From Mobula birostris (taxonomy: Eukaryota): a DNA stretch of 64,000 nt. The notes under the pieces are model-generated. The model had not been told where the DNA came from, made no database searches, and saw only the letters and a list, made by a program, of their open reading frames with translations. Shown piece by piece: positions 1-64,000 of the stretch. Each line of letters opens with the position of its first letter. Positions within the stretch are counted from its first letter, which is position 1. Where the stretch lies: assembly GCF_030028105.1 (NCBI RefSeq), contig NC_092376.1, positions 178,660,080-178,724,079 on the forward strand. The letters are read 5' to 3'. The position numbers and the translations under genes are program-made.

Positions 1-1699
1 TTAAAGTAATTGCCATGATTTGGTTGTTTACTATAAATATGCCGTACCAACCACGATTAAGGGAAGATGATAGTACAATTGATCCAATTAATAATCATGG
101 GTAACATCAATTATCGGGCTGGCCGATTGGCAACAACTCATTCCATAGGCCGAGCTCCACTCCCCACCCACGTACTCTCCACCACTATGACCCAGCGCCC
201 GAACCACTTGAATAATTCGCTTGCTAATCAGGTTTCAAATACATTGATCGGAATTTATTATAGTAACAATGCTTATTTCTGGAGCGTTTAAGAGGTAATA
301 TTAGAAAATAACAACACTATTTTCTTCTCCCTGCTGTTAATTATTCGAACGGTTTGTGAGGTTGCACAGACTTGAATTGTTTGTATCATTTTTGTTTCCT
401 AGTGAAAAAACAGTATTAGAGACATGAATCTTTACTTCATGAACTGACCATAAAGTTAAGACCTTGTCTGGAGGCAAAGAAACTTTGTGAGATACTTTTA
501 GATTTAATAGGGCACGTTATGTGCAGTGTATATTTACCCCCAAGGCAGTTTATTCCAATAGACCGTTCCGATGTTTTTCCTCCATAAAACCCTTCTGTCC
601 TCCGCATTCTTCATCCACCGCCAGCGGCATGGTACTATTTCTCTTGTGCTTATCAATCTTTCGCTTACAGGTATTTTTGCTATTTGACAAAATGCGGTGC
701 TATGTTTCCCGGTCTTTAAATGAAATTGTTTTCTTTGAATTACCTGTTGGTTTATATTGTTTGATTATTGCTAGGATGTCTGATCTTTGGGCATCTTATT
801 TCATCGTAAGGTTTTCTAATGGAAACATTTTCCTCTTTATTTAGACTTAGAAACGTTATCAAATCAGCCCACTGCCTTCCCTATTCAGCAAATTTCTCAA
901 CCTTTTTTGTAAATTTACAATTTAGCCTGCAAAATAGCATTGTTTTGTGTGTTTTTTTCTCCTACGCCTCCATGAAGTTTTCAAATATACTTTCTAACCA
1001 AACTTAAAGCGATTCTTCTCTGTCCTTAAATTCCTTCCTGCTGTAGCTGGTTAGCTGCACTCGGTGGCTGCGTTCCTTATAAATGACTTATTCTGCAGGA
1101 TTAGTTTTTAATGTCTTTCTTATTTCTATCTTCAATCAAATTTCCATTAAATCCCCATTAAATTCTTAATTTTCATGTATTGCAGTATTCTACTCTTCGA
1201 AATTATAGTACTATACAGATTATCCTTATGTTGTTTTTCAATTAATTCAATACGATTAGATTATAATTAAATTCCGTTTTGAAATCCACAGTCCATATGT
1301 TTTCTTATACTTTTGAATGATTACTTTATACTGGGATAAGTTACAAATACAGCTTTCAGCATAGGTTGCCTTTCATGGCACTGACATTATGGCTTTGGTA
1401 TACAGTTCACCAATAAAATTTAATACTTATTTAGGAACAAAATTATGAATATATGCCTACTCGCACCGTGATAAGAAACACCTTTACTATTGTACGTTGC
1501 ATTTGGTAATCGCTAACTGTTTTCTTTTCAAACTTTATCGAAGAATTCCCCTTGGAACAGAGATTTTAACTTTAATACTGATTAATTCATTGGTTTACGC
1601 TCTTCGAAATCTCCTAGAATTGTTATAAATACTTTTTTCCAGATATATAGGATTTGCTCGTGTCTACAGAGACCACACGGGCGTAGATGATTTTAAGTG

Positions 1700-2330
1700 C
1701 TGGCACAGATGGACAGAGTCGAGGAGAAGGGGAGGCGTTTGGCAGGCTTGCCTTCGTTAGTTAGTGTATTACATAGAAGTGTTAGGACACCAAGCTGCGC
1801 TGTACATGTTGTTGGTGAGACTACATACGGAATACAGCATGTAGTCCTGGTCGGCCAGATATGAGAACGGTAGAAAAGGTGCAGATAAGATTAATGAGGT
1901 TACTATAAGGACTGGAGGACTTGAGTTTCTGAGACAGGCTGGATGGCCTGGGATTTTCCCCCCCCTGGATCCAGTTTGCTAATGTGTTACCTGATAGAGG
2001 TGCATAGTTACGTTCGATGGTCGCAGATTTTTTCTCAGTGCAATGGAGTCTATAATTAGAGGACATAGATTTAAGTTGAGAGAGAGAAACGTTTAAAAAG
2101 GGACCAGAAGTAGGTCTTTATGACACATACAGATGTATAGAATGATCTGGCAGAGGAAGGTCTAGAGGCGGGTACAAATTCAATGTTTATGCGACCTTTA
2201 GAAGATTCATGGAGAGAAAATGTGTACAGTGATCACAGTTAATCGTAGTGAAGTGCGACCAGCTTGGTCAGACGTTTTGGTCTGCATGGCCGATAGGCCA
2301 ACATATTTGTTTCTCTCTGTTGTAACTGTT
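1700..2330 (+). mobile_element. Degenerate CR1 LINE 3' fragment
   Basis: Decayed match to the CR1 RT C-terminus and 3' UTR seen intact at 38100-38826 (e.g. gaaaaggtgcagataagatt, agaggacatagatttaag). No open frame. Confidence 0.7.
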
Positions 2331-3219
2331 CGACATCTGTCATACGCTGTCTGTGCTGGATATAAACCCGAATAACAACTGCCCAAACAGGCTATGAAAC
2401 GATTCTGGAACTTCTGTCAAATTAGCTGAGCTTGTTTGTGCACGCGTTAGGGCTTGAAGGTCAGAAACAGAATTCATTATCTTTGCGTTTAGTTTTTTTT
2501 CTGCTTTAATTTCCGATGTAGGAGATAAACCAAGATAACAGTGACTTAAACAAAAAACTATTAAAAGATTCTGCAATTTTTGTCAAGCTAGGTGAGCTTA
2601 CTCTGTGCAATGGCTGGAGGCTGAATGTCATAAATAGAATGCTTTCGCTTTCGCGTTTATTTTTTTTTCTGCTTTCTTTTCCTTTCCAGTCGTTTCTCAG
2701 TTTCTTTACATTTTATTTTGCCTTCGATATCCTCTGTGGATTTACGTTAAATACAACAATGCTGAAAGGAAAAGAAAAAAAAAAACTCAACAAGCGAGGC
2801 AGCGTTATGGGAAGGAAAACACTTAACGTTTCGGGATCTGAAGCTGAAACTCTAACTCGCCTTCTGCCTGACCTGTTGAGTTTTTACAATATTCTGTTAC
2901 TTCTTTCAGAATTCTGGCACCGTAGACTTTTCATGCTTTAAATGGAATTGAAGTACAGGTGTAAGTTTACCTGATTCGTTTCATTAGTGCTTCTTTCTCA
3001 TTTCTTAGCCGAGTTGCCTCGAACCAGGGACAGTGCATTTTATAGTGGACTATGTTGTCTTTAACCTAACCGTTTAACCGTTAAAATATTTCTAGTAGCT
3101 TTATATTTATGAAACTGCATTAGGTTAAATTCCCATCTTCTGGTCTGAGAAGGCTGAAATGAACAACCCACGATTTATTACATTGAGTTTCGTTTTATCC
3201 TTTAGTCTGAAACCAGGGA

Positions 3220-3712
3220 AATTTCTCGAGATTCGAGGGAATAGATATAGGATGGAGAGGACGAGAAATGGTTGTCGCCGGAGAGTAGGGAGGGGAGAAT
3301 GCAGGAGAATGATGTTGAGAAGGATAATAGATCAGCCACGATGGAATAGCGAGGCAGCTTCAATCAACCAAATTCCCCAATTATACTATTATAATCGTAT
3401 GTATGCACAAAGGGAAAAGAATCTCAGGGTTGCATGTGGCGACATGTATGCACTCTGATAATAAATTTTACTTTGAAATTTCAACTTTCATGGTCTTGAA
3501 TTGTGAAATTCTATGCCCAGGGAAGCATTAGAGTCTATTGTATTGTTAAAACACAGTTAAATAGACTTCAGTATAGCAGGGAACTGAGGGTTATGAGGAA
3601 AAGGCAGATAGCTGGAAGAGAGGTTACACAGAGAAAGCCATGATCTTATTCAAGTGGGGACAATCTCCATTGCCAAATAGCCTACTCCTGCTTCTAATTT
3701 TTATGTTCTTAT
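3220..3712 (+). mobile_element. Short CR1 3'-end fragments with an intervening Rex1-type tail
   Basis: CR1 3' UTR motif gcctactcctgcttct plus a ttatgttc tail near 3680-3712. Rex1-like tail aatctcagggttgcatgtggcgacatg...ataaattttactttgaa at 3420-3478. Confidence 0.55.
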
Positions 3713-4256
3713 GTTTACCAGTCATAGGTCCCATATTTTTTTCTTGAAAGACCAGATTCAAGGTGTCTGTGCGAATGAATGTGTGTGTTGGGCATGGAGA
3801 AGATGTGAGTAAATATACGTATTCTCACAATAATCATTAAGCACTAAGTGCTGTATGCGCAACGATTTAACATGGCCATTTAGGTTATCATTTGTTTCAC
3901 AACAACACTCCAGTTGTTTCTTAAATGCAACAAAACGGTTGACATTCCGGTCTCTTCAAACGCTGTCCAGCTCTCCAGTAGCGTAAGGCAATTTCTATAC
4001 ATGTTCTTCCTCCAGCCTAACATTCTCATTCCCAACATTCTTGAACGCTTTACATTGCAGAATCATGTGCCAAATCAGAAATTCTTTGTCCTCTGTTATA
4101 GAGGATGTTGGCATAATTGGAGTGAGACGACAGATTTTGATGGGTATTTATATGAGAAGTCACATGGTTGAGACGGATTAATGTAATTGCTGAATTTCTT
4201 GAGTACAAAAGGATGCGGTTTCGATTCATTGGTTGCCAAGAAATACAACAATTATA

Positions 4257-4569
4257 AAAAGGCATCCGTTAGTCTTGTGAGACCATGGACCTGCACCTGG
4301 AAAGTCTTCACTCTCCAGGGCGCAAGGCTGGGAAAGGTTCTATGGAAGACCAGCAGTTGCCTATGCTGCAAGTCTCCACTCTCCATGACACTGATGTTGT
4401 CCAAGGGAAAGGCATTAGCACCCATACACCTTGGCACCAGTGTCGTCGCAGAGCAATGTGTGATTAAGTGCCTTGCTCAAGGACACAACACGTTCCCTCG
4501 GCTGGCACTCGAACTCACGACCTTCAGGTCACTAATCCAATGCCTTAACCACTTGGCCACATGCCACAC
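4257..4569 (-). mobile_element. tRNA-derived SINE
   Basis: Minus-strand head has A-box TGGCCAAGTGG and B-box GTTCGAGTGC, followed by gtgtccttgagcaaggcacttaa. 12-bp TSD ACAACAATTATA at 4245-4256 and 4570-4581. A second copy lies at ~44714-45012. Confidence 0.85.
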
Positions 4570-4879
4570 ACAACAATTATATTTCCAAGTCATAGTGCGC
4601 TTAAGTTGTGATGAGGTCGAAATTCATGAAGTAACAACTATTCAGATGTCAACAGTTTACATTTATATGTCAAGATATCCAAAGAATTTCTCGTAAATAG
4701 CTGTTGTACTGTTAATCTTGGCACCAATTGGGGAAGCTGACCGTTTCGAAACTCAATGATCAATACTATCAAGACACTAAAACACTCATTTTAACATGTT
4801 TGCTACGAGGATAATGTAAATGCAGATGATCTGTCAATCTGTATTTTAATTGCAACACACAAAATTCCCGTTGCAGTCC

Positions 4880-4990
4880 AGCTTTAAGAACTGCATTTAA
4901 CAGTTATTGACAAGGCTCATTATGCTACCGACAGCCAATAGGCATCCACTTTCTGTGGGAGATCCATTGCCCCTCCTCGCTGGTGACGGA
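4880..4990 (+). promoter_or_regulatory. Pcdh promoter block (CSE position degenerate)
   Basis: AGCTTTAAGA 4880, TTATTGAC 4904, CCAAT 4935, GATCCATTGCCCCTCC 4961. Same order and spacing upstream of all four Pcdh ORFs. Confidence 0.75.
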
Positions 4991-5144
4991 AAGGATTTTT
5001 CATTGATATTGCGGACTTATAGCTTCGAGAAACATTATCAGTGTGAATTCTGCATATAGTACACCGGTCAAAGGGTTTAACTATCGTTAGAGCTCCTGAA
5101 ACAATTATACAGATATAAAAGGATAATAATCTGGCGCAGAGACA

Positions 5145-7535
5145 ATGGTGAATTCGCAGAACAACAACGCCATGTTACTGTTGATGCTGAATTTTATTCT
5201 CCTTTTCATACTGAGACAGGGACTGGGTCTGATTCGCTTTTCTATTCCAGAGGAATTGGAATATGGCTCTTCTGTCGGGAATATTGCTGAAAATTTAGGA
5301 CTAATCGCTCGAGAATTATCATTACGAAAATGTCGCCTAGTCTCCGGTGACGGAAGCCGGTATCTAGAGGTAAATTTAGAGACTGGGCTCCTGTTTGTGA
5401 GCGGTCGGATAGACAGAGAGCAGCTTTGTACACAGGGTCCTACTTGTAATATTGCCTTTCAGATAGTTCTAGAAACCCCCCTCGAAATGTACCGCGGGGA
5501 AGTGGAGATTCTTGATATAAATGATAATCCGCCCTCGTTCCAAGAAAACACCATTGTCTTGCAAATGTCTGAATCTGTTGCACCGGGTACCCGCTTCCCA
5601 CTAGAGAGCGCACTTGATCCAGACGTGGGATCAAACACAGTTAAAACGTATACCATCACTCCCAACGAGAACTTTGGTTTGAAGGTGCACATCAGAAAGA
5701 ATACTGTTATAAATGCAGAATTGGTGTTAGAGAAACCTTTGGACCGTGAGAAACAGGCATCTTTTGATCTTGTACTGACGGCCGTTGACGGCGGCAATCC
5801 TCCGAGATCCGGCACAACTCAAATCAAAATCAATTTGTTGGACATCAATGATAATGCGCCTATGTTCGAGAATGATGTGTATACGGCAAGACTGAAAGAA
5901 AACGCACCAACAGGAACCTTAGTGATCAAAATCAAAGCTGTCGATCTGGACCAAGGTAATAATGCCGAGTTAAAATATTCGTTCTCTAATCTTATCCCAG
6001 AGAGAGTGCGTGAATTATTCAGTCTGGACGCTGAAACTGGAGCGATCAAAGTTCGGGAACAGCTGGACTTTGAGAATGAGCAAAGTTATGAACTTGATGT
6101 CCAGGCTGTGGACAATGGCTCACCATCAATTACAGGACATGCCAAAGTGCTGATCGATTTGATTGATGTAAATGATAATGCCCCGGAGATAACAGTGACC
6201 TCCATATCTGGCAAAATCCCCGAAGATGTTGCGCCCGGAACAGTTGTAGCTCTACTGGACGTTACAGATCACGATTCAGGAGCAAACGGACTAATTCGCT
6301 CTGAAATTCCTCTGGGCCTTCCCTTTAAAATTGAGTCATCCCAGAACAGCCATTATAAAGTGACCACCACTCGTCCGTTGGATCGGGAAACCGCACCGAC
6401 CTATAAGATACCTGTCACAGCCTGGGACGCCGGGTCTCCTCCATTATCAACAAATAAAACTATCGAGATATCGGTGTCTGATGTTAATGACAACACACCA
6501 CAATTTTCCCAATCTTCCTACGCCGTCTATGTGATGGAGAACAACTCTCCAGGTGGGTCTATTTTCACACTGACTGCGATTGATTCTGATATGGACCAGA
6601 ACTGCTATATTTCTTATTCCTTTTGGGGGAATTTGCAGGATTCGCTGGTGCTCACTTACTTCAGTATTAACTCGATGAACGGTACCATTTGCGCATTGCG
6701 CTCATTTGACTATGAGAAGGTCAAAAGCTTCCAGTTCCATGTTCAAGCCCGTGACGCCGGAGTGCCCCCGCTGAGCAGCAGCGCTACAGTGAATGTCATC
6801 ATCCTGGATCAAAATGACAACGCTCCGGTAATTGTTTCACCTTCAGCACAGAGTGGGACTGCAGCGGTGGTGATCCTGCCACAGTCAGCGGGTCAGGGAT
6901 ACTTGGTCACCAAAATCATAGCAACTGATGCAGATTCTGGTCAGAACGCTCGGCTCTCTTACCAGATATTTGAAGCAACCGATCTCACTCTCTTCAGTGT
7001 GGGGCGTATTTCAGGCGAAATCCGAACAGCAAGGCGTATTTTGGACTTGGATGATACCTCGCAGAGTATAGTCGTCTTAGTGAGGGATAATGGACAGCCG
7101 AGTCTGTCAGGTACAGCCTCAATCTTTTTGTCAATTTTGGGCAATGTTACCGAGACAATCCCTGAAACTAAGGATTTTCATAGTAATCCTGGTTATGTTT
7201 CGGATATAAATCTTTATTTGCTTGTCACCTTCGGATCAACATCGGTTTCGTTCCTTCTGATCATCGTCTTCTTGGTGGTCTTAAAGTGTAAACAAGATGC
7301 TGGTATTGTTCAAGATGGCGGCTGCCCGATTTGTTGTTCCTGGCCGAGGAACTCGAGGGAAGTATATATGCAGGGAGATGCGCCAAGGGATCCCTTAAAT
7401 TGTACTGGAACTGGTCAGACTGCACCCTTTCCAGAAAGATATCATTACTCGGTATGCTTGTCACCGGAATCATCGAAGAGCGAATTTCTTTTCCTGAAAC
7501 CCTACAATCCTTCCTTTTCTCAAGGTCAACGCTAA
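5145..7535 (+). CDS. Clustered protocadherin, 796 aa (variable-exon type, apparently single-exon)
   Basis: Signal peptide. Six cadherin repeats with PEE, DRE and DxNDNxPxF motifs. EC1 Cys-X5-Cys (CTQGPTC). TM LYLLVTFGSTSVSFLLIIVFLVVL. Tail motif YSVCLSPESSKSEFLFLKP. Start context ACAATGG. Confidence 0.95.
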   Translation: MVNSQNNNAMLLLMLNFILLFILRQGLGLIRFSIPEELEYGSSVGNIAENLGLIARELSLRKCRLVSGDGSRYLEVNLETGLLFVSGRIDREQLCTQGPTCNIAFQIVLETPLEMYRGEVEILDINDNPPSFQENTIVLQMSESVAPGTRFPLESALDPDVGSNTVKTYTITPNENFGLKVHIRKNTVINAELVLEKPLDREKQASFDLVLTAVDGGNPPRSGTTQIKINLLDINDNAPMFENDVYTARLKENAPTGTLVIKIKAVDLDQGNNAELKYSFSNLIPERVRELFSLDAETGAIKVREQLDFENEQSYELDVQAVDNGSPSITGHAKVLIDLIDVNDNAPEITVTSISGKIPEDVAPGTVVALLDVTDHDSGANGLIRSEIPLGLPFKIESSQNSHYKVTTTRPLDRETAPTYKIPVTAWDAGSPPLSTNKTIEISVSDVNDNTPQFSQSSYAVYVMENNSPGGSIFTLTAIDSDMDQNCYISYSFWGNLQDSLVLTYFSINSMNGTICALRSFDYEKVKSFQFHVQARDAGVPPLSSSATVNVIILDQNDNAPVIVSPSAQSGTAAVVILPQSAGQGYLVTKIIATDADSGQNARLSYQIFEATDLTLFSVGRISGEIRTARRILDLDDTSQSIVVLVRDNGQPSLSGTASIFLSILGNVTETIPETKDFHSNPGYVSDINLYLLVTFGSTSVSFLLIIVFLVVLKCKQDAGIVQDGGCPICCSWPRNSREVYMQGDAPRDPLNCTGTGQTAPFPERYHYSVCLSPESSKSEFLFLKPYNPSFSQGQR

Positions 7536-10145
7536 TACACAAAGATGTGGTAAACGCGAGTGTTTTACAAAATTATAATATTTACTTCATTTTGCGGTAA
7601 AATGCCTTTGAAATATCAGTCATGATTTGGTTGTTCACTAGAGCATGCTGTAATAAACACGATGGTGTTATGCAGGGTAGACGATAGTCATCATTAAAAT
7701 CATCTGTTTACTAACCATGGTACCGCAAATTACCTAGCCGGCTGATCCACGCTAACCGATTCCATAACTGATCTTGTCCCTACCACCTGTACCGCTCAGC
7801 GGCGACCCACTTGAATAATTCACTTGCTGAACAGGTCTCCAAAACATTCACGGAATAGATTATCATGACAATACTCACTCCTCGAGTGATTAAGAGGTAA
7901 TTAAAAAAAAAACAACCCATTTTCTTATCCCTGCTCTTTGTTATTCATTGGAACGACTGGCAAATTTGCAGAGACTCTTCTGAATTTTTTTTGTGTCATT
8001 CGAGATTCCCCATGAAACCACAGTATTAGAAATATTAACGTTTAATTCTTGAACTGAACACTAACCGAAAACCTTACGCGAATGCAAAGATACATTGCAA
8101 GGTGCTTCCAGCTTTAATAGGAAGCGTCTTACTTCATGCTCAGTTATATATTTACCCCCAAGGCTATTTATTCTATTATACCGTGTTTTATTCTCCATAA
8201 AACCTGCCCTCCTCCGTATTCTTCATGAGCCTCCAGCAGCATTCGTACTTTTTAACATGTGCTTTATCAAGCTTTCGTTTAGACATATCTGTTATTGGAC
8301 TAAATGCGGTGTCGTGTTCCTCAGACTTTAATTGAATTTATTTTCCAAGAATTACATGTTGATTTATTAATATCTGATGATGGTTAAGATCTCTGATCTT
8401 TGGGCAAGTTATTTCATCATACGGGTTGATAATGAATACATTTTTCTCTTGATCAGACTGTTATATTATCTCAGAAACTTTATCAAACAAGCTCACTGAC
8501 TTCCTTATTCAGCAATATTCTCAAACTTCCTTGAGTTACAGTTTAGCCCGCAACATGGCATCGTTTTGTATAATTTTCTTCTATGCCTCCATGAAGTTTT
8601 CAAATATATTTCCTAATCAAATTTATAGCTTTTGTTCTTTAATTCCTTTCGGCTCGCGGCGCTTGAAGGTTGCCTTCTTTATAAACAGAATATTCTGTTA
8701 GATTAGTTCTTAATGATTTTCTTCTTTGTATCTTTTGTCAATTTCCAACAAATCCCCATTCATATTCTTAATTTTCATGTATTACAATTTTGTACTTACC
8801 GAAACAGTAGCACCATACACATTGTCCTTGTCTACACTTTGTGCTATTTTCAATTAATTCACAATGCTTGGTTATACTTTGCTATGGTTTTGTTATACTT
8901 AGATTACTTACAAATGCAACTTTCAGGATAGTTTACCTTTCATGACATTGGCATTACGATAGCTGATCTGTAATTCACCACTAAAATTAATGCCTGTTTA
9001 GGAAGAAAAGTTATAAATAGTTGTCTGCTCCCACTGTGGTAGGAAACACCTTTGCAATGATCGCATCTAAACGTCATATTTGGTTATATTTAACTGTTTT
9101 ATTTTCAAACTTTGTGGATGCATTCGAATTGGATCAGAAATTTTAACCTTAATTTTCATTAAATCATTGGCTTTAACTCTCCCAGAATTGTTTCACTTAT
9201 TTGTTCCAGAAGCATATTGAGACGTCGGTGTGGACAAAGACTGTACCGGGCTTCAGGTACACAGATGCGTTTAAATGCTAACACAGACAGATAGCGCGAA
9301 GAAGAAGGGAAGCCGTTTGGCACACTTGCCATCAATGGTTAATGCACTGGCTACCACTGTTAGGACGCGATGTCAAGTATAACTGTCTCTGGTATAACTG
9401 TACGATTCTTGTCATATGCTATCTACCTTGCAGATAAACCAAGATAATAGTGACTTAAATTTTTTTAACAAGATTCTGCAATTTTTGTCAAGCTAGGTGA
9501 GCTTACTGTGTGCAACGGTTGGAGGTTGAATATCCTAAATAGATATTTTTGCTTTCGCGTTTAGTTTTTTTTCTCTCTGCGTTCTTTTCCTTTCCGATTG
9601 TTTCTCAGTTTCATTACATTTTATTCCCCCTTGTTATCCTCTGCGGATTTAAATTAAAAACAGCATTGCTGAACAAAAATTCAACAGCAGAGGCTTCGTT
9701 TGTGGAAAGAAATATACCTAACGTTTCAGGTTCTGAGGCTGAAACTTTAACTAGTCTTCTTTCCATATGTGCTACCCGAGCTGCTGAGTTCTTGCAATAT
9801 TTTATTACCTCCTTCAACAATCCGACAGCGTGAATTTTTCATCATGCGGCTAACTTTCTCGATTACGAGCTTAAAATATTTATATCAGTTTTATACATGT
9901 GCCAATAGTTTATGTTTACATGTCAAGGTATCCAAGGAATTTTTCGCAAACAGGTGCTTAATGGTTAATCATGGAATCAAACGATCTCGAATATATGGGC
10001 GCTGACCGTTTAGAATACCAATTATTGATACTATCAAAACACTAAATTACTAATTTTAAAATATTTTCTACAAGAATAATATTAATGCAAATAATTCTGT
10101 CAATCTGTATTATAATTGCAGCACACTAAATTCCCAATGCAGACT

Positions 10146-10255
10146 AGCTTTAAGAACAGCATTCTGCAGTTATTGACAGGGCTCTTACGCCGCCACCAGC
10201 CAATAGTATTCCACTTTCAGTGGGAGATCCATTGCCCCTCCTCGCTGGTGTCAGA
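10146..10255 (+). promoter_or_regulatory. Pcdh promoter block (CSE core CGCC variant)
   Basis: AGCTTTAAGA 10146, TTATTGAC 10170, CCAAT 10200, GATCCATTGCCCCTCC 10226. Confidence 0.75.
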
Positions 10256-10403
10256 AAGGATTTTCCATTGACATTGTGGAACACCAGCTCTAAGGGACAT
10301 TATTTGTATGTAGATACATCAGTCAAAAGGATTTATTACCGATACAGCTGCCGAAACGGTCGCAGAGATATAATAAGGATAACAGACTTTCATTGCAGAG
10401 ACA

Positions 10404-12794
10404 ATGGCGAATTCGCAGAACAACAACGCCTTGATACCGTTGGTGCTGATTTTTATTCTCCTTGTTGTCGCACTGAGACAAGGTCTGGGTCTGATTCGCT
10501 ATTCTATTCCAGAGGAATTGGAATATGGCTCTCCTGTCGGGAATATTGCTGAAAATTTAGGTCTAGGCTTAAGAGAATTATCAGCACGAAAATGTCGTTT
10601 CGTCTCAGCTGACGGAAGCCGGTACTTAGAGGTAAATTTAGAGACTGGTCTCCTGTTTGTGAGCGGTCGGATAGACAGAGAACAGCTTTGTGCACAGAGC
10701 CCTACTTGCAATCTTGCCTTTCAGATAATACTAGAAAACCCTCTCGAAATGTACCGCGGGGAAGTGGAGATTCTCGATATAAATGATAATTCGCCCTCAT
10801 TCCCAGAAAACACCATCGTCTTGCAAATGGCCGAATCTGTTGCACCAGGTACCCGCTTCCCACTAGAGAGCGCACTTGATCCAGACGTGGGATCAAACAC
10901 CGTCAATACGTATATAATCAGTCCCAACGAGAACTTTGGTTTGAAGATGCACGTCAGAAAGAATACTGTTACAAATGCAGATTTGCTGTTACAGAAATCA
11001 TTGGACCGTGAACGAGAAGCAGTTATCCAACTTGTATTGACTGCTGTTGACGGCGGTAAACCTCCGAGGTCAGGGACAACTCAAATTACCATCCGTGTAC
11101 TAGACAATAACGATAATGCACCTGTGTTCGATAATGATGTATATACGGTGAAACTGGAAGAAAACTTACCTTTGGGAACATTGGTGACGAAAATCAGTGC
11201 TGTTGATCTGGACCAAGGTACTAACGGTGAGCTGAAATACTCTTTCGTTAATCTCCCAGACAGAGTGCGCGAATTATTCAGCCTGGACCCTGAAACTGGT
11301 GAGTTGAAAGTTCAGGAACGGCTAGACTTTGAGGATGAGAAAAGTTACGAACTTGATGTTCAAGCCGTGGATAATGGTTCACCAGCACTAACAGGACATT
11401 CCAAAGTTCTGATCGATTTGATTGATATGAATGATAATCCCCCGGAGATAACACTGATATCCCTGTCTGGCAAAGTCCGCGAAGATGCCCTGCCCGGGAC
11501 AGTGGTTGCGCTGTTGGACGTAACGGATCGTGATTCAGGAACAAACGGACAAGTTCACTGTGAGATTCCACTGGGACTTCCGTTTAAAATTCAGTCCTCC
11601 CAGAGGGACCATTGTAAAGTGGCCACCTCTCGTCTATTGGATCGGGAAACCAACCCGATGTATACGATACCTGTCACGGCCTGGGACTCCGGGCTTCCTC
11701 CGCTATCAACAAATCAAACAATCCAGTTACCTGTGTCTGATGTAAATGACAATATACCACAATTTTCCCAATCTTCCTATGCCGTCTATGTGATGGAGAA
11801 TAATGCTCCAGGTATTTCCATTTTCACAGTTAATGCGTTCGATCCGGATCTGGACCAGAACTCCTATATTTCTTATTCCTTCAAGGAAATTTCGCAGGAT
11901 TCACTGATACCCACACACTTCAGCATTGCCTCAATGAACGGCACAATTTACGCATTACGCTCCTTTGACTACGAGAAGGTCAAAAGCATTCGGATCTATG
12001 TTCAAGCCCGTGACGCTGGAGTGCCTCCGCTTAGCAGCAGCGCTACGGTGAATGTGATCATCCTGGATCAAAATGACAACGCTCCTATAATTGTTTCACC
12101 GTCAGCACAGAGTAGATCGGGAGGCGTGGAGGTCCTGCCCCAGTCAGCGGGTCAGGGGTACTTGGTCACCAAAATCATAGCAACTGATGCAGATTCTGGT
12201 CAGAATGCTCGGCTCTCTTACCAGATTGTTCAGGCAACCGATGTCACTCTCTTCAGTGTGGGGCGGAATTCAGGGGATATCAGAACAACGAGAACTATTT
12301 CAGAGCTGGATGATGCATCGCAGAGTATTGTCATCTTAGTGAGGGACAACGGACAGCCGAGCATGTCCACTACAACCACAATCTTCTTGTCGATTTCGGG
12401 CAATCTTACTGAGAATGTGTCTGAAAAGAGGGATTTTCATAGTAATCCTCGTTATGTTTCGGACATGAATCTTTATTTACTTGTGACCTTCGGATCAACA
12501 TCGGTTTTGTTTCTTCTGATCATCGTTTTCTTGGTTTTATTAAAGTGTAAGCAAGATGGTGGCATTGTCCGAGATTTCGGTTGCCCAATATGTTGTCCCA
12601 GACCGCGAAATTCGAAGGAAGTCTTTACTCGGTGCGATGCACCAAGAGATTCGTCAAATTGCACTGGAACTGGTCAGAGGGCATCCTTCTCTGAGAGCTA
12701 TCATTACTCGGTGTGTTTGACACCCGAATCATCCAAGAGCGAATTTCTTTTCCTGAAACCCTACAACCTAAACTTCACTCAAGGTCAGCGTTGA
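10404..12794 (+). CDS. Clustered protocadherin, 796 aa, close paralogue of 5145-7535
   Basis: Same architecture (SP, 6 EC, TM, YSVCLTPESSKSEFLFLKP tail). CAQSPTC in EC1. ACAATGG start context. Confidence 0.95.
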   Translation: MANSQNNNALIPLVLIFILLVVALRQGLGLIRYSIPEELEYGSPVGNIAENLGLGLRELSARKCRFVSADGSRYLEVNLETGLLFVSGRIDREQLCAQSPTCNLAFQIILENPLEMYRGEVEILDINDNSPSFPENTIVLQMAESVAPGTRFPLESALDPDVGSNTVNTYIISPNENFGLKMHVRKNTVTNADLLLQKSLDREREAVIQLVLTAVDGGKPPRSGTTQITIRVLDNNDNAPVFDNDVYTVKLEENLPLGTLVTKISAVDLDQGTNGELKYSFVNLPDRVRELFSLDPETGELKVQERLDFEDEKSYELDVQAVDNGSPALTGHSKVLIDLIDMNDNPPEITLISLSGKVREDALPGTVVALLDVTDRDSGTNGQVHCEIPLGLPFKIQSSQRDHCKVATSRLLDRETNPMYTIPVTAWDSGLPPLSTNQTIQLPVSDVNDNIPQFSQSSYAVYVMENNAPGISIFTVNAFDPDLDQNSYISYSFKEISQDSLIPTHFSIASMNGTIYALRSFDYEKVKSIRIYVQARDAGVPPLSSSATVNVIILDQNDNAPIIVSPSAQSRSGGVEVLPQSAGQGYLVTKIIATDADSGQNARLSYQIVQATDVTLFSVGRNSGDIRTTRTISELDDASQSIVILVRDNGQPSMSTTTTIFLSISGNLTENVSEKRDFHSNPRYVSDMNLYLLVTFGSTSVLFLLIIVFLVLLKCKQDGGIVRDFGCPICCPRPRNSKEVFTRCDAPRDSSNCTGTGQRASFSESYHYSVCLTPESSKSEFLFLKPYNLNFTQGQR

Positions 12795-14849
12795 ACCAGA
12801 AAGTTGCTATAAAACTGGAGGGTTTTTACAAAATCCTAACATTTACTTAAATTTGGGAGGTAAATATTATTGCCTTTCATTATTTGGTTGTTTATCAGAT
12901 ACACTGTACCAATAAGTTGATCCAAATATGTAACCATGGTTAACTTTGATTGCCTAGCCGACTGATTGACAAAAGGCCATAACGCATCCTGAATGGTTAA
13001 CAGTTAATGTTTGAAAATCCGTGATGATATTCAATCCACTGACTGGTAAGGGTTTGGCACTTTTTTAATATATAAAAGCTGCGCCTACTTATGAAAGAAT
13101 AATATTGAAACACTGCAGTTTAATGCTTAATTTGACAACAAGTTAGGAGCTTTTCCTTGAGGCAAAGAATCATTGTGATGTGCTTCTGACTTTCACGCGA
13201 TACGTCATATTCAGTGGTATATTTACACGAAAGCAGGTAATACTTTTAGAGCCTCCACCCCTCTATCTTGTTCATCCTTCTCCAGCAGCAAGATATTATT
13301 TATCTTACGCTTATCAAGCTTTCGCTTACACCACGCTATTTGACGGAATGTGCTGCCTTGCTCCGCAGCCTTTAACTGGAATCATTTTCCCCGAATTACT
13401 TACTGATTTATTAATACTTGATTATTTTTAAGATCCTTGATCATTGGCCATGTTATTTTATCATAGGGGTAGCTCATGCAAATATTTTCCTCTTATATAC
13501 CCTGTTGAATTATCTTAGAATCTTTATCCAATTCGTTCAGCGATATTCCGGCTTTTCTTAATTTACAATTTCACCTGAAATATGACATCGTTTTGTTTAA
13601 TTTTCTCCCATGTCGCCTCGATGTTTTCAAATGTATTTCCGAACTAAACTTCCGGCGATGCTGCTTTGCTTTTGAATTCCATTCTGCTGTAGTTGGCTCT
13701 CGGAGTCTGGGTGTCTGCATTCTTTATAAAGGGCCTATTCTGAATGATTGGTTTTCGTGATTTGCTTATTTCTGTCTTTGATTAAGTTTCCTAGAAATCG
13801 TTGTCCATGTTGTTAATTTTCATGTATTATCCTGTTCTGCTCATTCAAATAAAATGCCCTTTCGTTCATTTCTCTGTTTTGTGCCTGTTTTTTTACCCAT
13901 TTGTTAATCGTACAAGTCACCGCATTCTGCCTATGTCACATTATTTTCCTGTCACTATTAGCTAACAGGAAGCAGTAGCGTTTATTGCCCGTAATGGATT
14001 GTTGTATATTTTAAGCTGTACCGCCGAATCTAGCTGCAAGTATTTTTCACCGGCAAATCATCGGCAGTTACGTTTGCAACAGGATCTATCCTGGAATATT
14101 ATTTTCATCTTTTGCCGGTCTGTTATTTTGCACCCAATCACAACTGATCTCATCTATCTTTAGGACAGATACTCGTCTACTCTTCTACAGATCCATTTAA
14201 ACACCATACTCCGATTTTTGGCATTATCCTGCAGAGTTTCCTTATTCAAGATCTGTTGAAATTTCAAAAGAATAGAAACAAACGAACATATTAGTACCAG
14301 ACTCAATATTCTTGCCTTTACTTTCTCCTGTTTTTCAATTAGTTCAACACGATTGGTCTATGAATACATTAAATTTGGATATCCTCACTGATTCTCTTTT
14401 TGTTTCTACGTTTCTTCTTTAGGTGTTTTACAAATTTATCATTTAGCAGAGATTATCTTCCGTCACTTTAACATTTCGTCATGTGGCGTACAGTTCACTA
14501 AGTAATTTTAATGCCGGTTTAGGAACAAAAATTATAAATAATTGCCTGCTCATCCTGTGACAGGAAATCCCTGCGTGGTTACCATATCTTTTCGTTGTAT
14601 TTTGTATTCCATCACTGTTTTATTCAAACTTTGTGGATGCATTCCACTTCGATCAGATATTTTATCCCCGACTATTCTAATCAATTCAATGGCGAACACT
14701 CATCTAAATCTCCCAGAATTGCTTCAATTACTTATTCCCGAAAAACATGACGTGTCTACCAAGAACTTGGCACGAAGCTACAGGTACATAGATCCTTTGA
14801 AATGCCAGTGTGAAAACGAAAGTATTTCGCATGCTTGCTTTAATTGTCG

Positions 14850-15640
14850 GTACGTTGCGGAAAAGAATTAGGACACAATGATTTAACTGTAAAAGTTGTT
14901 ACTGACACCACACTTGGAGTGTGGCTTTCAGTCCTCGTCGTCCACGTATAAAATGATAGGGTGCAGATAAGAATAATAAAATTGTTTCAAGATTTGGGGG
15001 ACTAGGGTTACTAGGAGAGTCTTTTACGCAGAGGACGGCATGTACGTCGAAAGGGATGCCGGAGAATGGCATCTTAGCCTTTCTTCTTGGAGCGATGGAG
15101 GGTGAGAGGTGACCTGATAGAGGTGGATAAGATGATGAGAGGCATTGATCGTGTGGAGAGTCAGAGGCTTATTTCCCAGGGCTAAAATGGCTATCACGGA
15201 AGGGATATAGTTTTAAGGTGCTTGGAAATAGGTGCAGAGGAGATGTCAGGAGTAAGTGCTTTTAACGCAGAGAGTGGTGAGTGCGTGGAATGGGCTGCCG
15301 GCGATGGTGGTGGAGGTAGATACAGTAGGGCCTTTTAAGAGACTCCTGGATGGGTACATGGAGCTTAGAAAATAAAGGGCTATGGGTCACTCTAGGTAAT
15401 TTCTAAAGTAAGTACATGTTCGGCACAACATTGTGTTGTAGTTTTTTTATGTTATTATGTTTTTAACGCCATGAAGGCTGGTACAATTTTAATGTTTAAA
15501 AGACAGATTCACGGAGAGAAAACGTTTAGAGCGATATAGGCCAAATGCAGTGAAAGGGGATTAGCTCCAACAGCCATTTTGGTCTGCAGGGATGATGGGC
15601 AAGTGGCCTGTTTCTCTCTGGTACATTGCTACGACCCTTT
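14850..15640 (+). mobile_element. CR1 3' fragments (younger piece ~15040-15460 nested in an older one)
   Basis: Translates to CR1 RT C-terminal motifs (gagaggtgacctgatagagg = RGDLIE; agagtggtgagtgcgtggaat = RVV..WN). Tail ttatgttattatg. Confidence 0.75.
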
Positions 15641-15774
15641 TCATTAGCTGACTGGCTTGTTAATCAACCCAAATAATGGTGACTTAAAATAACTATGAAA
15701 ATTTTTTGGAATTTTTGTCAATATAGGCGAGCTCACAATGTGCACGTGTTGGATCTAGAAGGCCATAAGTTCAG

Positions 15775-16305
15775 AGTTCAAAGTTCAAAGTAAATATATA
15801 ATCAAAGTACATATATATCACAATATACAGCACCGACGTTGGTTTCCTTGCGGGCATCCTCAATAAATCAATAATAGAATAATAACCATAATAGAATCAA
15901 TGAAAAACCACATTAAAAGGGCATTGAACTAATGTGCAAAGGACAATAAACTGTGCTAATGCAAAAAGAAGGAATTACTAATAATAAATCAGGAAGCAAG
16001 AAATATCAAGAACATGAGGTGAAAAGTTCTTGAAAGTGAGTCCATGTGTTATGGACACATTTCAGTGATGGGGCAAGAGAAGTTGAGTGCAGTTATCCAC
16101 CTTGGTTCAAGAACTTGGTGTTTGAAGTGTACTCATTATTCCAGAACCTGGTGATGGAAGTCCTGAGGCTCCTATTCTTTCTTCCTGTGACTACACTCTG
16201 TGTAGATGAGCTCAGTGGTGGGGAGGGTTTTACCCGGGATGGACTGGCCCATATCCACTAAATTTTGTAGTATTGGTGTTTATATACCAGTTGTGATGCA
16301 CCACA
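15775..16305 (-). mobile_element. Rex1/Babar-type LINE 3' fragment
   Basis: ttcaaagttcaaagtaaat tail at the left end. The minus strand resembles the Rex1 C-terminal region seen on + at 23480-23900 and 33666-34260. Confidence 0.6.
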
Positions 16306-16309
16306 CATA

Positions 16310-19300
16310 GACCATAGAACATAGAAATTTACAGCATATTACAAGCCCTACGGCCCACATTATTGTGCAGCCACGTAAACTACATTAGAAACTGCCCAGA
16401 ACTTCCCTTGTGTATAGCCCTCTATTTTTCTAAGCTCAATGTACCTATCTAAGAGGCTCTTAAAAGACCCTGTTGTATCCGCTTACACCACCGCTGCCGG
16501 CAGGGCAATCCACCCACCCACCACTCTGTATGTGAACCATTTACCCCGACGTCCTTTGGCGGTACCTATTTCCAAGTACCTCAAAACTATGCCCCCTGGT
16601 GTTAGTCATTTCAGCCCTGGGAAAAAGCCTCTGGTTATCCGCACGGTCAATGCCCCTCATCATCTTATACACAGCCATCCGTTTACCTTTCATCCTCCGT
16701 CGCTCCAAGGAGAAAAGGCCAAGTGCACTCAGCCTATTCTCATAAGGTACGCCCTTTAATCCAGGCAACAACCTTGTAAATCTCCTCTGCACTCTATCTA
16801 AAGTATCCACCTCCTTCCTGTAGTGAGGTGACCAGGATGAATACAATACTCCAAGTGGAGTCTGACCAAGCTCTTCTATATCTGTAATATTACCTTCCGG
16901 CTCGTGAACCCAATCCCATGGTTGTAAATGCCAAAACACCATACACCTTCTTAACAACACTGTCAACCCGCCCAGCATCTTTGAGTGTCCTATCAACACG
17001 GACCCCAAGATCTCTCAACTCCTCCACACTTCCAAGGGTATAATCATTTATATTATATTCTGTCTTCAGATTTGACCTACAAAAATGAAACAATTCACAC
17101 TTATCTGGATTGAAGTCTATATGTCACTTCCCAGCCCAGTTCTGCATCCTATCGACGTCCCGCTGTAACCTCTGACAACACTCCAGCCTATCCACAACAC
17201 CCCCAACCTTTGTGTCATCAGCAAACGTACTAACCCAACCTTCTACTTCTTCATCCAGGTCATTTATAAAAGTCACAAAGAAGAGGAGTCTCAGAACCGG
17301 CTCTCTGAGGTCACCACTGGTCACCTCTATGCAGAATACGAACCATCTACAACCACCCTTTGCCTTCTGTTTGCAAGGCAATTCTGGATCCACAAAGCAA
17401 GATCTCATTGGATCCCATGCCTCCTTACTTCCTGAAAAAGCCTTGCATGGGGAACCTTATCAAAATCCATAAACACTAGATCCACTGTTCTACCTTCATC
17501 AATGTGTTTTGTTACATCTTCAAAGAATTCAAGCAGGCTCGTAAGGCACAACCTGCCGTTGACAAAACCATACCGACTATCCCTAATCAGATTATGCGTC
17601 TCCAAACGTTCATAAATCCTGCGTCTAAGGATCTTCTCCAACAACCTGCCCACCACTGAAGTTCGTCTCACTGGCCTATAATTTTCTGGGTTATCTCTAC
17701 TCCCATTCTTGAATAAGGGAACAACATTTTCAACTCCCCACCCCCGCCCAAACCTCCGGTACTTTTTCCGTCCCTATTGATGACGCTAAGATCATCGCCA
17801 GAGGCTCAGCAATCTCCTCCCTCGCTTCCCCCAGGATACTTTCCCAGTATCCTGGGATATATATCATCCAGTCCCGGTGACTTATCTAACTTAATGCTTT
17901 CCAAAAGCTCCAGCACATCCTCTTTCTCAAAGTCTATATGCTCAAGCGTTTCTGTCCGCTCTCAGGTATCCCCACATTTGCCAATGTCTTTTTCCTTGGT
18001 GAATACTGAAGCAAAGTATTCATTAAGTACCTCCGCTACCTCCTCCAAATCCAGACACACGTTTCCACGATTGCAACTGATTAGTCCTATTCTCACGTGA
18101 CTCATCCTCTTGAGCTTCACATACTTGTAGAATGCCTTGGGGTTTTCCTTAATCCTACTCACCGTGGCATTCTCATAGCCTCTTCTAGCTCTCCTAATTC
18201 CATTCCTAAACTCCTTCCTAGCAACCTTGTAATTTTCTGGAGCTTGAACTGTACCCAGTTTCTTAAACCTTTCGTAAAGTTTTCTTTTCTTCTTAACTAG
18301 ATTTTCTACAGCCTTTGAATACCACAGTTGTTCAACCCTGTGATCCTTTCCCTGTCTCAATGGAACATACCTATGCAGATGTCCATGCAAATGTTCCCTG
18401 AACACTTGCCACATTTCTGCCCTGCATTTCTCTGAAATCATCTGCTCCCAGTTTATGCTCCCCAGTTCTAGCCTAGTCGCATCATACTTTCCCCCAGTTA
18501 AATATTTTCCCAAATTGCATGGTGAAGGAGATAGAGTTGCGGTTACTACCTCCAAAATGTTCCCCTACCGAGAGATCTGACACTTGTCCAGGCTCATTTC
18601 CCAATACCAATCAAGTACACGCTCTCCTCTAGTTGGCTTATCTACATATTGCGTCAGGAAACCTTCCTGAACGCACCTAACAAACTCCACCCCATCTAAA
18701 CCCCGTGCGCTAAGGGTATGCCAATCAATGTTAGGAAAGATGAAATCTCCCATCACAATAACCCGATTATTATTGCACCATTCCAGAATCTGCCAGCCTA
18801 TCTGCTCTTCGATATCCCTGTTATTATTGTGGAGGTCTATAAAAACACCCAATAGAGGTATTGCCCCTTTCCTGTTTCTGACTTTCACCCACACTGACTC
18901 AGTAGACCATCCCTCTATGACTTCCGCCTTTTCTGCATCCATGAAACTGTCCCTAATTAGCAATACCACGTCCCCACCTCATTTCCACCCCTCCCGTTCT
19001 TTTTGGAGCATCTAAAGCCTGGCACACTCAGCAGCCATTCCTGCTCCTGAAACATCGAAGTCTCTGTAATGGCCACGACGTCCCAGTTCCACGTATTGAT
19101 CCACGGTCTCACTTCATCCGCCTTGTTTACGATACCCCTTGCATTAAAATAGACACATCTCAAACAATCAGGCCGAGCGCATCTTTGCTCTAATATCTGC
19201 CAGTCCTTACTCACAAACTGCCTACAAGCTGTCTCTATTTGTGTTCCAACCGCCCATCCTCGGCTCTTTCACTTCGCTTCCCAGCCCCCTGAAAATCTAG

Positions 19301-19900
19301 TTTAACACCCACCCTCCGATAGCATTAATAAACTTCCCCGCCGGGATATGGGCGCTCCTCGGATTCAACTTCCACTCATCGTTTTTGTACAGGCCACACC
19401 TGCCCCAGAAGAGATCCCCATGATCCAAAAATCTGAATCCTTGTCCCCTGTTCCGATCCTTCAGCCACACATTTATCCTCCACCTCATTCTATTCCTGTA
19501 CTCACCGTCGCGTGGCACAGACAGCAATCCTGAGATTAGAACCTTTGAGGTCCTGCTTCTCAGCTTCCTTCCTAACTCCCTGTATTCTGCTTTCACGACC
19601 TCTGGCTTCTTACCCTCCCATTTCAGGATATTGTGGACGCGCTGAGAAACATCATGAAACCTGGAACCTGGGAGGCAAACTACCATCCTCGTTACTTTTT
19701 CCCTGTCCACAGAATCGCCTATCTGTCGCCCCTAACTATAGAGTCCCCTATTACCCCGTCCTCTTTTGCCACAGGGCCAGACTCAGTGCAAGAGGCACGG
19801 CTACTGTTGCATCCCCCAGGTAGGTAGTCACCTCCAACAGCAATCATAATGGAGTCCTTATTTTTAAGGGGGACAGACACAGGGGTGCTCTCCACGACAC
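16310..19900 (-). mobile_element. CR1 LINE, near full length, inactivated (ORF1 esterase, APE endonuclease, RT)
   Basis: Fragments: RMVVCLPGSRFHDVS (ORF1 SGNH-like), YFNARGIVNK and VAITET (EN), MGDFIFPNIDW, KENPKAFYKY, FADDTKVGG (RT), LFSLERRRM. Many stops and frameshifts. Confidence 0.9.
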
Positions 19901-20432
19901 ATCTATAGAAGTTTATGCAATAAATAGAATTATTTAGCTTTCGAGTTTAGTTTTTTTTTTGTTTGTGGAAAGAAGAACCCGAAACGTTTCAGGTTCTGAA
20001 GCTGAAATTTTAATTCGTCTTCTTTCTATATATGATTCCTGACCGGCTGAGTGTTTTGTTTCAGTATTTTCTCTGACTTCTTTCAGAATTCTGGCACTGT
20101 CGATTTTTTTTCATGGTTTTCATAGAATTTAAGGTAACTTTTTTTTTTTCCGGGTACATTTCAATTGTGCTTCATTTCTATTCCTCAGCAAAGGTGCTTC
20201 GAACCGGAGAAATTGCATTTACGCAAAATATTTCGCCCCTACATTATCTCTTACCCGTTCAAATATCCTAGTAGCTTTATATTTGTGAAACAGTATATAG
20301 TTATTTTCTGAACTTCCAGTCTTAAAAGGCGGAAATGAACAACACAAGCTGCAGTTTATTACACTGAGTTTTATTTAATTGTTTAGGGTAGAAGTAGGGC
20401 CATTGACTCAAGATTCCGAGGAATAGATTTAG

Positions 20433-23058
20433 AAACATAGAAAACCTACAGCACAATACAGGCCTTTCGGCCGATAAAGCTGTGCCGAACATGTTCTTAC
20501 CTTAGAGATTACCTAGGGTTACCCAGAGCCCTCTATTTTTCTAAGCTCCATGTACCTATCCAAAAGTCTCTTAAAAGTCCCTATCGTATCCGCCTCCACT
20601 ACTGACGCTGGCAGCCTATTCCACGTGCTCACCGCTCTGCAGGGAAAAACTTACCCCTGACATCTCCCTCTGTACCTACTTCCAAGCACCTTAAAACTGT
20701 GCCCTCTCGTGCTAGCCATCTCTGCGCTGGGTAAAAACCTCTGACTATCCACACGATCCGTGGCTCTCATCATCTTATGCACCTCTATTAGGCCACCTTT
20801 CATCCTCCGTCGCTCCAAGGAGAAAAGGCCGAGTCCACTCAACGTATTCTCATAACGCATGCTCCCCAATCCAGGCAACATCCTTCTAAATCTCGTCTGC
20901 ACCCATTCTATGGTTTCCACATCCTTCCTGAGTGAGGCGACCAAAACTGATCACAGTATTCCAAGTCGAGTCTGACCAGGGTCCTATATAGCTGTAATAT
21001 TACCTGTCGGCTCTTTAACTTAATGCCACGGATGATGAAGGCCAATGCACCGTATGCCTTCTTAACCACAGAGTCAACCTGCACAGCTGCTTTGAGTACA
21101 CAGCTGCTTTGAGTATCCTATGGACTCGGATCCCAAGATCCCTCTCATTCTTAAACACTGCTAAGAGTCTTACCATTAATATTATAATCTGCCATCATAT
21201 TTGACCTACCAAAATGAACCACTTCACATTATCTGGGTTGAACTTCATATGCCACTTCTCAGCCCAGTTTTACATCCTATCAATTTCCTGCTGTAACCTC
21301 TGACAGCCTCCACACTATCCACAACCTCCTCAACGTTTGTGCCATCAGCACATTTTCTAACCCATCTCTCCACTTATTCATCCAGGTCATTTATTAAAAT
21401 CACAAAGAGTAGGGGTCGCAGAACAGATCCCTGAGGCACACCACTGGTCACTGACTTAAATACAGAATGTGACCCTTCTACAACCACTCCTTGCCTTCTG
21501 TGGGCAAGCCCGTTCTGGATCCACAAAGCAATGTCCCCTTGGATCCCATGCCTCCTTACTTTCTCAGAAAGTCTTCCATGGGGTACCTTATTAAATGCCT
21601 TACTGAAATCCATATACACTACATTTACTGCGCTACCTTCATCAATGTGTTTAGTCACATCCTCAGAAAATTCATTCAGGCTCCTTAGGCACGACCTGCC
21701 TTTGACAAAGCCATGCTGAGTATTCTTAATCATATTATGCCTCTCTAAGTGTTCATAAATCCTGCCCCTCAGGGTCTTCCCAATCAACTTACCAACCAAT
21801 GAAGTAAGACTCACTGGTCTATAATTTCCTGGGCTATCTCTTCTCCCTTTCTTGAATAAGGGAACAACATCCGGAAACTTTTAATCCTCGGGAACCCCTA
21901 TTGAAGAGGCAACGATCCTCGCCAGAGGCTCAGCAATATCCTTCCTCTCCTCCCACTGTAGCCTGGGGTACATCTCGTCCGGTCCCGCTGACTTGTCCAA
22001 CTTGATCCTCTCCCAAAGCTCCATCCCATCGTCTTCCTTAATATCTACTTGCTAAAGCTTTCAGTCCGCTGTAAGTCATCCCTACAATCTCCAAGATCCT
22101 TTTCCGTAGGTAATACTGACGCAAAGTACACATTAAGTACCTCTGCTATCTCCTCCGTTCCATACACACTTTTGAACTTTCACACTTGTTTGATCCTATT
22201 CTCTCACGTCTTATCCTCTTACTCTTCACATACTTGTAGAATGCCTTGGGATTTTCCTTAATCCTGTCCACGAATGCCTCCTCATGGCCCCTTCTGGCTC
22301 TGCTAATTTCAGTCTTAAGCTCCTTCATGCTAGCCTTATGATCTTCTAGATCTCTATCATTGCCTAGTTTTTTGAACGTTTCGTAAGGGTTTCTTTTCTC
22401 CTTGACCAGATTTACAACAGCCTTTGTACACCACGTTTCCTGTCTCCTTCCATGTTTTATTGGAGCGTACTTATACAGAATTCCACGCAAAAATCCCCTG
22501 AAAGTCACATTTCTTCCGTACATTTCCCTAAGAACATCTTTTCCCAATTTATGCTTCCAAGTTCCTGCCTGATAGCCTCAGGTTTCCCCTCACTCCAATT
22601 AAACGCTTTCCTAACTTATCTGTTCCTATCCCTCTCCAATGCTATCGTAAAGGAGTTAGAATTGTGATCACTATCTCCAAAATGCTCTCCCACTGGGAGA
22701 TCTGACACCTGACCAGGTTCATTTCCCAATACCAGATCATGTACAGCCTCTCCTCTTGTCGACCTATCTACATATTGTGCTAAGAAACCTTCCTGTACAC
22801 ACCTAACTCCACTACATCTAAACCGTTTGCTCTGGGGAGATGCCAATCGATATTTGGGAAATTAAAATCTCCCGCCACAACATCCCTGTTATTATTACGC
22901 CTTTCCAGAATCTGTCTCCCTATCTGCTCCTCGATGTCCCTGTTACTATTGGGTGTTCTATGATAAATACCTAGTATATTTCTTGACCCCTTCTTGTACT
23001 TAACTTCCATCCACAGAGACTCCGTAGAGAATACCCACATGACTTCCTCCTTTTCTTC
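20433..23058 (-). mobile_element. CR1 LINE, 5'-truncated
   Basis: [52 protein letters not shown]. 8-bp TSD AGATTTAG at 20425-20432 and 23059-23066. Confidence 0.9.
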
Positions 23059-23479
23059 AGATTTAGGACGGAGACGAGGAAATATTCTATATGCCAGACA
23101 GTAGGAAGGGGAGAAGGCAGGAGAATGGAGTTTAGTTGGATTTTAAAAAAACAGCCACAATGGAATGGTGAAGCATACTCGATGGGCCGAATTGCCTAAT
23201 CCTGCTCCCATTTCTTATATATTGTGGTCATATAGTCGTGAATCTGTGGAATTCATTGCCCAGGGAAGCTACCTTATAAGATATATTTAAGATAGAGTTA
23301 TGTAGAGTTTTGCATAGCAGGGGATTTAAGGATTATGGCGACATGGACTGTGTCCACGGCCAGATCAGCTATGATCTCTTTGAAAGGTCGAACAGGTTCG
23401 CCAGGTCAGATGGCCGACTGCTGCTCCGATTTCCTATGCTCTCAACGCTCCAGTCATTATGTCTTCGTTCAGATTAATG

Positions 23480-23900
23480 GTGCGCCGACGCATACAGTAT
23501 GTGTATCTTCCAGAATCGATGCCTCAAAAAGGCGGCATCTATCATTATGGTCCCCAATCACCCACGCATTGCTACCATAAGGGAGGAGGTACAGGAACCT
23601 GAAGGCACACATTCATCGATTCAGGGACAGCCTCTTCCGCTGGACCATTCGATTTCTATATGGGCATTGAACGAAGGACCTCACAACTTTGTTTATTTTT
23701 ATTTTTGGACTACGCATTTCAATTGACTATTTAATACTCACTACAATTCACGGTTTTCTGCCTCTTTTACTATGTTTTGCCATGTACTTATACAATTCAC
23801 GGTTTTCTGCCTCTTTTACTATGTATTGCCATGTACCATGTTGCTCAAAGACAGCATATTTCACGACATCTGCCGGTGATATTAAACCTGATTCTGTATG
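23480..23900 (+). mobile_element. Rex1/Babar-type LINE 3' fragment
   Basis: KKAASII..P.HP and gggaggaggtacagg (GRRYR) motifs. 3' end attaaacctgattctg. Contains a 49-bp tandem duplication (23742-23836). Confidence 0.7.
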
Positions 23901-24582
23901 CACGTTGGGGGACGGACAGCCCGAAAATCCCTACATCCCATCTCGGAATGAACATTAAGCACAATACACCGTATACGCAATGAGTCCGCAACACAATTTC
24001 CTGTCTTCCGGATTACCTCTGATATCATAACAACGCTCCTCTTGTTCTTTTATCTTAAATACAACCAAATGCGACATATCCCTGTCTCCTCAAACGCAGT
24101 CTACCACATCAATACTGCAGTAAAATTTCTTTATACGTGCTGCATTCTTGAACGATTTTTATCCAGATTTTAGTGCTAAATAATACATTTCTTGTCGTCT
24201 ATCATAGAGGATATTAGTGCACTTGAAGTGTGATGATCGATTTTGATGAAGTATGTGTACAGAAAACCCAGAATGTTAAGGTGGATGAAAATAATTGCTT
24301 GGACATCAAGGAATGTGGTTTCCATTCGTTGGTTGCCAAGAAATACAGCAAGTATATTTCCACGTTACAGATTGGTTTATGGAGTCGATAAATTCATAAT
24401 GCTTAGAAGTAAACAGTATTTATGCGCCAACAGTTTAGTTTACATGTCAGGATAGTCAAGGAAATTTTCTCAAATAGCTGGTGTTCAGTTAATTATGGGA
24501 CCAAACGACCTATATGATGATTCTAATCGTTTAGAAACTCAAGACTACCAAAGTACTAAAGCGCTGATTTTGAATTTTGTAC

Positions 24583-25873
24583 AATACTGTACTAGATGCA
24601 GAGTGACAGTAAGATAAATCATTGGACTGTGGAGAATAGGCATCTTTCCAACTTGTATCGACGGCTGTTGACGGTGACAAGCCTTCAAGAACAAAAAATG
24701 CACCCGTGTTCGAAAAAGAGGCTGAAAGGAAACGCATTTTTGGGAACATTAGTGACCAACGCACCAAGGTATTAAATGCACTATTTGTTAATCTTGTTCC
24801 AGGGAGAGTGCGTAAGTTATTGGCCTGGTTCCTGAAACTGTGAGAACGAAATGCAGGAATAACTGGATTTTGAAGCAGAGGAATGCCACGAACTTGATAT
24901 TTAGACCGTGGAAAATGGTTCGCCAGCACTTACAGGGCATTCCAAAGTGTGAATGGATTTGATTGATGTAAAAGATAATGGTCCTGCGATAACGGTGTGC
25001 TCTCTATGTGGCAAAGTCCCCAAGCCTCTCCCGGAACAGTGATAGCTAAAATGTTCGTTACGAATCGCTATCCCGGAGCAAACGGGGAAGTTCCGAGCAC
25101 CATTTCATTGGGTCTTTCCTTTTAAATTTAGTCCTCCCTGAACAGCCATTATCAAGTGATCACCAGTCGCTTGTTGGATCGGGAAACCACTCCAATCACA
25201 GCGTGTGTGTTTGGGTCTCCACAATTAACATGTAAAATCATCCATATATTGTTGTCCGATAGCAATACAACACATCACGAATTTCCCAATCTTTCTACGA
25301 CTTCCATGTGATGAGAATCACGCTACGGGTGCATGTATTTTCGCACAGACTGCGTTTGATCCGGACCTGGGCCACATCTTTTTTTTTGTCTTCAGGGGGA
25401 ATGTGCGGGATACACCGGTGCCCATCTACATTATGATTAACTTGATAGAAGACAGCATTTGCGCACTGCGCTCCTTTGAATATCAGGAAATCAAAACCTT
25501 CCAAATCCTTATTCACGCTCGTTACGGCGATGTGCACCAGCAGAGCAGCAGCGCTACAGTGAATGCGAGCATCCTGAATCAAACTGATAACGTGCCGGAA
25601 ATAGTTTTACCTTCAGCGCAGTGTAGATCGGGAGCCGTGGAGATCCTTCCCCAGTCAGTAGGTCAGGCGTACTTGGTCACTAAAATCATGGTGACTGTTG
25701 TAAGTTCTGGTCAGAACGCTCGGCTCTCGTACCAGATGGTTCAAACAACCGATCCATAGGGTTTAATTTAGGCGAAATCAGAACAATGGGAAGAACTTTG
25801 GAGCTGGATGATTGCTACCACGCAGAGTACAATGGTCCTAGTGGGCAACGTCACCGAGAATGTTACCGAGAAA
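24583..25873 (+). pseudogene. Clustered protocadherin pseudogene (late EC2 to EC6; promoter, EC1, TM and tail deleted)
   Basis: Colinear decayed similarity to 10960-12430. Residual frame ICALRSFEYQEIKTFQ...SSSATVNASILNQTDNVPEIV...YLVTKIM...SGQNARLSYQ. Multiple indels and stops. Ends at GNVTENVTEK. Confidence 0.9.
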
Positions 25874-25875
25874 GT

Positions 25876-26228
25876 CTCTTGGGTCTAGAGCTTGGCTGCC
25901 GGCTGGGGCTTGGGTCTTGAGTCTTGAGCTTGGCTACCGGCTGGGGTTTTGGATCTTGAGCTTGGCTGCAGGATGGGGTCTTGGGTCTTGAGCTTGGCTG
26001 CCGGCTGGGGTCTTGGGTCTTGAGCTTGTCTACCTGATCGTCGAGGCTAGGGTTCTTGGAGCTTGGCTGCGGGATCATCGAGACTAGGGTTCTTGGAGTT
26101 TGGCTGCGGGACCGTCGAGGCTAGAGTTCTTGGATCTTGGCTGCGGGATTGTCGAAGCTAGCGTTCTTGGAGCTTGGCTGCGGGATCTTCGAGGCTTCGG
26201 TTCTTGGAGCTTGGCTGCGGGATCTTCG
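25876..26228. repeat. Compound minisatellite (32-bp unit then 37-bp unit)
   Basis: About 5x GAGCTTGGCTGCCGGCTGGGGTCTTGGGTCTT, then about 5x GAGCTTGGCTGCGGGATC.TCGAG.CTAGGGTTCTTG. Confidence 0.9.
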
Positions 26229-26994
26229 TCTTGAAATGCGGAGGCCGATAACTCGGAGGCCGGAGCTGAGAGACAGACTGGGAACTGAACATCAACATCG
26301 AGCCGGGACTTATCCTACGACAAGCCGGGACTCAACTTTATCTCCACACCAAGGTGGGACAAGTCCAGCTGTTGGGTAACGGCCGGATGGCCAGACTTAC
26401 CCAACAGAGGCAAAGACAAGACAGGTCCCCCCGCAGGCAACGGGAAGACGGCCTGACTACCCCACGGAGGCTAGGACAAGACTAGACAAGACATGACCGC
26501 CCCTCCCCCCGCGGGGCAACGGCAAAACGGCCTGACCATGATAGTATCCCACCCCCGCCGCCTTCTACGGGAGCTTCCGGGCGACTGAAGAGGTTCTCCA
26601 GGACTAAGGACAACTCTGGCGGGTGGGTGTTTGGTTTCGGCACTGGGGAATCCTGGATGGCGAGAGTTTATCTCCACTGTCTGTGTGCATGGGTCCATGG
26701 TTGGCTGGTTCGTTCTGTCACAAGGGGTGCTGGGGACGGATCCAAATGCAAGACACAGACACTGAAGTACAAGGAAAAGGACTTGACTAGAGTAAGGACG
26801 TGACAGGATTCAGGCAAGGATCAGGGACAAGAGCGCAGACTTGGGCTAGGGAAAGCGGGACCAGTACTAGGAACCATGGACTAGGAGACAAGTCTTGGAC
26901 TCCCATCCCGAGACTGGACAAGGACCCAGAACCTGTGTCTTGCCTCCTGCTCGGACCCCAGAACCAGTCAAGGACATGACTTGTCTGCCGGTAG

Positions 26995-27455
26995 GGGTCT
27001 AGGGTCTTGAGCTTGGCCGCCGGCTGGGGTCTTGGGTCTTGAGCTTGGGTGCCGGCTGGGGTCTTGGGTCTTGAGCTTGGCTGTCGGTTGGGGTCTTGGG
27101 TCTTGAGCTCGGCTGCCGGCTGTGGTCTTGGGTCTTGAGCTTGGTTGCCGGCTGGAGTCTTGGGTCTTGAGCTTGGCTGCCGGCTGGGGTCTTGGGTCTT
27201 GAGCCTGGCTGCCGGCTGGGGACTTGGTTCTTGAGCCTGGCTGCCGGCGGTGGCCTTGGGTCTTGAGCTTGGCTGCCGGCTGGGGTCTTGGGTCTTGAGC
27301 TCGGCTGCCGGCTGTGGTCTTGAATCTTGAGCTTGGCTGCCGGCTGGGGTCTTGGGTCTTGAACTTGGCTGCCGGCTCGCCGAGGCTAGAATTCTTGGAG
27401 CTTGGCTGCGGGATCCTCGAGGCGTGGTTCTTGGAACTTGACTGCGGGATCTTCG
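26995..27455. repeat. Compound minisatellite (32-bp unit then 37-bp unit)
   Basis: About 12 copies of the same 32-mer, followed by about 2 copies of the 37-mer. Confidence 0.9.
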
Positions 27456-27919
27456 TCTTGAAATGCGGAGGCTGATAACTCGGAGGCTGCAGCTGAGAGA
27501 CAGACTGGGAACTGAACATCAACATGGAGCCGGGACTTATCTTTCGACAAGTCAGAACTCATCTTTAACACAACACTAACATGTGACAGGACAGAACATA
27601 GACATAGAGCCGGGACTTATCCTCCCGCAAGACGGGACACAACTTCATCTCCACACCTGAGTGGGACAGGTCCAGCTGTTGGGTAACGGCAGGACGGCCA
27701 GACTTACGCAACAGAGGCAAAGACAAGACATGTCCCCCCGCAGGACAACGGCAAGACGGCCTGACTACCCCACGGAGGCGAGGACAAGACAAGACATGAC
27801 CCCACCCCCCCCGCAGGGCAACGGCAAAACTGCCTGACTTACTCCACGGAGGCGAGGACAAGACAGGACAAGACAAGACCCCCCGGCGGGGCAACGGCCA
27901 GACGGCCTGACTTACCCCA

Positions 27920-29080
27920 AGGAGGTGCAGGTAGATCCAGAGCCTGACTTGGAGCCTACACCTAGTAAGAGGACTCTTCAGAAACGCGGGGTGAATACTT
28001 GGCCCCCACCTGGCGAGGATAGGCCGGCCCTCACCCCTGAGAGGGGTACCCATTCGGAGGATAAGGTCCCGGATATGTGGTATATGCTGCCTTTCGCTAA
28101 CCCCCAGTGACTGAGGAAAAGATTCCCGGCCCTTCTGCCATTGAGACAGGTGAAATGGGGTTGGGAGGTGGAGGGGGATATCGGTGGGCAACCTGGGTTG
28201 CATCGTGAAACGCAGGGTTTGATCACGGAACAGAGGGCTCCGACTTGCAGGTGGGCACAAGTGATAGATCGGGGGAGGTCTTTCCAGGTAGACCAGAAGT
28301 ATCCCCAGTAGTGTCGGCACCTGAAGTGTTAGATGATGGGGTGCGGCGGTCTCAGAGAATTAGGAGACCACCGGATAGTTTGGCCTACGTAGCACAAGGC
28401 GAGCAGAGTGTGATCCCTACTGTTTTGAGGAGCTATATCACTGCCTTTTACACCTGGGTTGGGCTTTGTGTTTTGCACGAAGGGTTGGCGAATTATCTCA
28501 ACGTCATAATGACATGATTAAATTTGGTGGGGGGAGAGTGTAACACGCTGTAGGGTTTCACTGCTGTAAGGTTTCACTGATAATGTAATGGTTTCTCTGT
28601 ACCAGCAATGTTTGGGTTATGACGAGAGATAACTGGGTTTGGAATGTTGTTCTTTCTTTTGAGTCTGGAAGAGAGATTTTCGCGGTCTTTTGCCGCGAAT
28701 AGGTGAGGAGAGGGACAGAGTTTGGTAGATCGCCGGAGAGGGTGCACTTGGAACGAGAATCCGAAGGGCAGCGACGATCGAAAGAGGTCGACGGTGGAGG
28801 ATCAGCTTATCAGTAAGATCCAACATTGCACAACAGACTGTTTAATAAGATTGGGCCTTCTTTTCTTTTTTTTTCGTTTCTTTACTAAACATATAATCAA
28901 AGTAAGAAATATAAAGCTTATTCGTTTAATCACACATTGTGTACTGTTCGTTATTTCGGGGTACTGATTTGTAACAGGGGACATATCGCTCAGCATCCCC
29001 CCAAACGGGATTTCTTAAGTTTGGCGGGGCCAGGGTTTATCACCCACTATATTAAGCCACTCGCCAAAGCAAGAGTTGCA
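27920..29080 (+). mobile_element. Gypsy-type LTR retrotransposon 3' remnant with 3' LTR (28539-29080)
   Basis: Post-integrase motif VRRSQRIRRPPDSLAY. PPT GGTGGGGGGAGAG 28526-28538. LTR TGTAAC...GTTGCA. The LTR shares atttcggggtactgatttg and flanking sequence with the solo LTR at 45990-46635. Confidence 0.7.
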
Positions 29081-29277
29081 AATGATTTCAAGAGGAGAAA
29101 ATTGGAGGCCCATGAGTCAGTCCTCATCGGAAGAGCAGAGTTGGAGAGAATCAGCAACTTTACGTTCCTCGGTGTTATCATTTCAGAGGCTCAGTCCTGG
29201 GCACAGCACGTAAGTGTAACAGCAGTTCTGTTTCCTTAGAAGTTTGCGAAGATTCGGCATGACATCTAAAACTTAGA

Positions 29278-32200
29278 CCGTAAGACCATCATATATAGGA
29301 GCAGAAGTAGGTATTCGGCCCATCTAGTCTAATCCTCCATTCAATCATGGGCTTCTTCAAGTCAGCCCCACTCCTCTGACTTGCCCCTAAACCCTTTGAT
29401 GCGCTGGTTAATTAAGAACCTATCTATCTCTGCCTTAAATACACCCAATAACTTGGACTCCACAGCCGCTTATGGGTACAAATTCCACAGATTTACCACC
29501 CTCTGACTAAAGTAAGTTTTTCGCATTTCGGTTCTAATTGGCCGCTCTTCAGTCCTGAAGACTTGTCCTCTTGTCCTAGAATCCCCTACCATGGGGAATA
29601 ACTTTGCCATATCTAATCTGTTCAGGCCTTTTTACCAAACGGAATGTTCCCTCATTCTCCTGAACTCCAGGTAATACAGCTCAAGAGCTGCCAGATGTTC
29701 CTCATACGGTAACCCTTCCATTCCTGGAATCATTCTTGTGAATCTTCTCTGAACCCTCTCCAATGCCAGTATATCCTTCCTAATATAAGGAGCCCAAAAC
29801 TGCACACAATACTCCCAGTGTGGTCTCACAAGTGCTTTATAGAGTCTCAACATCACACCCCGACCCTTATATTCTATACTTCCAGAAATGAATGCTAACA
29901 TTGCAGTCGCCTTCTTCACAACCGACTCAACCTGGAGTTTAACTTTTAGGGCACCTTGCACGAGGACTGCTAAATACCTTTGCATCTCTGCCTTTTGAAT
30001 TCTCTACCCATCTAAATAACAGTCTGCGCGTTGATTTGTTCCACCAAAGCGCGTGACCATAAACTTTCCAACATTGTATTTCCTTTGCCACTTCTTTGCC
30101 CATTCCTTTGAACTATCTAAGTCTCTCTGCAGGTTCTCTGTTTACGCAACACTACCCGCTCCTCCACATATCTTCAAATCATTGACATACATTGTAAAAA
30201 GCAGCGGTTCCAACATCGACTCCTGTGGAACTCCACTGGTAACCGGCAGCCAGCCAGAACAGGATGCCTTTATTCCCACTCTCTGTTTTCTGCCAATAGC
30301 CGATGCTCCACCCATGCTAGTAACTTCCCTGTAATTCCATGGGCTCTTAAGTGGCTAAGCAGCTCTTAGGTGGCTAAGCAGCCTCATGTACGGCACGTTG
30401 TCAAAGTCCCTCTGAAAATCCAAGTACACCACGTCTACTGCATCTCCTTTGTCTACCCTGCTTGTAATTTCCTCAAAACATTGCTGTAGGTTTGTCAGGC
30501 ATGATTTTCCTTTCAGGAAACCATGTTAGATTTGGCCTTTCTTGTCATGTGCCTCCAGGTACTCCGTAATCTCATCCCTAACAATCGATTCCAACAACTT
30601 CGCAACCACTGATGTTAGGCTAACAGGTCTATAGTTCCCTTTCTGCTGCCTCCCACCTTTCTTAAATAGTGGAGTAACGCTTGCAACTTTCCAGTCATCC
30701 GGTACAATGCCAGAATCTATCGATTCTTGAAAGATCATCGTTATTGTCTCCACAATCTCTCCAGCTACTTCCTTCAGAACCCGAGGGTGCATTCCATCAG
30801 GTCGAGGAGATTTATCCACTCTCATACCATTGAGCTTGCTGAGCAAGTTCTCAGTCGTAATTTTCACTGTACAAACTTCAATTCCCTGACATTCTTGAAT
30901 GTCCAGTATACTGCAGATGTCTTCCACTGTGAAGACTGATGCAAAATACGCATTCAGTTCCTGTGCCATCTCTGCATCTCTCATTACAATATCTCCAGCG
31001 TCATTTTTTATTGATCCTATATCTACCCTCAACTCTCTTTTTACCCTTTATAACCATATAACCAATAGCAACTACTGCACGGAAGCAGGCCATCTCGGCT
31101 CTTCTAGTCCATGCCGAACTCTTACTCTCACCTAGTCCCACCGACCTGCACTCAATCTAAAACCCTCCATTCCTTTCCTGTCCAGATATCTATCCAATTT
31201 AACTTGAAATGACAACATCGAACCTGCCTCAACCACTTCTGCTGGAAGCTCGTTCCACACAGCTACCACTCTCTGAGTAATGACGTTCCCCCTCATGTTA
31301 CTCCTAAACTTTTGCACTTTAACACTTAACTCATGTCCTCTTGTTTGAATCTCCCCCACTCTCAATAGAAAGAGCCTATCCACATCAACTCTATCTATCC
31401 TCCTCATAATTTTAAATACCTCTATCAAGTCCCCCCTCAACCTTCTACGCTCCAAAGAATAAAGACCCAACTTGTTCAACCTTTCTCTGTGACATAGGAG
31501 ATGAAACCCAGGCAACATTCTAGTAAATCTCCTCTGTACTCTCTCAATTTTATTGACATCTTTCCTATAATTCGGTGACCAGAACTGTACACAATACTCC
31601 AAATTTGGCCTTACCAATGACTTATACAATTTCAACATTACATTCCATCTCCTATACTCAAGGCTCTGATTAATAAAGGCCAGCATACCAAAAGCTTTCT
31701 TCACCACCCTATACACATGAGATTCCATCTTCAGGGAACCATGCACCATTGTTCCTAGATCCCTCTGTTCTACTGCATTCTTCAATGTCCTACCATTCAT
31801 CATGTATGTCCTATTTTGATTAGTCCTACCAAAATATAGCACCTCACATTTATCAGCATTAAACTCCATCTGCCATCTTTTACTGCACTCCTCTAAGTGG
31901 TTGAAATCTCACTGCAAGCTTTGAAAACCTACTTCATTTTCCACAACTCCACTTCTCTTAGTATAATCTGCATACTTACGAATCCAATTTACCACCCCAT
32001 CATCCAGATCATTAATATATATGACAAACAACATTCGACCCAGTACATATCCCTGAGGCTCACCACTAGCAACCGTCCTACAATATGACACACAGTTATC
32101 CACCACTACTCTCTGGCATCTCCCATCCAGCCACTGCTGAATCCATTTTACTACTTCGATATTAATACTTAACGATTGAACCTTCCTAAGAAGTTTCCGT

Positions 32201-33665
32201 GTGGAAACTTGGCAAAGGCCTTACTGAAGTCCTTATAAACAACTTACACCTCTTTACCCTCGTCAACTTTCCTAGTAACCTCTTCAAAATTCTATAAGAT
32301 TTGTCCAACATGACCTTCCACGCACAAATCCATGTTAACTGTTCCTAATCAGACCCTGTCTATCCAGATAATTATATATACCATATCTAAGAATACTTTC
32401 CATCAATTTACCCACCACTGACGTCAAACTGACAGGCTGATAATTGCTAGGTTTACTATGAGTACCCTTTTTAACAAATGGAACAACATGAGAAATACGC
32501 CAATCCTCCGGCAACATCCCCGTTTCTAATGACATTTGAAATATTTCTGTCAGAGCCCCTGCTATTTCCACATTAACTTCCCTCAAGGTCCTAGGGAATA
32601 TCCTGTCCGGAACTGGACACTTATCTACTTTCATATTCCTTAAAAGCGCCAGTACTTCCTCTTCTTTAATCATCATACTTTGTATAACTAACCTTCTTGT
32701 TTCCCTTACCTTACAGAATTCAATATCCTCTCCGTAGTTAATACCGAAGAAAATAAATTGTTCAAAATCTCCCCCATCTCTTTTGGCTCCGCAACTAGCC
32801 GTCAACTCTGATTCTCTAAGGGACTTTTATATACTTAAAAAAAAACTTTTAGTATTTTCTTTGGTATTAGTCGCCAGATTCCTTTCATAATTCATCTTTT
32901 CGTTCCTACTGACCTTCTTCGTTTCCTTCTGTAAGTTTTTAAAAGCGCCTCAAGCCTTAATCTTCCCCCTAGCTCTGGCTTCCTTATACACCCTCTCTTT
33001 CGCTTTTTCTTTGGCTCCGAATTCACTTGTCAGCCACAGTGGTGTCCTTCTTCCCTTTGAAAATTTCTTCTTATTTGGAAATTATCTGTCTTGCACTTCC
33101 CTCATTTATCGCAGAAACTCCTGCCATTGCTGCTCTGCTGTCGTTCCCACAAATGTCCCTTTCCAGTCAACTTTGGCCAGTTACCCTCTCCTGCCATTGT
33201 AATTTCCTTTATTCCATTGAAATACCGACACATTGGATTTTATTTTCTCTCTCTCAAATTTCAATGTGAGCTCTATCAAATTGTGATCTCCGTTCCCTAA
33301 GTGTTCCTTAACCTTCAGCTCTCTTATCACCTCCGGATCATTGCACAACACCCAATCAACAACAAACTGTTCTAAAAGTCATCCCTTAGAAATTCTGCAC
33401 ATTCTCTCTCTTGAGGTCCAGTACTGACCTGGTTTTCCCAATCCACTTTCATGTTGAAATCCCCAACGATTATTATGACGTTGTCTCTCTGACACGCCTT
33501 TTCTATCTCCAGCTGTAATTTGTAATCCACGTCCCAGCTGCTGTTTGGAGGCCTGTATACAACTACCATTCGGGTCCTTTTACCCTTGCTATTTCTTAAC
33601 TGAACCCATAGAGACTCTACACCTTCCAATCCTATGTCATCTCTTTCGACTGATTTAATGTTATT
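29278..33665 (-). mobile_element. CR1 LINE (outer: 29278-31050 and 32826-33665)
   Basis: [61 protein letters not shown]. Confidence 0.9.
31051..32825 (-). mobile_element. CR1 LINE (inner, 5'-truncated) nested in the outer CR1
   Basis: 245-aa frame MEFNADKCEVL...LVRPNLEYCVQFWSP...RGDLIEVFKI. YADYTK at the RT motif. Short TTTATA duplication at the junctions. Confidence 0.85.
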
Positions 33666-34777
33666 TTGACAACATTCAAAAGATGTGTGGTCAAGAGCAT
33701 ATGAACTGGTTACATCGCGGCCTGTTATGGACATACCAATGCCCTTGAACGGAAAATCCTACAGAAACTATTGGATGCAGGCCGGTCCATCACGGACAAG
33801 GACCCCTGCAGCATTAAGCACATCTACATGGAGCACTGCCACAGGAAAGCAGCATTCATTATCAGTGACCCCCACCATCCGGGACGTGCTCTCTTCTCGC
33901 TGCTGCCATCAGGGTCCACGCTACCGGGTTCAGGAAAAGTTATTACCCCTCAAACACGAGAATCTGAACCAGTGGGATAACTTCACTCAAATTGACTCGC
34001 CTCAACACTGAACTGTTCCCACAACTTATGGACTGACTTTCATGGCTACTTCCTTTCACTGTCCTTGATTTTTATTGCTTATGTATTTATTTATCTTGTA
34101 TTTGCACAGTTGATTGTCTTTTGGACATTGGTCGTTTGTCCGGCCTGTTGGTTGCGATCTTTCAGTGACTGTATTATATTTCTTGGTTTTACTGACGATC
34201 CCTGTACGAAAGCAAATGACCAGGTTGCACCTTGTGACATATAGTTACTTTGTATTTTGAACGGCAGGAAATACTGGAACTACCAGGATGATCAGTGAAT
34301 GAGGTGGGAAATAAAATTGACGGTTATTGTTCGGAAACATTATTCCTCTCAGAGCTGTTTCCACTTTGAACAATTGTGTACTTCCAATATTTTCTGCTTC
34401 TATGTAGTTTTGTAGAAATTTCATTTTCATTTAAATAGAACGTCCTTCTACAAGCGAGTATATCTGCAGATGACTGAAATCTTCCATGATCCCCCCCCCA
34501 TGATCATTTTATAAAATTTCCACGACCTTTAGTCTAGATTTCCAATACTAGAGAGTTGATTCCATGCGGCCTTTAACTTCTCATTCACTGCCCGTTTACT
34601 TCTGTTCCTGTTCGACATCACGATATGTACAACAGAATTTTAAAAATTTCAGTATATAGTTTTAGGGTTCATTACAGGTGCTTTTCATAATATGCCTTCA
34701 AGTTTAGCAATCGTCAATGATTTTTAGCATTAAGCACCAACTTTGGGTTTCTATTCCAGACTGACAATATTTCTTGC

Positions 34778-35190
34778 TGAACAACACAAAGGAAATGCTG
34801 ACACGGAACTCAGCAGGTAAGATAGCAACTATGCAAATGAATAGACAATCGACGTTTCGGACCGAGACTCGAGCATCAGAACTGGAAAGGATGGGGAAGA
34901 AGCCAGAATAAGACGGTGAGGGAAGGGGCAGGAGGAAAAGAGAAAATACGATAGGTGAAGCCAGGTTAATGGGCAACAGGGACGTGTTAAGTGGAAGAGA
35001 GAAAGGGTTTGAGAAGAAAGAATCTGATAGGAGAGGAGAGTGGATCATGGTTGCTCCCTCAACCTGAGAGTGGCTTCAAAGTGGCAGAAGAGGAGGCCAT
35101 AGATCGATATGAGGGAATGGAAATGGGGATAGGAGTTGAAACGGTTGGCCACCGGGAAATTCCGTTTATTGGCGGAAGTTTCTTGCTTGC
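34778..35190 (-). mobile_element. Penelope-like element 3' remnant with decayed hammerhead motif
   Basis: Minus strand shows an ATLRL.EQ-like GIY-YIG C-terminal remnant near 35050-35075, a CT-rich tract, and CTGATGC...GTCTCGGTCCGAAACGTC at 34851-34879. Confidence 0.65.
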
Positions 35191-35905
35191 TGCATACTTG
35201 CTGCCTGGTCTCAGTTATTGCTTACTGGGCAGCAATGTGCTCCTTGGATGCAATCATATGTGTATCTATTCATCTCCAATGAATTGTTTACGATTGTACT
35301 TTTGGTTATCCGAATTGGCACTGCATGCAAACGAAAAATAAAATGACTGAGCTGTAATAACCAATGAATAAGACCTGGAATACGTGAACTTAACCTTCAC
35401 AAGCAGATTTCAGTTCTGTAGGCTCCAGTGTTAAGTTGGAATTCTAGACAACAGCTTTGAAAGTATATCATCATAAATTTAATTAACCTTTCAGATATTT
35501 ACATTAGATCTGGATACAGAATGTCATGCCGGCATGCTCAGCGTGTGGAGTAATCAAACAAATATGGAACACAGAACTAAAAAGTTCTTAAGAAGAGTAG
35601 ATGGCCGTAAGAAAGCTCTCTGAAAAATTGCTATTGTAAAATCCGTAAATTGGACAATTGGTTTATTATATCGATGTACATTGGAAAGGTTTCTGCGCAT
35701 GCCTTCCAAACAGATCATTTAATCATATCAGTCCGTTGAGGTCGTACAAGGGGAAAGCAATATAACATGCAAAATAAAATGTGATGGTTACAGAGAAAAT
35801 CAAGCAGTGAGGAAGGTACAGGATCATGACGAAGTAGACTTTCACAGCAACTTCTGAAGATCTTATCGTACAAAGGGATGGGTCAATAGTTTTATAACAG
35901 CGAGA

Positions 35906-38826
35906 GTTGTAAAAGAGCGCCTGAAGGCTTTGTGTGTCAATGCAAGGAGCATTCGTAATAAGGTGGATGAATTGAAAGTGCAGATTGTTATTAATGATTA
36001 TGATATAGTTGGGATCACAGAGACATGGCTCCAGGGTGACCAGGGATGGGAGCTCAACGTTCAGGAATATTCAATATTCAGGAGGGATAGACATGAAGGA
36101 AGGGGAGGTGGGGTGGCGTTGCTGGTTAAAGAAGAGATTAACGCAATAGAAAGGAAGGACATAAGCCGGGAAGATGTGGAATCGATATGGGTAGAGCTGC
36201 GTAACACTAAGGGGCAGAAGACGCTGGTGGGAGTTGTGTACAGGCCACCTAACAGTAGTAGTGAGGTCCGAGATGGTATTAAATGAGAAATTAGAAATGT
36301 GTGCAATAAAGGAACAGCAGTTATAATGGGTGACTTCAATCTACATGTAGATTGGGTGAACCGAATTGGTAAAGGTGCTGAGGAAGAGGATTTCTTGGAA
36401 TGTATGCGGGATGTTTTTTTGAACCAACATGTCGAGGAACCAACTAGAGAGCAGGCTATTCTGGACTGGGTTTTGAGCAATGAGGAAGGGTTAATTAGCA
36501 ATCTTGTCGTGAGAGGCCCCTTGGGTAAGAGTGACCATAATATGGTGGAATTCTTCATTAAGATGGAGAGTGACATAGTTAATTCAGAAACAAAGGTTCT
36601 GAACTTAAAGAGGGGTAACTTTGAAGGTATGAGACGTGAATTAGCTAAGATAGACTGGCAAATGACACTTAAAGGATTGACGGTGGATATGCAACGGCAA
36701 GCATTTAAAGGTTGCATGGATGAACTACAACAATTGTTCATCCCAGTTTGGCAAAAGAATAAATCAAGGAAGGTAGTGCACCCGTGGCTGACAAGAGAAA
36801 TTAGGGATAGTATCAATTCCAAAGAAGAAGCATACAAATTAGCCAGAGAAAGTGGCTCACCTGAGGACTGGGAGAAATTCAGAGTTCAGCAGAGGAGGAC
36901 AAAGGCCTTAATTAGGAAGGGGAAAAAGATTATGAGAGAAAGCTGGCAGGAAACATAAAAACGGACTGTAAAAGCTTTCAGAGATATGTAAAAAGGAAAA
37001 GACTGGTAAAGACAAATGTAGGTCCCCTGCAGACAGAAACAGGTGAATTGATTATGGGGAGCAAGGACATGGCAGACCAATTGAATAATTACTTTGGCTC
37101 TGTCTTCACTAAGGAGGACATAAATAATCTTCCAGAAATAGTAGGGGGCAGAGGGTCCAGTGAGATGGAGGAACTGAGCGAAATACATGTTAGTAGGGAA
37201 GTGGTGTTAGGTAAATTGAAGGGATTGAAGGCAGATAAATCCCCAGGGCCAGATGGTCTGCATCCCAGGGTGCTTAAGGAGGTAGCCCAAGAAATAGTGG
37301 ATGCATTAGTGATAATTTTTCAAAACTCGTTAGATTCTGGACTAGTTCCTGAGGATTGGAGGGTGGCTAATGTAACTCCACTTTTTAAAAAAGGAGGGAG
37401 AGAGAAACCGGGGAATTATAGACCGGTTAGCCTAACGTCAGTGGTGGGGAAACTACTGGAGTCAGTTATCAAGGATGTGATAACAGCACATTTGGAAAGC
37501 AGTGAAATGATCGGACAAAGTCAGCATGGATTTGTGAAAGGAAAATCATGTCTGACGAATCTCATAGAATTTTTTGAGGATGTAACTAGTAGAGTGGATA
37601 GGGGAGAACCAGTGGATGTGGTATATTTGGATTTTCAGAAGGCTTTTGACAAGGTCCCACACAGGAGATTAGTGTGCAAACTTAAAGCACACGGTATTGG
37701 GGGTAAGGTATTGGTGTGGGTGGAGAGTTGGTTAGCAGACAGGAAGCAAAGAGTGGGAATAAATGGGACCTTTTCAGAATGGCAGACGGTGACTAGTGGG
37801 GTACCGCAAGGCTCAGTGCTGTGACCCCAGTTGTTTACAATATATATTAATGACTTGGATGAGGGAATTAAATGCAGCATCTCCAAGTTTGCGGATGACA
37901 CGAAGCTGGGTGGCAGTGTTAGCTGTGAGGAGGATGCTAAGAGGATGCAGGGTGACTTGGATAGGTTGGGTGAGTGGGCAAATTCATGGCAGATGCAATT
38001 TAATGTGGATAAATGTGAGGTTATCCACTTTGGTGGCAAAAATAGGAAAACAGATTATTATCTGAATGGTGGCCGATTAGGAAAAGGGGAGGTGCAACGA
38101 GACCTGGGTGTCATTATACACCAGTCATTGAAAGTGGGCATGCAGGTACAGCAGGCGGTGAAAAAGGCGAATGGTATGCTGGCATTTATAGCGAGAGGAT
38201 TCGAGTACAGGAGCAGAGAGGTACTACTGCAGTTGTACAAGGCCTTGGTGAGACCACACCTGGAGTATTGTGTGCAGTTTTGGTCCCCTAATCTGAGGAA
38301 AGACATCCTTGCCATAGAGGGAGTACAAAGAAGGTTCAGCAGATTGATTCCTGGGATGGCAGGACTTTCATATGAAGAAAGACTGGATGAACTGGGCTTG
38401 TACTCGTTGGAATTTAGAAGATTGAGGGGGGATCTGATTGAAACGTATAAGATCCTAAAGGGATTGGACAGGCTAGATGCAGGAAGATTGTTCCTGATGT
38501 TGGGGAAGTCCAGAACGAGGGGCCACAGTTTGAGGATAGAGGGGAAGCCTTTTAGGACTGAGATTAGGAAAAACTTCTTCACACAGAGAGTGGTGAATCT
38601 GTGGAATTCTCTGCCACGGGAAACAGTTGAGGCCAGTTCATTGGCTATATTTAAGAGGGAGTTAGATATGGCCCTTGTGGCTACGGGGGTCAGGGGGTAT
38701 GGAGGGAATGCTGGGGCAGGGTTCTGAGTTGGATGATCAGCCATGATCATAATAAATGGCGGTGCAGGTTCGAGGGGCCGAATGGCCTACTCCTGCACCT
38801 ATTTTCTATGTTTCTATGTTTCTATG
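35906..38826 (+). mobile_element. Young CR1 LINE with essentially complete ORF2 (EN+RT), 2 stops and 1 frameshift
   Basis: [52 protein letters not shown]. 3' stem GGTGCAGG...CCTGCACC (38761-38799) and (TTTCTATG)3 tail. Confidence 0.95.
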
Positions 38827-39048
38827 AGACGGAAGCAATCCCTGAGTCAATCGTTCAATATAAGGATGTATGCACGTAGTACTTTTAATATATGCTGTTG
38901 AAAGTTGTAGGAACAGTTTTATAGCTTCGGTGGAAACTTTGGAACAGAATAAAAAAGGCGGAATAAGCTGCGAAACTTCTTGTGTCATTGGGGCAGAAAT
39001 TACAGTTGTACACCCATAAACAGTAGACTGCCTTTCCTGGGGCCGCCC

Positions 39049-39150
39049 AGCTTTAAGATTTTCTGTTGTTATTATTGACAAGAGATCTTTGTGTCGCTGT
39101 CCACCAATCAGGATCTCAAGTGCAGCTAGAGATCCATTGCTCCACCCCCA
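39049..39150 (+). promoter_or_regulatory. Pcdh promoter with CSE-like element (CGCT core)
   Basis: AGCTTTAAGA 39049, TTATTGAC 39072, GTGTCGCTGTCCACCAAT 39091-39108, GATCCATTGC 39131. Confidence 0.85.
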
Positions 39151-39344
39151 CCGGTGAATGAAAGCAGAATCAGACGGAAACGACCCGGTATTTTACTTCA
39201 GCCTGGACGACCGTTTATTGAAACAGCCAGGACCAGTCTGTCATCTCGGCAAGACAAGGTTTGGTTAGATATTTTCGTCAGCAGTCTCTCGCAAAGCAAC
39301 CGAAGTAAATTCGTGCTTCTGGAAAAGAAAGCGGCCTCACAACA

Positions 39345-41759
39345 ATGGCGAATGTACAGGGTAAGAAAGCCTTACAGTCCCTGGGATTGCCTTTTAGTGT
39401 TATTATTTGTGCATTAAGTATGGTTTTCGGACAGATTCGCTATTCAATTCCCGAAGAAATAGAGCGGGGATCAATTATCGGTAACATTGCTGAAGATTTA
39501 GGATTAAAGGCTGGAACATTGCTCGCTCGTAGAGGACGGCTTGTCTCCGGTCGCATTAAACCATATGCGGAATTAAATTTGGAAAGTGGGGTTTTGTTTG
39601 TCAATGAGAGAACGGACAGAGAAAAACTCTGTGGATCGATGTCTACCTGTATTCTTCCTTTCCAAATTGTGATTGAAAATCCCCCAGAAATGTACCGCGG
39701 TGAATTGGAGAATGTCGATATAAATGATAATACGCCCATTTTCCCGCAACGCACCGTTGCCTTGCAGATTGCTGAAATTATTGCACCCGGCGCTCGTTTT
39801 CCACTGGAGAGCGCTCTCGATCCGGACGTGGGGACAAATGCAGTCACTGCATACCTGATCAGCCCCAATGAACACTTCAGTCTGAAAGTGGAGAACGCGG
39901 AAGAAGGCATTAAAATTGCAGAGCTGTTGTTGGAGAAACCCCTGGACCGCGAGAGGCAGGCATCTTTTCAGCTGGTGCTGACGGCCGTTGACGGAGGAAA
40001 GCCTCGGAAATCTGGGACAACTCAGGTTGCAATTACTGTGCTGGACAGCAACGATAACGCGCCGGTTTTCGATCGGAAGGTGTACAAAGCCAGCCTGCCA
40101 GAAAACACGTCCAGGGGATCCCCAGTGGTTACGGTGCACGCTTCGGATGCAGATGACGGCCTAAACGCAGAGCTAACTTACTCTTTCAGCAATCGTGCCT
40201 CAAAGGAAGTGCAGGAATTGTTCAGTTTGGATCCCCGGACGGGAGAAATTAGAGTCTTAGGAGATCTGGACTTCGAAGAGGCAAACAGCTATACAGTGGA
40301 TGTTCAGGCTGTGGACAGAGGTTCACCAGCAATTGCAGGGCATTCTAAAGTCCTAATCAGGATAACTGATGTCAATGATAACGACCCGGAAATAGAAGTA
40401 AACCTGGTGACTACAAAGGTCACAGAGACTGCGGCGCGCGGGACAGTAATCGCGATGATCAATGTACATGATCGAGATTCTGGAGTGAACGGAGAAGTAC
40501 ACTGCAAGATTCCACCACATATTCCGTTTAAGTTGCAGGCATCATCGAGCGGTCATTATAAACTAAGTACCAGTGACTCCTTAGATCGGGAAAGTACCGC
40601 ACTCTATAATATTGCTTTTTTCGCCCGGGATTCGGGATCTCCTCCTCGATCGACGAACAAAACTATCCAGATATGGGTTTCTGACGTCAATGACAACGCC
40701 CCAAGGTTTTCCCGGTTCTCTTATACAGTTTATGTGACGGAGAACAACGCTCTGGGTGCACTTATTTCCGTAGCATCTGCTGTCGATCCTGATTTGGACC
40801 AGAACTCTTACGTTTCTTACTCCTTTGTAGAGAGCCTTATCCAGGACTTACCAGTATCCAGGTATCTCAACATTAATCCTGTGAATGGTACCATTTCTGC
40901 GCTGCGCTCTTTTGATTATGAGAATATCAAAACGTTCCAGGTGTACGTTCAAGCCCGGGACGCTGGTGTACCCCCACTGAGCAGCACTGCTACGATGAAT
41001 GTAATCATCCTGGATCAAAATGACAACGCTCCGGTAATTGTTTCACCTTCAGCAGAGAGTGGATTGGCAGCTGTGGAGGTCGTGCCGCAGTCAGTGGGTC
41101 AGGGGTACTTGGTCACCAAGATCATGGCAACTGACACCGATTCTGGTCAGAACGCGCGGCTGTCCTATCAGGTGCAGAGATCCACTGATCCCGGTTTATT
41201 CAATATTGGGCAAAACTCGGGCGAAATTAGAACAGCTCGTAATATTTTGGAGTCTGATGCCACGACACAAACTCTAGTAATTTTGGTGAAGGATAATGGA
41301 CAGCCAAGCCTATCCAGCACGATTACAATCCTCCTTACAGTTACGGACAGCAACACTGAAAGAACCATTGAAAACAGCAATTTTGTAGCGAAGCCCGAAG
41401 ATTTCTCTGAACTGAATCTTTACTTAATTGTCACTTTCGGCTGCACTTCCTTTCTCTTTCTTGTCACCATCATTCTCCTGATTGGCATTAAGTGTAACAT
41501 GAGCAGAAATGTCAGCCAAGACTACAATTCACCCAGTTGTTGCTACAGCCTTGAACGTTCTAACGACAACTTTCACCTAAGACCTCAAATGAAAGAATCT
41601 TTAAATGACAATAGAACAAACTCGATGGTTTACGTACCGGAAAACCATCATTATTCTGTTTGTTTGTCTCCAGAGTCAGCGAAAAGCGATTTCCTATTTC
41701 TGAAGCCGTGCAATCCGCCAATATCTCAGGCCCGATGTCAATCTATAAATATCGGATAA
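39345..41759 (+). CDS. Clustered protocadherin, 804 aa
   Basis: SP. QIRYSIPEE mature N-terminus. CGSMSTC. 6 EC repeats. TM LYLIVTFGCTSFLFLVTIILLIGI. Tail YSVCLSPESAKSDFLFLKP. Confidence 0.93.
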   Translation: MANVQGKKALQSLGLPFSVIICALSMVFGQIRYSIPEEIERGSIIGNIAEDLGLKAGTLLARRGRLVSGRIKPYAELNLESGVLFVNERTDREKLCGSMSTCILPFQIVIENPPEMYRGELENVDINDNTPIFPQRTVALQIAEIIAPGARFPLESALDPDVGTNAVTAYLISPNEHFSLKVENAEEGIKIAELLLEKPLDRERQASFQLVLTAVDGGKPRKSGTTQVAITVLDSNDNAPVFDRKVYKASLPENTSRGSPVVTVHASDADDGLNAELTYSFSNRASKEVQELFSLDPRTGEIRVLGDLDFEEANSYTVDVQAVDRGSPAIAGHSKVLIRITDVNDNDPEIEVNLVTTKVTETAARGTVIAMINVHDRDSGVNGEVHCKIPPHIPFKLQASSSGHYKLSTSDSLDRESTALYNIAFFARDSGSPPRSTNKTIQIWVSDVNDNAPRFSRFSYTVYVTENNALGALISVASAVDPDLDQNSYVSYSFVESLIQDLPVSRYLNINPVNGTISALRSFDYENIKTFQVYVQARDAGVPPLSSTATMNVIILDQNDNAPVIVSPSAESGLAAVEVVPQSVGQGYLVTKIMATDTDSGQNARLSYQVQRSTDPGLFNIGQNSGEIRTARNILESDATTQTLVILVKDNGQPSLSSTITILLTVTDSNTERTIENSNFVAKPEDFSELNLYLIVTFGCTSFLFLVTIILLIGIKCNMSRNVSQDYNSPSCCYSLERSNDNFHLRPQMKESLNDNRTNSMVYVPENHHYSVCLSPESAKSDFLFLKPCNPPISQARCQSINIG

Positions 41760-43093
41760 CAATACCACTTCGAACTCTCTTTAAAACCAAGAAATTGGAT
41801 CAATGGGAATAAATAATTAAAGAGAACCAGAAACAAAGTCCATTGTTTATGAGGCGAAGAAATCGTATTTTAACATGAATATTGATTGCAAAATACCATA
41901 TTCAAGGACAACATTTCGCAATATTTAATCCAGACGTCGCAAACTGGCATGTTTTAACTGTTATAGAAATTCGACGATGAGTTTTTGACTCACACTCCCA
42001 AGCCCTTTGTTGTTATGTCAGCTACACCAAGCATGGTGGTCCCATGTAAGTCGTTAATTTCTAATGTGAATTAATGTGATTATAAATCTTTAGCATTCAA
42101 ACAAAGCGTTTTGTATGAAGTGTGTAACCCAAAATAATACTCCGTATTCACTCAAGAGCCGAACCATGACAGAACGGCGGTGCTGTTTCGTTGGGCCGAA
42201 TGGCGCAATTCTGCTCCTATGTCTTAAATATTATGGTTTAAACCTAACGTTCCTCGAACGATAATGGGAATAGAAATGGGTCAAGTGAAAAGCACACGAG
42301 CCACATCAAATTGTAAGCTACGATAAGGGTTATGATGATATGTTAAGCCGAAAAACGTGACAAGCAAAGCGGGAGCATTATGAAGAAAGGCAGCTGAAGT
42401 AAGAAGCCCAGTCGTCTACCATAAGGAGATAAATATCCGAATAGCGGACGGAGAATGTGGATAGTTAGATGAAATAAATAATGTAAGCATAGAAAGTGAA
42501 GATACAGCAGGAATATTAAATACATGCTTTGATTTTCTTTTTACAGTCTGTTAGGATTCAAAAAATCAACCACAGCCCTATGTCCAAATGAATTCAACGG
42601 ATTCACCACCCACTAGTTATAGAAATCTCCCCTCGTCTAAGCTCGATATGGACGACCCTCAATTCTGAGCCTGTGTCTCCTTATCCTTTATTTCTTCACT
42701 ACAGGAAACAACTCTATCTCGGCCTTTTAATATTCTAAATTGAGTAATCAGATAGAGAACAAGAAAATCATTATTAAAATTGACAGACGGGAAGACTGAG
42801 ATAAAGTTTGTTAATAGCAGAACTCTTGCCTGGAGAAGATGCAAATATAGCCAAAAGAATAAGGGCAGAATAGAGAGAACTGAAGAAAGCTAAAACAGCG
42901 AGTTACGGGAAAATCTAGTAGGGAAAATCTGAAATGAAGTAAAATGCTGGGTTTTCTGTGAATGGGAAAAATGGATTTCTGACCTCGTTGTGGACGATAG
43001 GATGATAGGTGGACGAGTGGCTATTGTTGTGATCAATGGAGTCTGCAGAAGAACTAGGCAGATGACGAGAGAGGGTAAAGAAGTGGCATATAG

Positions 43094-43230
43094 CAAACAA
43101 CAGGAATTCTGCAGATGCTGGAAATTTAAGCAACACACATCAAAGTTGCTGGTGAACTCAGCAGGCCAGGCAGCATCTCTAGGAAGAGGTGCAGTAGACG
43201 TTTGAGATCGAGACCCTTCGTCCTGACGTT
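43094..43230 (-). mobile_element. Penelope-derived terminal fragment
   Basis: caacaggaattctgcagatgctgg...cagcaggccaggcagcatct...gacgtttgagatcgagacccttcgtc. Same family as 34778-34880 and 59914-60003. Confidence 0.6.
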
Positions 43231-44713
43231 CACTAGCAACTTTGAGGTGGAATATAGTGCAGTGAAGAGTATGATCTTCCACATTGTTAGAAGGAATAAA
43301 GGCATAGACTATTTTACCAATGGGTCGAACATTTAGACATCAGACGTGCAAAGGGACTTGGGAGAACTCGTGTATTATTTTTTAAAGAATAACTTGCAGG
43401 TTAAATTGCTGATAAGAAGAAAAAAATGTAATATGAGCATTCATTTCGAGAGACTAGAATATAACAGCAAAAATGTAATGCTGAGGGATTATGACACATT
43501 TTTCATCTAGCGCTTGGAGTATTGTGAGCAGATTTGAGCCCCTTGTTTTCGAAGATTCCTTTGCTGCCGCTTGTAAGCAAAAGACGGAATTATGCTGTGA
43601 TCCACGGATATTTTCTCTTTCAATCATCACCAAACTTTCCGTGTAACAGTAACGTTCGTAGCGAATGTCATTCGGAATTTCACAGCTGCTATTGTCCATG
43701 TCGACCTTGTCACTCCAAGTGCAAACTTTGGAATAGAATCTAAAGATTGATACAATTTCTCAGAAATTAGAAACAATGCGGTAAGTAGTAAAATTATATT
43801 CACAATTATATTGGGCACGCTATCTAAGAAAAAGCTGTGCTGGCCAGAAGGTCCAGGGGGAGTATAGGACCAGAAGGCACAGCCTCCGAATAGAAGGACG
43901 TCCCTTTTAAAATAGATGAGGAAATACTTAGGGCGACGATAATAACAGACTTGGATTTATGTATAATATGCTAAAGAACAAAAGCAAAGTGTAGTATTCG
44001 CTATTATTCCAGTTGTTCTGAAGTACTGAAGAAGACAAGAGTAACATTTAGTCGATATTTGGGGGGTGTTAGTCCTTTCATTTATAAATTAATCCAACAA
44101 TCATTAATATTTGGTCTTTATTTTTAGGATCCTAGTGTATACAGTTTCTTGCTATGTTTTCTCTAGACCTTTTGAAATACTCAATAAAAGCAGCAATTTT
44201 GGTTTTGTTTCTCCAAACTAAATACTTATCCAACCATTAACACCCTCCTCTTTTCCCTGCAAGCCCCAATGTCATGGTTGACATCGTGTGCGAAATAACA
44301 CTCTAAATATATTGTATCAAACTAAAAGCATTAGATGTATGAATGTACCATGGAAATAAAAGTCCTAAATACGAGAATAAATTGTGCACAAGTATTGTTT
44401 GAATAAATGTGAACAATAATTTTCATTGCCCATTAGTCGCATTAGATTGCCGTACTAGTCACACTGTGCACTTTTTTCCAACAAACCTTAAGATTGTGTC
44501 CTTGTTTTAAAGGTAAACAAGCTGGGGATCAGTCAGTGAACAACGTCATAGTCCTGCCTCACTGAAGCACTCTTTTAAAGTGACAGTCCACAGTAAACGA
44601 AACCTATGGGTTCGTGACACTTCCCCCCAAAACAGAAAATTATGATCAAAAAGAGAAAATTTTTAACTGCAAACTACAGTATGTAAAATAATATATGTAT
44701 GGTTGCCATATAT

Positions 44714-45012
44714 AGGCATCCATTAGTCTCGTGAGACCATGGATTTGCGTCTTGGAAGGTTTCCAGGGCGCAGGCCTGGGCAAGGTTGTATGGAAGACTG
44801 GCAGATGCCCATGCCGCAAGTATCCCCTCTCCATGCCGCCAATGTTGTCCAAGGGAAGGGCACAAGGGCCGATACAGCTTGGCACCGGTATCGTCGCAGA
44901 GCAATATGTGGTTAAGTGCCTTGCTCAAGGACACAACACGCTGCCACAGCTGAGGGTCGAACTAGCAACCTTCACATCACTAGACCGACGCCTTAACCAC
45001 TTGGCCACGCAC
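44714..45012 (-). mobile_element. tRNA-derived SINE (same family as 4257-4569)
   Basis: Colinear with 4260-4566. A-box TGGCCAAGTGG and B-box GTTCGACCC on the minus strand. Confidence 0.85.
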
Positions 45013-45989
45013 CAAAAAGGTTACGATATAAAACATGGAAGAAGCGTATACAAATAGCAGATTCTACTTCACTATTAAAAATATATTGCAAGCTTAACAT
45101 CTGGAAGGACAATCTGCAATTATATTGTCCTTGCCTTTAATGTGGATTATCAGAATATCATATTCTTGCAAAATCAGACTTCAGTTTATCAATCTTCTAT
45201 TTTTGTCCTTTACGTTACTCAAAAACACCAATGGTTTGTGATCTGTATAAACCACAAGTGGTTTCTGAGCTGGGCAAACATAAACATCAAAATGCTGCAA
45301 AGCCAAGATGAGTGACAACAACTCGTTCTCTATGGTGGAATAATTTCTTTGCTGTTCATTGAAGTTCCTTGAAAGGTAAGCTACAGGATGTTCAAAATCA
45401 TTATTACCCCTTTGTAATAATACTGCTAAAGCTTCATCACTGGCATCCAAAGCTGTAGAGAAGGGTTTGCAAAGTCTGGTGCCCCGAGCACAGGTTGATG
45501 ACATAAAATGGGTTTCAATTGATCAAATGCCTCCTGACAAGGTTCTATCCAAACAAACTTTTCACCCTTCTTCAGGAGGTTAGTCAAAGGAAGAGCAATA
45601 TCAGCAAAGTTCTTACAGAATTTATGATAATATCCAACCATTCCCAGAAATCTTCGGAAAGCCTTTTTCCCAGTCGGAAGGGGAACTTCAGAAATTGCCT
45701 GAACCTTTGCTTGAACAGGAGCTAATTCACCTTGACTCACCACATAACCAAGACAGGTCACAATTGCATGGCCAAATTCACTCTTATCTAAGTTAACTGT
45801 AAGGTTGGCCTGGAACAGCTTATCAAACAGCTTTTCTACTGCAGACAGATGAGCTTCTCAGGTGTCATTTCCCTTGACCAACTCATCAATATAGGCTTCC
45901 GTATGTTCTAACCCTCAAATTACAGAATTAATCATTCTCTGGAACGTTCCTGGAGCATTGTTCATCCCAGCATCAACGGCAAAACATTG

Positions 45990-46635
45990 TGTCAGTGGTT
46001 CTTCTTTCATGTCACCTGCTAAGGCTAATAAAATGGTTTCTCTTAGTGTTATAATAAAATAGCTTCTCTGTAATTTTAACTGCTGATGTAAGGGGTTTCT
46101 CTGTAGCAGCATGTTTGGGTTATAATTAGTGAAAACGGGACTTGTATTCATTTGCTAACTAATTGGGACAGATGTTATTCTTTCTTGTGTATCTGAAAGC
46201 TGTTGTTTGCGTGGGATTTGGTCAGAACGCGCCATGGGGATGAAGAGAGGAAACGCCCATGAAGAGATGCAGTGAGCTGGCTAGCGTAGTGGACCCCGAG
46301 CGGGGGCTCGGGACCCGGCGGAGTTTGGAGGAAGTCGAAAAGTGGACAGAGGATATTGCGTGAGCTCCAACGAGTTATTTGTGCACAAACTACCTAATTA
46401 TTGTTCTTGGCGCATTTTACTTTATAGTGTGGTTCTATACTAATCCCACAGTTTAAGTAAGAGTTATAAAATCTTAATAGTTTAACAGCATACTGTGTAT
46501 GACTTGTCATTTCGGGGTACTGATTTGAAACCGGGGACACATCCCACAGCATCCACCCAAATGGGAATCCCAAGATTTGGCAGGACAGGGGGTTATTACC
46601 CCGTGATCATGCCACTAGGTAAATCGAGGATTACA
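45990..46635 (+). mobile_element. Solo LTR inserted in the Gmr1-like RT
   Basis: TG...CA ends and 4-bp TSD ATTG (45986-45989, 46636-46639). Excision restores the RT motif YEYNVLP(F)GM.NAPGTFQR. Confidence 0.88.
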
Positions 46636-49600
46636 ATTGTATTCATACAACCCAGAAGGTGTCACAAACGCAGAGATTTCTCTAGCTCTGTCCGTCAGTG
46701 GAGCACACCAATACCCTTTCAACAGATCAATCTTTGTAAGAAATTTAGCTTTCCCAACTTTATGTATGCAATCATCCACCCTAGGGATGGGATAAGCATC
46801 TGTTTTTGTTACGGCACTTACCTTCCTATCGTCAGTGCAAAACCTAATACTACCATCGGGTGTAGGTACGATAACACAAGGTGAGCTCCAATTTGAAGTT
46901 GAAGGCCTAATAATAAGATTTTTCAGCATATATTCAATTTCCTCCTCGTCAGTTTACATTTTCCACGTTCATACTGTAGGAGTGTTGCTTAATCGTTTTG
47001 GCATCTCCAACGTCCACATCATGTGACGTGACGGTGGTTCGATTCGGAATATCAGGAAATAAATTTTTAAATTTCAAAATTAATTATTTCATTTGTTGTC
47101 TTTGCTGTGTTTGTAAGTGTGCCAACTTGTTAACATTTTGTAAAATAACCGAGTTCATTAACCTAACTAGGACCATGTTTGGTTTATGAAAAGTCCCACT
47201 CCCAGGGACTTCAGTCTCGGCTGCAGCTGCTGGATGTGTCTCACCAAAGGTCATTTTCTCATAATAAGGTTTTGTCATATTGATATGACAAAGCTGTGTT
47301 TTTCGTTTACGATCAGGTGCTTTGATTATGAAATTCACATCATTAACCTGAGACTCAATCTCATAAGGACCTAAAAATCTCGCCTGAAGAGGGTTTGAAC
47401 TTGTAGGTAATAGTACTAAAACCTTATATCCTACTTGAATTTTTCTCAGGCGGACTTGTTTATCAAACCAGGGCTTCATTTTCCCTTGAGCTGTTTTCAA
47501 GTTTTGTTTTGCTAATTCGCAAACTTTGAACAGTCTGTCCTTGAAGTTCAGCACGTAATCTAACAAATTAATATGTAAGTCTTTATCAATGCACTGTTCC
47601 TTTAACAAGTTCAAATGTCCCCTCACTCTATGACCAAATACAAGTTCAAAAGGGCTGAAGCCCAGTGATTCCTGTACCGATTCTCTTGCTGCGAACAAAA
47701 GCAAATGCGGCCCTTCATCCCAGTCTTTTTCATTTTCAACGCAATATGTCTTAATCATTGTTTTGAGAGTAGAATGAATTTTTTCTAAAGCTCCTTGTGA
47801 TTCCAGATGGTGCGCAGACAACCTAATTTGCTTAGCTCCCAGTTCAAAAACTACCTGCAGGAATAATGCAGATTAAAATTACTTTCTTGATCAGACTGGA
47901 TTTCTTTAGGCAAACCAAATAAAGTAAAACAATTGATGAGAGTCCATAATAATTTTGGAACAGGGTTCACCGAATGCCGGTTTAGGCTGCAGTAGGGTTA
48001 TGTTTACCCACATCTTGACAAGTGTGACAAGTCCTGCAAAAATTCACAACGTCTTTCCTCAAATTAGGCCAGTAAAATTCTTTCATAATCTTGTTTACAG
48101 TTTTATTCACACCAAGATGGCCACTTAAGGGCATACTGTGAGCCAAAGTTACCATCTCGTTCCTATAAAGTTTAGGAACCATAATTTGGAGAACAATTGC
48201 CCATTCCTCACTCTCAGGTATAGCAGGTGGTCTCCAACTCCTCATTAACACTCCACCCTTGATATAATACCATACTGGCACTTTCTTAATCTCATTATCT
48301 GAGAGAACTATTACGTTTAAAGCTTCAATCTCAGGGTCTATGTTCTGTTTTCCTATAATCTTCTTCCTCGATAAGGATAAATCTTTCTCATCAGATTTGC
48401 TACGTGAATCCTGTTGAAACAATGAGGGCAGAAAAGTCCCTAACATAATTGAGTAACTGTCGAAGAATTTACCTTGTTTTACCATATTATATTGTACGAG
48501 AATTTACCACGTTATCAAACAGAAATAAAAACACATTCCTCGGTGTATGGTTAACTCTGGAATATGTGACCACAGGGAGCCGTTGCTTTGCGAGTCCTGC
48601 GATGCCAGGTTACAATTTAAATTTGTACAGTAAATTTTGGGGACTAGCGTATATTCACTGACGTTTTAAGAAACTTAGTCAGTGATTGCCAAAAGCACAT
48701 GCTAGGTATCAACCAATTCACAATTGTTTTTCGTGCGGTACACAGAATTAGAATTGCACGTCCACATTGAATTCCTCTATTAACCAGTCTCGGCAAAAAT
48801 TAGGAATATTTGAATTCTCGCATGATCTATCGCAGGACAGATTTTGCGGCATACCCTGTCACTCACATGATCTAAATATTGGGGAATACTTAGCCAGTCA
48901 AGCTTGACAACAACATTGAATTCAAAATTTAGTTTTCTTCCACAGTCCCGTAATTTTGTCCACCTTTTCAGGACACCTTCCTCTATTTCCTCTGGATAGA
49001 GAATGCCATACTCATGGGGTAAAAGCCTCATGTTTAAAGAGGCTTTTTCATCATATTCTGGATCGAAAGATTCCAGTTTAACTTGTACGGATAATTTTAC
49101 AGGGAAAGCTGCAGGCCGAGCTATCCAAGAACCAGCACATCGTGCAATCATGACCACTGGTGTGATCAGTACAAAATTAGCCCATAATGGATGAGGGGTC
49201 CCCACCATAAATACAAATTTTCGCTGGAACTACTCCTTCCCATTAACAGACCTGTCCCGTTTAATCTGCATCTGCGCTCGTCACCTGTTTGTGTAGCTAC
49301 ATGAAATCTAGGCATTATTAAATCACTGTCAGGCATATACAAGCCCTCAAAGGAATTTATGTAGCTTGTACTTATGTTGATTATTTATTCCCTCCTGTGT
49401 TCATCCCTTCCTTTTTCTCCTGCCAAGAATAGCTTTTGATGTCGCTGGCTATTTTATCGATGCATTCTTGCTTCAGTTGAAGGGCGTTGCATTTATGAAC
49501 AGGAATCCCCATATACGTCCAACAACTAACAAAATTGGTCCGTGTAGCTTATATATAAGCTAAGCCCAAGTAAGTATTATAGGTTTCCCCCAGTGTACTA

Positions 49601-51435
49601 AACCCCAATAGTCCACTCAACAAATTGATTTCTTCATAATTCAGTTTTCCTTCTTCCTTTCTTCAGGAGAAGACAACTTGCACTTGGTTTCCTGTATCCA
49701 CTCAGCCTTCCCTTAGACTTTCACAGCAGTCCTTGTCACCAGAAGCACCTGATTTCACCCCCTTTCCACCTGGAAGAAAGGTCGTCTTTCATAAGCGTCT
49801 TTACATGTACATAGTCTCCAGGTTTAAAGGGATGAATGTTTTTTTCTCCTCCCAGCTTAGGGAAGGCAGCAGCTACATGTCCTTAGTTTGCTCTTATTGC
49901 TTTGTCTCACAAATTCTATGGTTTTCTCATCGGTTCTGAGCAGGGATGTTTGTGCATTAATCAAAGGAGGCCAGAGACGCTGGCGGTTTAGGCCTTCACA
50001 TTAATACATCGAACTGAGTCAATTTAGATGTCTGTCTCACCTGATGTCTTAGAGAATATAATGCTATGGGAAGAGCCTCTGGCTATTTCAATCCAGTTTC
50101 CTGACATACCTTAGCCAATATGTATTTTAATACTCCGTTCATTCTTTCTTTTAGTTCCGAGGACTGCGGCTGTTATGGAAGGTGTTATTCCAAAGTAAAT
50201 CCTAACGCCGGAACCAATTCCTTAATTAATTTACCTGAATGGAACCCCAAATCTAGGAATAATTTCCTTCATGAATATCTTAACCGCAGGTAGGGTGTCA
50301 TCTTCTCTAGGGGGAAACGCCTCCCCCATTTGGAGAACATATCTACTATCACCGATACTTATAACCTCCACTGTCTGATATCTATCTGCAAATTGGCAAA
50401 TGGTGCCGTCGCGGGTGGGAAATGATCAAATTTAGCTGGTGACTTTCCCCCGTGGTGTCATTAGCAAATCTTACAGCTTCGCACAACCTGTCCCGCAATT
50501 ATTGTTAGTCCGGGTGCAAACCATTGTTGATGTATAATACCCCGATTCCTGGGACACGCAAGGAGAATATGCGGATGTCTCCATACCCCCTCAAAGTCCT
50601 GAAAACTCTATTTTCCCTGTTATACTCCCTTATCCTTTTGTGCAGTCCCGTCCTTGGCGGAAATTAAATTTTGCAGATTTGGGGTAAGGGTTATAAAAGT
50701 ACATTGCACCTGCATATGTACTAGCATTACTTTTTCTGTATTATCGGCTTCTTTAGCAGATGCGTCCGCAGCAGCATTTCCCTTGCTTATGGGGTCTGAG
50801 CCATTAGTGTGATCCTCGTACTTAATGACAGCAGTTTGTTTGCATGCTGAATGGGTTTACCCGCAGAAGTAATGAACCTCCTAAATTTCCAAAGTGATCG
50901 AAAATCATGTCCCACCCCAAAGCCTACCTAGAGTCCGTATAGATGTTTACTGTGTGCCCCTCGTGTTAGAGCAAACAGCTCCGCTGCCTGAGCAGAAGTT
51001 CCTTGTGGGATGGTTTGTACCTCTGAAGTTTCAAAGGCAGTCACTATTGCATAGCTTTCGAATAGGTGTGATGGCTCGGATTGCAAGAAGAGCTCTCCGT
51101 ATAGAGCATTAATTCTCGGTTATCAAGGGGTACAGCGGATAGGCTAGCAGATAGGCTTTAACACAGTCATGGGGATTTGATGACTAAGTCAGAGGGACCA
51201 GGGTGATCGGGCTGAATGCAGGTACTCTTCTCAAAGTCAAATTCGAATCCCGTGCTGTGGGCAGCAGTGAAATATTACGTAGCAGCTGAGTTGTGGAGCA
51301 ACATTGCAGCAGAGGGGTCAGTAGCATACAAGCATGCTACAGTATTAACGGTGCAGCCTTCTCGACCACTGCCGCTGTCGTTACCAACGTCCTTAAACAT
51401 TCTGACATTCCTTTAACCACTAGATGTAATAGGGT

Positions 51436-52940
51436 TCCTTCTTCAACATCTTGAGCAAGGTCTGCTCCCAGAAAGCCAGTGCGGCTTCCGTGCTGAACGT
51501 GGGACTGCGGACATGATTTTTCCTGCGCGCCAACTCCAGGAAAAATGCCAGGAGCAACACAGCGACCTCTTCGTGACCTTTGTCGATCTAACCAAGGCTT
51601 TCGATACGGTCAGCAGAGAAGGTTTGTGGAAGATCATGGAGAAATTTGGCTGCCCCAGCAAGTTCATCACAATCGTCCGGCAGTTCCACGACGGTATGAT
51701 AGTGAAAGTTCTGGATGACGGCGACGAGTCGGAGGCATTCCCAGTGACAAATGGCGTCAAACAAGGCTGCGTTCTTGCCCCGACTCTGTTCAGTATGGTA
51801 TTCTCTGCCATGCTGACAGATACCTTCCGTAACTACGAAGAAGGAATCCACGTCAGGTACAGGACTGACGGCAGGTTGTTCAACCTTAGGCGCCTGCAGG
51901 CAGTTACAAAGGTGCAAGAGACTGTCATCAGAAACTTCTTGTTTGCTGATGACTGCGCACTCAACGCCAGCACAGAGCAGGAGATGCAGCGTGAAATGCA
52001 CTGCTTCTCATAAGCCTGCGACAACTTCGGTCTCACTATCAGCACCAAAAAGACCGAAGTTATGTACCAGCCTGCCCCCGGAAAGCCATACCAGGAGCCG
52101 TGCATCACGGTGAAGGGCCAGAACCTCCAGGCAGTCGACAACTTCACCTACCCGGGTAGCATACTCTCTCACGCAGTGAACATAGACGCTGAGGTCAGCA
52201 ACAGGATTGCCAAAGCCAGCGCCGCCTTTGGGAGACTCCGTGAGAACGTCTGGGAGCGGAGAGGACTCAGCCTTAACACCAAGCTGAAGGTCTACTGTGC
52301 AGTGGTCCTTATCACCCTCCTTTACGCCAGCGAGACCTGGACTGTCTACAGCAGACACACCAAACAGCTCAACCACTTTCACCTGAGCTGTCTCCGCAGA
52401 CTCCTCCACATCAGGTGGCAGGACAAAGTCTCTGACACGGAAATCCTGGAACAAGCTGGGCTCTGCAGCGTCTACACCTTCCTGCTGAAAGCCGAAGCCA
52501 GGTGGGCTGGACATGTGGTCAGAATGTCAGACAGCCGATTGCCTCAGCAGCTGCTGTACGGAGAACTGTGTCAGGGCAAGCGCTCAGTCGGGGGGCAGAA
52601 GAAACGTTATAAAGGCTGCTTCAAAGCGTCCCTCAAAGGCCTGGGTGTCGACATCAACACGTGGGAGACGCTTGCCCTCAACCGTCCAACTTGGCGCAGC
52701 AAGATCACCACAGGAGCCCGTGCAGCTGAAGTCAGTCGCATCATCGATGCGCAAGGAAAGCGTGCTGTGCGCAAGGCCCGAGCAGCATCCACTGCCACGA
52801 CAGCACCCACCCACTTGTGTCCCACATGTGGGCGAGCCTTCAGGGCCTGGATTGGCCTCATCAGTCACCTCCGGACCCACAGTCACCAATCTCCCATCAG
52901 CCATGGTCATCTTCGACTACGAAGGACGAACAACAGCAAC
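51436..52940 (+). mobile_element. RTE-clade LINE, 5'-truncated, inserted in ERV pol
   Basis: ESQCGFR, RQLQEKC, FVDLTKAFDTV, GVKQGCVLAP, LFADDCAL, C-terminal CPTCGRAF...SHLRTH zinc finger. AAC-rich tail. 14-bp TSD AGATGTAATAGGGT at 51422-51435 and 52941-52954. Confidence 0.95.
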
Positions 52941-55786
52941 AGATGTAATAGGGTGGAAAAATGCGCTACTGGTCTTCGTAAGCCACCGTGGGTTAATACT
53001 GCGCTGCGAAACGCTCATTTTCATTCACATACAGCTGGATCGGCTTGCTGTAATAGGGCAATCCTCAGTCCATTGTACTGTATCAGATGCATCCTACGTT
53101 ACTACGACTCGGAGGACAGCATCATAGATGCGGTATTCAGGTACTCAATAACGACATTAATTCGTCATTGCCAGGAAAGGTATCATCTGTCTCTTGGCAG
53201 AAGTTCTGGGAGACTGAGCAATGAGAGTCACACGCTCCGACCCTAATCGGCGGGTTCCTTTGTGCAATATATATCCCAAATATTTCGGTGCAGGCCGGCA
53301 GAGTTGGAAGTTCGACAAGGAGGTTGTATGTCCTCTGGCAGCAAAATCATTAATCAACGTCACACATTCTTCTGTACAATCAGTCGGTGTCTGTGAGGCC
53401 AGAAACAAATCAGCTGCATATTGTAAAATCATGCTGCCTCCAGGCAGTAGTAAATTTGCTAGATCATCACGAATAACGGCTGCGTGGAGAACTGGACATA
53501 ATGTGTAATCCAGCAGTAAAACTGTTCACGTGTATTGCTGTCCATTACAGTCTATGAGAAGGCAACCAGATACTGACTGTCCTGATGCAGTGGTGTAGAA
53601 ACAATAAGAAGAGTACAAATCAATCACCGTACACCAGTATCACATTCGAGTCCGGAACGTTCGGTGAAATAGGCTGGACTTCTGAGTTATAGCCCGCAGA
53701 TCCTGGATAAGCCGCCTCCCATTCGGCCTCCCGGTTTGGGAATGTATAATGTCAGCGTATTGCAAGGGCTTTGAGTTAATCGCAGAACATTTTGTCGCAA
53801 TGACGTCTCTATGAAAAGTTTAATACCCCGATGGTTTCTGGAGTTAGGCGATTTTGTTTGATGAACAGTAGTCCGGCACTTTGTTAAGAGTCACCTGAAG
53901 GGGAACTACTGACTTTCACTAATCCTACATGACTAGTATCTGGGGGGCTGCCTATGATCCCAAATCAATAAGCGTAAAAGGAAGTTTCACTTCGATTGAG
54001 GCATGGGGCAGTGATTGTTGGTCCTTCAGGAAGAGCTCCTCCTGTTTCCCTTTGAACTGAACCTCAGCTGCTATTCCCTCAGGGCCAAGATATCCCTACC
54101 CGATAAGAATATTAGCCCCCCTTACCTTCATGTTAATATGCTTGGTTACTATAATCGGCATCGGGATCTGGATTGCTGAAGGCCACAGCACAATGTGGTG
54201 TTTACAAGTTCCGATCAAATCATTCAATAATTCTCCCACAGCCAATCTCCCCAGGCTTTCCCCCAACTGTGCCAACTGTAGAGAGATGCATTATAGTGCG
54301 GAGCTCGGGTAATCTATTCTCAGGGGTTTCAAGATATAATCCTTCGGAGGTACAGTGAATTACCCATTTAGTGTTTAGAGTGAGTGGCGTCCAAGCAAAT
54401 TAAGAGGTGCCTTCTGTGCTGTAACAAGAGTTTCATCAATCCTAAATTTCCCTGCTTGTTTTTAACCGACTTGGACAGGGGTTCTATCATAGGAACTCTG
54501 GTCATCTCTGCATTCTTAATACCTTTGCTGTCGTTTGGTAATGCCACTTCAGAACGCTCAATTTAAAATAATGTGCTACCTCTGATCGGGGACAATTTAT
54601 AAACATTTGCTTTGGGAGTGTTTTTTTTTTTCTCTGCAGGGGTATCCCTGCACTAGATCACTGGAAAGATACCACTTTACTTCGCGAAACATGTTGCGAA
54701 CCTCAGATGGGATCCAGCGTTTTTGTATCAGGACATTCCCTACTGTTAGCGAGGAGCCTGGAAGAGAGTCTGAGCTAATTGTCGGCCTCTCCTCGGCTGT
54801 TGCTGTTGTTGCTGCTGCTGTTGGCGGTCACACTGCCAGGACACTGTTACAGCCATTTCTATTATTTCCATATCATCCGGAAGCTCCAAAAACGGAGGAA
54901 GTAATGTTATTGGAGGATATAGTCTGGGTCTGAGACGGTCGGAGCCGAGGGTCCTGATGCGAGCACCTCGGCACTCTGCGTAATTTGGTTTAACACTCAG
55001 AGGCTGGTGCCGATTTGCCACCTCTTCCCATTCGTTAAAGCACCACATTATACACAGTATTTTAAATTCCAATTAGGATCTCTGCACCCTGATTTTGTTT
55101 CATTTCTCAAATGCTGAAACTTTTTAGAACAAAGGATCCACCATAGAGCCAATCCACATCACTCCACCCATAGAGATCACGAGAAAAATGTTTCAGAGTA
55201 TCTGCTATCCCCCGTTTCCATCCAAATCTTATCATCGGGGGACCCCGTGAAACCAGCGGGTCACTTAGGGGTTGTTTGGTCTTCAAACTTTCGACCTTCT
55301 TTCGTGTATGCTTATTCATTGGCACCTTTACCAGAGGATCAGAGGGCCGCGATTGAAGAGATGGTTCTCCTCAGGACTCCTCAGGTCGTTGAAACGTACC
55401 GTTATTATTATCCATTTCCCTCCTCTAGCTACCGTTGAAACTATTTTTAACAACTATGCAAGATCTAATATTCTTTACAGGTAATATGTACAATCCCTTC
55501 TCCCCATTGGTTGACAAAGCACCCATCATTTGCCAAGGTCTCCTTAAGTTTAGTCAAGATTTACTCTCCCGATGCTCTCAGGCTCTCTTCTACCAATCCC
55601 ATTCTTGTTCCTTTCCTCGAACTCATGGGTCACCGGCCGGTATGTGACAGCTCCGGCACCCGCGTCCAGTATCGATCCATGTTCCTCGAGCGAGTCCCTA
55701 GGATGGACTCACCCCAGTCGAATTTTGACCTCTAGCTTTTAAGTAAGTCTCACGGATAGGTTCGGTCGCAATCGCGTATCATAAGG

Positions 55787-55804
55787 ATCCTATCCTCGTC
55801 GCCA
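55787..55804 (-). other. Retroviral primer-binding site, tRNA-Ser(GCU)
   Basis: Plus strand ATCCTATCCTCGTCGCCA matches the vertebrate tRNA-Ser(GCU) 3' end ATCCCATCCTCGTCGCCA at 17/18 (tRNA recalled from memory). Lies immediately inside the 5' LTR. Confidence 0.8.
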
Positions 55805-56663
55805 AATTACGGTCGAAGAATCTCGGCTGTTTTACCGTATTTTAATGTAACATAATTTCACCAGGTTATCAAAGACACGGACACAGACCTCGCTATACAG
55901 TTAACCCTATAATGCGTAATTACGGGGAACCGTTGTCTTATGATTCCCACATTATCAGGCTACATCTTAACTTTCTGTAGTAGAATTTGGACAATAACGA
56001 ACTGCTAAACATACTTAGTCACCGAATGCAAGAAATACTCGTTAGGTATCAGCCAATACAGAAATGTTTCCACGCGGTATATAATATTAGAATTACAGGT
56101 CCACGTTCAGTTCCTCTATCAGTCAAACAGTCTCGGACAAAGGTTAGTCATTATTGGCATCATCTATTGCTAGCTATTGTAAGCTAGCACAAACAAGACA
56201 GCGTCTGTGTCTTAGCCTGACACACTCATGATACAAATCAATGGCAATTCTGAACTAGTAAAGCTTGACATCAAAATTTAATACACAATTTAATTTTCTT
56301 TCACATTTAAACATGGATTGAAGCTGCCCCAATGCAATGACACTTCAACTGTAAAAGCTCACCCGCAACGTTTTTTCGAGCAGATCATAACATAGAACAA
56401 ATGCACAAATGTAACTGTCAGGGTCGGATACGAGGGAAAAGAAACAATAAATCTAATTGGATCATAAAAATTCTCATGGAACCAACCTGCTCTCTGTTGC
56501 GTACTGACTGAACTTCTAGGTCGTGTTAAAATTATGGCCAAAATGCCATGTAATAGTTGTTGTTATATTTTACGATGATAAACGTTGAAAATAAAATGAA
56601 TTGAGCAACTTCATCAACAACTACATTTTATGGTGTACACCATTAAATATAGGAGAACGGTAC

Positions 56664-56770
56664 AGCTTTAAGAGCATCAGTTGTAATTGACGAAAAGAAC
56701 TGGTTGTGTCGCTGTCTACCAATGAGAAACACAATTTCACAGTTGGATCCATTGCCCCTCCTACGCCCAG
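56664..56770 (+). promoter_or_regulatory. Pcdh promoter with CSE-like element (CGCT core)
   Basis: AGCTTTAAGA 56664, TAATTGAC 56684, GTGTCGCTGTCTACCAAT 56706-56723, GATCCATTGCCCCTCC 56746. Confidence 0.85.
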
Positions 56771-56958
56771 AATAAAAGGACAGAGTCAACGAAAGAGACA
56801 ACCATTCAGTGCGTTTACATTATGGTGTTAAGCTGAGGCGTAAAAATCTTCTGTCTGTTTAGATTCGGTATTTATCTGCATGCGTTTCCGTCTTGTCGGA
56901 AGGTCTTGTTCAGGATTAATTGAGCAGAGGACTGAGTAAATTAATTGAATGCGCAACA

Positions 56959-59346
56959 ATGGCGTCCAAATCCATATTAAGCTTCACTGTAATTGCACAC
57001 AGTTTTATCGTGTGTGCTGCGGAGCAAATTCTAGGACAATTTCGTTATTCTATTCCCGAGGAAATGGTCGAAGGGACAATTGTTGGGAATATTGCTCAAG
57101 ATTTGGGATTGAATGTACCGCTTTTATCAGCTCGTAAATTTCTTCTCAGCGCTAATGACGGAGAACGGTACATGAAGGTTAGTTTGGACAATGGGCTTTT
57201 ATTCATTTGTGAAAGAATCGACAGGGAACGTATTTGTGGGCAAGCAGATATGTGTACTATACCTTTGGAAATAATACTGGAAAATCCATTAGAGATATAT
57301 CGCGGCGAAGTGGAGATTCTTGACGTAAATGACAATTCTCCTACATTTCGGGACACACATATTGCCTTACAAATGTCTGAAGCCATGACACCGGGGATAC
57401 GTTTTCGGCTCAACAGCGCGGAAGATGCTGATACTGGAATGAATACGGTCGCGAATTACACAATCAGTTCGAGTGACTACTTCAGTCTGAAAACACGGAG
57501 AACCGAGGAGGGTATTATAATTGCTGAGTTGCTGTTAGAGAAACCTTTGGATCGAGAGCTACAATCATCCTTTCAACTGGTGCTTACTGCTGAGGATGGT
57601 GGGAATCCCTCGAGAACCGGAACAGCTCAGATTCTCATTACTGTACTCGACTTCAATGATAATCCTCCTGTATTCGAGCATGATGTTTACAGGGGCACTA
57701 TTAATGAAGACGCACCACAAGATACCATTGTGTTAAAAGTTAAAGCAAACGATTTGGACGAAGGGCTGAATGCAGAGCTAACATATTCTTACAGCGATGT
57801 TATTACTTCGCGAAAAGTACGTGATTTGTTTTCCTTGGACCCCAAAACTGGCGAGATTCGAGTCAAAGGGCCGATAGATTTTGAAAAATCAAGCAGCTAT
57901 TCACTCCATATTCAAGCTGTTGATCACGGGTCACCTGCGATTACGGGACACTCGAAAGTGCTGATCAAGGTAACTGATGTAAATGACAACGCACCCGAGA
58001 TAAAAGTGAGGTCAACCACAAACCAAATCCCGGAAAATGCTACCCCCGGAAATTTAATTACCTTGATTGATGTTATCGATCGTGATTCTGGACAGAACGG
58101 CCAAGTGCGCTGCGAAATACCACAGGACGTCCCTTTTATGCTACAGAGATCGTCCAATCATTATAAATTAATTACAAGTGGAACGTTGGACCGTGAAACT
58201 GTGTCTGATTATAAAATACCTATTGCAGCCTGGGATTTGGGGTCACCTTCACTGTCAACAAATATAACCATCCATATCGTAGTTACAGATATAAATGATA
58301 ATGCCCCACTCTTTACTGAACTGCCCTACAACTTTTATGTGACTGAAAATAACTCTCCTGGAGCCTCTACCTTCGCAGTAACGGCGTCGGATCCTGATCT
58401 GGAGCAGAATTCCTATGTTTCTTATTCCATTCTGGACAGTTACATTCAAAACTTGCCAGTGTCCACGTGCTTGAGCATTAACTCAGTGAACGGCACCATT
58501 TACGCTCTGCGCTCTTTTGACTATGAGGAACTCAAAAGTTTTCAGTTCCATGTTCAAGCCCGTGACGCTGGAGTGCCGCCGCTGAGCAGCAGCGCTACTG
58601 TGAATGTCATCATCCTGGATCAAAATGACAACGCGCCAGTGATTGTTTCACCTTCAGTACACGGTGAGTCATCAGCCGTGGAAACCCTGCCCCGGTCAGC
58701 GGGTCAGGGGTTCTTGGTCACCAAGATAATGGCCACTGATGCAGATTCTGGTCAGAACGGACGGTTACTTTACCAAATGGTGAACGCTACTGATCCCAGT
58801 TTGTTTATCATCGGTCAAACGTCTGGTGAAATCAGAACAGCGCGCAAAATCTTGGAGGAGGATTTCAACACACAAACTTTGGTAATCTTGGTGAAAGACA
58901 ACGGGCAGCCAAGCCTATCTAGTACAGTTACCCTTCACATCACAATTTTGCAGAACAGCTCCGAAACTCTCACTAAAAGCAGTAATTTAGTGAGAAATTC
59001 AGAATATTTATCCGATTTAAATCTTTATTTATTGGGTATTTTCAGTTGCACTTCCATTGTCTTTCTTCTGATTATCATTGTGCTCATTGGGATCAAGTGT
59101 AAACAGGACAGAAATAACACCCAAGAGTATACTTCCCCCAGTTATTGTTACAAACGTGGGGATATGCAGGACACGTTTAATCGAAGATCTGCGGTGGAGG
59201 AAACATTACGCTATCCTGGTACGGACCAGATAGTCCGCATGCCAGGACTGCCTCAGTACTCGGTCTGCCTGTCTCCAGAATCAGCGAAAAGCGACTTCCT
59301 TTTCTTGAAGCCGTGCGGCCCTGCCATTTCTCAGGCTCAATGCTAA
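56959..59346 (+). CDS. Clustered protocadherin, 795 aa from the ATG at 56959
   Basis: ACAATGG start as in the paralogues (the ORF track starts upstream at a TTG). QFRYSIPEE, CGQADMC, 6 EC, TM, tail YSVCLSPESAKSDFLFLKP. Confidence 0.95.
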   Translation: MASKSILSFTVIAHSFIVCAAEQILGQFRYSIPEEMVEGTIVGNIAQDLGLNVPLLSARKFLLSANDGERYMKVSLDNGLLFICERIDRERICGQADMCTIPLEIILENPLEIYRGEVEILDVNDNSPTFRDTHIALQMSEAMTPGIRFRLNSAEDADTGMNTVANYTISSSDYFSLKTRRTEEGIIIAELLLEKPLDRELQSSFQLVLTAEDGGNPSRTGTAQILITVLDFNDNPPVFEHDVYRGTINEDAPQDTIVLKVKANDLDEGLNAELTYSYSDVITSRKVRDLFSLDPKTGEIRVKGPIDFEKSSSYSLHIQAVDHGSPAITGHSKVLIKVTDVNDNAPEIKVRSTTNQIPENATPGNLITLIDVIDRDSGQNGQVRCEIPQDVPFMLQRSSNHYKLITSGTLDRETVSDYKIPIAAWDLGSPSLSTNITIHIVVTDINDNAPLFTELPYNFYVTENNSPGASTFAVTASDPDLEQNSYVSYSILDSYIQNLPVSTCLSINSVNGTIYALRSFDYEELKSFQFHVQARDAGVPPLSSSATVNVIILDQNDNAPVIVSPSVHGESSAVETLPRSAGQGFLVTKIMATDADSGQNGRLLYQMVNATDPSLFIIGQTSGEIRTARKILEEDFNTQTLVILVKDNGQPSLSSTVTLHITILQNSSETLTKSSNLVRNSEYLSDLNLYLLGIFSCTSIVFLLIIIVLIGIKCKQDRNNTQEYTSPSYCYKRGDMQDTFNRRSAVEETLRYPGTDQIVRMPGLPQYSVCLSPESAKSDFLFLKPCGPAISQAQC

Positions 59347-59913
59347 ATTACGGGGATCTACAATATTAACGTATGCTTATTTCATGTGTGCTTATTTTTG
59401 TTTACATCCTGAGATGTGGGGTACTGGGGTAAAGTATTTCAGAACATATTCCTTTCCAGCAACTGTTTTTTTAATGTTCCGTTGACGGAGCGTATAGTTG
59501 TTATGATGGCCAAAGATGAAATTTACATCAACCGGAACCCACCCGTCTGAGCATGGCATCTGTTACCCCTGGAGAATCTTACCAACTGTCACTGAATGGC
59601 ATGTTCAAATGCGTTACTATTCAGTCGGTAGCGTGAAAAGGAAAATAACGCTTGGATTCGTATGCTTACTTGATCTTTTGATATTTTGAAAATTGAATTT
59701 AAAATGCATTGACACATTGAACTGTGTTCTAGTTGAGGTATTAGCAGTTCACAGAATACATGCGGAGGCAAATGTGCAGCTGTTTTCATTTGAGAGACCA
59801 AAAATATACTGCAGACCCTTAGCCTGTCAGTCTGCATCTCTGAAAAGCAGCTGTTTTCTTAGTTTCACATCCGTGCTGCTTGTCAGAGCGACTAAAATGA
59901 ATAAAGAATTTAG

Positions 59914-60003
59914 TAACACACACAAAATGCTGCCTGGCCCGCTGAGTTCCTCCAGCATATTGTGTATGTTGCTTGGATTTTCAGCATCTGCAGGTTTTCT
60001 TTT
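59914..60003 (+). repeat. Penelope-derived short quasi-palindromic fragment
   Basis: acacacaaaatgctg...cagcatattgtgtatgt inverted arms. The central hammerhead region is missing. Confidence 0.55.
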
Positions 60004-60799
60004 GTTTGTAAAGAATTTAAGTGTAACAATTACAGTGCATACGATTGAGGGCTGGATGTAAGAAAGCGATATCACCGATATGGACAGTCCATGGGTGACA
60101 CCGTAATAGTTTTCGTGACCTCGGTACTTATTTTTTTTTTTTGGTTTCTATATATCGTACTGCTGACAGCAGGGATGTAGGATATGCCAAGCAGTGGCGA
60201 GGGTGATCTGTTTCAAATCTAAACTCATCTCTTCTCCTGCAAGAAAGAACAAGAACCGTGTCGCTATATATTACTTCCTACTCAAACAGATTTTAAAGTG
60301 CATGGAATTTACGCAATAGCCAACAAGATTTCATTCCCCGCACTTTTTCATTCTTTTAAAGCATTTCGCCTATGTACTTCTACATAGTGCGCAAAGCAGG
60401 CCCTTCCTCCCCCTCCCTCCCTTGCCCCCGTCCAACGATCTGCATCACAGGGAGAAGTGATTTGCATAGAACACTTCTATTCTACTCCTGAAGCATATTA
60501 ATTTGGATAAATACCCATGGCTTGATCCAGCGTTTCCTGCGATATTTTGGGAAGCTGGAGAGTACATTGCAAAGGTCTGGCAGAGATGTATATACACAGT
60601 TTACTTTTGTCAAGCCTTTGGTGCAGGCAGGTGTTTTGTGATGCACCTATATTTAAAGAAGTTTCAAGAGCAACCCAGGGATCTGCAGGCCGGTGACAAT
60701 CTCTGTAGGAAATTTATTAGAGGGGTTCCTGAGGGCCAGGATCTGCTAGCATTTGCATTGGGAAGAATTTAAGGGAATAGCTTGAATTTGTGCTTGGGA

Positions 60800-61700
60800 T
60801 GTTCTGTCGCACAAGCTGGTCTGAGCTTTTTGAACAGGCGCTGAAGAAGACGATGAAATCAGGGTAGTAGATATTAACTGCATAAAGTTTAACAAGCCCT
60901 TTGACGTGGATCTTTATAGCTGTTTACACTGAAAGGGTAAGTCACATGGGATCCAAGACGAGTTAGCGAGTTAGTCAGCTGGATAAAAAATGACGAAGTG
61001 AACTAATTCAGGGGTGCTATTTTGGGTTGTAATTTATATTGGTGGTCTGTGATCAATGGTGTGTCAAAGGTATCAGTGCTGATTTCATTCTTATTTGTTA
61101 TTTATATTTACTGTTTGCATAAAAATATTGCTTGCACGGTTAGTATGCTTGTGGAGAATATCAGAAAAGGCAATGTACTAGAGAGTGAAGAATAATATCT
61201 AAGCTAAATTCAACATCTTCTAGAAAACTGTGCAAGTGGTCAAAGAAAGGTAGATCAAATATAAGTTAGACAGGTATGACCTGTTTAAATTTGTTCCATT
61301 AAACCAGGAAGTGTGTACACAGTAATTCCTGCAAATCTGAAGAGCATCATAGAGCAGAAACCTAAAGGCGCAGGTATATCGTTGCCTGAAGGTAAAGACA
61401 GCCGTACACGGTGTGGGGAAGAAATAATTTAATCTATTTACTTTCATAAACCACTATTTAGATTACTGATCCGCAGCTTTATGTTGCAACTGTGCGGTTC
61501 GTTGGTGTGAAACTACACTTATGATATGGTGTGCGGAAAGATAGCAATAGCTGGTAATGGCAAAGAAATTTTTCGCAAGGTGCTCCCAGCACTGGTGGGC
61601 TTACGTCAGATGGAGTGGCTGGATAGGTTGAACTTTTTTTTAATCAGTAAGATAGGAGTCAGAGCATTGACCTTATGACGGTGTAAGAAATCAAACTGAG
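60800..61700 (+). mobile_element. Highly decayed CR1 RT fragment
   Basis: Remnants of CR1 motifs (gtagatatt..., caatggtgtgtcaaaggtatcagtgctg ~ SGVPQGSVL, ttatttgttatttatattta ~ LFVIYIN). Confidence 0.55.
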
Positions 61701-61789
61701 ACAAATAAGAGTAGAGTTGATAGAGTTGTTGGTCGGTATTAACATGTTCAGCCAAAGAGCTGATCTTAGAGTTTTATTACTAATACAAG

Positions 61790-62030
61790 AAATTGGTCAT
61801 CGCAATGTGGTGGTTCTACATTGGTGAAATAAAAACAGATTGGGTGATTGATTTCAGCGCACAGGCTTACAAACATGCATCCGGTAGTTATACACGTTGA
61901 TTCGATGTCTCATGAACACTTCGACGTTTCTGAATTTGGCTTCCCGCATTGTTTCAACGAGGCAAATCAAGACAGCAAGATTGAGGAGTAACACTTCATC
62001 TTCCTGTTGGGAATATTTCAAAATTTAGTT
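61790..62030 (+). mobile_element. Decayed Penelope GIY-YIG endonuclease remnant
   Basis: ctacattggtgaaa (YIGE), agattgggtgat (RLGD), gaggagtaacacttcatcttcctgttggga (EE.H.IF.LG). Confidence 0.55.
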
Positions 62031-62879
62031 TTGAATTAATTTTATTGTTTCTTTCTAGCTGTCTGAATCAAAGCTGGTCATTCTTGCCTGTCATTGTTTT
62101 CGCTTGTATTGTTCTCTATATATTTCTATGATTTATAGGTGTAGTTTGGAGAACAATGTCCTTCGGTCTATCACCTGAATACAGACCTTAATGCTTATAG
62201 ATACTAATTCCACCTGCGTGTTTTAACTTCATATTTCTCTATACCATACCCATTCGGGACATGTGCAATGGCGCCTGAACGGTATTAATATCCTGCCTCC
62301 ACCTCCCCCTCTGGCAGCTCGTTTCCATTACCTGTTACAATTGTGTGAAAACATTCCCCCAAGTTCCCCTTCAATTTTCTGAATAATTAAAAAACCCATA
62401 ATGCTAAAATGTGTAAACTTGGAATACAAAACCAAGGTAATCTAAGACATTGAAATTGATTATTTAGCATACAGAAATAATGCAGAATGTTTATACTTAA
62501 CAAACTTGAGATGGATACAAATTGAATTGGAGCTTGGTCAAAATGAACCTGGACGTTTATGAGTTGGAATTTATGCATGGTGATCCTGTTTCTTAGCTGA
62601 GAGGATTTTGCTTAGTAAAATAACAGAAATAATGATCAAGTATGATTCATTCAGAGGGCGGGGAACATCCCAATTTTTTATCTGCTTTAGACTTGGGCGC
62701 AACTATTAAATAAAAATCACATTCTACATTTTCAAAGCGGTGTGCCTTTCGCTTTGATAACTGAATACCGCACAATTTCTGCTTGAACGTCTTCAAATAA
62801 TTCAAACATTTGCGCTGGTATCACTACCTTGATTTTTGAATGCTCGCTATATAATTGATTTTCGTCGCTCACCATGGAA

Positions 62880-64000
62880 CCATGGAACTATAGAACATTA
62901 CAGCACAGAAACAGGCCCTTTGGCTCTTCTTGGTTGTGCCAAACCATTTTTCTGCCTAGTCCCACTGACCTGCACCTGGACCATATCCCTCCATACACCT
63001 CTCATCTATGTGCCTGTTCAAGTTTTTCTTAAATGTTAAAAGTGAGCCCACATTTACCACTTTATCTGGCAGTTCATTCCACACTCCCACCACTCTCCGT
63101 ATGAAGAAGCCCCCACTAATGTTCCCTTTAAACTTTTTCCCCTTCACCCTTAACCCATGTCCACAGGTTTTTTTTTCTCCTCTAGCCTCAGTGGAAAAAA
63201 ATCTGCTTGCATTCACTCTATCTATACCCATCATAATTTCATATACCTCTATCAAATCTTCCCTCATTCTGCTATGCTCCAGGGAATAAAGTTCAAACCT
63301 ATTCAACTTTTATCTGTAACTCAGCTTCTCAAGTCCCGGCAACATCCTTGTAAACCTTCTCTGCACTCTTTCAACCTTATTCTTATCCTTCTGTAATTTT
63401 GTGACCAAAATGGCAGACAATACTCCAAGTTCGGCCTCAACAATGCATTATACTATCTCCCCATAACATTCCAGCTGTTATAATCAATAGTTTGATTTAT
63501 AAAGACCAATGTACCAAAAGCTCTCTTTACGACCTTATCTACCTGTGACGCCACTTTTATGGAATTTTGTATCTGTATTCCCCGATTCCTCTGTTCCACT
63601 GCAGTCCTCAGTGCCCTACCACTTACCTTGTATGTTCTAACTTGGTTTGTCTTTCCAAAGTGCAATACCACACACTTGTCTGTATTAAACTCCATCTGCC
63701 ATTTTTCAGCCCATTCATCCAGCTGGTTCAACTTCCTCTGCAAGGTTTGAAAAACTTCATCGCTGTCCATTGCACCTCCAATCTTTGTATCATCAGAAAA
63801 TTTGCTGATCCAATTTACCACACTATCATCCAGATCATTGGTATAGATGACAAATAACACTGATCCCTGTGACACACCACTAATCACAGGCCTCCACTCA
63901 GAGAAGCAATCCTCTGCTACCACTCTCTAGCTTCCTCCACTGAGCCAATGTCTAATCCAATTTACTATCTCACCATGTATACCTAGCGAATGAATCTTCC
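62880..64000 (-). mobile_element. CR1 LINE 3' portion, continues past the window
   Basis: SGVSQGSVL, SKFSDDTKIGG, WAEKWQMEFNTDKC, REDLIEVYEIM, RVVGVWNELP. Confidence 0.9.

What the first reader, a model, noticed from the sequence alone, without database searches (positions are those of the whole stretch)
4880..56770. Five-block, fixed-spacing promoter grammar shared by all four Pcdh genes, extending beyond the known CSE
Seen: AGCTTTAAGA starts at 4880, 10146, 39049 and 56664. CCAAT follows after 55, 54, 55 and 55 bp. GATCCATTGC(C/T)CC follows CCAAT after 26, 26, 27 and 27 bp. A T(T/A)ATTGAC block and the CSE-position 20-mer lie between the first block and CCAAT. Outside these blocks, genes 3 and 4 show no evident upstream similarity to genes 1 and 2. 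Established: mammalian clustered Pcdh promoters carry a CGCT-core CSE bound by CTCF for stochastic promoter choice. Inference: AGCTTTAAGA and GATCCATTGCCCC are additional sites held at near-integral helical spacing (~5 turns from block 1 to CCAAT) and are better conserved than the CSE itself. They may define an undescribed or ancestral promoter-choice module.
Basis: partly seen in the sequence, partly recalled or inferred. Interest (0 to 1): 0.8.

Follow-up and report, generated by a model that had tools for sequence, protein, structure and literature searches.

The report
Conserved manta protocadherin promoter module
Four protocadherin genes of a manta ray carry the same 117-base promoter module, six short blocks held at fixed distances although everything around them has diverged; it is an extended version of the known protocadherin promoter, and the proteins that bind it are unknown.

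Summary
All four intact protocadherin (Pcdh) ORFs in the window are preceded, 258-296 bp before the ATG, by the same ordered blocks.

The three promoter lineages (g1/g2, g3, g4) fall in three protein clades that each hold both sharks and rays. Their fourfold sites are 41-48% identical. Blocks are 89-96% identical and spacers 45-63%. This points to purifying selection on a composite proximal promoter, not chance and not recent gene conversion.

- The CGCT core is present in g3 and g4 but absent at that position in g1 and g2.
- No module matches the CTCF consensus better than background.
- The spacings are fixed but not near-integral helical (5.2 and 2.5 turns).
- A TALE/NF-Y DECA-CCAAT reading fails on spacing.

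Transcription start sites, bound factors and any role in promoter choice are untested. I rate it a new variant of the clustered-Pcdh CSE promoter, of moderate interest. Other first readers noted extended Pcdh promoter blocks elsewhere in this genome; those notes are unchecked.

The parts
4880..4995 (+). Promoter module of g1. Block 1 4880-4889; block 2 4904-4911; CSE-position spacer 4912-4934 (no CGCT); CCAAT 4935-4939; block 5 4961-4976; block 6 4989-4995.
   Evidence: nhmmer E 2.6e-33
5145..7535 (+). g1, clustered-protocadherin ORF (796 aa)
   Evidence: Cadherin_2, Cadherin with 5 matched stretches, Cadherin_C_2
10146..10260 (+). Promoter module of g2. Block 1 10146-10155; block 2 10170-10177; CSE-position spacer without CGCT; CCAAT 10200-10204; block 5 10226-10241; block 6 10254-10260.
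   Evidence: nhmmer E 3.2e-32
10404..12794 (+). g2, clustered-protocadherin ORF (796 aa), 78% identical to g1
39049..39166 (+). Promoter module of g3. Block 1 39049-39058; block 2 39072-39079; CGCT core 39095-39098; CCAAT 39104-39108; block 5 39131-39146 (GATCCATTGCTCCACC); block 6 39160-39166.
   Evidence: nhmmer E 8.6e-32
39345..41759 (+). g3, clustered-protocadherin ORF (804 aa)
56664..56780 (+). Promoter module of g4. Block 1 56664-56673; block 2 56684-56691 (TAATTGAC, shifted 3-4 bp); CGCT core 56710-56713; CCAAT 56719-56723; block 5 56746-56761; block 6 56774-56780 (within AATAAAAGGA).
   Evidence: nhmmer E 1.2e-31
56959..59346 (+). g4, clustered-protocadherin ORF (795 aa from the ATG)
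24583..25873 (+). Broken Pcdh relic (matches about aa 186-675 in pieces). It has no 5' end and no promoter module, so it serves as an internal contrast.
   Evidence: tblastn E down to 8.6e-61; nhmmer finds nothing upstream
37048..38826 (+). Retroelement (reverse-transcriptase ORFs, 8-bp tandem tail at 38799-38826). It ends 222 bp 5' of g3 block 1 and so bounds the upstream extent of that promoter.

Best explanation
The four modules are the proximal promoters of four clustered-protocadherin genes of a ray. The genome is Mobula birostris by the protein hits.

Each promoter is a ~117-bp composite of six short protein-binding blocks in one orientation. One block is a CCAAT box, most likely bound by NF-Y. 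In g3 and g4 a CGCT-core, CSE-like element sits 9 bp before it. Transcription most likely starts shortly after the last block.

The blocks and their mutual distances have been kept by purifying selection in paralogue lineages that separated before sharks and rays diverged. This implies that the bound factors must sit in a fixed geometry, as a cooperative, enhanceosome-like assembly. Blocks 1 and 5 work without the CGCT core, which g1 and g2 have lost at that position.

Shown here: the anatomy, the excess over chance, the age of the paralogue lineages, the contrast between blocks and spacers, and the absence of a CTCF consensus.

Inferred: protein binding, NF-Y at CCAAT, the TSS position and cooperativity. 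A role in stochastic promoter choice is only an analogy with mammals.
For: 1. Position and orientation. All four intact Pcdh ORFs have the module 258-296 bp 5' of the ATG on the coding strand, and it occurs nowhere else in 64 kb.

2. Divergence of the carriers. Amino-acid identity between lineages is 54-58% and fourfold-site identity 41-48%. g1/g2, g3 and g4 lie in three clades (SH-like support 99) that each contain sharks and batoids.

3. Selection pattern. Blocks are 43/46, 44/46 and 41/46 identical between lineages, against 38/73, 34/75 and 47/75 for spacers.

4. Spacing. Block 1 to block 5 is 81/80/82/82 bp, while block 5 to ATG is 184/178/214/213 bp. Spacer 1 plus spacer 2 sum to 37/36/37/37 bp even though block 2 is shifted in g4, so the indels are compensated.

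5. Promoter rather than transcribed leader. ATG triplets number 34 per 1200 bp 5' of block 1, but 4 per 650 bp between the module and the start codon. The expectation is 18.4 (Poisson P 6e-5), and only 0.28% of composition shuffles give 4 or fewer. The module also shows no conserved RNA structure.

6. Internal contrast. The broken Pcdh relic has no module.

7. Precedent. Mammalian Pcdh promoters have a CSE about 200 bp before the ATG (PMC7811963, PMC4978886). They also have an adjacent upstream element whose distance from the CSE cannot be changed by 5, 10 or 15 bp (PMC3333863, section 14).
Against: - Only four promoters were seen, representing three independent lineages, in one window of one genome.
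- No orthologous promoter DNA from another species could be fetched.
- There are no TSS, expression or binding data. The runs found were contigs that look like DNA.
- Block 2 is not at a fixed offset.
- The factor assignments for blocks 1, 2, 5 and 6 are open.
- A ~200-nt coding tract is 85-97% identical across all lineages. Some sequence exchange or DNA-level constraint therefore exists in this cluster, which leaves a small door open for conversion.
Confidence: 0.75

Rival explanations
1. The whole module is an extended CTCF platform. As at mammalian CSEs, CTCF binds here, and the outer blocks are contacts of its peripheral zinc fingers or of cofactors. Promoter choice would then work by CTCF/cohesin looping as in mammals.
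For: Mammalian CSEs are CTCF sites whose CGCT box is contacted by zinc finger 3 (PMC7811963). g3 and g4 keep a CGCT core at the same offset. g1, g2 and g3 carry a forward CTCF-like 15-mer with 2 mismatches at ATG+453/456, about 670-705 bp after the CSE position. This recalls the exonic CTCF site of mammalian Pcdh-alpha, about 700 bp after the CSE (PMC7811963).
Against: The best matches to CCASYAGRKGGCRSY inside the modules have 4, 4, 5 and 6 mismatches, and 41.5% of 160-bp windows of this sequence reach 4 or fewer. With CGCT aligned to motif positions 12-15, the window's best-hit list for g4 shows 6 mismatches of 15. g1 and g2 have no CGCT at that position. The exonic match encodes the conserved P-L-E-S-A of EC2, is absent in g4, and the window-wide hit count is at chance, 4 against 4.07. 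A consensus scan is crude, and no weight matrix or binding data were available.
Confidence: 0.1
2. The blocks are leftovers of common descent or of gene conversion between promoters, and the individual blocks have no function.
For: The genes are tandem paralogues. g1 and g2 are a recent duplicate pair alignable over the whole 400 bp upstream. One coding tract is nearly identical in all lineages.
Against: Fourfold sites are near saturation between lineages, and the flanks are at 27-31% ungapped identity. Perfect 10-16-mers alternating with diverged spacers, plus compensated indels, are not what a conversion tract leaves. The broken relic lost the module.
Confidence: 0.05
3. The module is transcribed and acts at the RNA level, as a 5' leader, structure or splice signal, with the real promoter further upstream.
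For: Block 1 is preceded by AG in all four genes, and by a pyrimidine-rich run in g3, which resembles a splice acceptor. No TSS data exist.
Against: The consensus fold is -1.05 kcal/mol with a positive covariation term. ATGs lie inside the module in g1, g3 and g4, but are depleted only after it. In g3 a retroelement ends 222 bp 5' of block 1, leaving little room for another promoter. A CCAAT box in sense orientation is a typical promoter element (established knowledge).
Confidence: 0.05
4. Block 2 plus CCAAT form a DECA-CCAAT composite read by PBX/PREP (TALE), NF-Y and Sp2.
For: T[TA]ATTGAC resembles the TALE decamer. That consensus is recalled and came from no call. A CCAAT box follows, and then a C-rich Sp/KLF-like stretch inside block 5.
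Against: The composite works at an 11-bp spacer, tolerating 10-12 (bioRxiv 10.64898/2026.02.16.706105, passages read). Here the spacer after a 10-nt site is 21/20/22/25 bp and varies (my arithmetic). Only g2 has the TGACAG half-site.
Confidence: 0.03

Closest known systems
Mammalian clustered-Pcdh promoter with the conserved sequence element (CSE, CGCT box). Wu et al. 2001 as described in PMC7811963 and PMC4978886.
   Same: A short conserved element lies at about the same distance (~200-250 bp) before the start codon of each tandem Pcdh unit. A CGCT core is present in g3 and g4. The literature says the CGCT box is surrounded by further conserved cluster-specific sequence.
   Different: Here no CTCF consensus accompanies the CGCT core. 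Two of the four genes lack the core. The best-kept parts are two outer blocks, 46 bp before and 36 bp after the core, together with a CCAAT box.
SSE-CSE pair of mammalian Pcdh promoters (Golan-Mashiach et al., PMC3333863)
   Same: A second element upstream of the CSE is needed together with it, and the distance between the two is critical (5, 10 and 15 bp linkers abolish activity).
   Different: The mammalian SSE is gene-specific and abuts the CSE. The manta upstream blocks are shared by anciently diverged paralogues and lie 15-36 bp away.
CGCT element of elephant-shark Pcdh promoters (Yu et al. 2008, as cited in PMC2926608)
   Same: It is a cartilaginous-fish Pcdh cluster with a CGCT element.
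   Different: I could not read that paper, so I do not know whether flanking blocks were reported there.
13-bp non-CSE motif of Xenopus tropicalis pcdh-gamma2 15-36 (PMC4978886)
   Same: It is a precedent for Pcdh promoters that lack the CSE/CGCT box yet keep another conserved motif about 200 bp before the ATG.
   Different: It is a single 13-bp motif in one frog subcluster. Its sequence is not printed in the text I read, so it was not compared.
DECA-CCAAT composite element (TALE/NF-Y/Sp2; bioRxiv 10.64898/2026.02.16.706105)
   Same: A homeodomain-like site lies upstream of a CCAAT box under a stereo-specific spacing constraint.
   Different: The required 11-bp spacer is not met: the manta spacer is 20-25 bp and varies.

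Membership tests
Clustered-Pcdh CSE promoter | The element sits at a similar distance (~200 bp) upstream of the start codon of each tandem Pcdh unit. | tested here: met
   The CSE position or CGCT core lies about 210-250 bp before the ATG in 4 of 4 intact genes. The module occurs nowhere else.
Clustered-Pcdh CSE promoter | A conserved CGCT box is present. | tested here: inconclusive
   CGCT lies at offset +46 in g3 and g4. It is absent there in g1 and g2, which have a CGCT only after block 5, at +98/+97.
Clustered-Pcdh CSE promoter | The CSE is a CTCF-binding site (forward CTCF motif ending in CGCT). | tested here: not met
   The best consensus matches in the modules have 4, 4, 5 and 6 mismatches of 15, no better than 41.5% of background windows. 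This was a consensus scan only; binding is not testable here.
NF-Y CCAAT-box promoter | A CCAAT pentamer in a conserved position and orientation. | tested here: met
   CCAAT lies at +55/54/55/55 in all four, on the sense strand.
NF-Y CCAAT-box promoter | The box lies about 60-100 bp upstream of the TSS (recalled rule). | not testable with these tools
   There are no TSS data. uATG depletion begins after offset about +118, which is compatible with the rule.
SSE-CSE module (PMC3333863) | The upstream element is gene-specific, less conserved among paralogues than among orthologues. | tested here: not met
   Blocks 1 and 2 are 10/10 and 7-8/8 identical among paralogue lineages. Orthologues could not be compared.
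DECA-CCAAT composite | An 11-bp (10-12) spacer between the decamer and CCAAT. | tested here: not met
   The spacers are 21/20/22/25 bp (offsets; rule).
Pcdh-alpha-type exonic CTCF site (eCBS) | A forward CTCF site about 700 bp downstream of the CSE inside the variable exon. | tested here: inconclusive
   A 2-mismatch match lies at 5598, 10860 and 39801 (+), 672-706 bp after the CSE position. It encodes PLESA, is absent in g4, and the window-wide count is at chance.

The most novel reading that the evidence does not exclude
Elasmobranch clustered protocadherins use an ancestral promoter module that does not depend on a CTCF motif. Two unidentified factors, binding AGCTTTAAGA and GATCCATTGCCCCTCC, are locked at fixed distances either side of an NF-Y site. 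The CGCT/CSE element is an optional insert. On this reading the CTCF-based choice mechanism of mammals would be a later addition to an older multi-factor promoter.
Probability: 0.2. Interest if true: 0.7.

Novelty: new variant of a known kind. Interest (0 to 1): 0.5.

Why it matters
Work on how a neuron picks one Pcdh promoter out of dozens has been done almost entirely in mammals, where the CSE is a CTCF site. If cartilaginous fish keep a fixed-geometry promoter in which the CGCT core can be lost and no CTCF consensus is present, two consequences follow. The conserved outer blocks become candidate sites for the factors that made up the original promoter. The question of when CTCF was recruited to Pcdh promoters becomes testable by comparing clusters and by CTCF and ATAC profiling in skate or catshark brain. 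If the blocks prove confined to a few manta paralogues, the finding is just an ordinary subfamily promoter signature.

Tried and rejected
Cross-species promoters.

Metagenome scans. The three-block pattern found nothing. A CCAAT + block 5 pattern found three stretches, L001-L003. On reading they are GC-rich bacterial coding DNA. On the opposite strand the string reads as a ribosome-binding site plus a start codon, so these are chance matches and I dropped them.

Expression and TSS. The look-up of sequencing runs returned four runs kept as contigs, none on record as RNA. Read laying showed that X1 also covers intergenic DNA at about 95% likeness, so it is probably DNA of a relative or of paralogues. 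No start sites could be read. One X1 contig covers 4800-5001 with 4 differences in 202, against 10/184, 19/367 (plus 6 left out) and 11/234 in three intergenic pieces. That is compatible with constraint, but it is a single observation and the differing positions were not listed.

CTCF at the module: rejected by the consensus scan.

NRSE (motif from PMC2926608): 2 hits with 3 mismatches against 1.88 expected, so none.

DECA-CCAAT composite: rejected on spacing.

Conserved RNA structure: none.

Helical phasing: the arithmetic does not give integral turns.

Tree. The IQ-TREE run did not finish in 300 s. I used FastTree instead, so supports are SH-like only and the root is midpoint. The tree used 76 of the 120 listed hits plus the 4 window proteins. 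I dropped all non-chondrichthyan rows, the window's own P0001, and rows outside 700-960 aa (P0003, P0004, P0095).

Literature. Ten full-text searches found no paper that links a CCAAT box or these blocks to Pcdh promoters. Wu 2001, Noonan 2004a/b, Wu 2005, Yu 2008 and Kehayova 2011 are not held, and supplements are closed. Supplementary Figure S1 of PMC3333863 and the figures of Yu 2008 may bear on novelty.

What I read of each paper:
- PMC4978886, PMC7811963, PMC2926608 and 10.64898/2026.02.16.706105: passages.
- 10.64898/2026.02.16.706105: also the outline with abstract.
- PMC3333863: outline, abstract and sections 5, 13, 14 and 18.
- PMC1852091: a term search with no hits.
- The two October 2026 CTCF preprints: only the search listing with the start of the abstract. 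One of them says the CTCF motif is similar across taxa.

Recalled, from no call: the CTCF consensus, the TALE decamer, the NF-Y flank and position rules, the CR1-like tail, and the age of the shark-ray split.


Full report
WHAT IS THERE

The window holds four intact ORFs of about 800 aa on the + strand: g1 5145-7535, g2 10404-12794, g3 39345-41759 and g4 56959-59346. All four have the clustered-protocadherin domain set: Cadherin_2, Cadherin with five matched stretches, and Cadherin_C_2.

The nearest database proteins are ray and shark 'protocadherin gamma-C5-like' and 'protocadherin-10-like' models. A 100% match lies on a 190,342,219-base contig, the same length as the contig of the hits named Mobula birostris. 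Earlier follow-up notes of this scan also call the genome giant manta.

A fifth Pcdh is present only as a broken relic at about 24583-25873.

THE OBSERVATION

- AGCTTTAAGA occurs exactly four times (4880, 10146, 39049, 56664), and GATCCATTGCYCC exactly four times (4961, 10226, 39131, 56746). Each copy is on the + strand in front of one ORF.
- Offsets from the first base of block 1:
  - T[TA]ATTGAC at 24/24/23/20
  - CCAAT at 55/54/55/55
  - block 5 at 81/80/82/82
  - a sixth block, [AG]AAAG[GC]A, at 109/108/111/110
- Block 5 really runs for 16 nt, GATCCATTGC[CT]CC[AT]CC.
- The start codon lies 265/258/296/295 bp after block 1.

CHANCE

- The longest word shared by the 400-bp upstream regions of g1, g3 and g4 is 11 nt. 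None of 5000 Markov surrogates exceeded 9.
- A profile of the 120-bp module finds the four copies at E 1e-31 to 3e-33 and nothing else below E = 2.4.
- g1 and g2 are a young duplicate pair, alignable over the whole 400 bp. Together they count as one lineage.

AGE AND SELECTION

Between the three lineages:
- Proteins are 54-58% identical.
- Fourfold-degenerate sites are 41-48% identical, close to saturation.
- Coding DNA is 65% identical.

In a FastTree of the four proteins with 76 chondrichthyan hits, g1/g2, g3 and g4 fall in three clades with SH-like support 99. Each clade holds both sharks and batoids. Whatever the root, the three lineages must have separated before the shark-ray split. From memory, that split is some 250-300 million years old.

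Against that background:
- The blocks are 43/46, 44/46 and 41/46 identical, and the spacers 38/73, 34/75 and 47/75.
- The 120 bp 5' of block 1 are 27-31% identical without gaps.

Spacing is held too:
- Block 1 to block 5 differs by at most 2 bp, whereas block 5 to ATG ranges from 178 to 214 bp.
- In g4 block 2 sits 3-4 bp early, yet the two spacers around it still sum to 37 bp, as in the others (36-37). The indels have been compensated.
- Conversion would leave contiguous identical tracts. Alternating perfect blocks and diverged spacers point to purifying selection on separate sites and on their distances.
- The relic gene has no module.

PROMOTER OR LEADER?

No RNA evidence could be had. The four runs offered are contigs, none on record as RNA, and the best one also covers intergenic DNA. 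Three indirect lines favour a promoter:
- ATG triplets are as frequent as expected 5' of block 1 (34 in 1200 bp) but depleted between the module and the start codon (4 in 650 bp). The expectation is 18.4 (P 6e-5), and 0.28% of composition shuffles give as few. ATGs do occur inside the module in g1, g3 and g4. This fits a 5'UTR that begins near the 3' end of the module.
- The module has no conserved RNA fold.
- In g3 a retroelement, with reverse-transcriptase ORFs and an 8-bp tandem tail at 38799-38826, ends 222 bp before block 1. The working promoter is therefore compact.

THE CSE AND CTCF

- g3 and g4 share TTGTGTCGCTGTC[CT]ACCAAT, with CGCT at offset 46.
- g1 and g2 have unrelated sequence there, though still with a CpG, and have a CGCT only after block 5. 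This agrees with a sibling first-reader note (s1-894498).
- In mammals the CSE is a forward CTCF site, and zinc finger 3 reads the CGCT box (PMC7811963).
- Here the modules match CCASYAGRKGGCRSY no better than background. The best matches have 4, 4, 5 and 6 mismatches, and 41.5% of 160-bp windows reach 4 or fewer.
- The only matches with 2 mismatches near the genes lie inside the exons, at ATG+453/456 in g1, g2 and g3 on the forward strand, 672-706 bp after the CSE position. That is intriguingly like the mammalian alpha exonic site. But they encode the conserved PLESA of EC2, g4 lacks the match, and the window-wide count is at chance.
- No NRSE was found.

WHICH FACTORS?

- CCAAT in sense orientation, with flanks close to the NF-Y preference as I recall it, makes NF-Y the natural candidate.
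- Block 2 looks like a TALE (PBX/PREP) decamer. However, the described DECA-CCAAT composite needs an 11-bp spacer (10-12), and the manta spacers are 20-25 bp and variable. That reading is rejected.
- Block 5 ends in a C-rich Sp/KLF/MAZ-like stretch. Block 1 contains a near-palindrome, CTT-T-AAG. I could not assign either of them.
- The 'near-integral helical spacing' is not borne out: 55 bp is 5.2 turns and 26-27 bp is 2.5 turns.

COMPARISON WITH WHAT IS KNOWN

- The position before the ATG, the CGCT core (in two genes) and the idea of flanking conserved cluster-specific sequence are all known for Pcdh promoters (PMC4978886, PMC7811963).
- A CGCT element was reported for elephant shark (PMC2926608, citing Yu 2008).
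- A distance-critical partner element upstream of the CSE is known in mammals, but there it is gene-specific (PMC3333863).
- Frog gamma2 genes that lack a CSE carry another 13-bp motif (PMC4978886).
- Three things appear different here: the outer blocks are shared by anciently split paralogues, they survive loss of the CGCT core, and no CTCF consensus is present.
- I found no description of these blocks in ten full-text searches. The primary papers with promoter alignments are not held and supplements are closed, so prior description cannot be excluded.
- Other first readers noted extended Pcdh promoter blocks at other places of this genome (s1-896583, s1-896585, s1-894355). I could not read those windows.

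VERDICT

The feature is best filed as a new variant of the clustered-Pcdh CSE promoter, of moderate interest.

Noticed in passing
window 5598-5612, 10860-10874, 39801-39815 (+): A forward CTCF-consensus match with 2 mismatches lies at the same codons (P-L-E-S-A of EC2, ATG+453/456) in g1, g2 and g3, about 670-705 bp after the CSE position, like the mammalian Pcdh-alpha exonic CTCF site. g4 has FRLNSA and no match. Coding constraint may explain it.
   Followed up: partly
window 24583-25873 (+): A broken fifth protocadherin, with tblastn pieces matching about aa 186-675. It has no 5' part and no promoter module upstream.
   Followed up: partly
window 6753-6950 (g1) and the aligned parts of g3 and g4: A coding tract of about 200 nt is 85-97% identical at the DNA level among all three lineages, against 65% for the coding DNA overall. 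Contigs of runs X1-X3 pile up at 6770-6966. It could be gene conversion or a DNA-level element. A sibling note (s1-894499) flags it.
   Followed up: partly
window 37048-38826 (+): A retroelement with two reverse-transcriptase ORFs and a (CTATGTTT)x3.6 tail ends 222 bp before g3's block 1.
   Followed up: partly
window 7416-7535, 12675-12794, 41640-41759, 59227-59346: All four ORFs stop 1-7 codons after a conserved SQ[AG]Q, and no GTRAGT-type donor lies in the last 150 nt. Shark and ray models end in the same way. The genes may be self-contained, like mammalian Pcdh-beta, rather than spliced to constant exons.
   Followed up: partly
window 39007-39020 and 56630-56643; 4853-4866 and 10119-10132: A weaker 'block 0' lies 5' of block 1 at a variable distance. 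It reads TGTACACC in g3 and g4 and CACAC..AAA in g1 and g2.
   Followed up: no
window 16001-24000 and 30001-34000: Long stretches with strongly negative GC skew (-0.21 to -0.38). The cause was not examined.
   Followed up: no
window 52062-53246 (+): A 394-aa ORF in a GC-richer stretch has only a sub-threshold C2H2 zinc-finger hit.
   Followed up: no
L001 10590-10629, L002 4648-4687, L003 561-600: The CCAAT + block 5 pattern occurs by chance in bacterial metagenome contigs. On the opposite strand the block 5 string reads as a Shine-Dalgarno sequence plus ATG.
   Followed up: yes

Follow-up and report, generated by a model that had tools for sequence, protein, structure and literature searches.

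Mammalian protocadherin-beta genes supply extra recognition isoforms that depend on partner proteins for tail signaling. In the elephant shark, epsilon genes reportedly lack constant exons as well (a finding credited to Yu et al. in 2008), and the text or supplement of that report may already contain an epsilon-beta comparison. The epsilon genes there presumably lie between delta and mu/nu. In the accessible part of the published account, the elephant shark has delta, epsilon, mu, and nu protocadherins, of which epsilon, mu, and nu are without bony-vertebrate orthologues; beta was not found, and constant exons were compared for alpha, gamma, delta, mu, and nu only (PMC2764143). The order in which the accessible sources list the cluster is delta, epsilon, mu, nu (PMC2764143, PMC4978886). 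Beta probably came from gamma variable exons, by one of two routes between which the accessible part of the source does not decide (PMC7811963). A literature search, which covered few subscription papers, found no paper on this cluster in rays or sharks.

The window analyzed here is a 64,000-nt stretch of the Mobula birostris genome (C8:178660080-178724079). It holds four intact open reading frames (ORFs) on the plus strand, all encoding protocadherin-epsilon proteins of 795 to 804 amino acids (aa): gene 1 (5145..7535, 796 aa), gene 2 (10404..12794, 796 aa, 78% identical to gene 1), gene 3 (39345..41759, 804 aa), and gene 4 (56959..59346, 795 aa), which is the first of four near-identical tandem copies, the other three lying outside the window. 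In each encoded protein, six cadherin repeats are followed by a membrane helix and a tail of 74 to 93 aa (about 83 aa in gene 1) that keeps the juxtamembrane motif up to FLKP. A domain search of the four proteins found cadherin, Cadherin_2, and Cadherin_C_2 domains and no match to the Cadherin_tail domain. The genes have the design of clustered protocadherins, namely, one large exon with EC1 to EC6, the membrane helix, and a short tail, arranged in a tandem same-strand array. A decayed paralogue of the gene 1/2 type (24428..25873, plus strand) retains an upstream piece and parts of the middle and later repeats at about 72% DNA identity, with frameshifts; GC-rich tandem arrays with 32-, 36/37-, and 73-base units (25907-27925) adjoin it. 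Fragments of LINE-type reverse transcriptase and an integrase-like retrotransposon stretch were recognized by eye between the genes (17962-18441, 30526-31869, 36326-38727, 47084-48485, and 51513-53246). An Rfam search gave no match.

An EC1 search returned 69 matches, all on one strand and within 2.3 Mb (177.8-180.1 Mb). We scored 66 of them, dropping two that were broken and one whose sequence piece ended before the stop. Genes 1 to 4 are part of a block of 25 open or nearly open exons plus pseudogenes that occupies 0.6 Mb (178.65-179.24 Mb); one of the 25 retained exons has a stop inside its first repeat. A delta-like exon with its constant exons comes first in the cluster, followed by a lone variable exon at 178.225 Mb and then the block. 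Behind the block are nine mu-like exons with constant exons and then 30 nu-like exons with constant exons; the delta, mu, and nu labels in the ray were assigned from position and by comparison with the published list rather than from named proteins. At least eight broken protocadherin pieces lie in or just behind the block (L009, L013, L014, L016, L017, L053, L136, and window positions 24428-25873), evidence of continuing turnover.

The nearest named database proteins of the window genes come from manta rays, stingrays, skates, and sharks, and the database search reached elephant-shark protocadherin epsilon4, epsilon5, and epsilon14 (808-820 aa; ABV59322, ABV59323, and ABV59332). In trees of the ectodomain, the four genes, the rest of the block, the shark relatives, and elephant-shark epsilon form one clade, apart from mu, nu, and delta, with a support of 100 in FastTree (100 rows), 100/100 in IQ-TREE (41 rows), and 100/100 under a mixture model (24 rows). 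The window genes are 52 to 57% identical to epsilon versus 40 to 42% to two lizard beta proteins, and, in cluster order, their block follows the delta-like gene and precedes the mu/nu-like subclusters. Thus, the four ray genes belong to the known protocadherin-epsilon subcluster, which consists of neuronal adhesion genes. The sequence-only reading had proposed a beta-like subcluster of self-contained genes; the genes do appear self-contained, but the subcluster is not new, since epsilon was already named in the elephant shark. What is possibly new is a short-tailed shark/ray subclade inside epsilon, supported at 100/100 (IQ-TREE, 41 rows) in trees whose named epsilon proteins were epsilon4, epsilon5, and epsilon14 only, none of them short-tailed.

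A phase-0 G/GTRAG donor between the membrane helix and the stop was found in 0 of 25 block exons versus 38 of 41 other cluster exons (Fisher P = 3e-15, for a rule picked after the spliced exons had been viewed and among paralogues that are not independent). Among the mu- and nu-like exons, 36 of 39 have such a donor. In spliced exons it lies 94 to 135 aa past the helix; the block genes stop at 74 to 93 aa. Three terminal constant exons were identified by PF15974 matches (C8 177.85, 179.64, and 180.17 Mb), and three constant first exons (delta-, mu-, and nu-like), each of 59 nt and each starting in phase 0. A genome-wide search with the first-exon pattern gave these three and one unrelated match with two mismatches. 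The terminal-exon profile, which recovered each held-out exon with E values of 1e-9 to 1e-17, had no match in the window or in the flanks of the block that were searched, 417 kb upstream and 50 kb downstream; the first-exon profile was insensitive, missing the held-out delta exon and giving the mu exon an E value of 0.34. By donor scan, and by exon profiles over these regions, the ray block shows neither a donor nor constant exons of its own, and its genes do not end in a phase-0 donor that could join a 59-nt constant first exon. A 176-kb intron (C8:179464950-179640915) separates the last exon of the mu-like constant region from the rest of that region, and this last exon is without the TFGK motif present in the delta- and nu-like last exons.

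Some or all of the block exons might nevertheless splice to the mu- or nu-like constant exons through weak or noncanonical donors, the unspliced form being one isoform. These constant regions do lie downstream on the same strand, and donor-like AAG/GTCA sites occur near the ends of gene 1 (AAG/GTCAAC, 7522..7530, plus strand, weak) and gene 2 (AAG/GTCAGC, 12781..12789, plus strand). Both sites are in phase 1 and would splice out of frame, because the constant first exons begin in phase 0: joining to the nu-like first exon gives an immediate stop and joining to the mu-like one a shifted frame, which speaks against the earlier suggestion that genes 1 and 2 splice optionally. Moreover, GT is found at the homologous position in only 3 of 19 paralogues. 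The AG/GT described for genes 1 and 2 is present, but the AG/GC of genes 3 and 4 is not its counterpart; it lies one base upstream, and the homologous positions read AGG/CC and AGG/CT. Six block genes have a weaker phase-0 CAG/GTA 45 aa past the helix, but its use would remove a strongly conserved motif, and sharks and rays retain the same stop position. Splicing through such sites is very unlikely. The proposal of self-contained cartilaginous-fish genes with no donor for constant exons agrees, at the level of sequence, with the count of 0 donors in 25, with the failure to find a constant exon in the regions searched, and with the shark and ray nearest relatives, and the window genes are likely to be stand-alone genes with a single coding exon.

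Single-exon database models lend this no support, because the ray mu- and nu-like exons are also modeled as unspliced. No RNA read set is listed for window positions 5000-13600. Contigs from one read set (X1, about 97% alike, its RNA origin guessed) cover 7108-7496 and 12163-12755, ending before the stops, and also cover intergenic DNA. Among the pieces listed, no assembled contig from four read sets on window positions 4000-14500 bridges a stop.

The ends of the genes align as had been claimed. Gene 1 ends CAA GGT CAA CGC TAA (stop ending at 7535), gene 2 CAA GGT CAG CGT TGA (12794), and gene 4 CAG GCT CAA TGC TAA (59346), all stopping 10 codons past FLKP; gene 3 has CAG GCC CGA TGT CAA, in which CAA replaces the shared stop, and reads six codons further through SINIG to TAA (41759). 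An extension of the gene 3 type is also present in one stingray relative (P0070). Because 18 of the 19 short-tailed paralogues in the genome stop at codon 11 past FLKP, the aligned stop is more than chance. Read-through past real donors, however, runs from 2 to 84 codons and measures just 2 or 4 codons in 10 of the 38 donor-bearing exons; alignment of the stops is therefore little proof by itself. The last six block genes have tails of 13 to 23 aa. Stops two to four codons ahead of the shared one occur in the tails of L011, L017, L018, and L020, with the old end intact behind them, and the final residues of these tails look dispensable.

Among 86 shark and ray database proteins, 58 end 10 aa past the motif (34 from rays and 24 from sharks, in 15 of 17 genera); of the others, 19 are shorter and 9 longer at this end. 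These were drawn from 120 listed matches after exclusion of 34 bony-vertebrate and chimaera rows, and they were retrieved with the C-terminal part of gene 4, a selection that favors the 10-aa ending. In pairwise comparisons, which are not independent, the dN/dS was about 0.07 for the motif before the tail versus about 0.5 for the tail, from which we conclude that the motif is under protein constraint and that the last residues are loosely held. A functional C-terminal Cys, which is found in 36 of the 58 relatives, or a PDZ-type end was considered as the cause of the aligned stop and rejected, because 19 of the 86 proteins end earlier, three intact-looking short-tailed block genes carry an additional earlier stop, and the tail dN/dS is about 0.5. 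We also considered whether the tail, S-Q-A/G-Q-R/C, arose by fusion with part of constant exon 1 (compare FSQAQR in gamma); the DW part and the spacing do not fit, and the resemblance is likely a coincidence.

Promoter-like blocks precede gene 3 (39090..39150, plus strand) and gene 4 (56705..56765, plus strand). Each has a GTCGCT element, CCAAT, and a GATCCATTG block that recurs in paralogues. With a pattern set post hoc, a promoter-like element was found ahead of 22 of the 25 block genes; a CGCT element is mentioned for elephant shark clusters in the accessible part of PMC2926608. AATAAA does lie at 7652 and 41808, as reported earlier, but carries no weight as evidence, since its frequency is at the chance level: in the block, 2 of 25 genes have it within 130 nt of the stop, as do 5 of the 30 nu-like exons, compared with 7.5% of all 130-nt intervals in the window.

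The lone variable exon at C8:178.225 Mb (L022:1440-4121) is C-type/PCDH10-like, carries a strong phase-0 donor (GAG/GTGAGT), and, among solved EC1-3 fragments, best matches mouse alpha-C2. A profile search found no recognizable constant exon in the next 417 kb, up to the block. A candidate first exon for it (L090:6382), which has an acceptor but no donor (E of about 0.5), was treated as a chance match. The lone exon may be an orphaned alpha-like exon, or its donor may be joined to the mu-like exons across the epsilon block; a donor-bearing exon at this place, with no constant exons of its own found, is possibly new. Because its donor is strong and no constant exon was found in the 417 kb before the block, we put forward tentatively, as clearly less likely than not, that the epsilon block sits inside a 1.2-Mb intron, the lone exon splicing over it to the mu-like constant exons, the first of which lies at 179.459 Mb, and the epsilon exons being donor-less variable exons of a working spliced unit. 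If true, this would be a living case of the route in which variable exons lost the ability to splice, and that route would have been reached independently in sharks and lobe-finned vertebrates. For beta, the accessible part of the source leaves the lost-splicing route undecided (PMC7811963).

The block could instead be orthologous to tetrapod beta, with a single ancient loss of constant exons. The two share their architecture and a similar juxtamembrane motif, and they are placed alike in the cluster, with a spliced unit upstream and spliced subclusters downstream. The motif, however, is also common to many spliced exons, and epsilon, mu, and nu are the subclusters described as lacking bony-vertebrate orthologues. 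In the trees, lizard and bird beta nest inside a bony-vertebrate gamma clade, with gamma-A, gamma-B, and ray-finned gamma (100/100 and 97/96), and an epsilon+beta clade, which had been named beforehand as a hypothesis by the earlier finding, was rejected under two models (AU P = 0.00074 and 2.7e-5). The beta sample comprised third-party anole annotations, gecko and snake proteins, and bird units cut from fused models, mammals entering via PDB scores alone; alpha was thinly sampled and labeled by motif. The deeper branching among epsilon, mu, nu, and the bony-vertebrate group was not resolved by the trees. With gene 1 EC1-4 as the query, mouse beta6 and beta8 scored 324 and 341 bits versus 366 to 434 for alpha and gamma chains of like length, making mammalian beta the weakest clustered match among PDB chains of that length. 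A representative-set search returned mostly fused multigene models and Fat-like proteins. The block resembles beta in its apparent lack of constant exons and falls outside the clade that holds gamma-derived tetrapod beta, and orthology with beta has a very low probability. The sequence-only reading had left the choice between convergence with beta and shared ancestry; because the epsilon+beta clade is rejected and beta lies inside the gamma clade, we read the likeness as convergent, and a sister-group relationship to beta falls away.

In 16 of 119 listed beta-like database proteins of squamates, the part beyond a donor-like position is a common C-terminal tail of about 40 aa; these proteins come from anoles, Pogona, Hemicordylus, Paroedura, and Zootoca (P0409, P0412, P0415, P0419, P0420, P0424-P0426, P0437, P0445, P0450, P0476, P0480, P0499, P0505, and P0512). 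In a blastp comparison, this tail matched the sixth cadherin repeat in a variable exon (E = 2.6e-9). In these database models it resembles a "constant" exon of lizard beta, apparently derived from a variable exon that had decayed, contrary to the rule that beta has none. Lizards may thus be an exception to the premise of single-exon tetrapod beta genes; our literature search, with few subscription papers covered, found no paper on a shared exon of lizard beta. By the same token, the ray block might use a private shared downstream exon, coding or 3' untranslated, unlike the known constant exons. A decayed cadherin piece (L136) does lie between the block and the mu-like exons, and 6 of 25 block genes have a G/GTRAG within 200 nt after the stop. 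But splicing after the stop leaves the protein unchanged, and a private coding exon needs a donor before the stop, which 0 of 25 block genes have, versus donor-like Q/E-V read-through in 58 of 110 lizard beta tails; the nine longer-tailed shark/ray database proteins also share no spliced-looking extension, though this point is weak. We regard a private exon as very unlikely.

Judging from the sequence data as a whole, we think it highly probable that the four genes are epsilon members with no in-frame donor for constant exons, likely expressed from their own promoters as single-coding-exon genes and independent of beta. On this account, truncation of an ancestral variable exon, through loss of the 3' end or a new stop upstream of the donor, would have preceded the chimaera/elasmobranch split, and the truncated exon would then have multiplied in tandem. 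A shark/ray sub-lineage would later have shortened the tail further, to 10 aa past FLKP. Transcripts would start at each gene's own promoter and contain a single coding exon. By analogy with mammalian beta, epsilon proteins may widen the cell-surface recognition code with further ectodomain specificities, and their signaling may depend on partner isoforms that carry constant tails. In the last nu-like exon (L079:368-2746), a stop precedes the donor, and the donor is still present in phase 0, 135 nt downstream of that stop; this is a recent small-scale case of the truncation proposed for epsilon.

The epsilon subcluster was named in a chimaera, and rays and sharks also possess it in a large and intact form. 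The trees directly test the proposition that isoform classes free of the constant domain arose twice among jawed vertebrates, as epsilon and as beta. Two origins suggest that such isoforms are a favored way to enlarge the neuronal recognition code. The gain is modest, because the main claim was largely implied by the 2008 description of epsilon without a bony-vertebrate orthologue; the orphan upstream donor exon and the shared lizard beta tail are more open than the main finding.

Compared with the mu/nu-like subclusters, the epsilon block shares exon design, promoter-like elements, juxtamembrane motif, strand, and cluster, but most of the former have phase-0 G/GTRAG donors, and they share three-part constant regions, neither of which was found in the block. 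With elephant-shark epsilon, the ray genes share a 100/100 clade and the position between delta-like and mu/nu-like genes, and neither epsilon14 nor the clusters that include epsilon4 and epsilon5 have a constant (PF15974) domain listed; in contrast, epsilon4, epsilon5, and epsilon14 end 26 to 32 aa past the motif, and the window genes belong to a shark/ray subclade whose members end 10 aa past it, often in Gln-x-Gln-Cys. The beta genes of tetrapods and the coelacanth are likewise described, in the accessible parts of the sources, as tandem genes without constant exons and with short tails of their own (PMC2764143, PMC4978886), but their origin is separate from that of epsilon, as the AU rejection indicates. 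In ten listed lizard beta tails, the stretch beyond the motif is 38 to 54 aa long and, in most of them, ends in a donor-like Q/E-V-R, whereas epsilon stops well before the donor position. The ray block is an orthologous instance of a known subcluster, one that may work like beta, by analogy, but is not beta.
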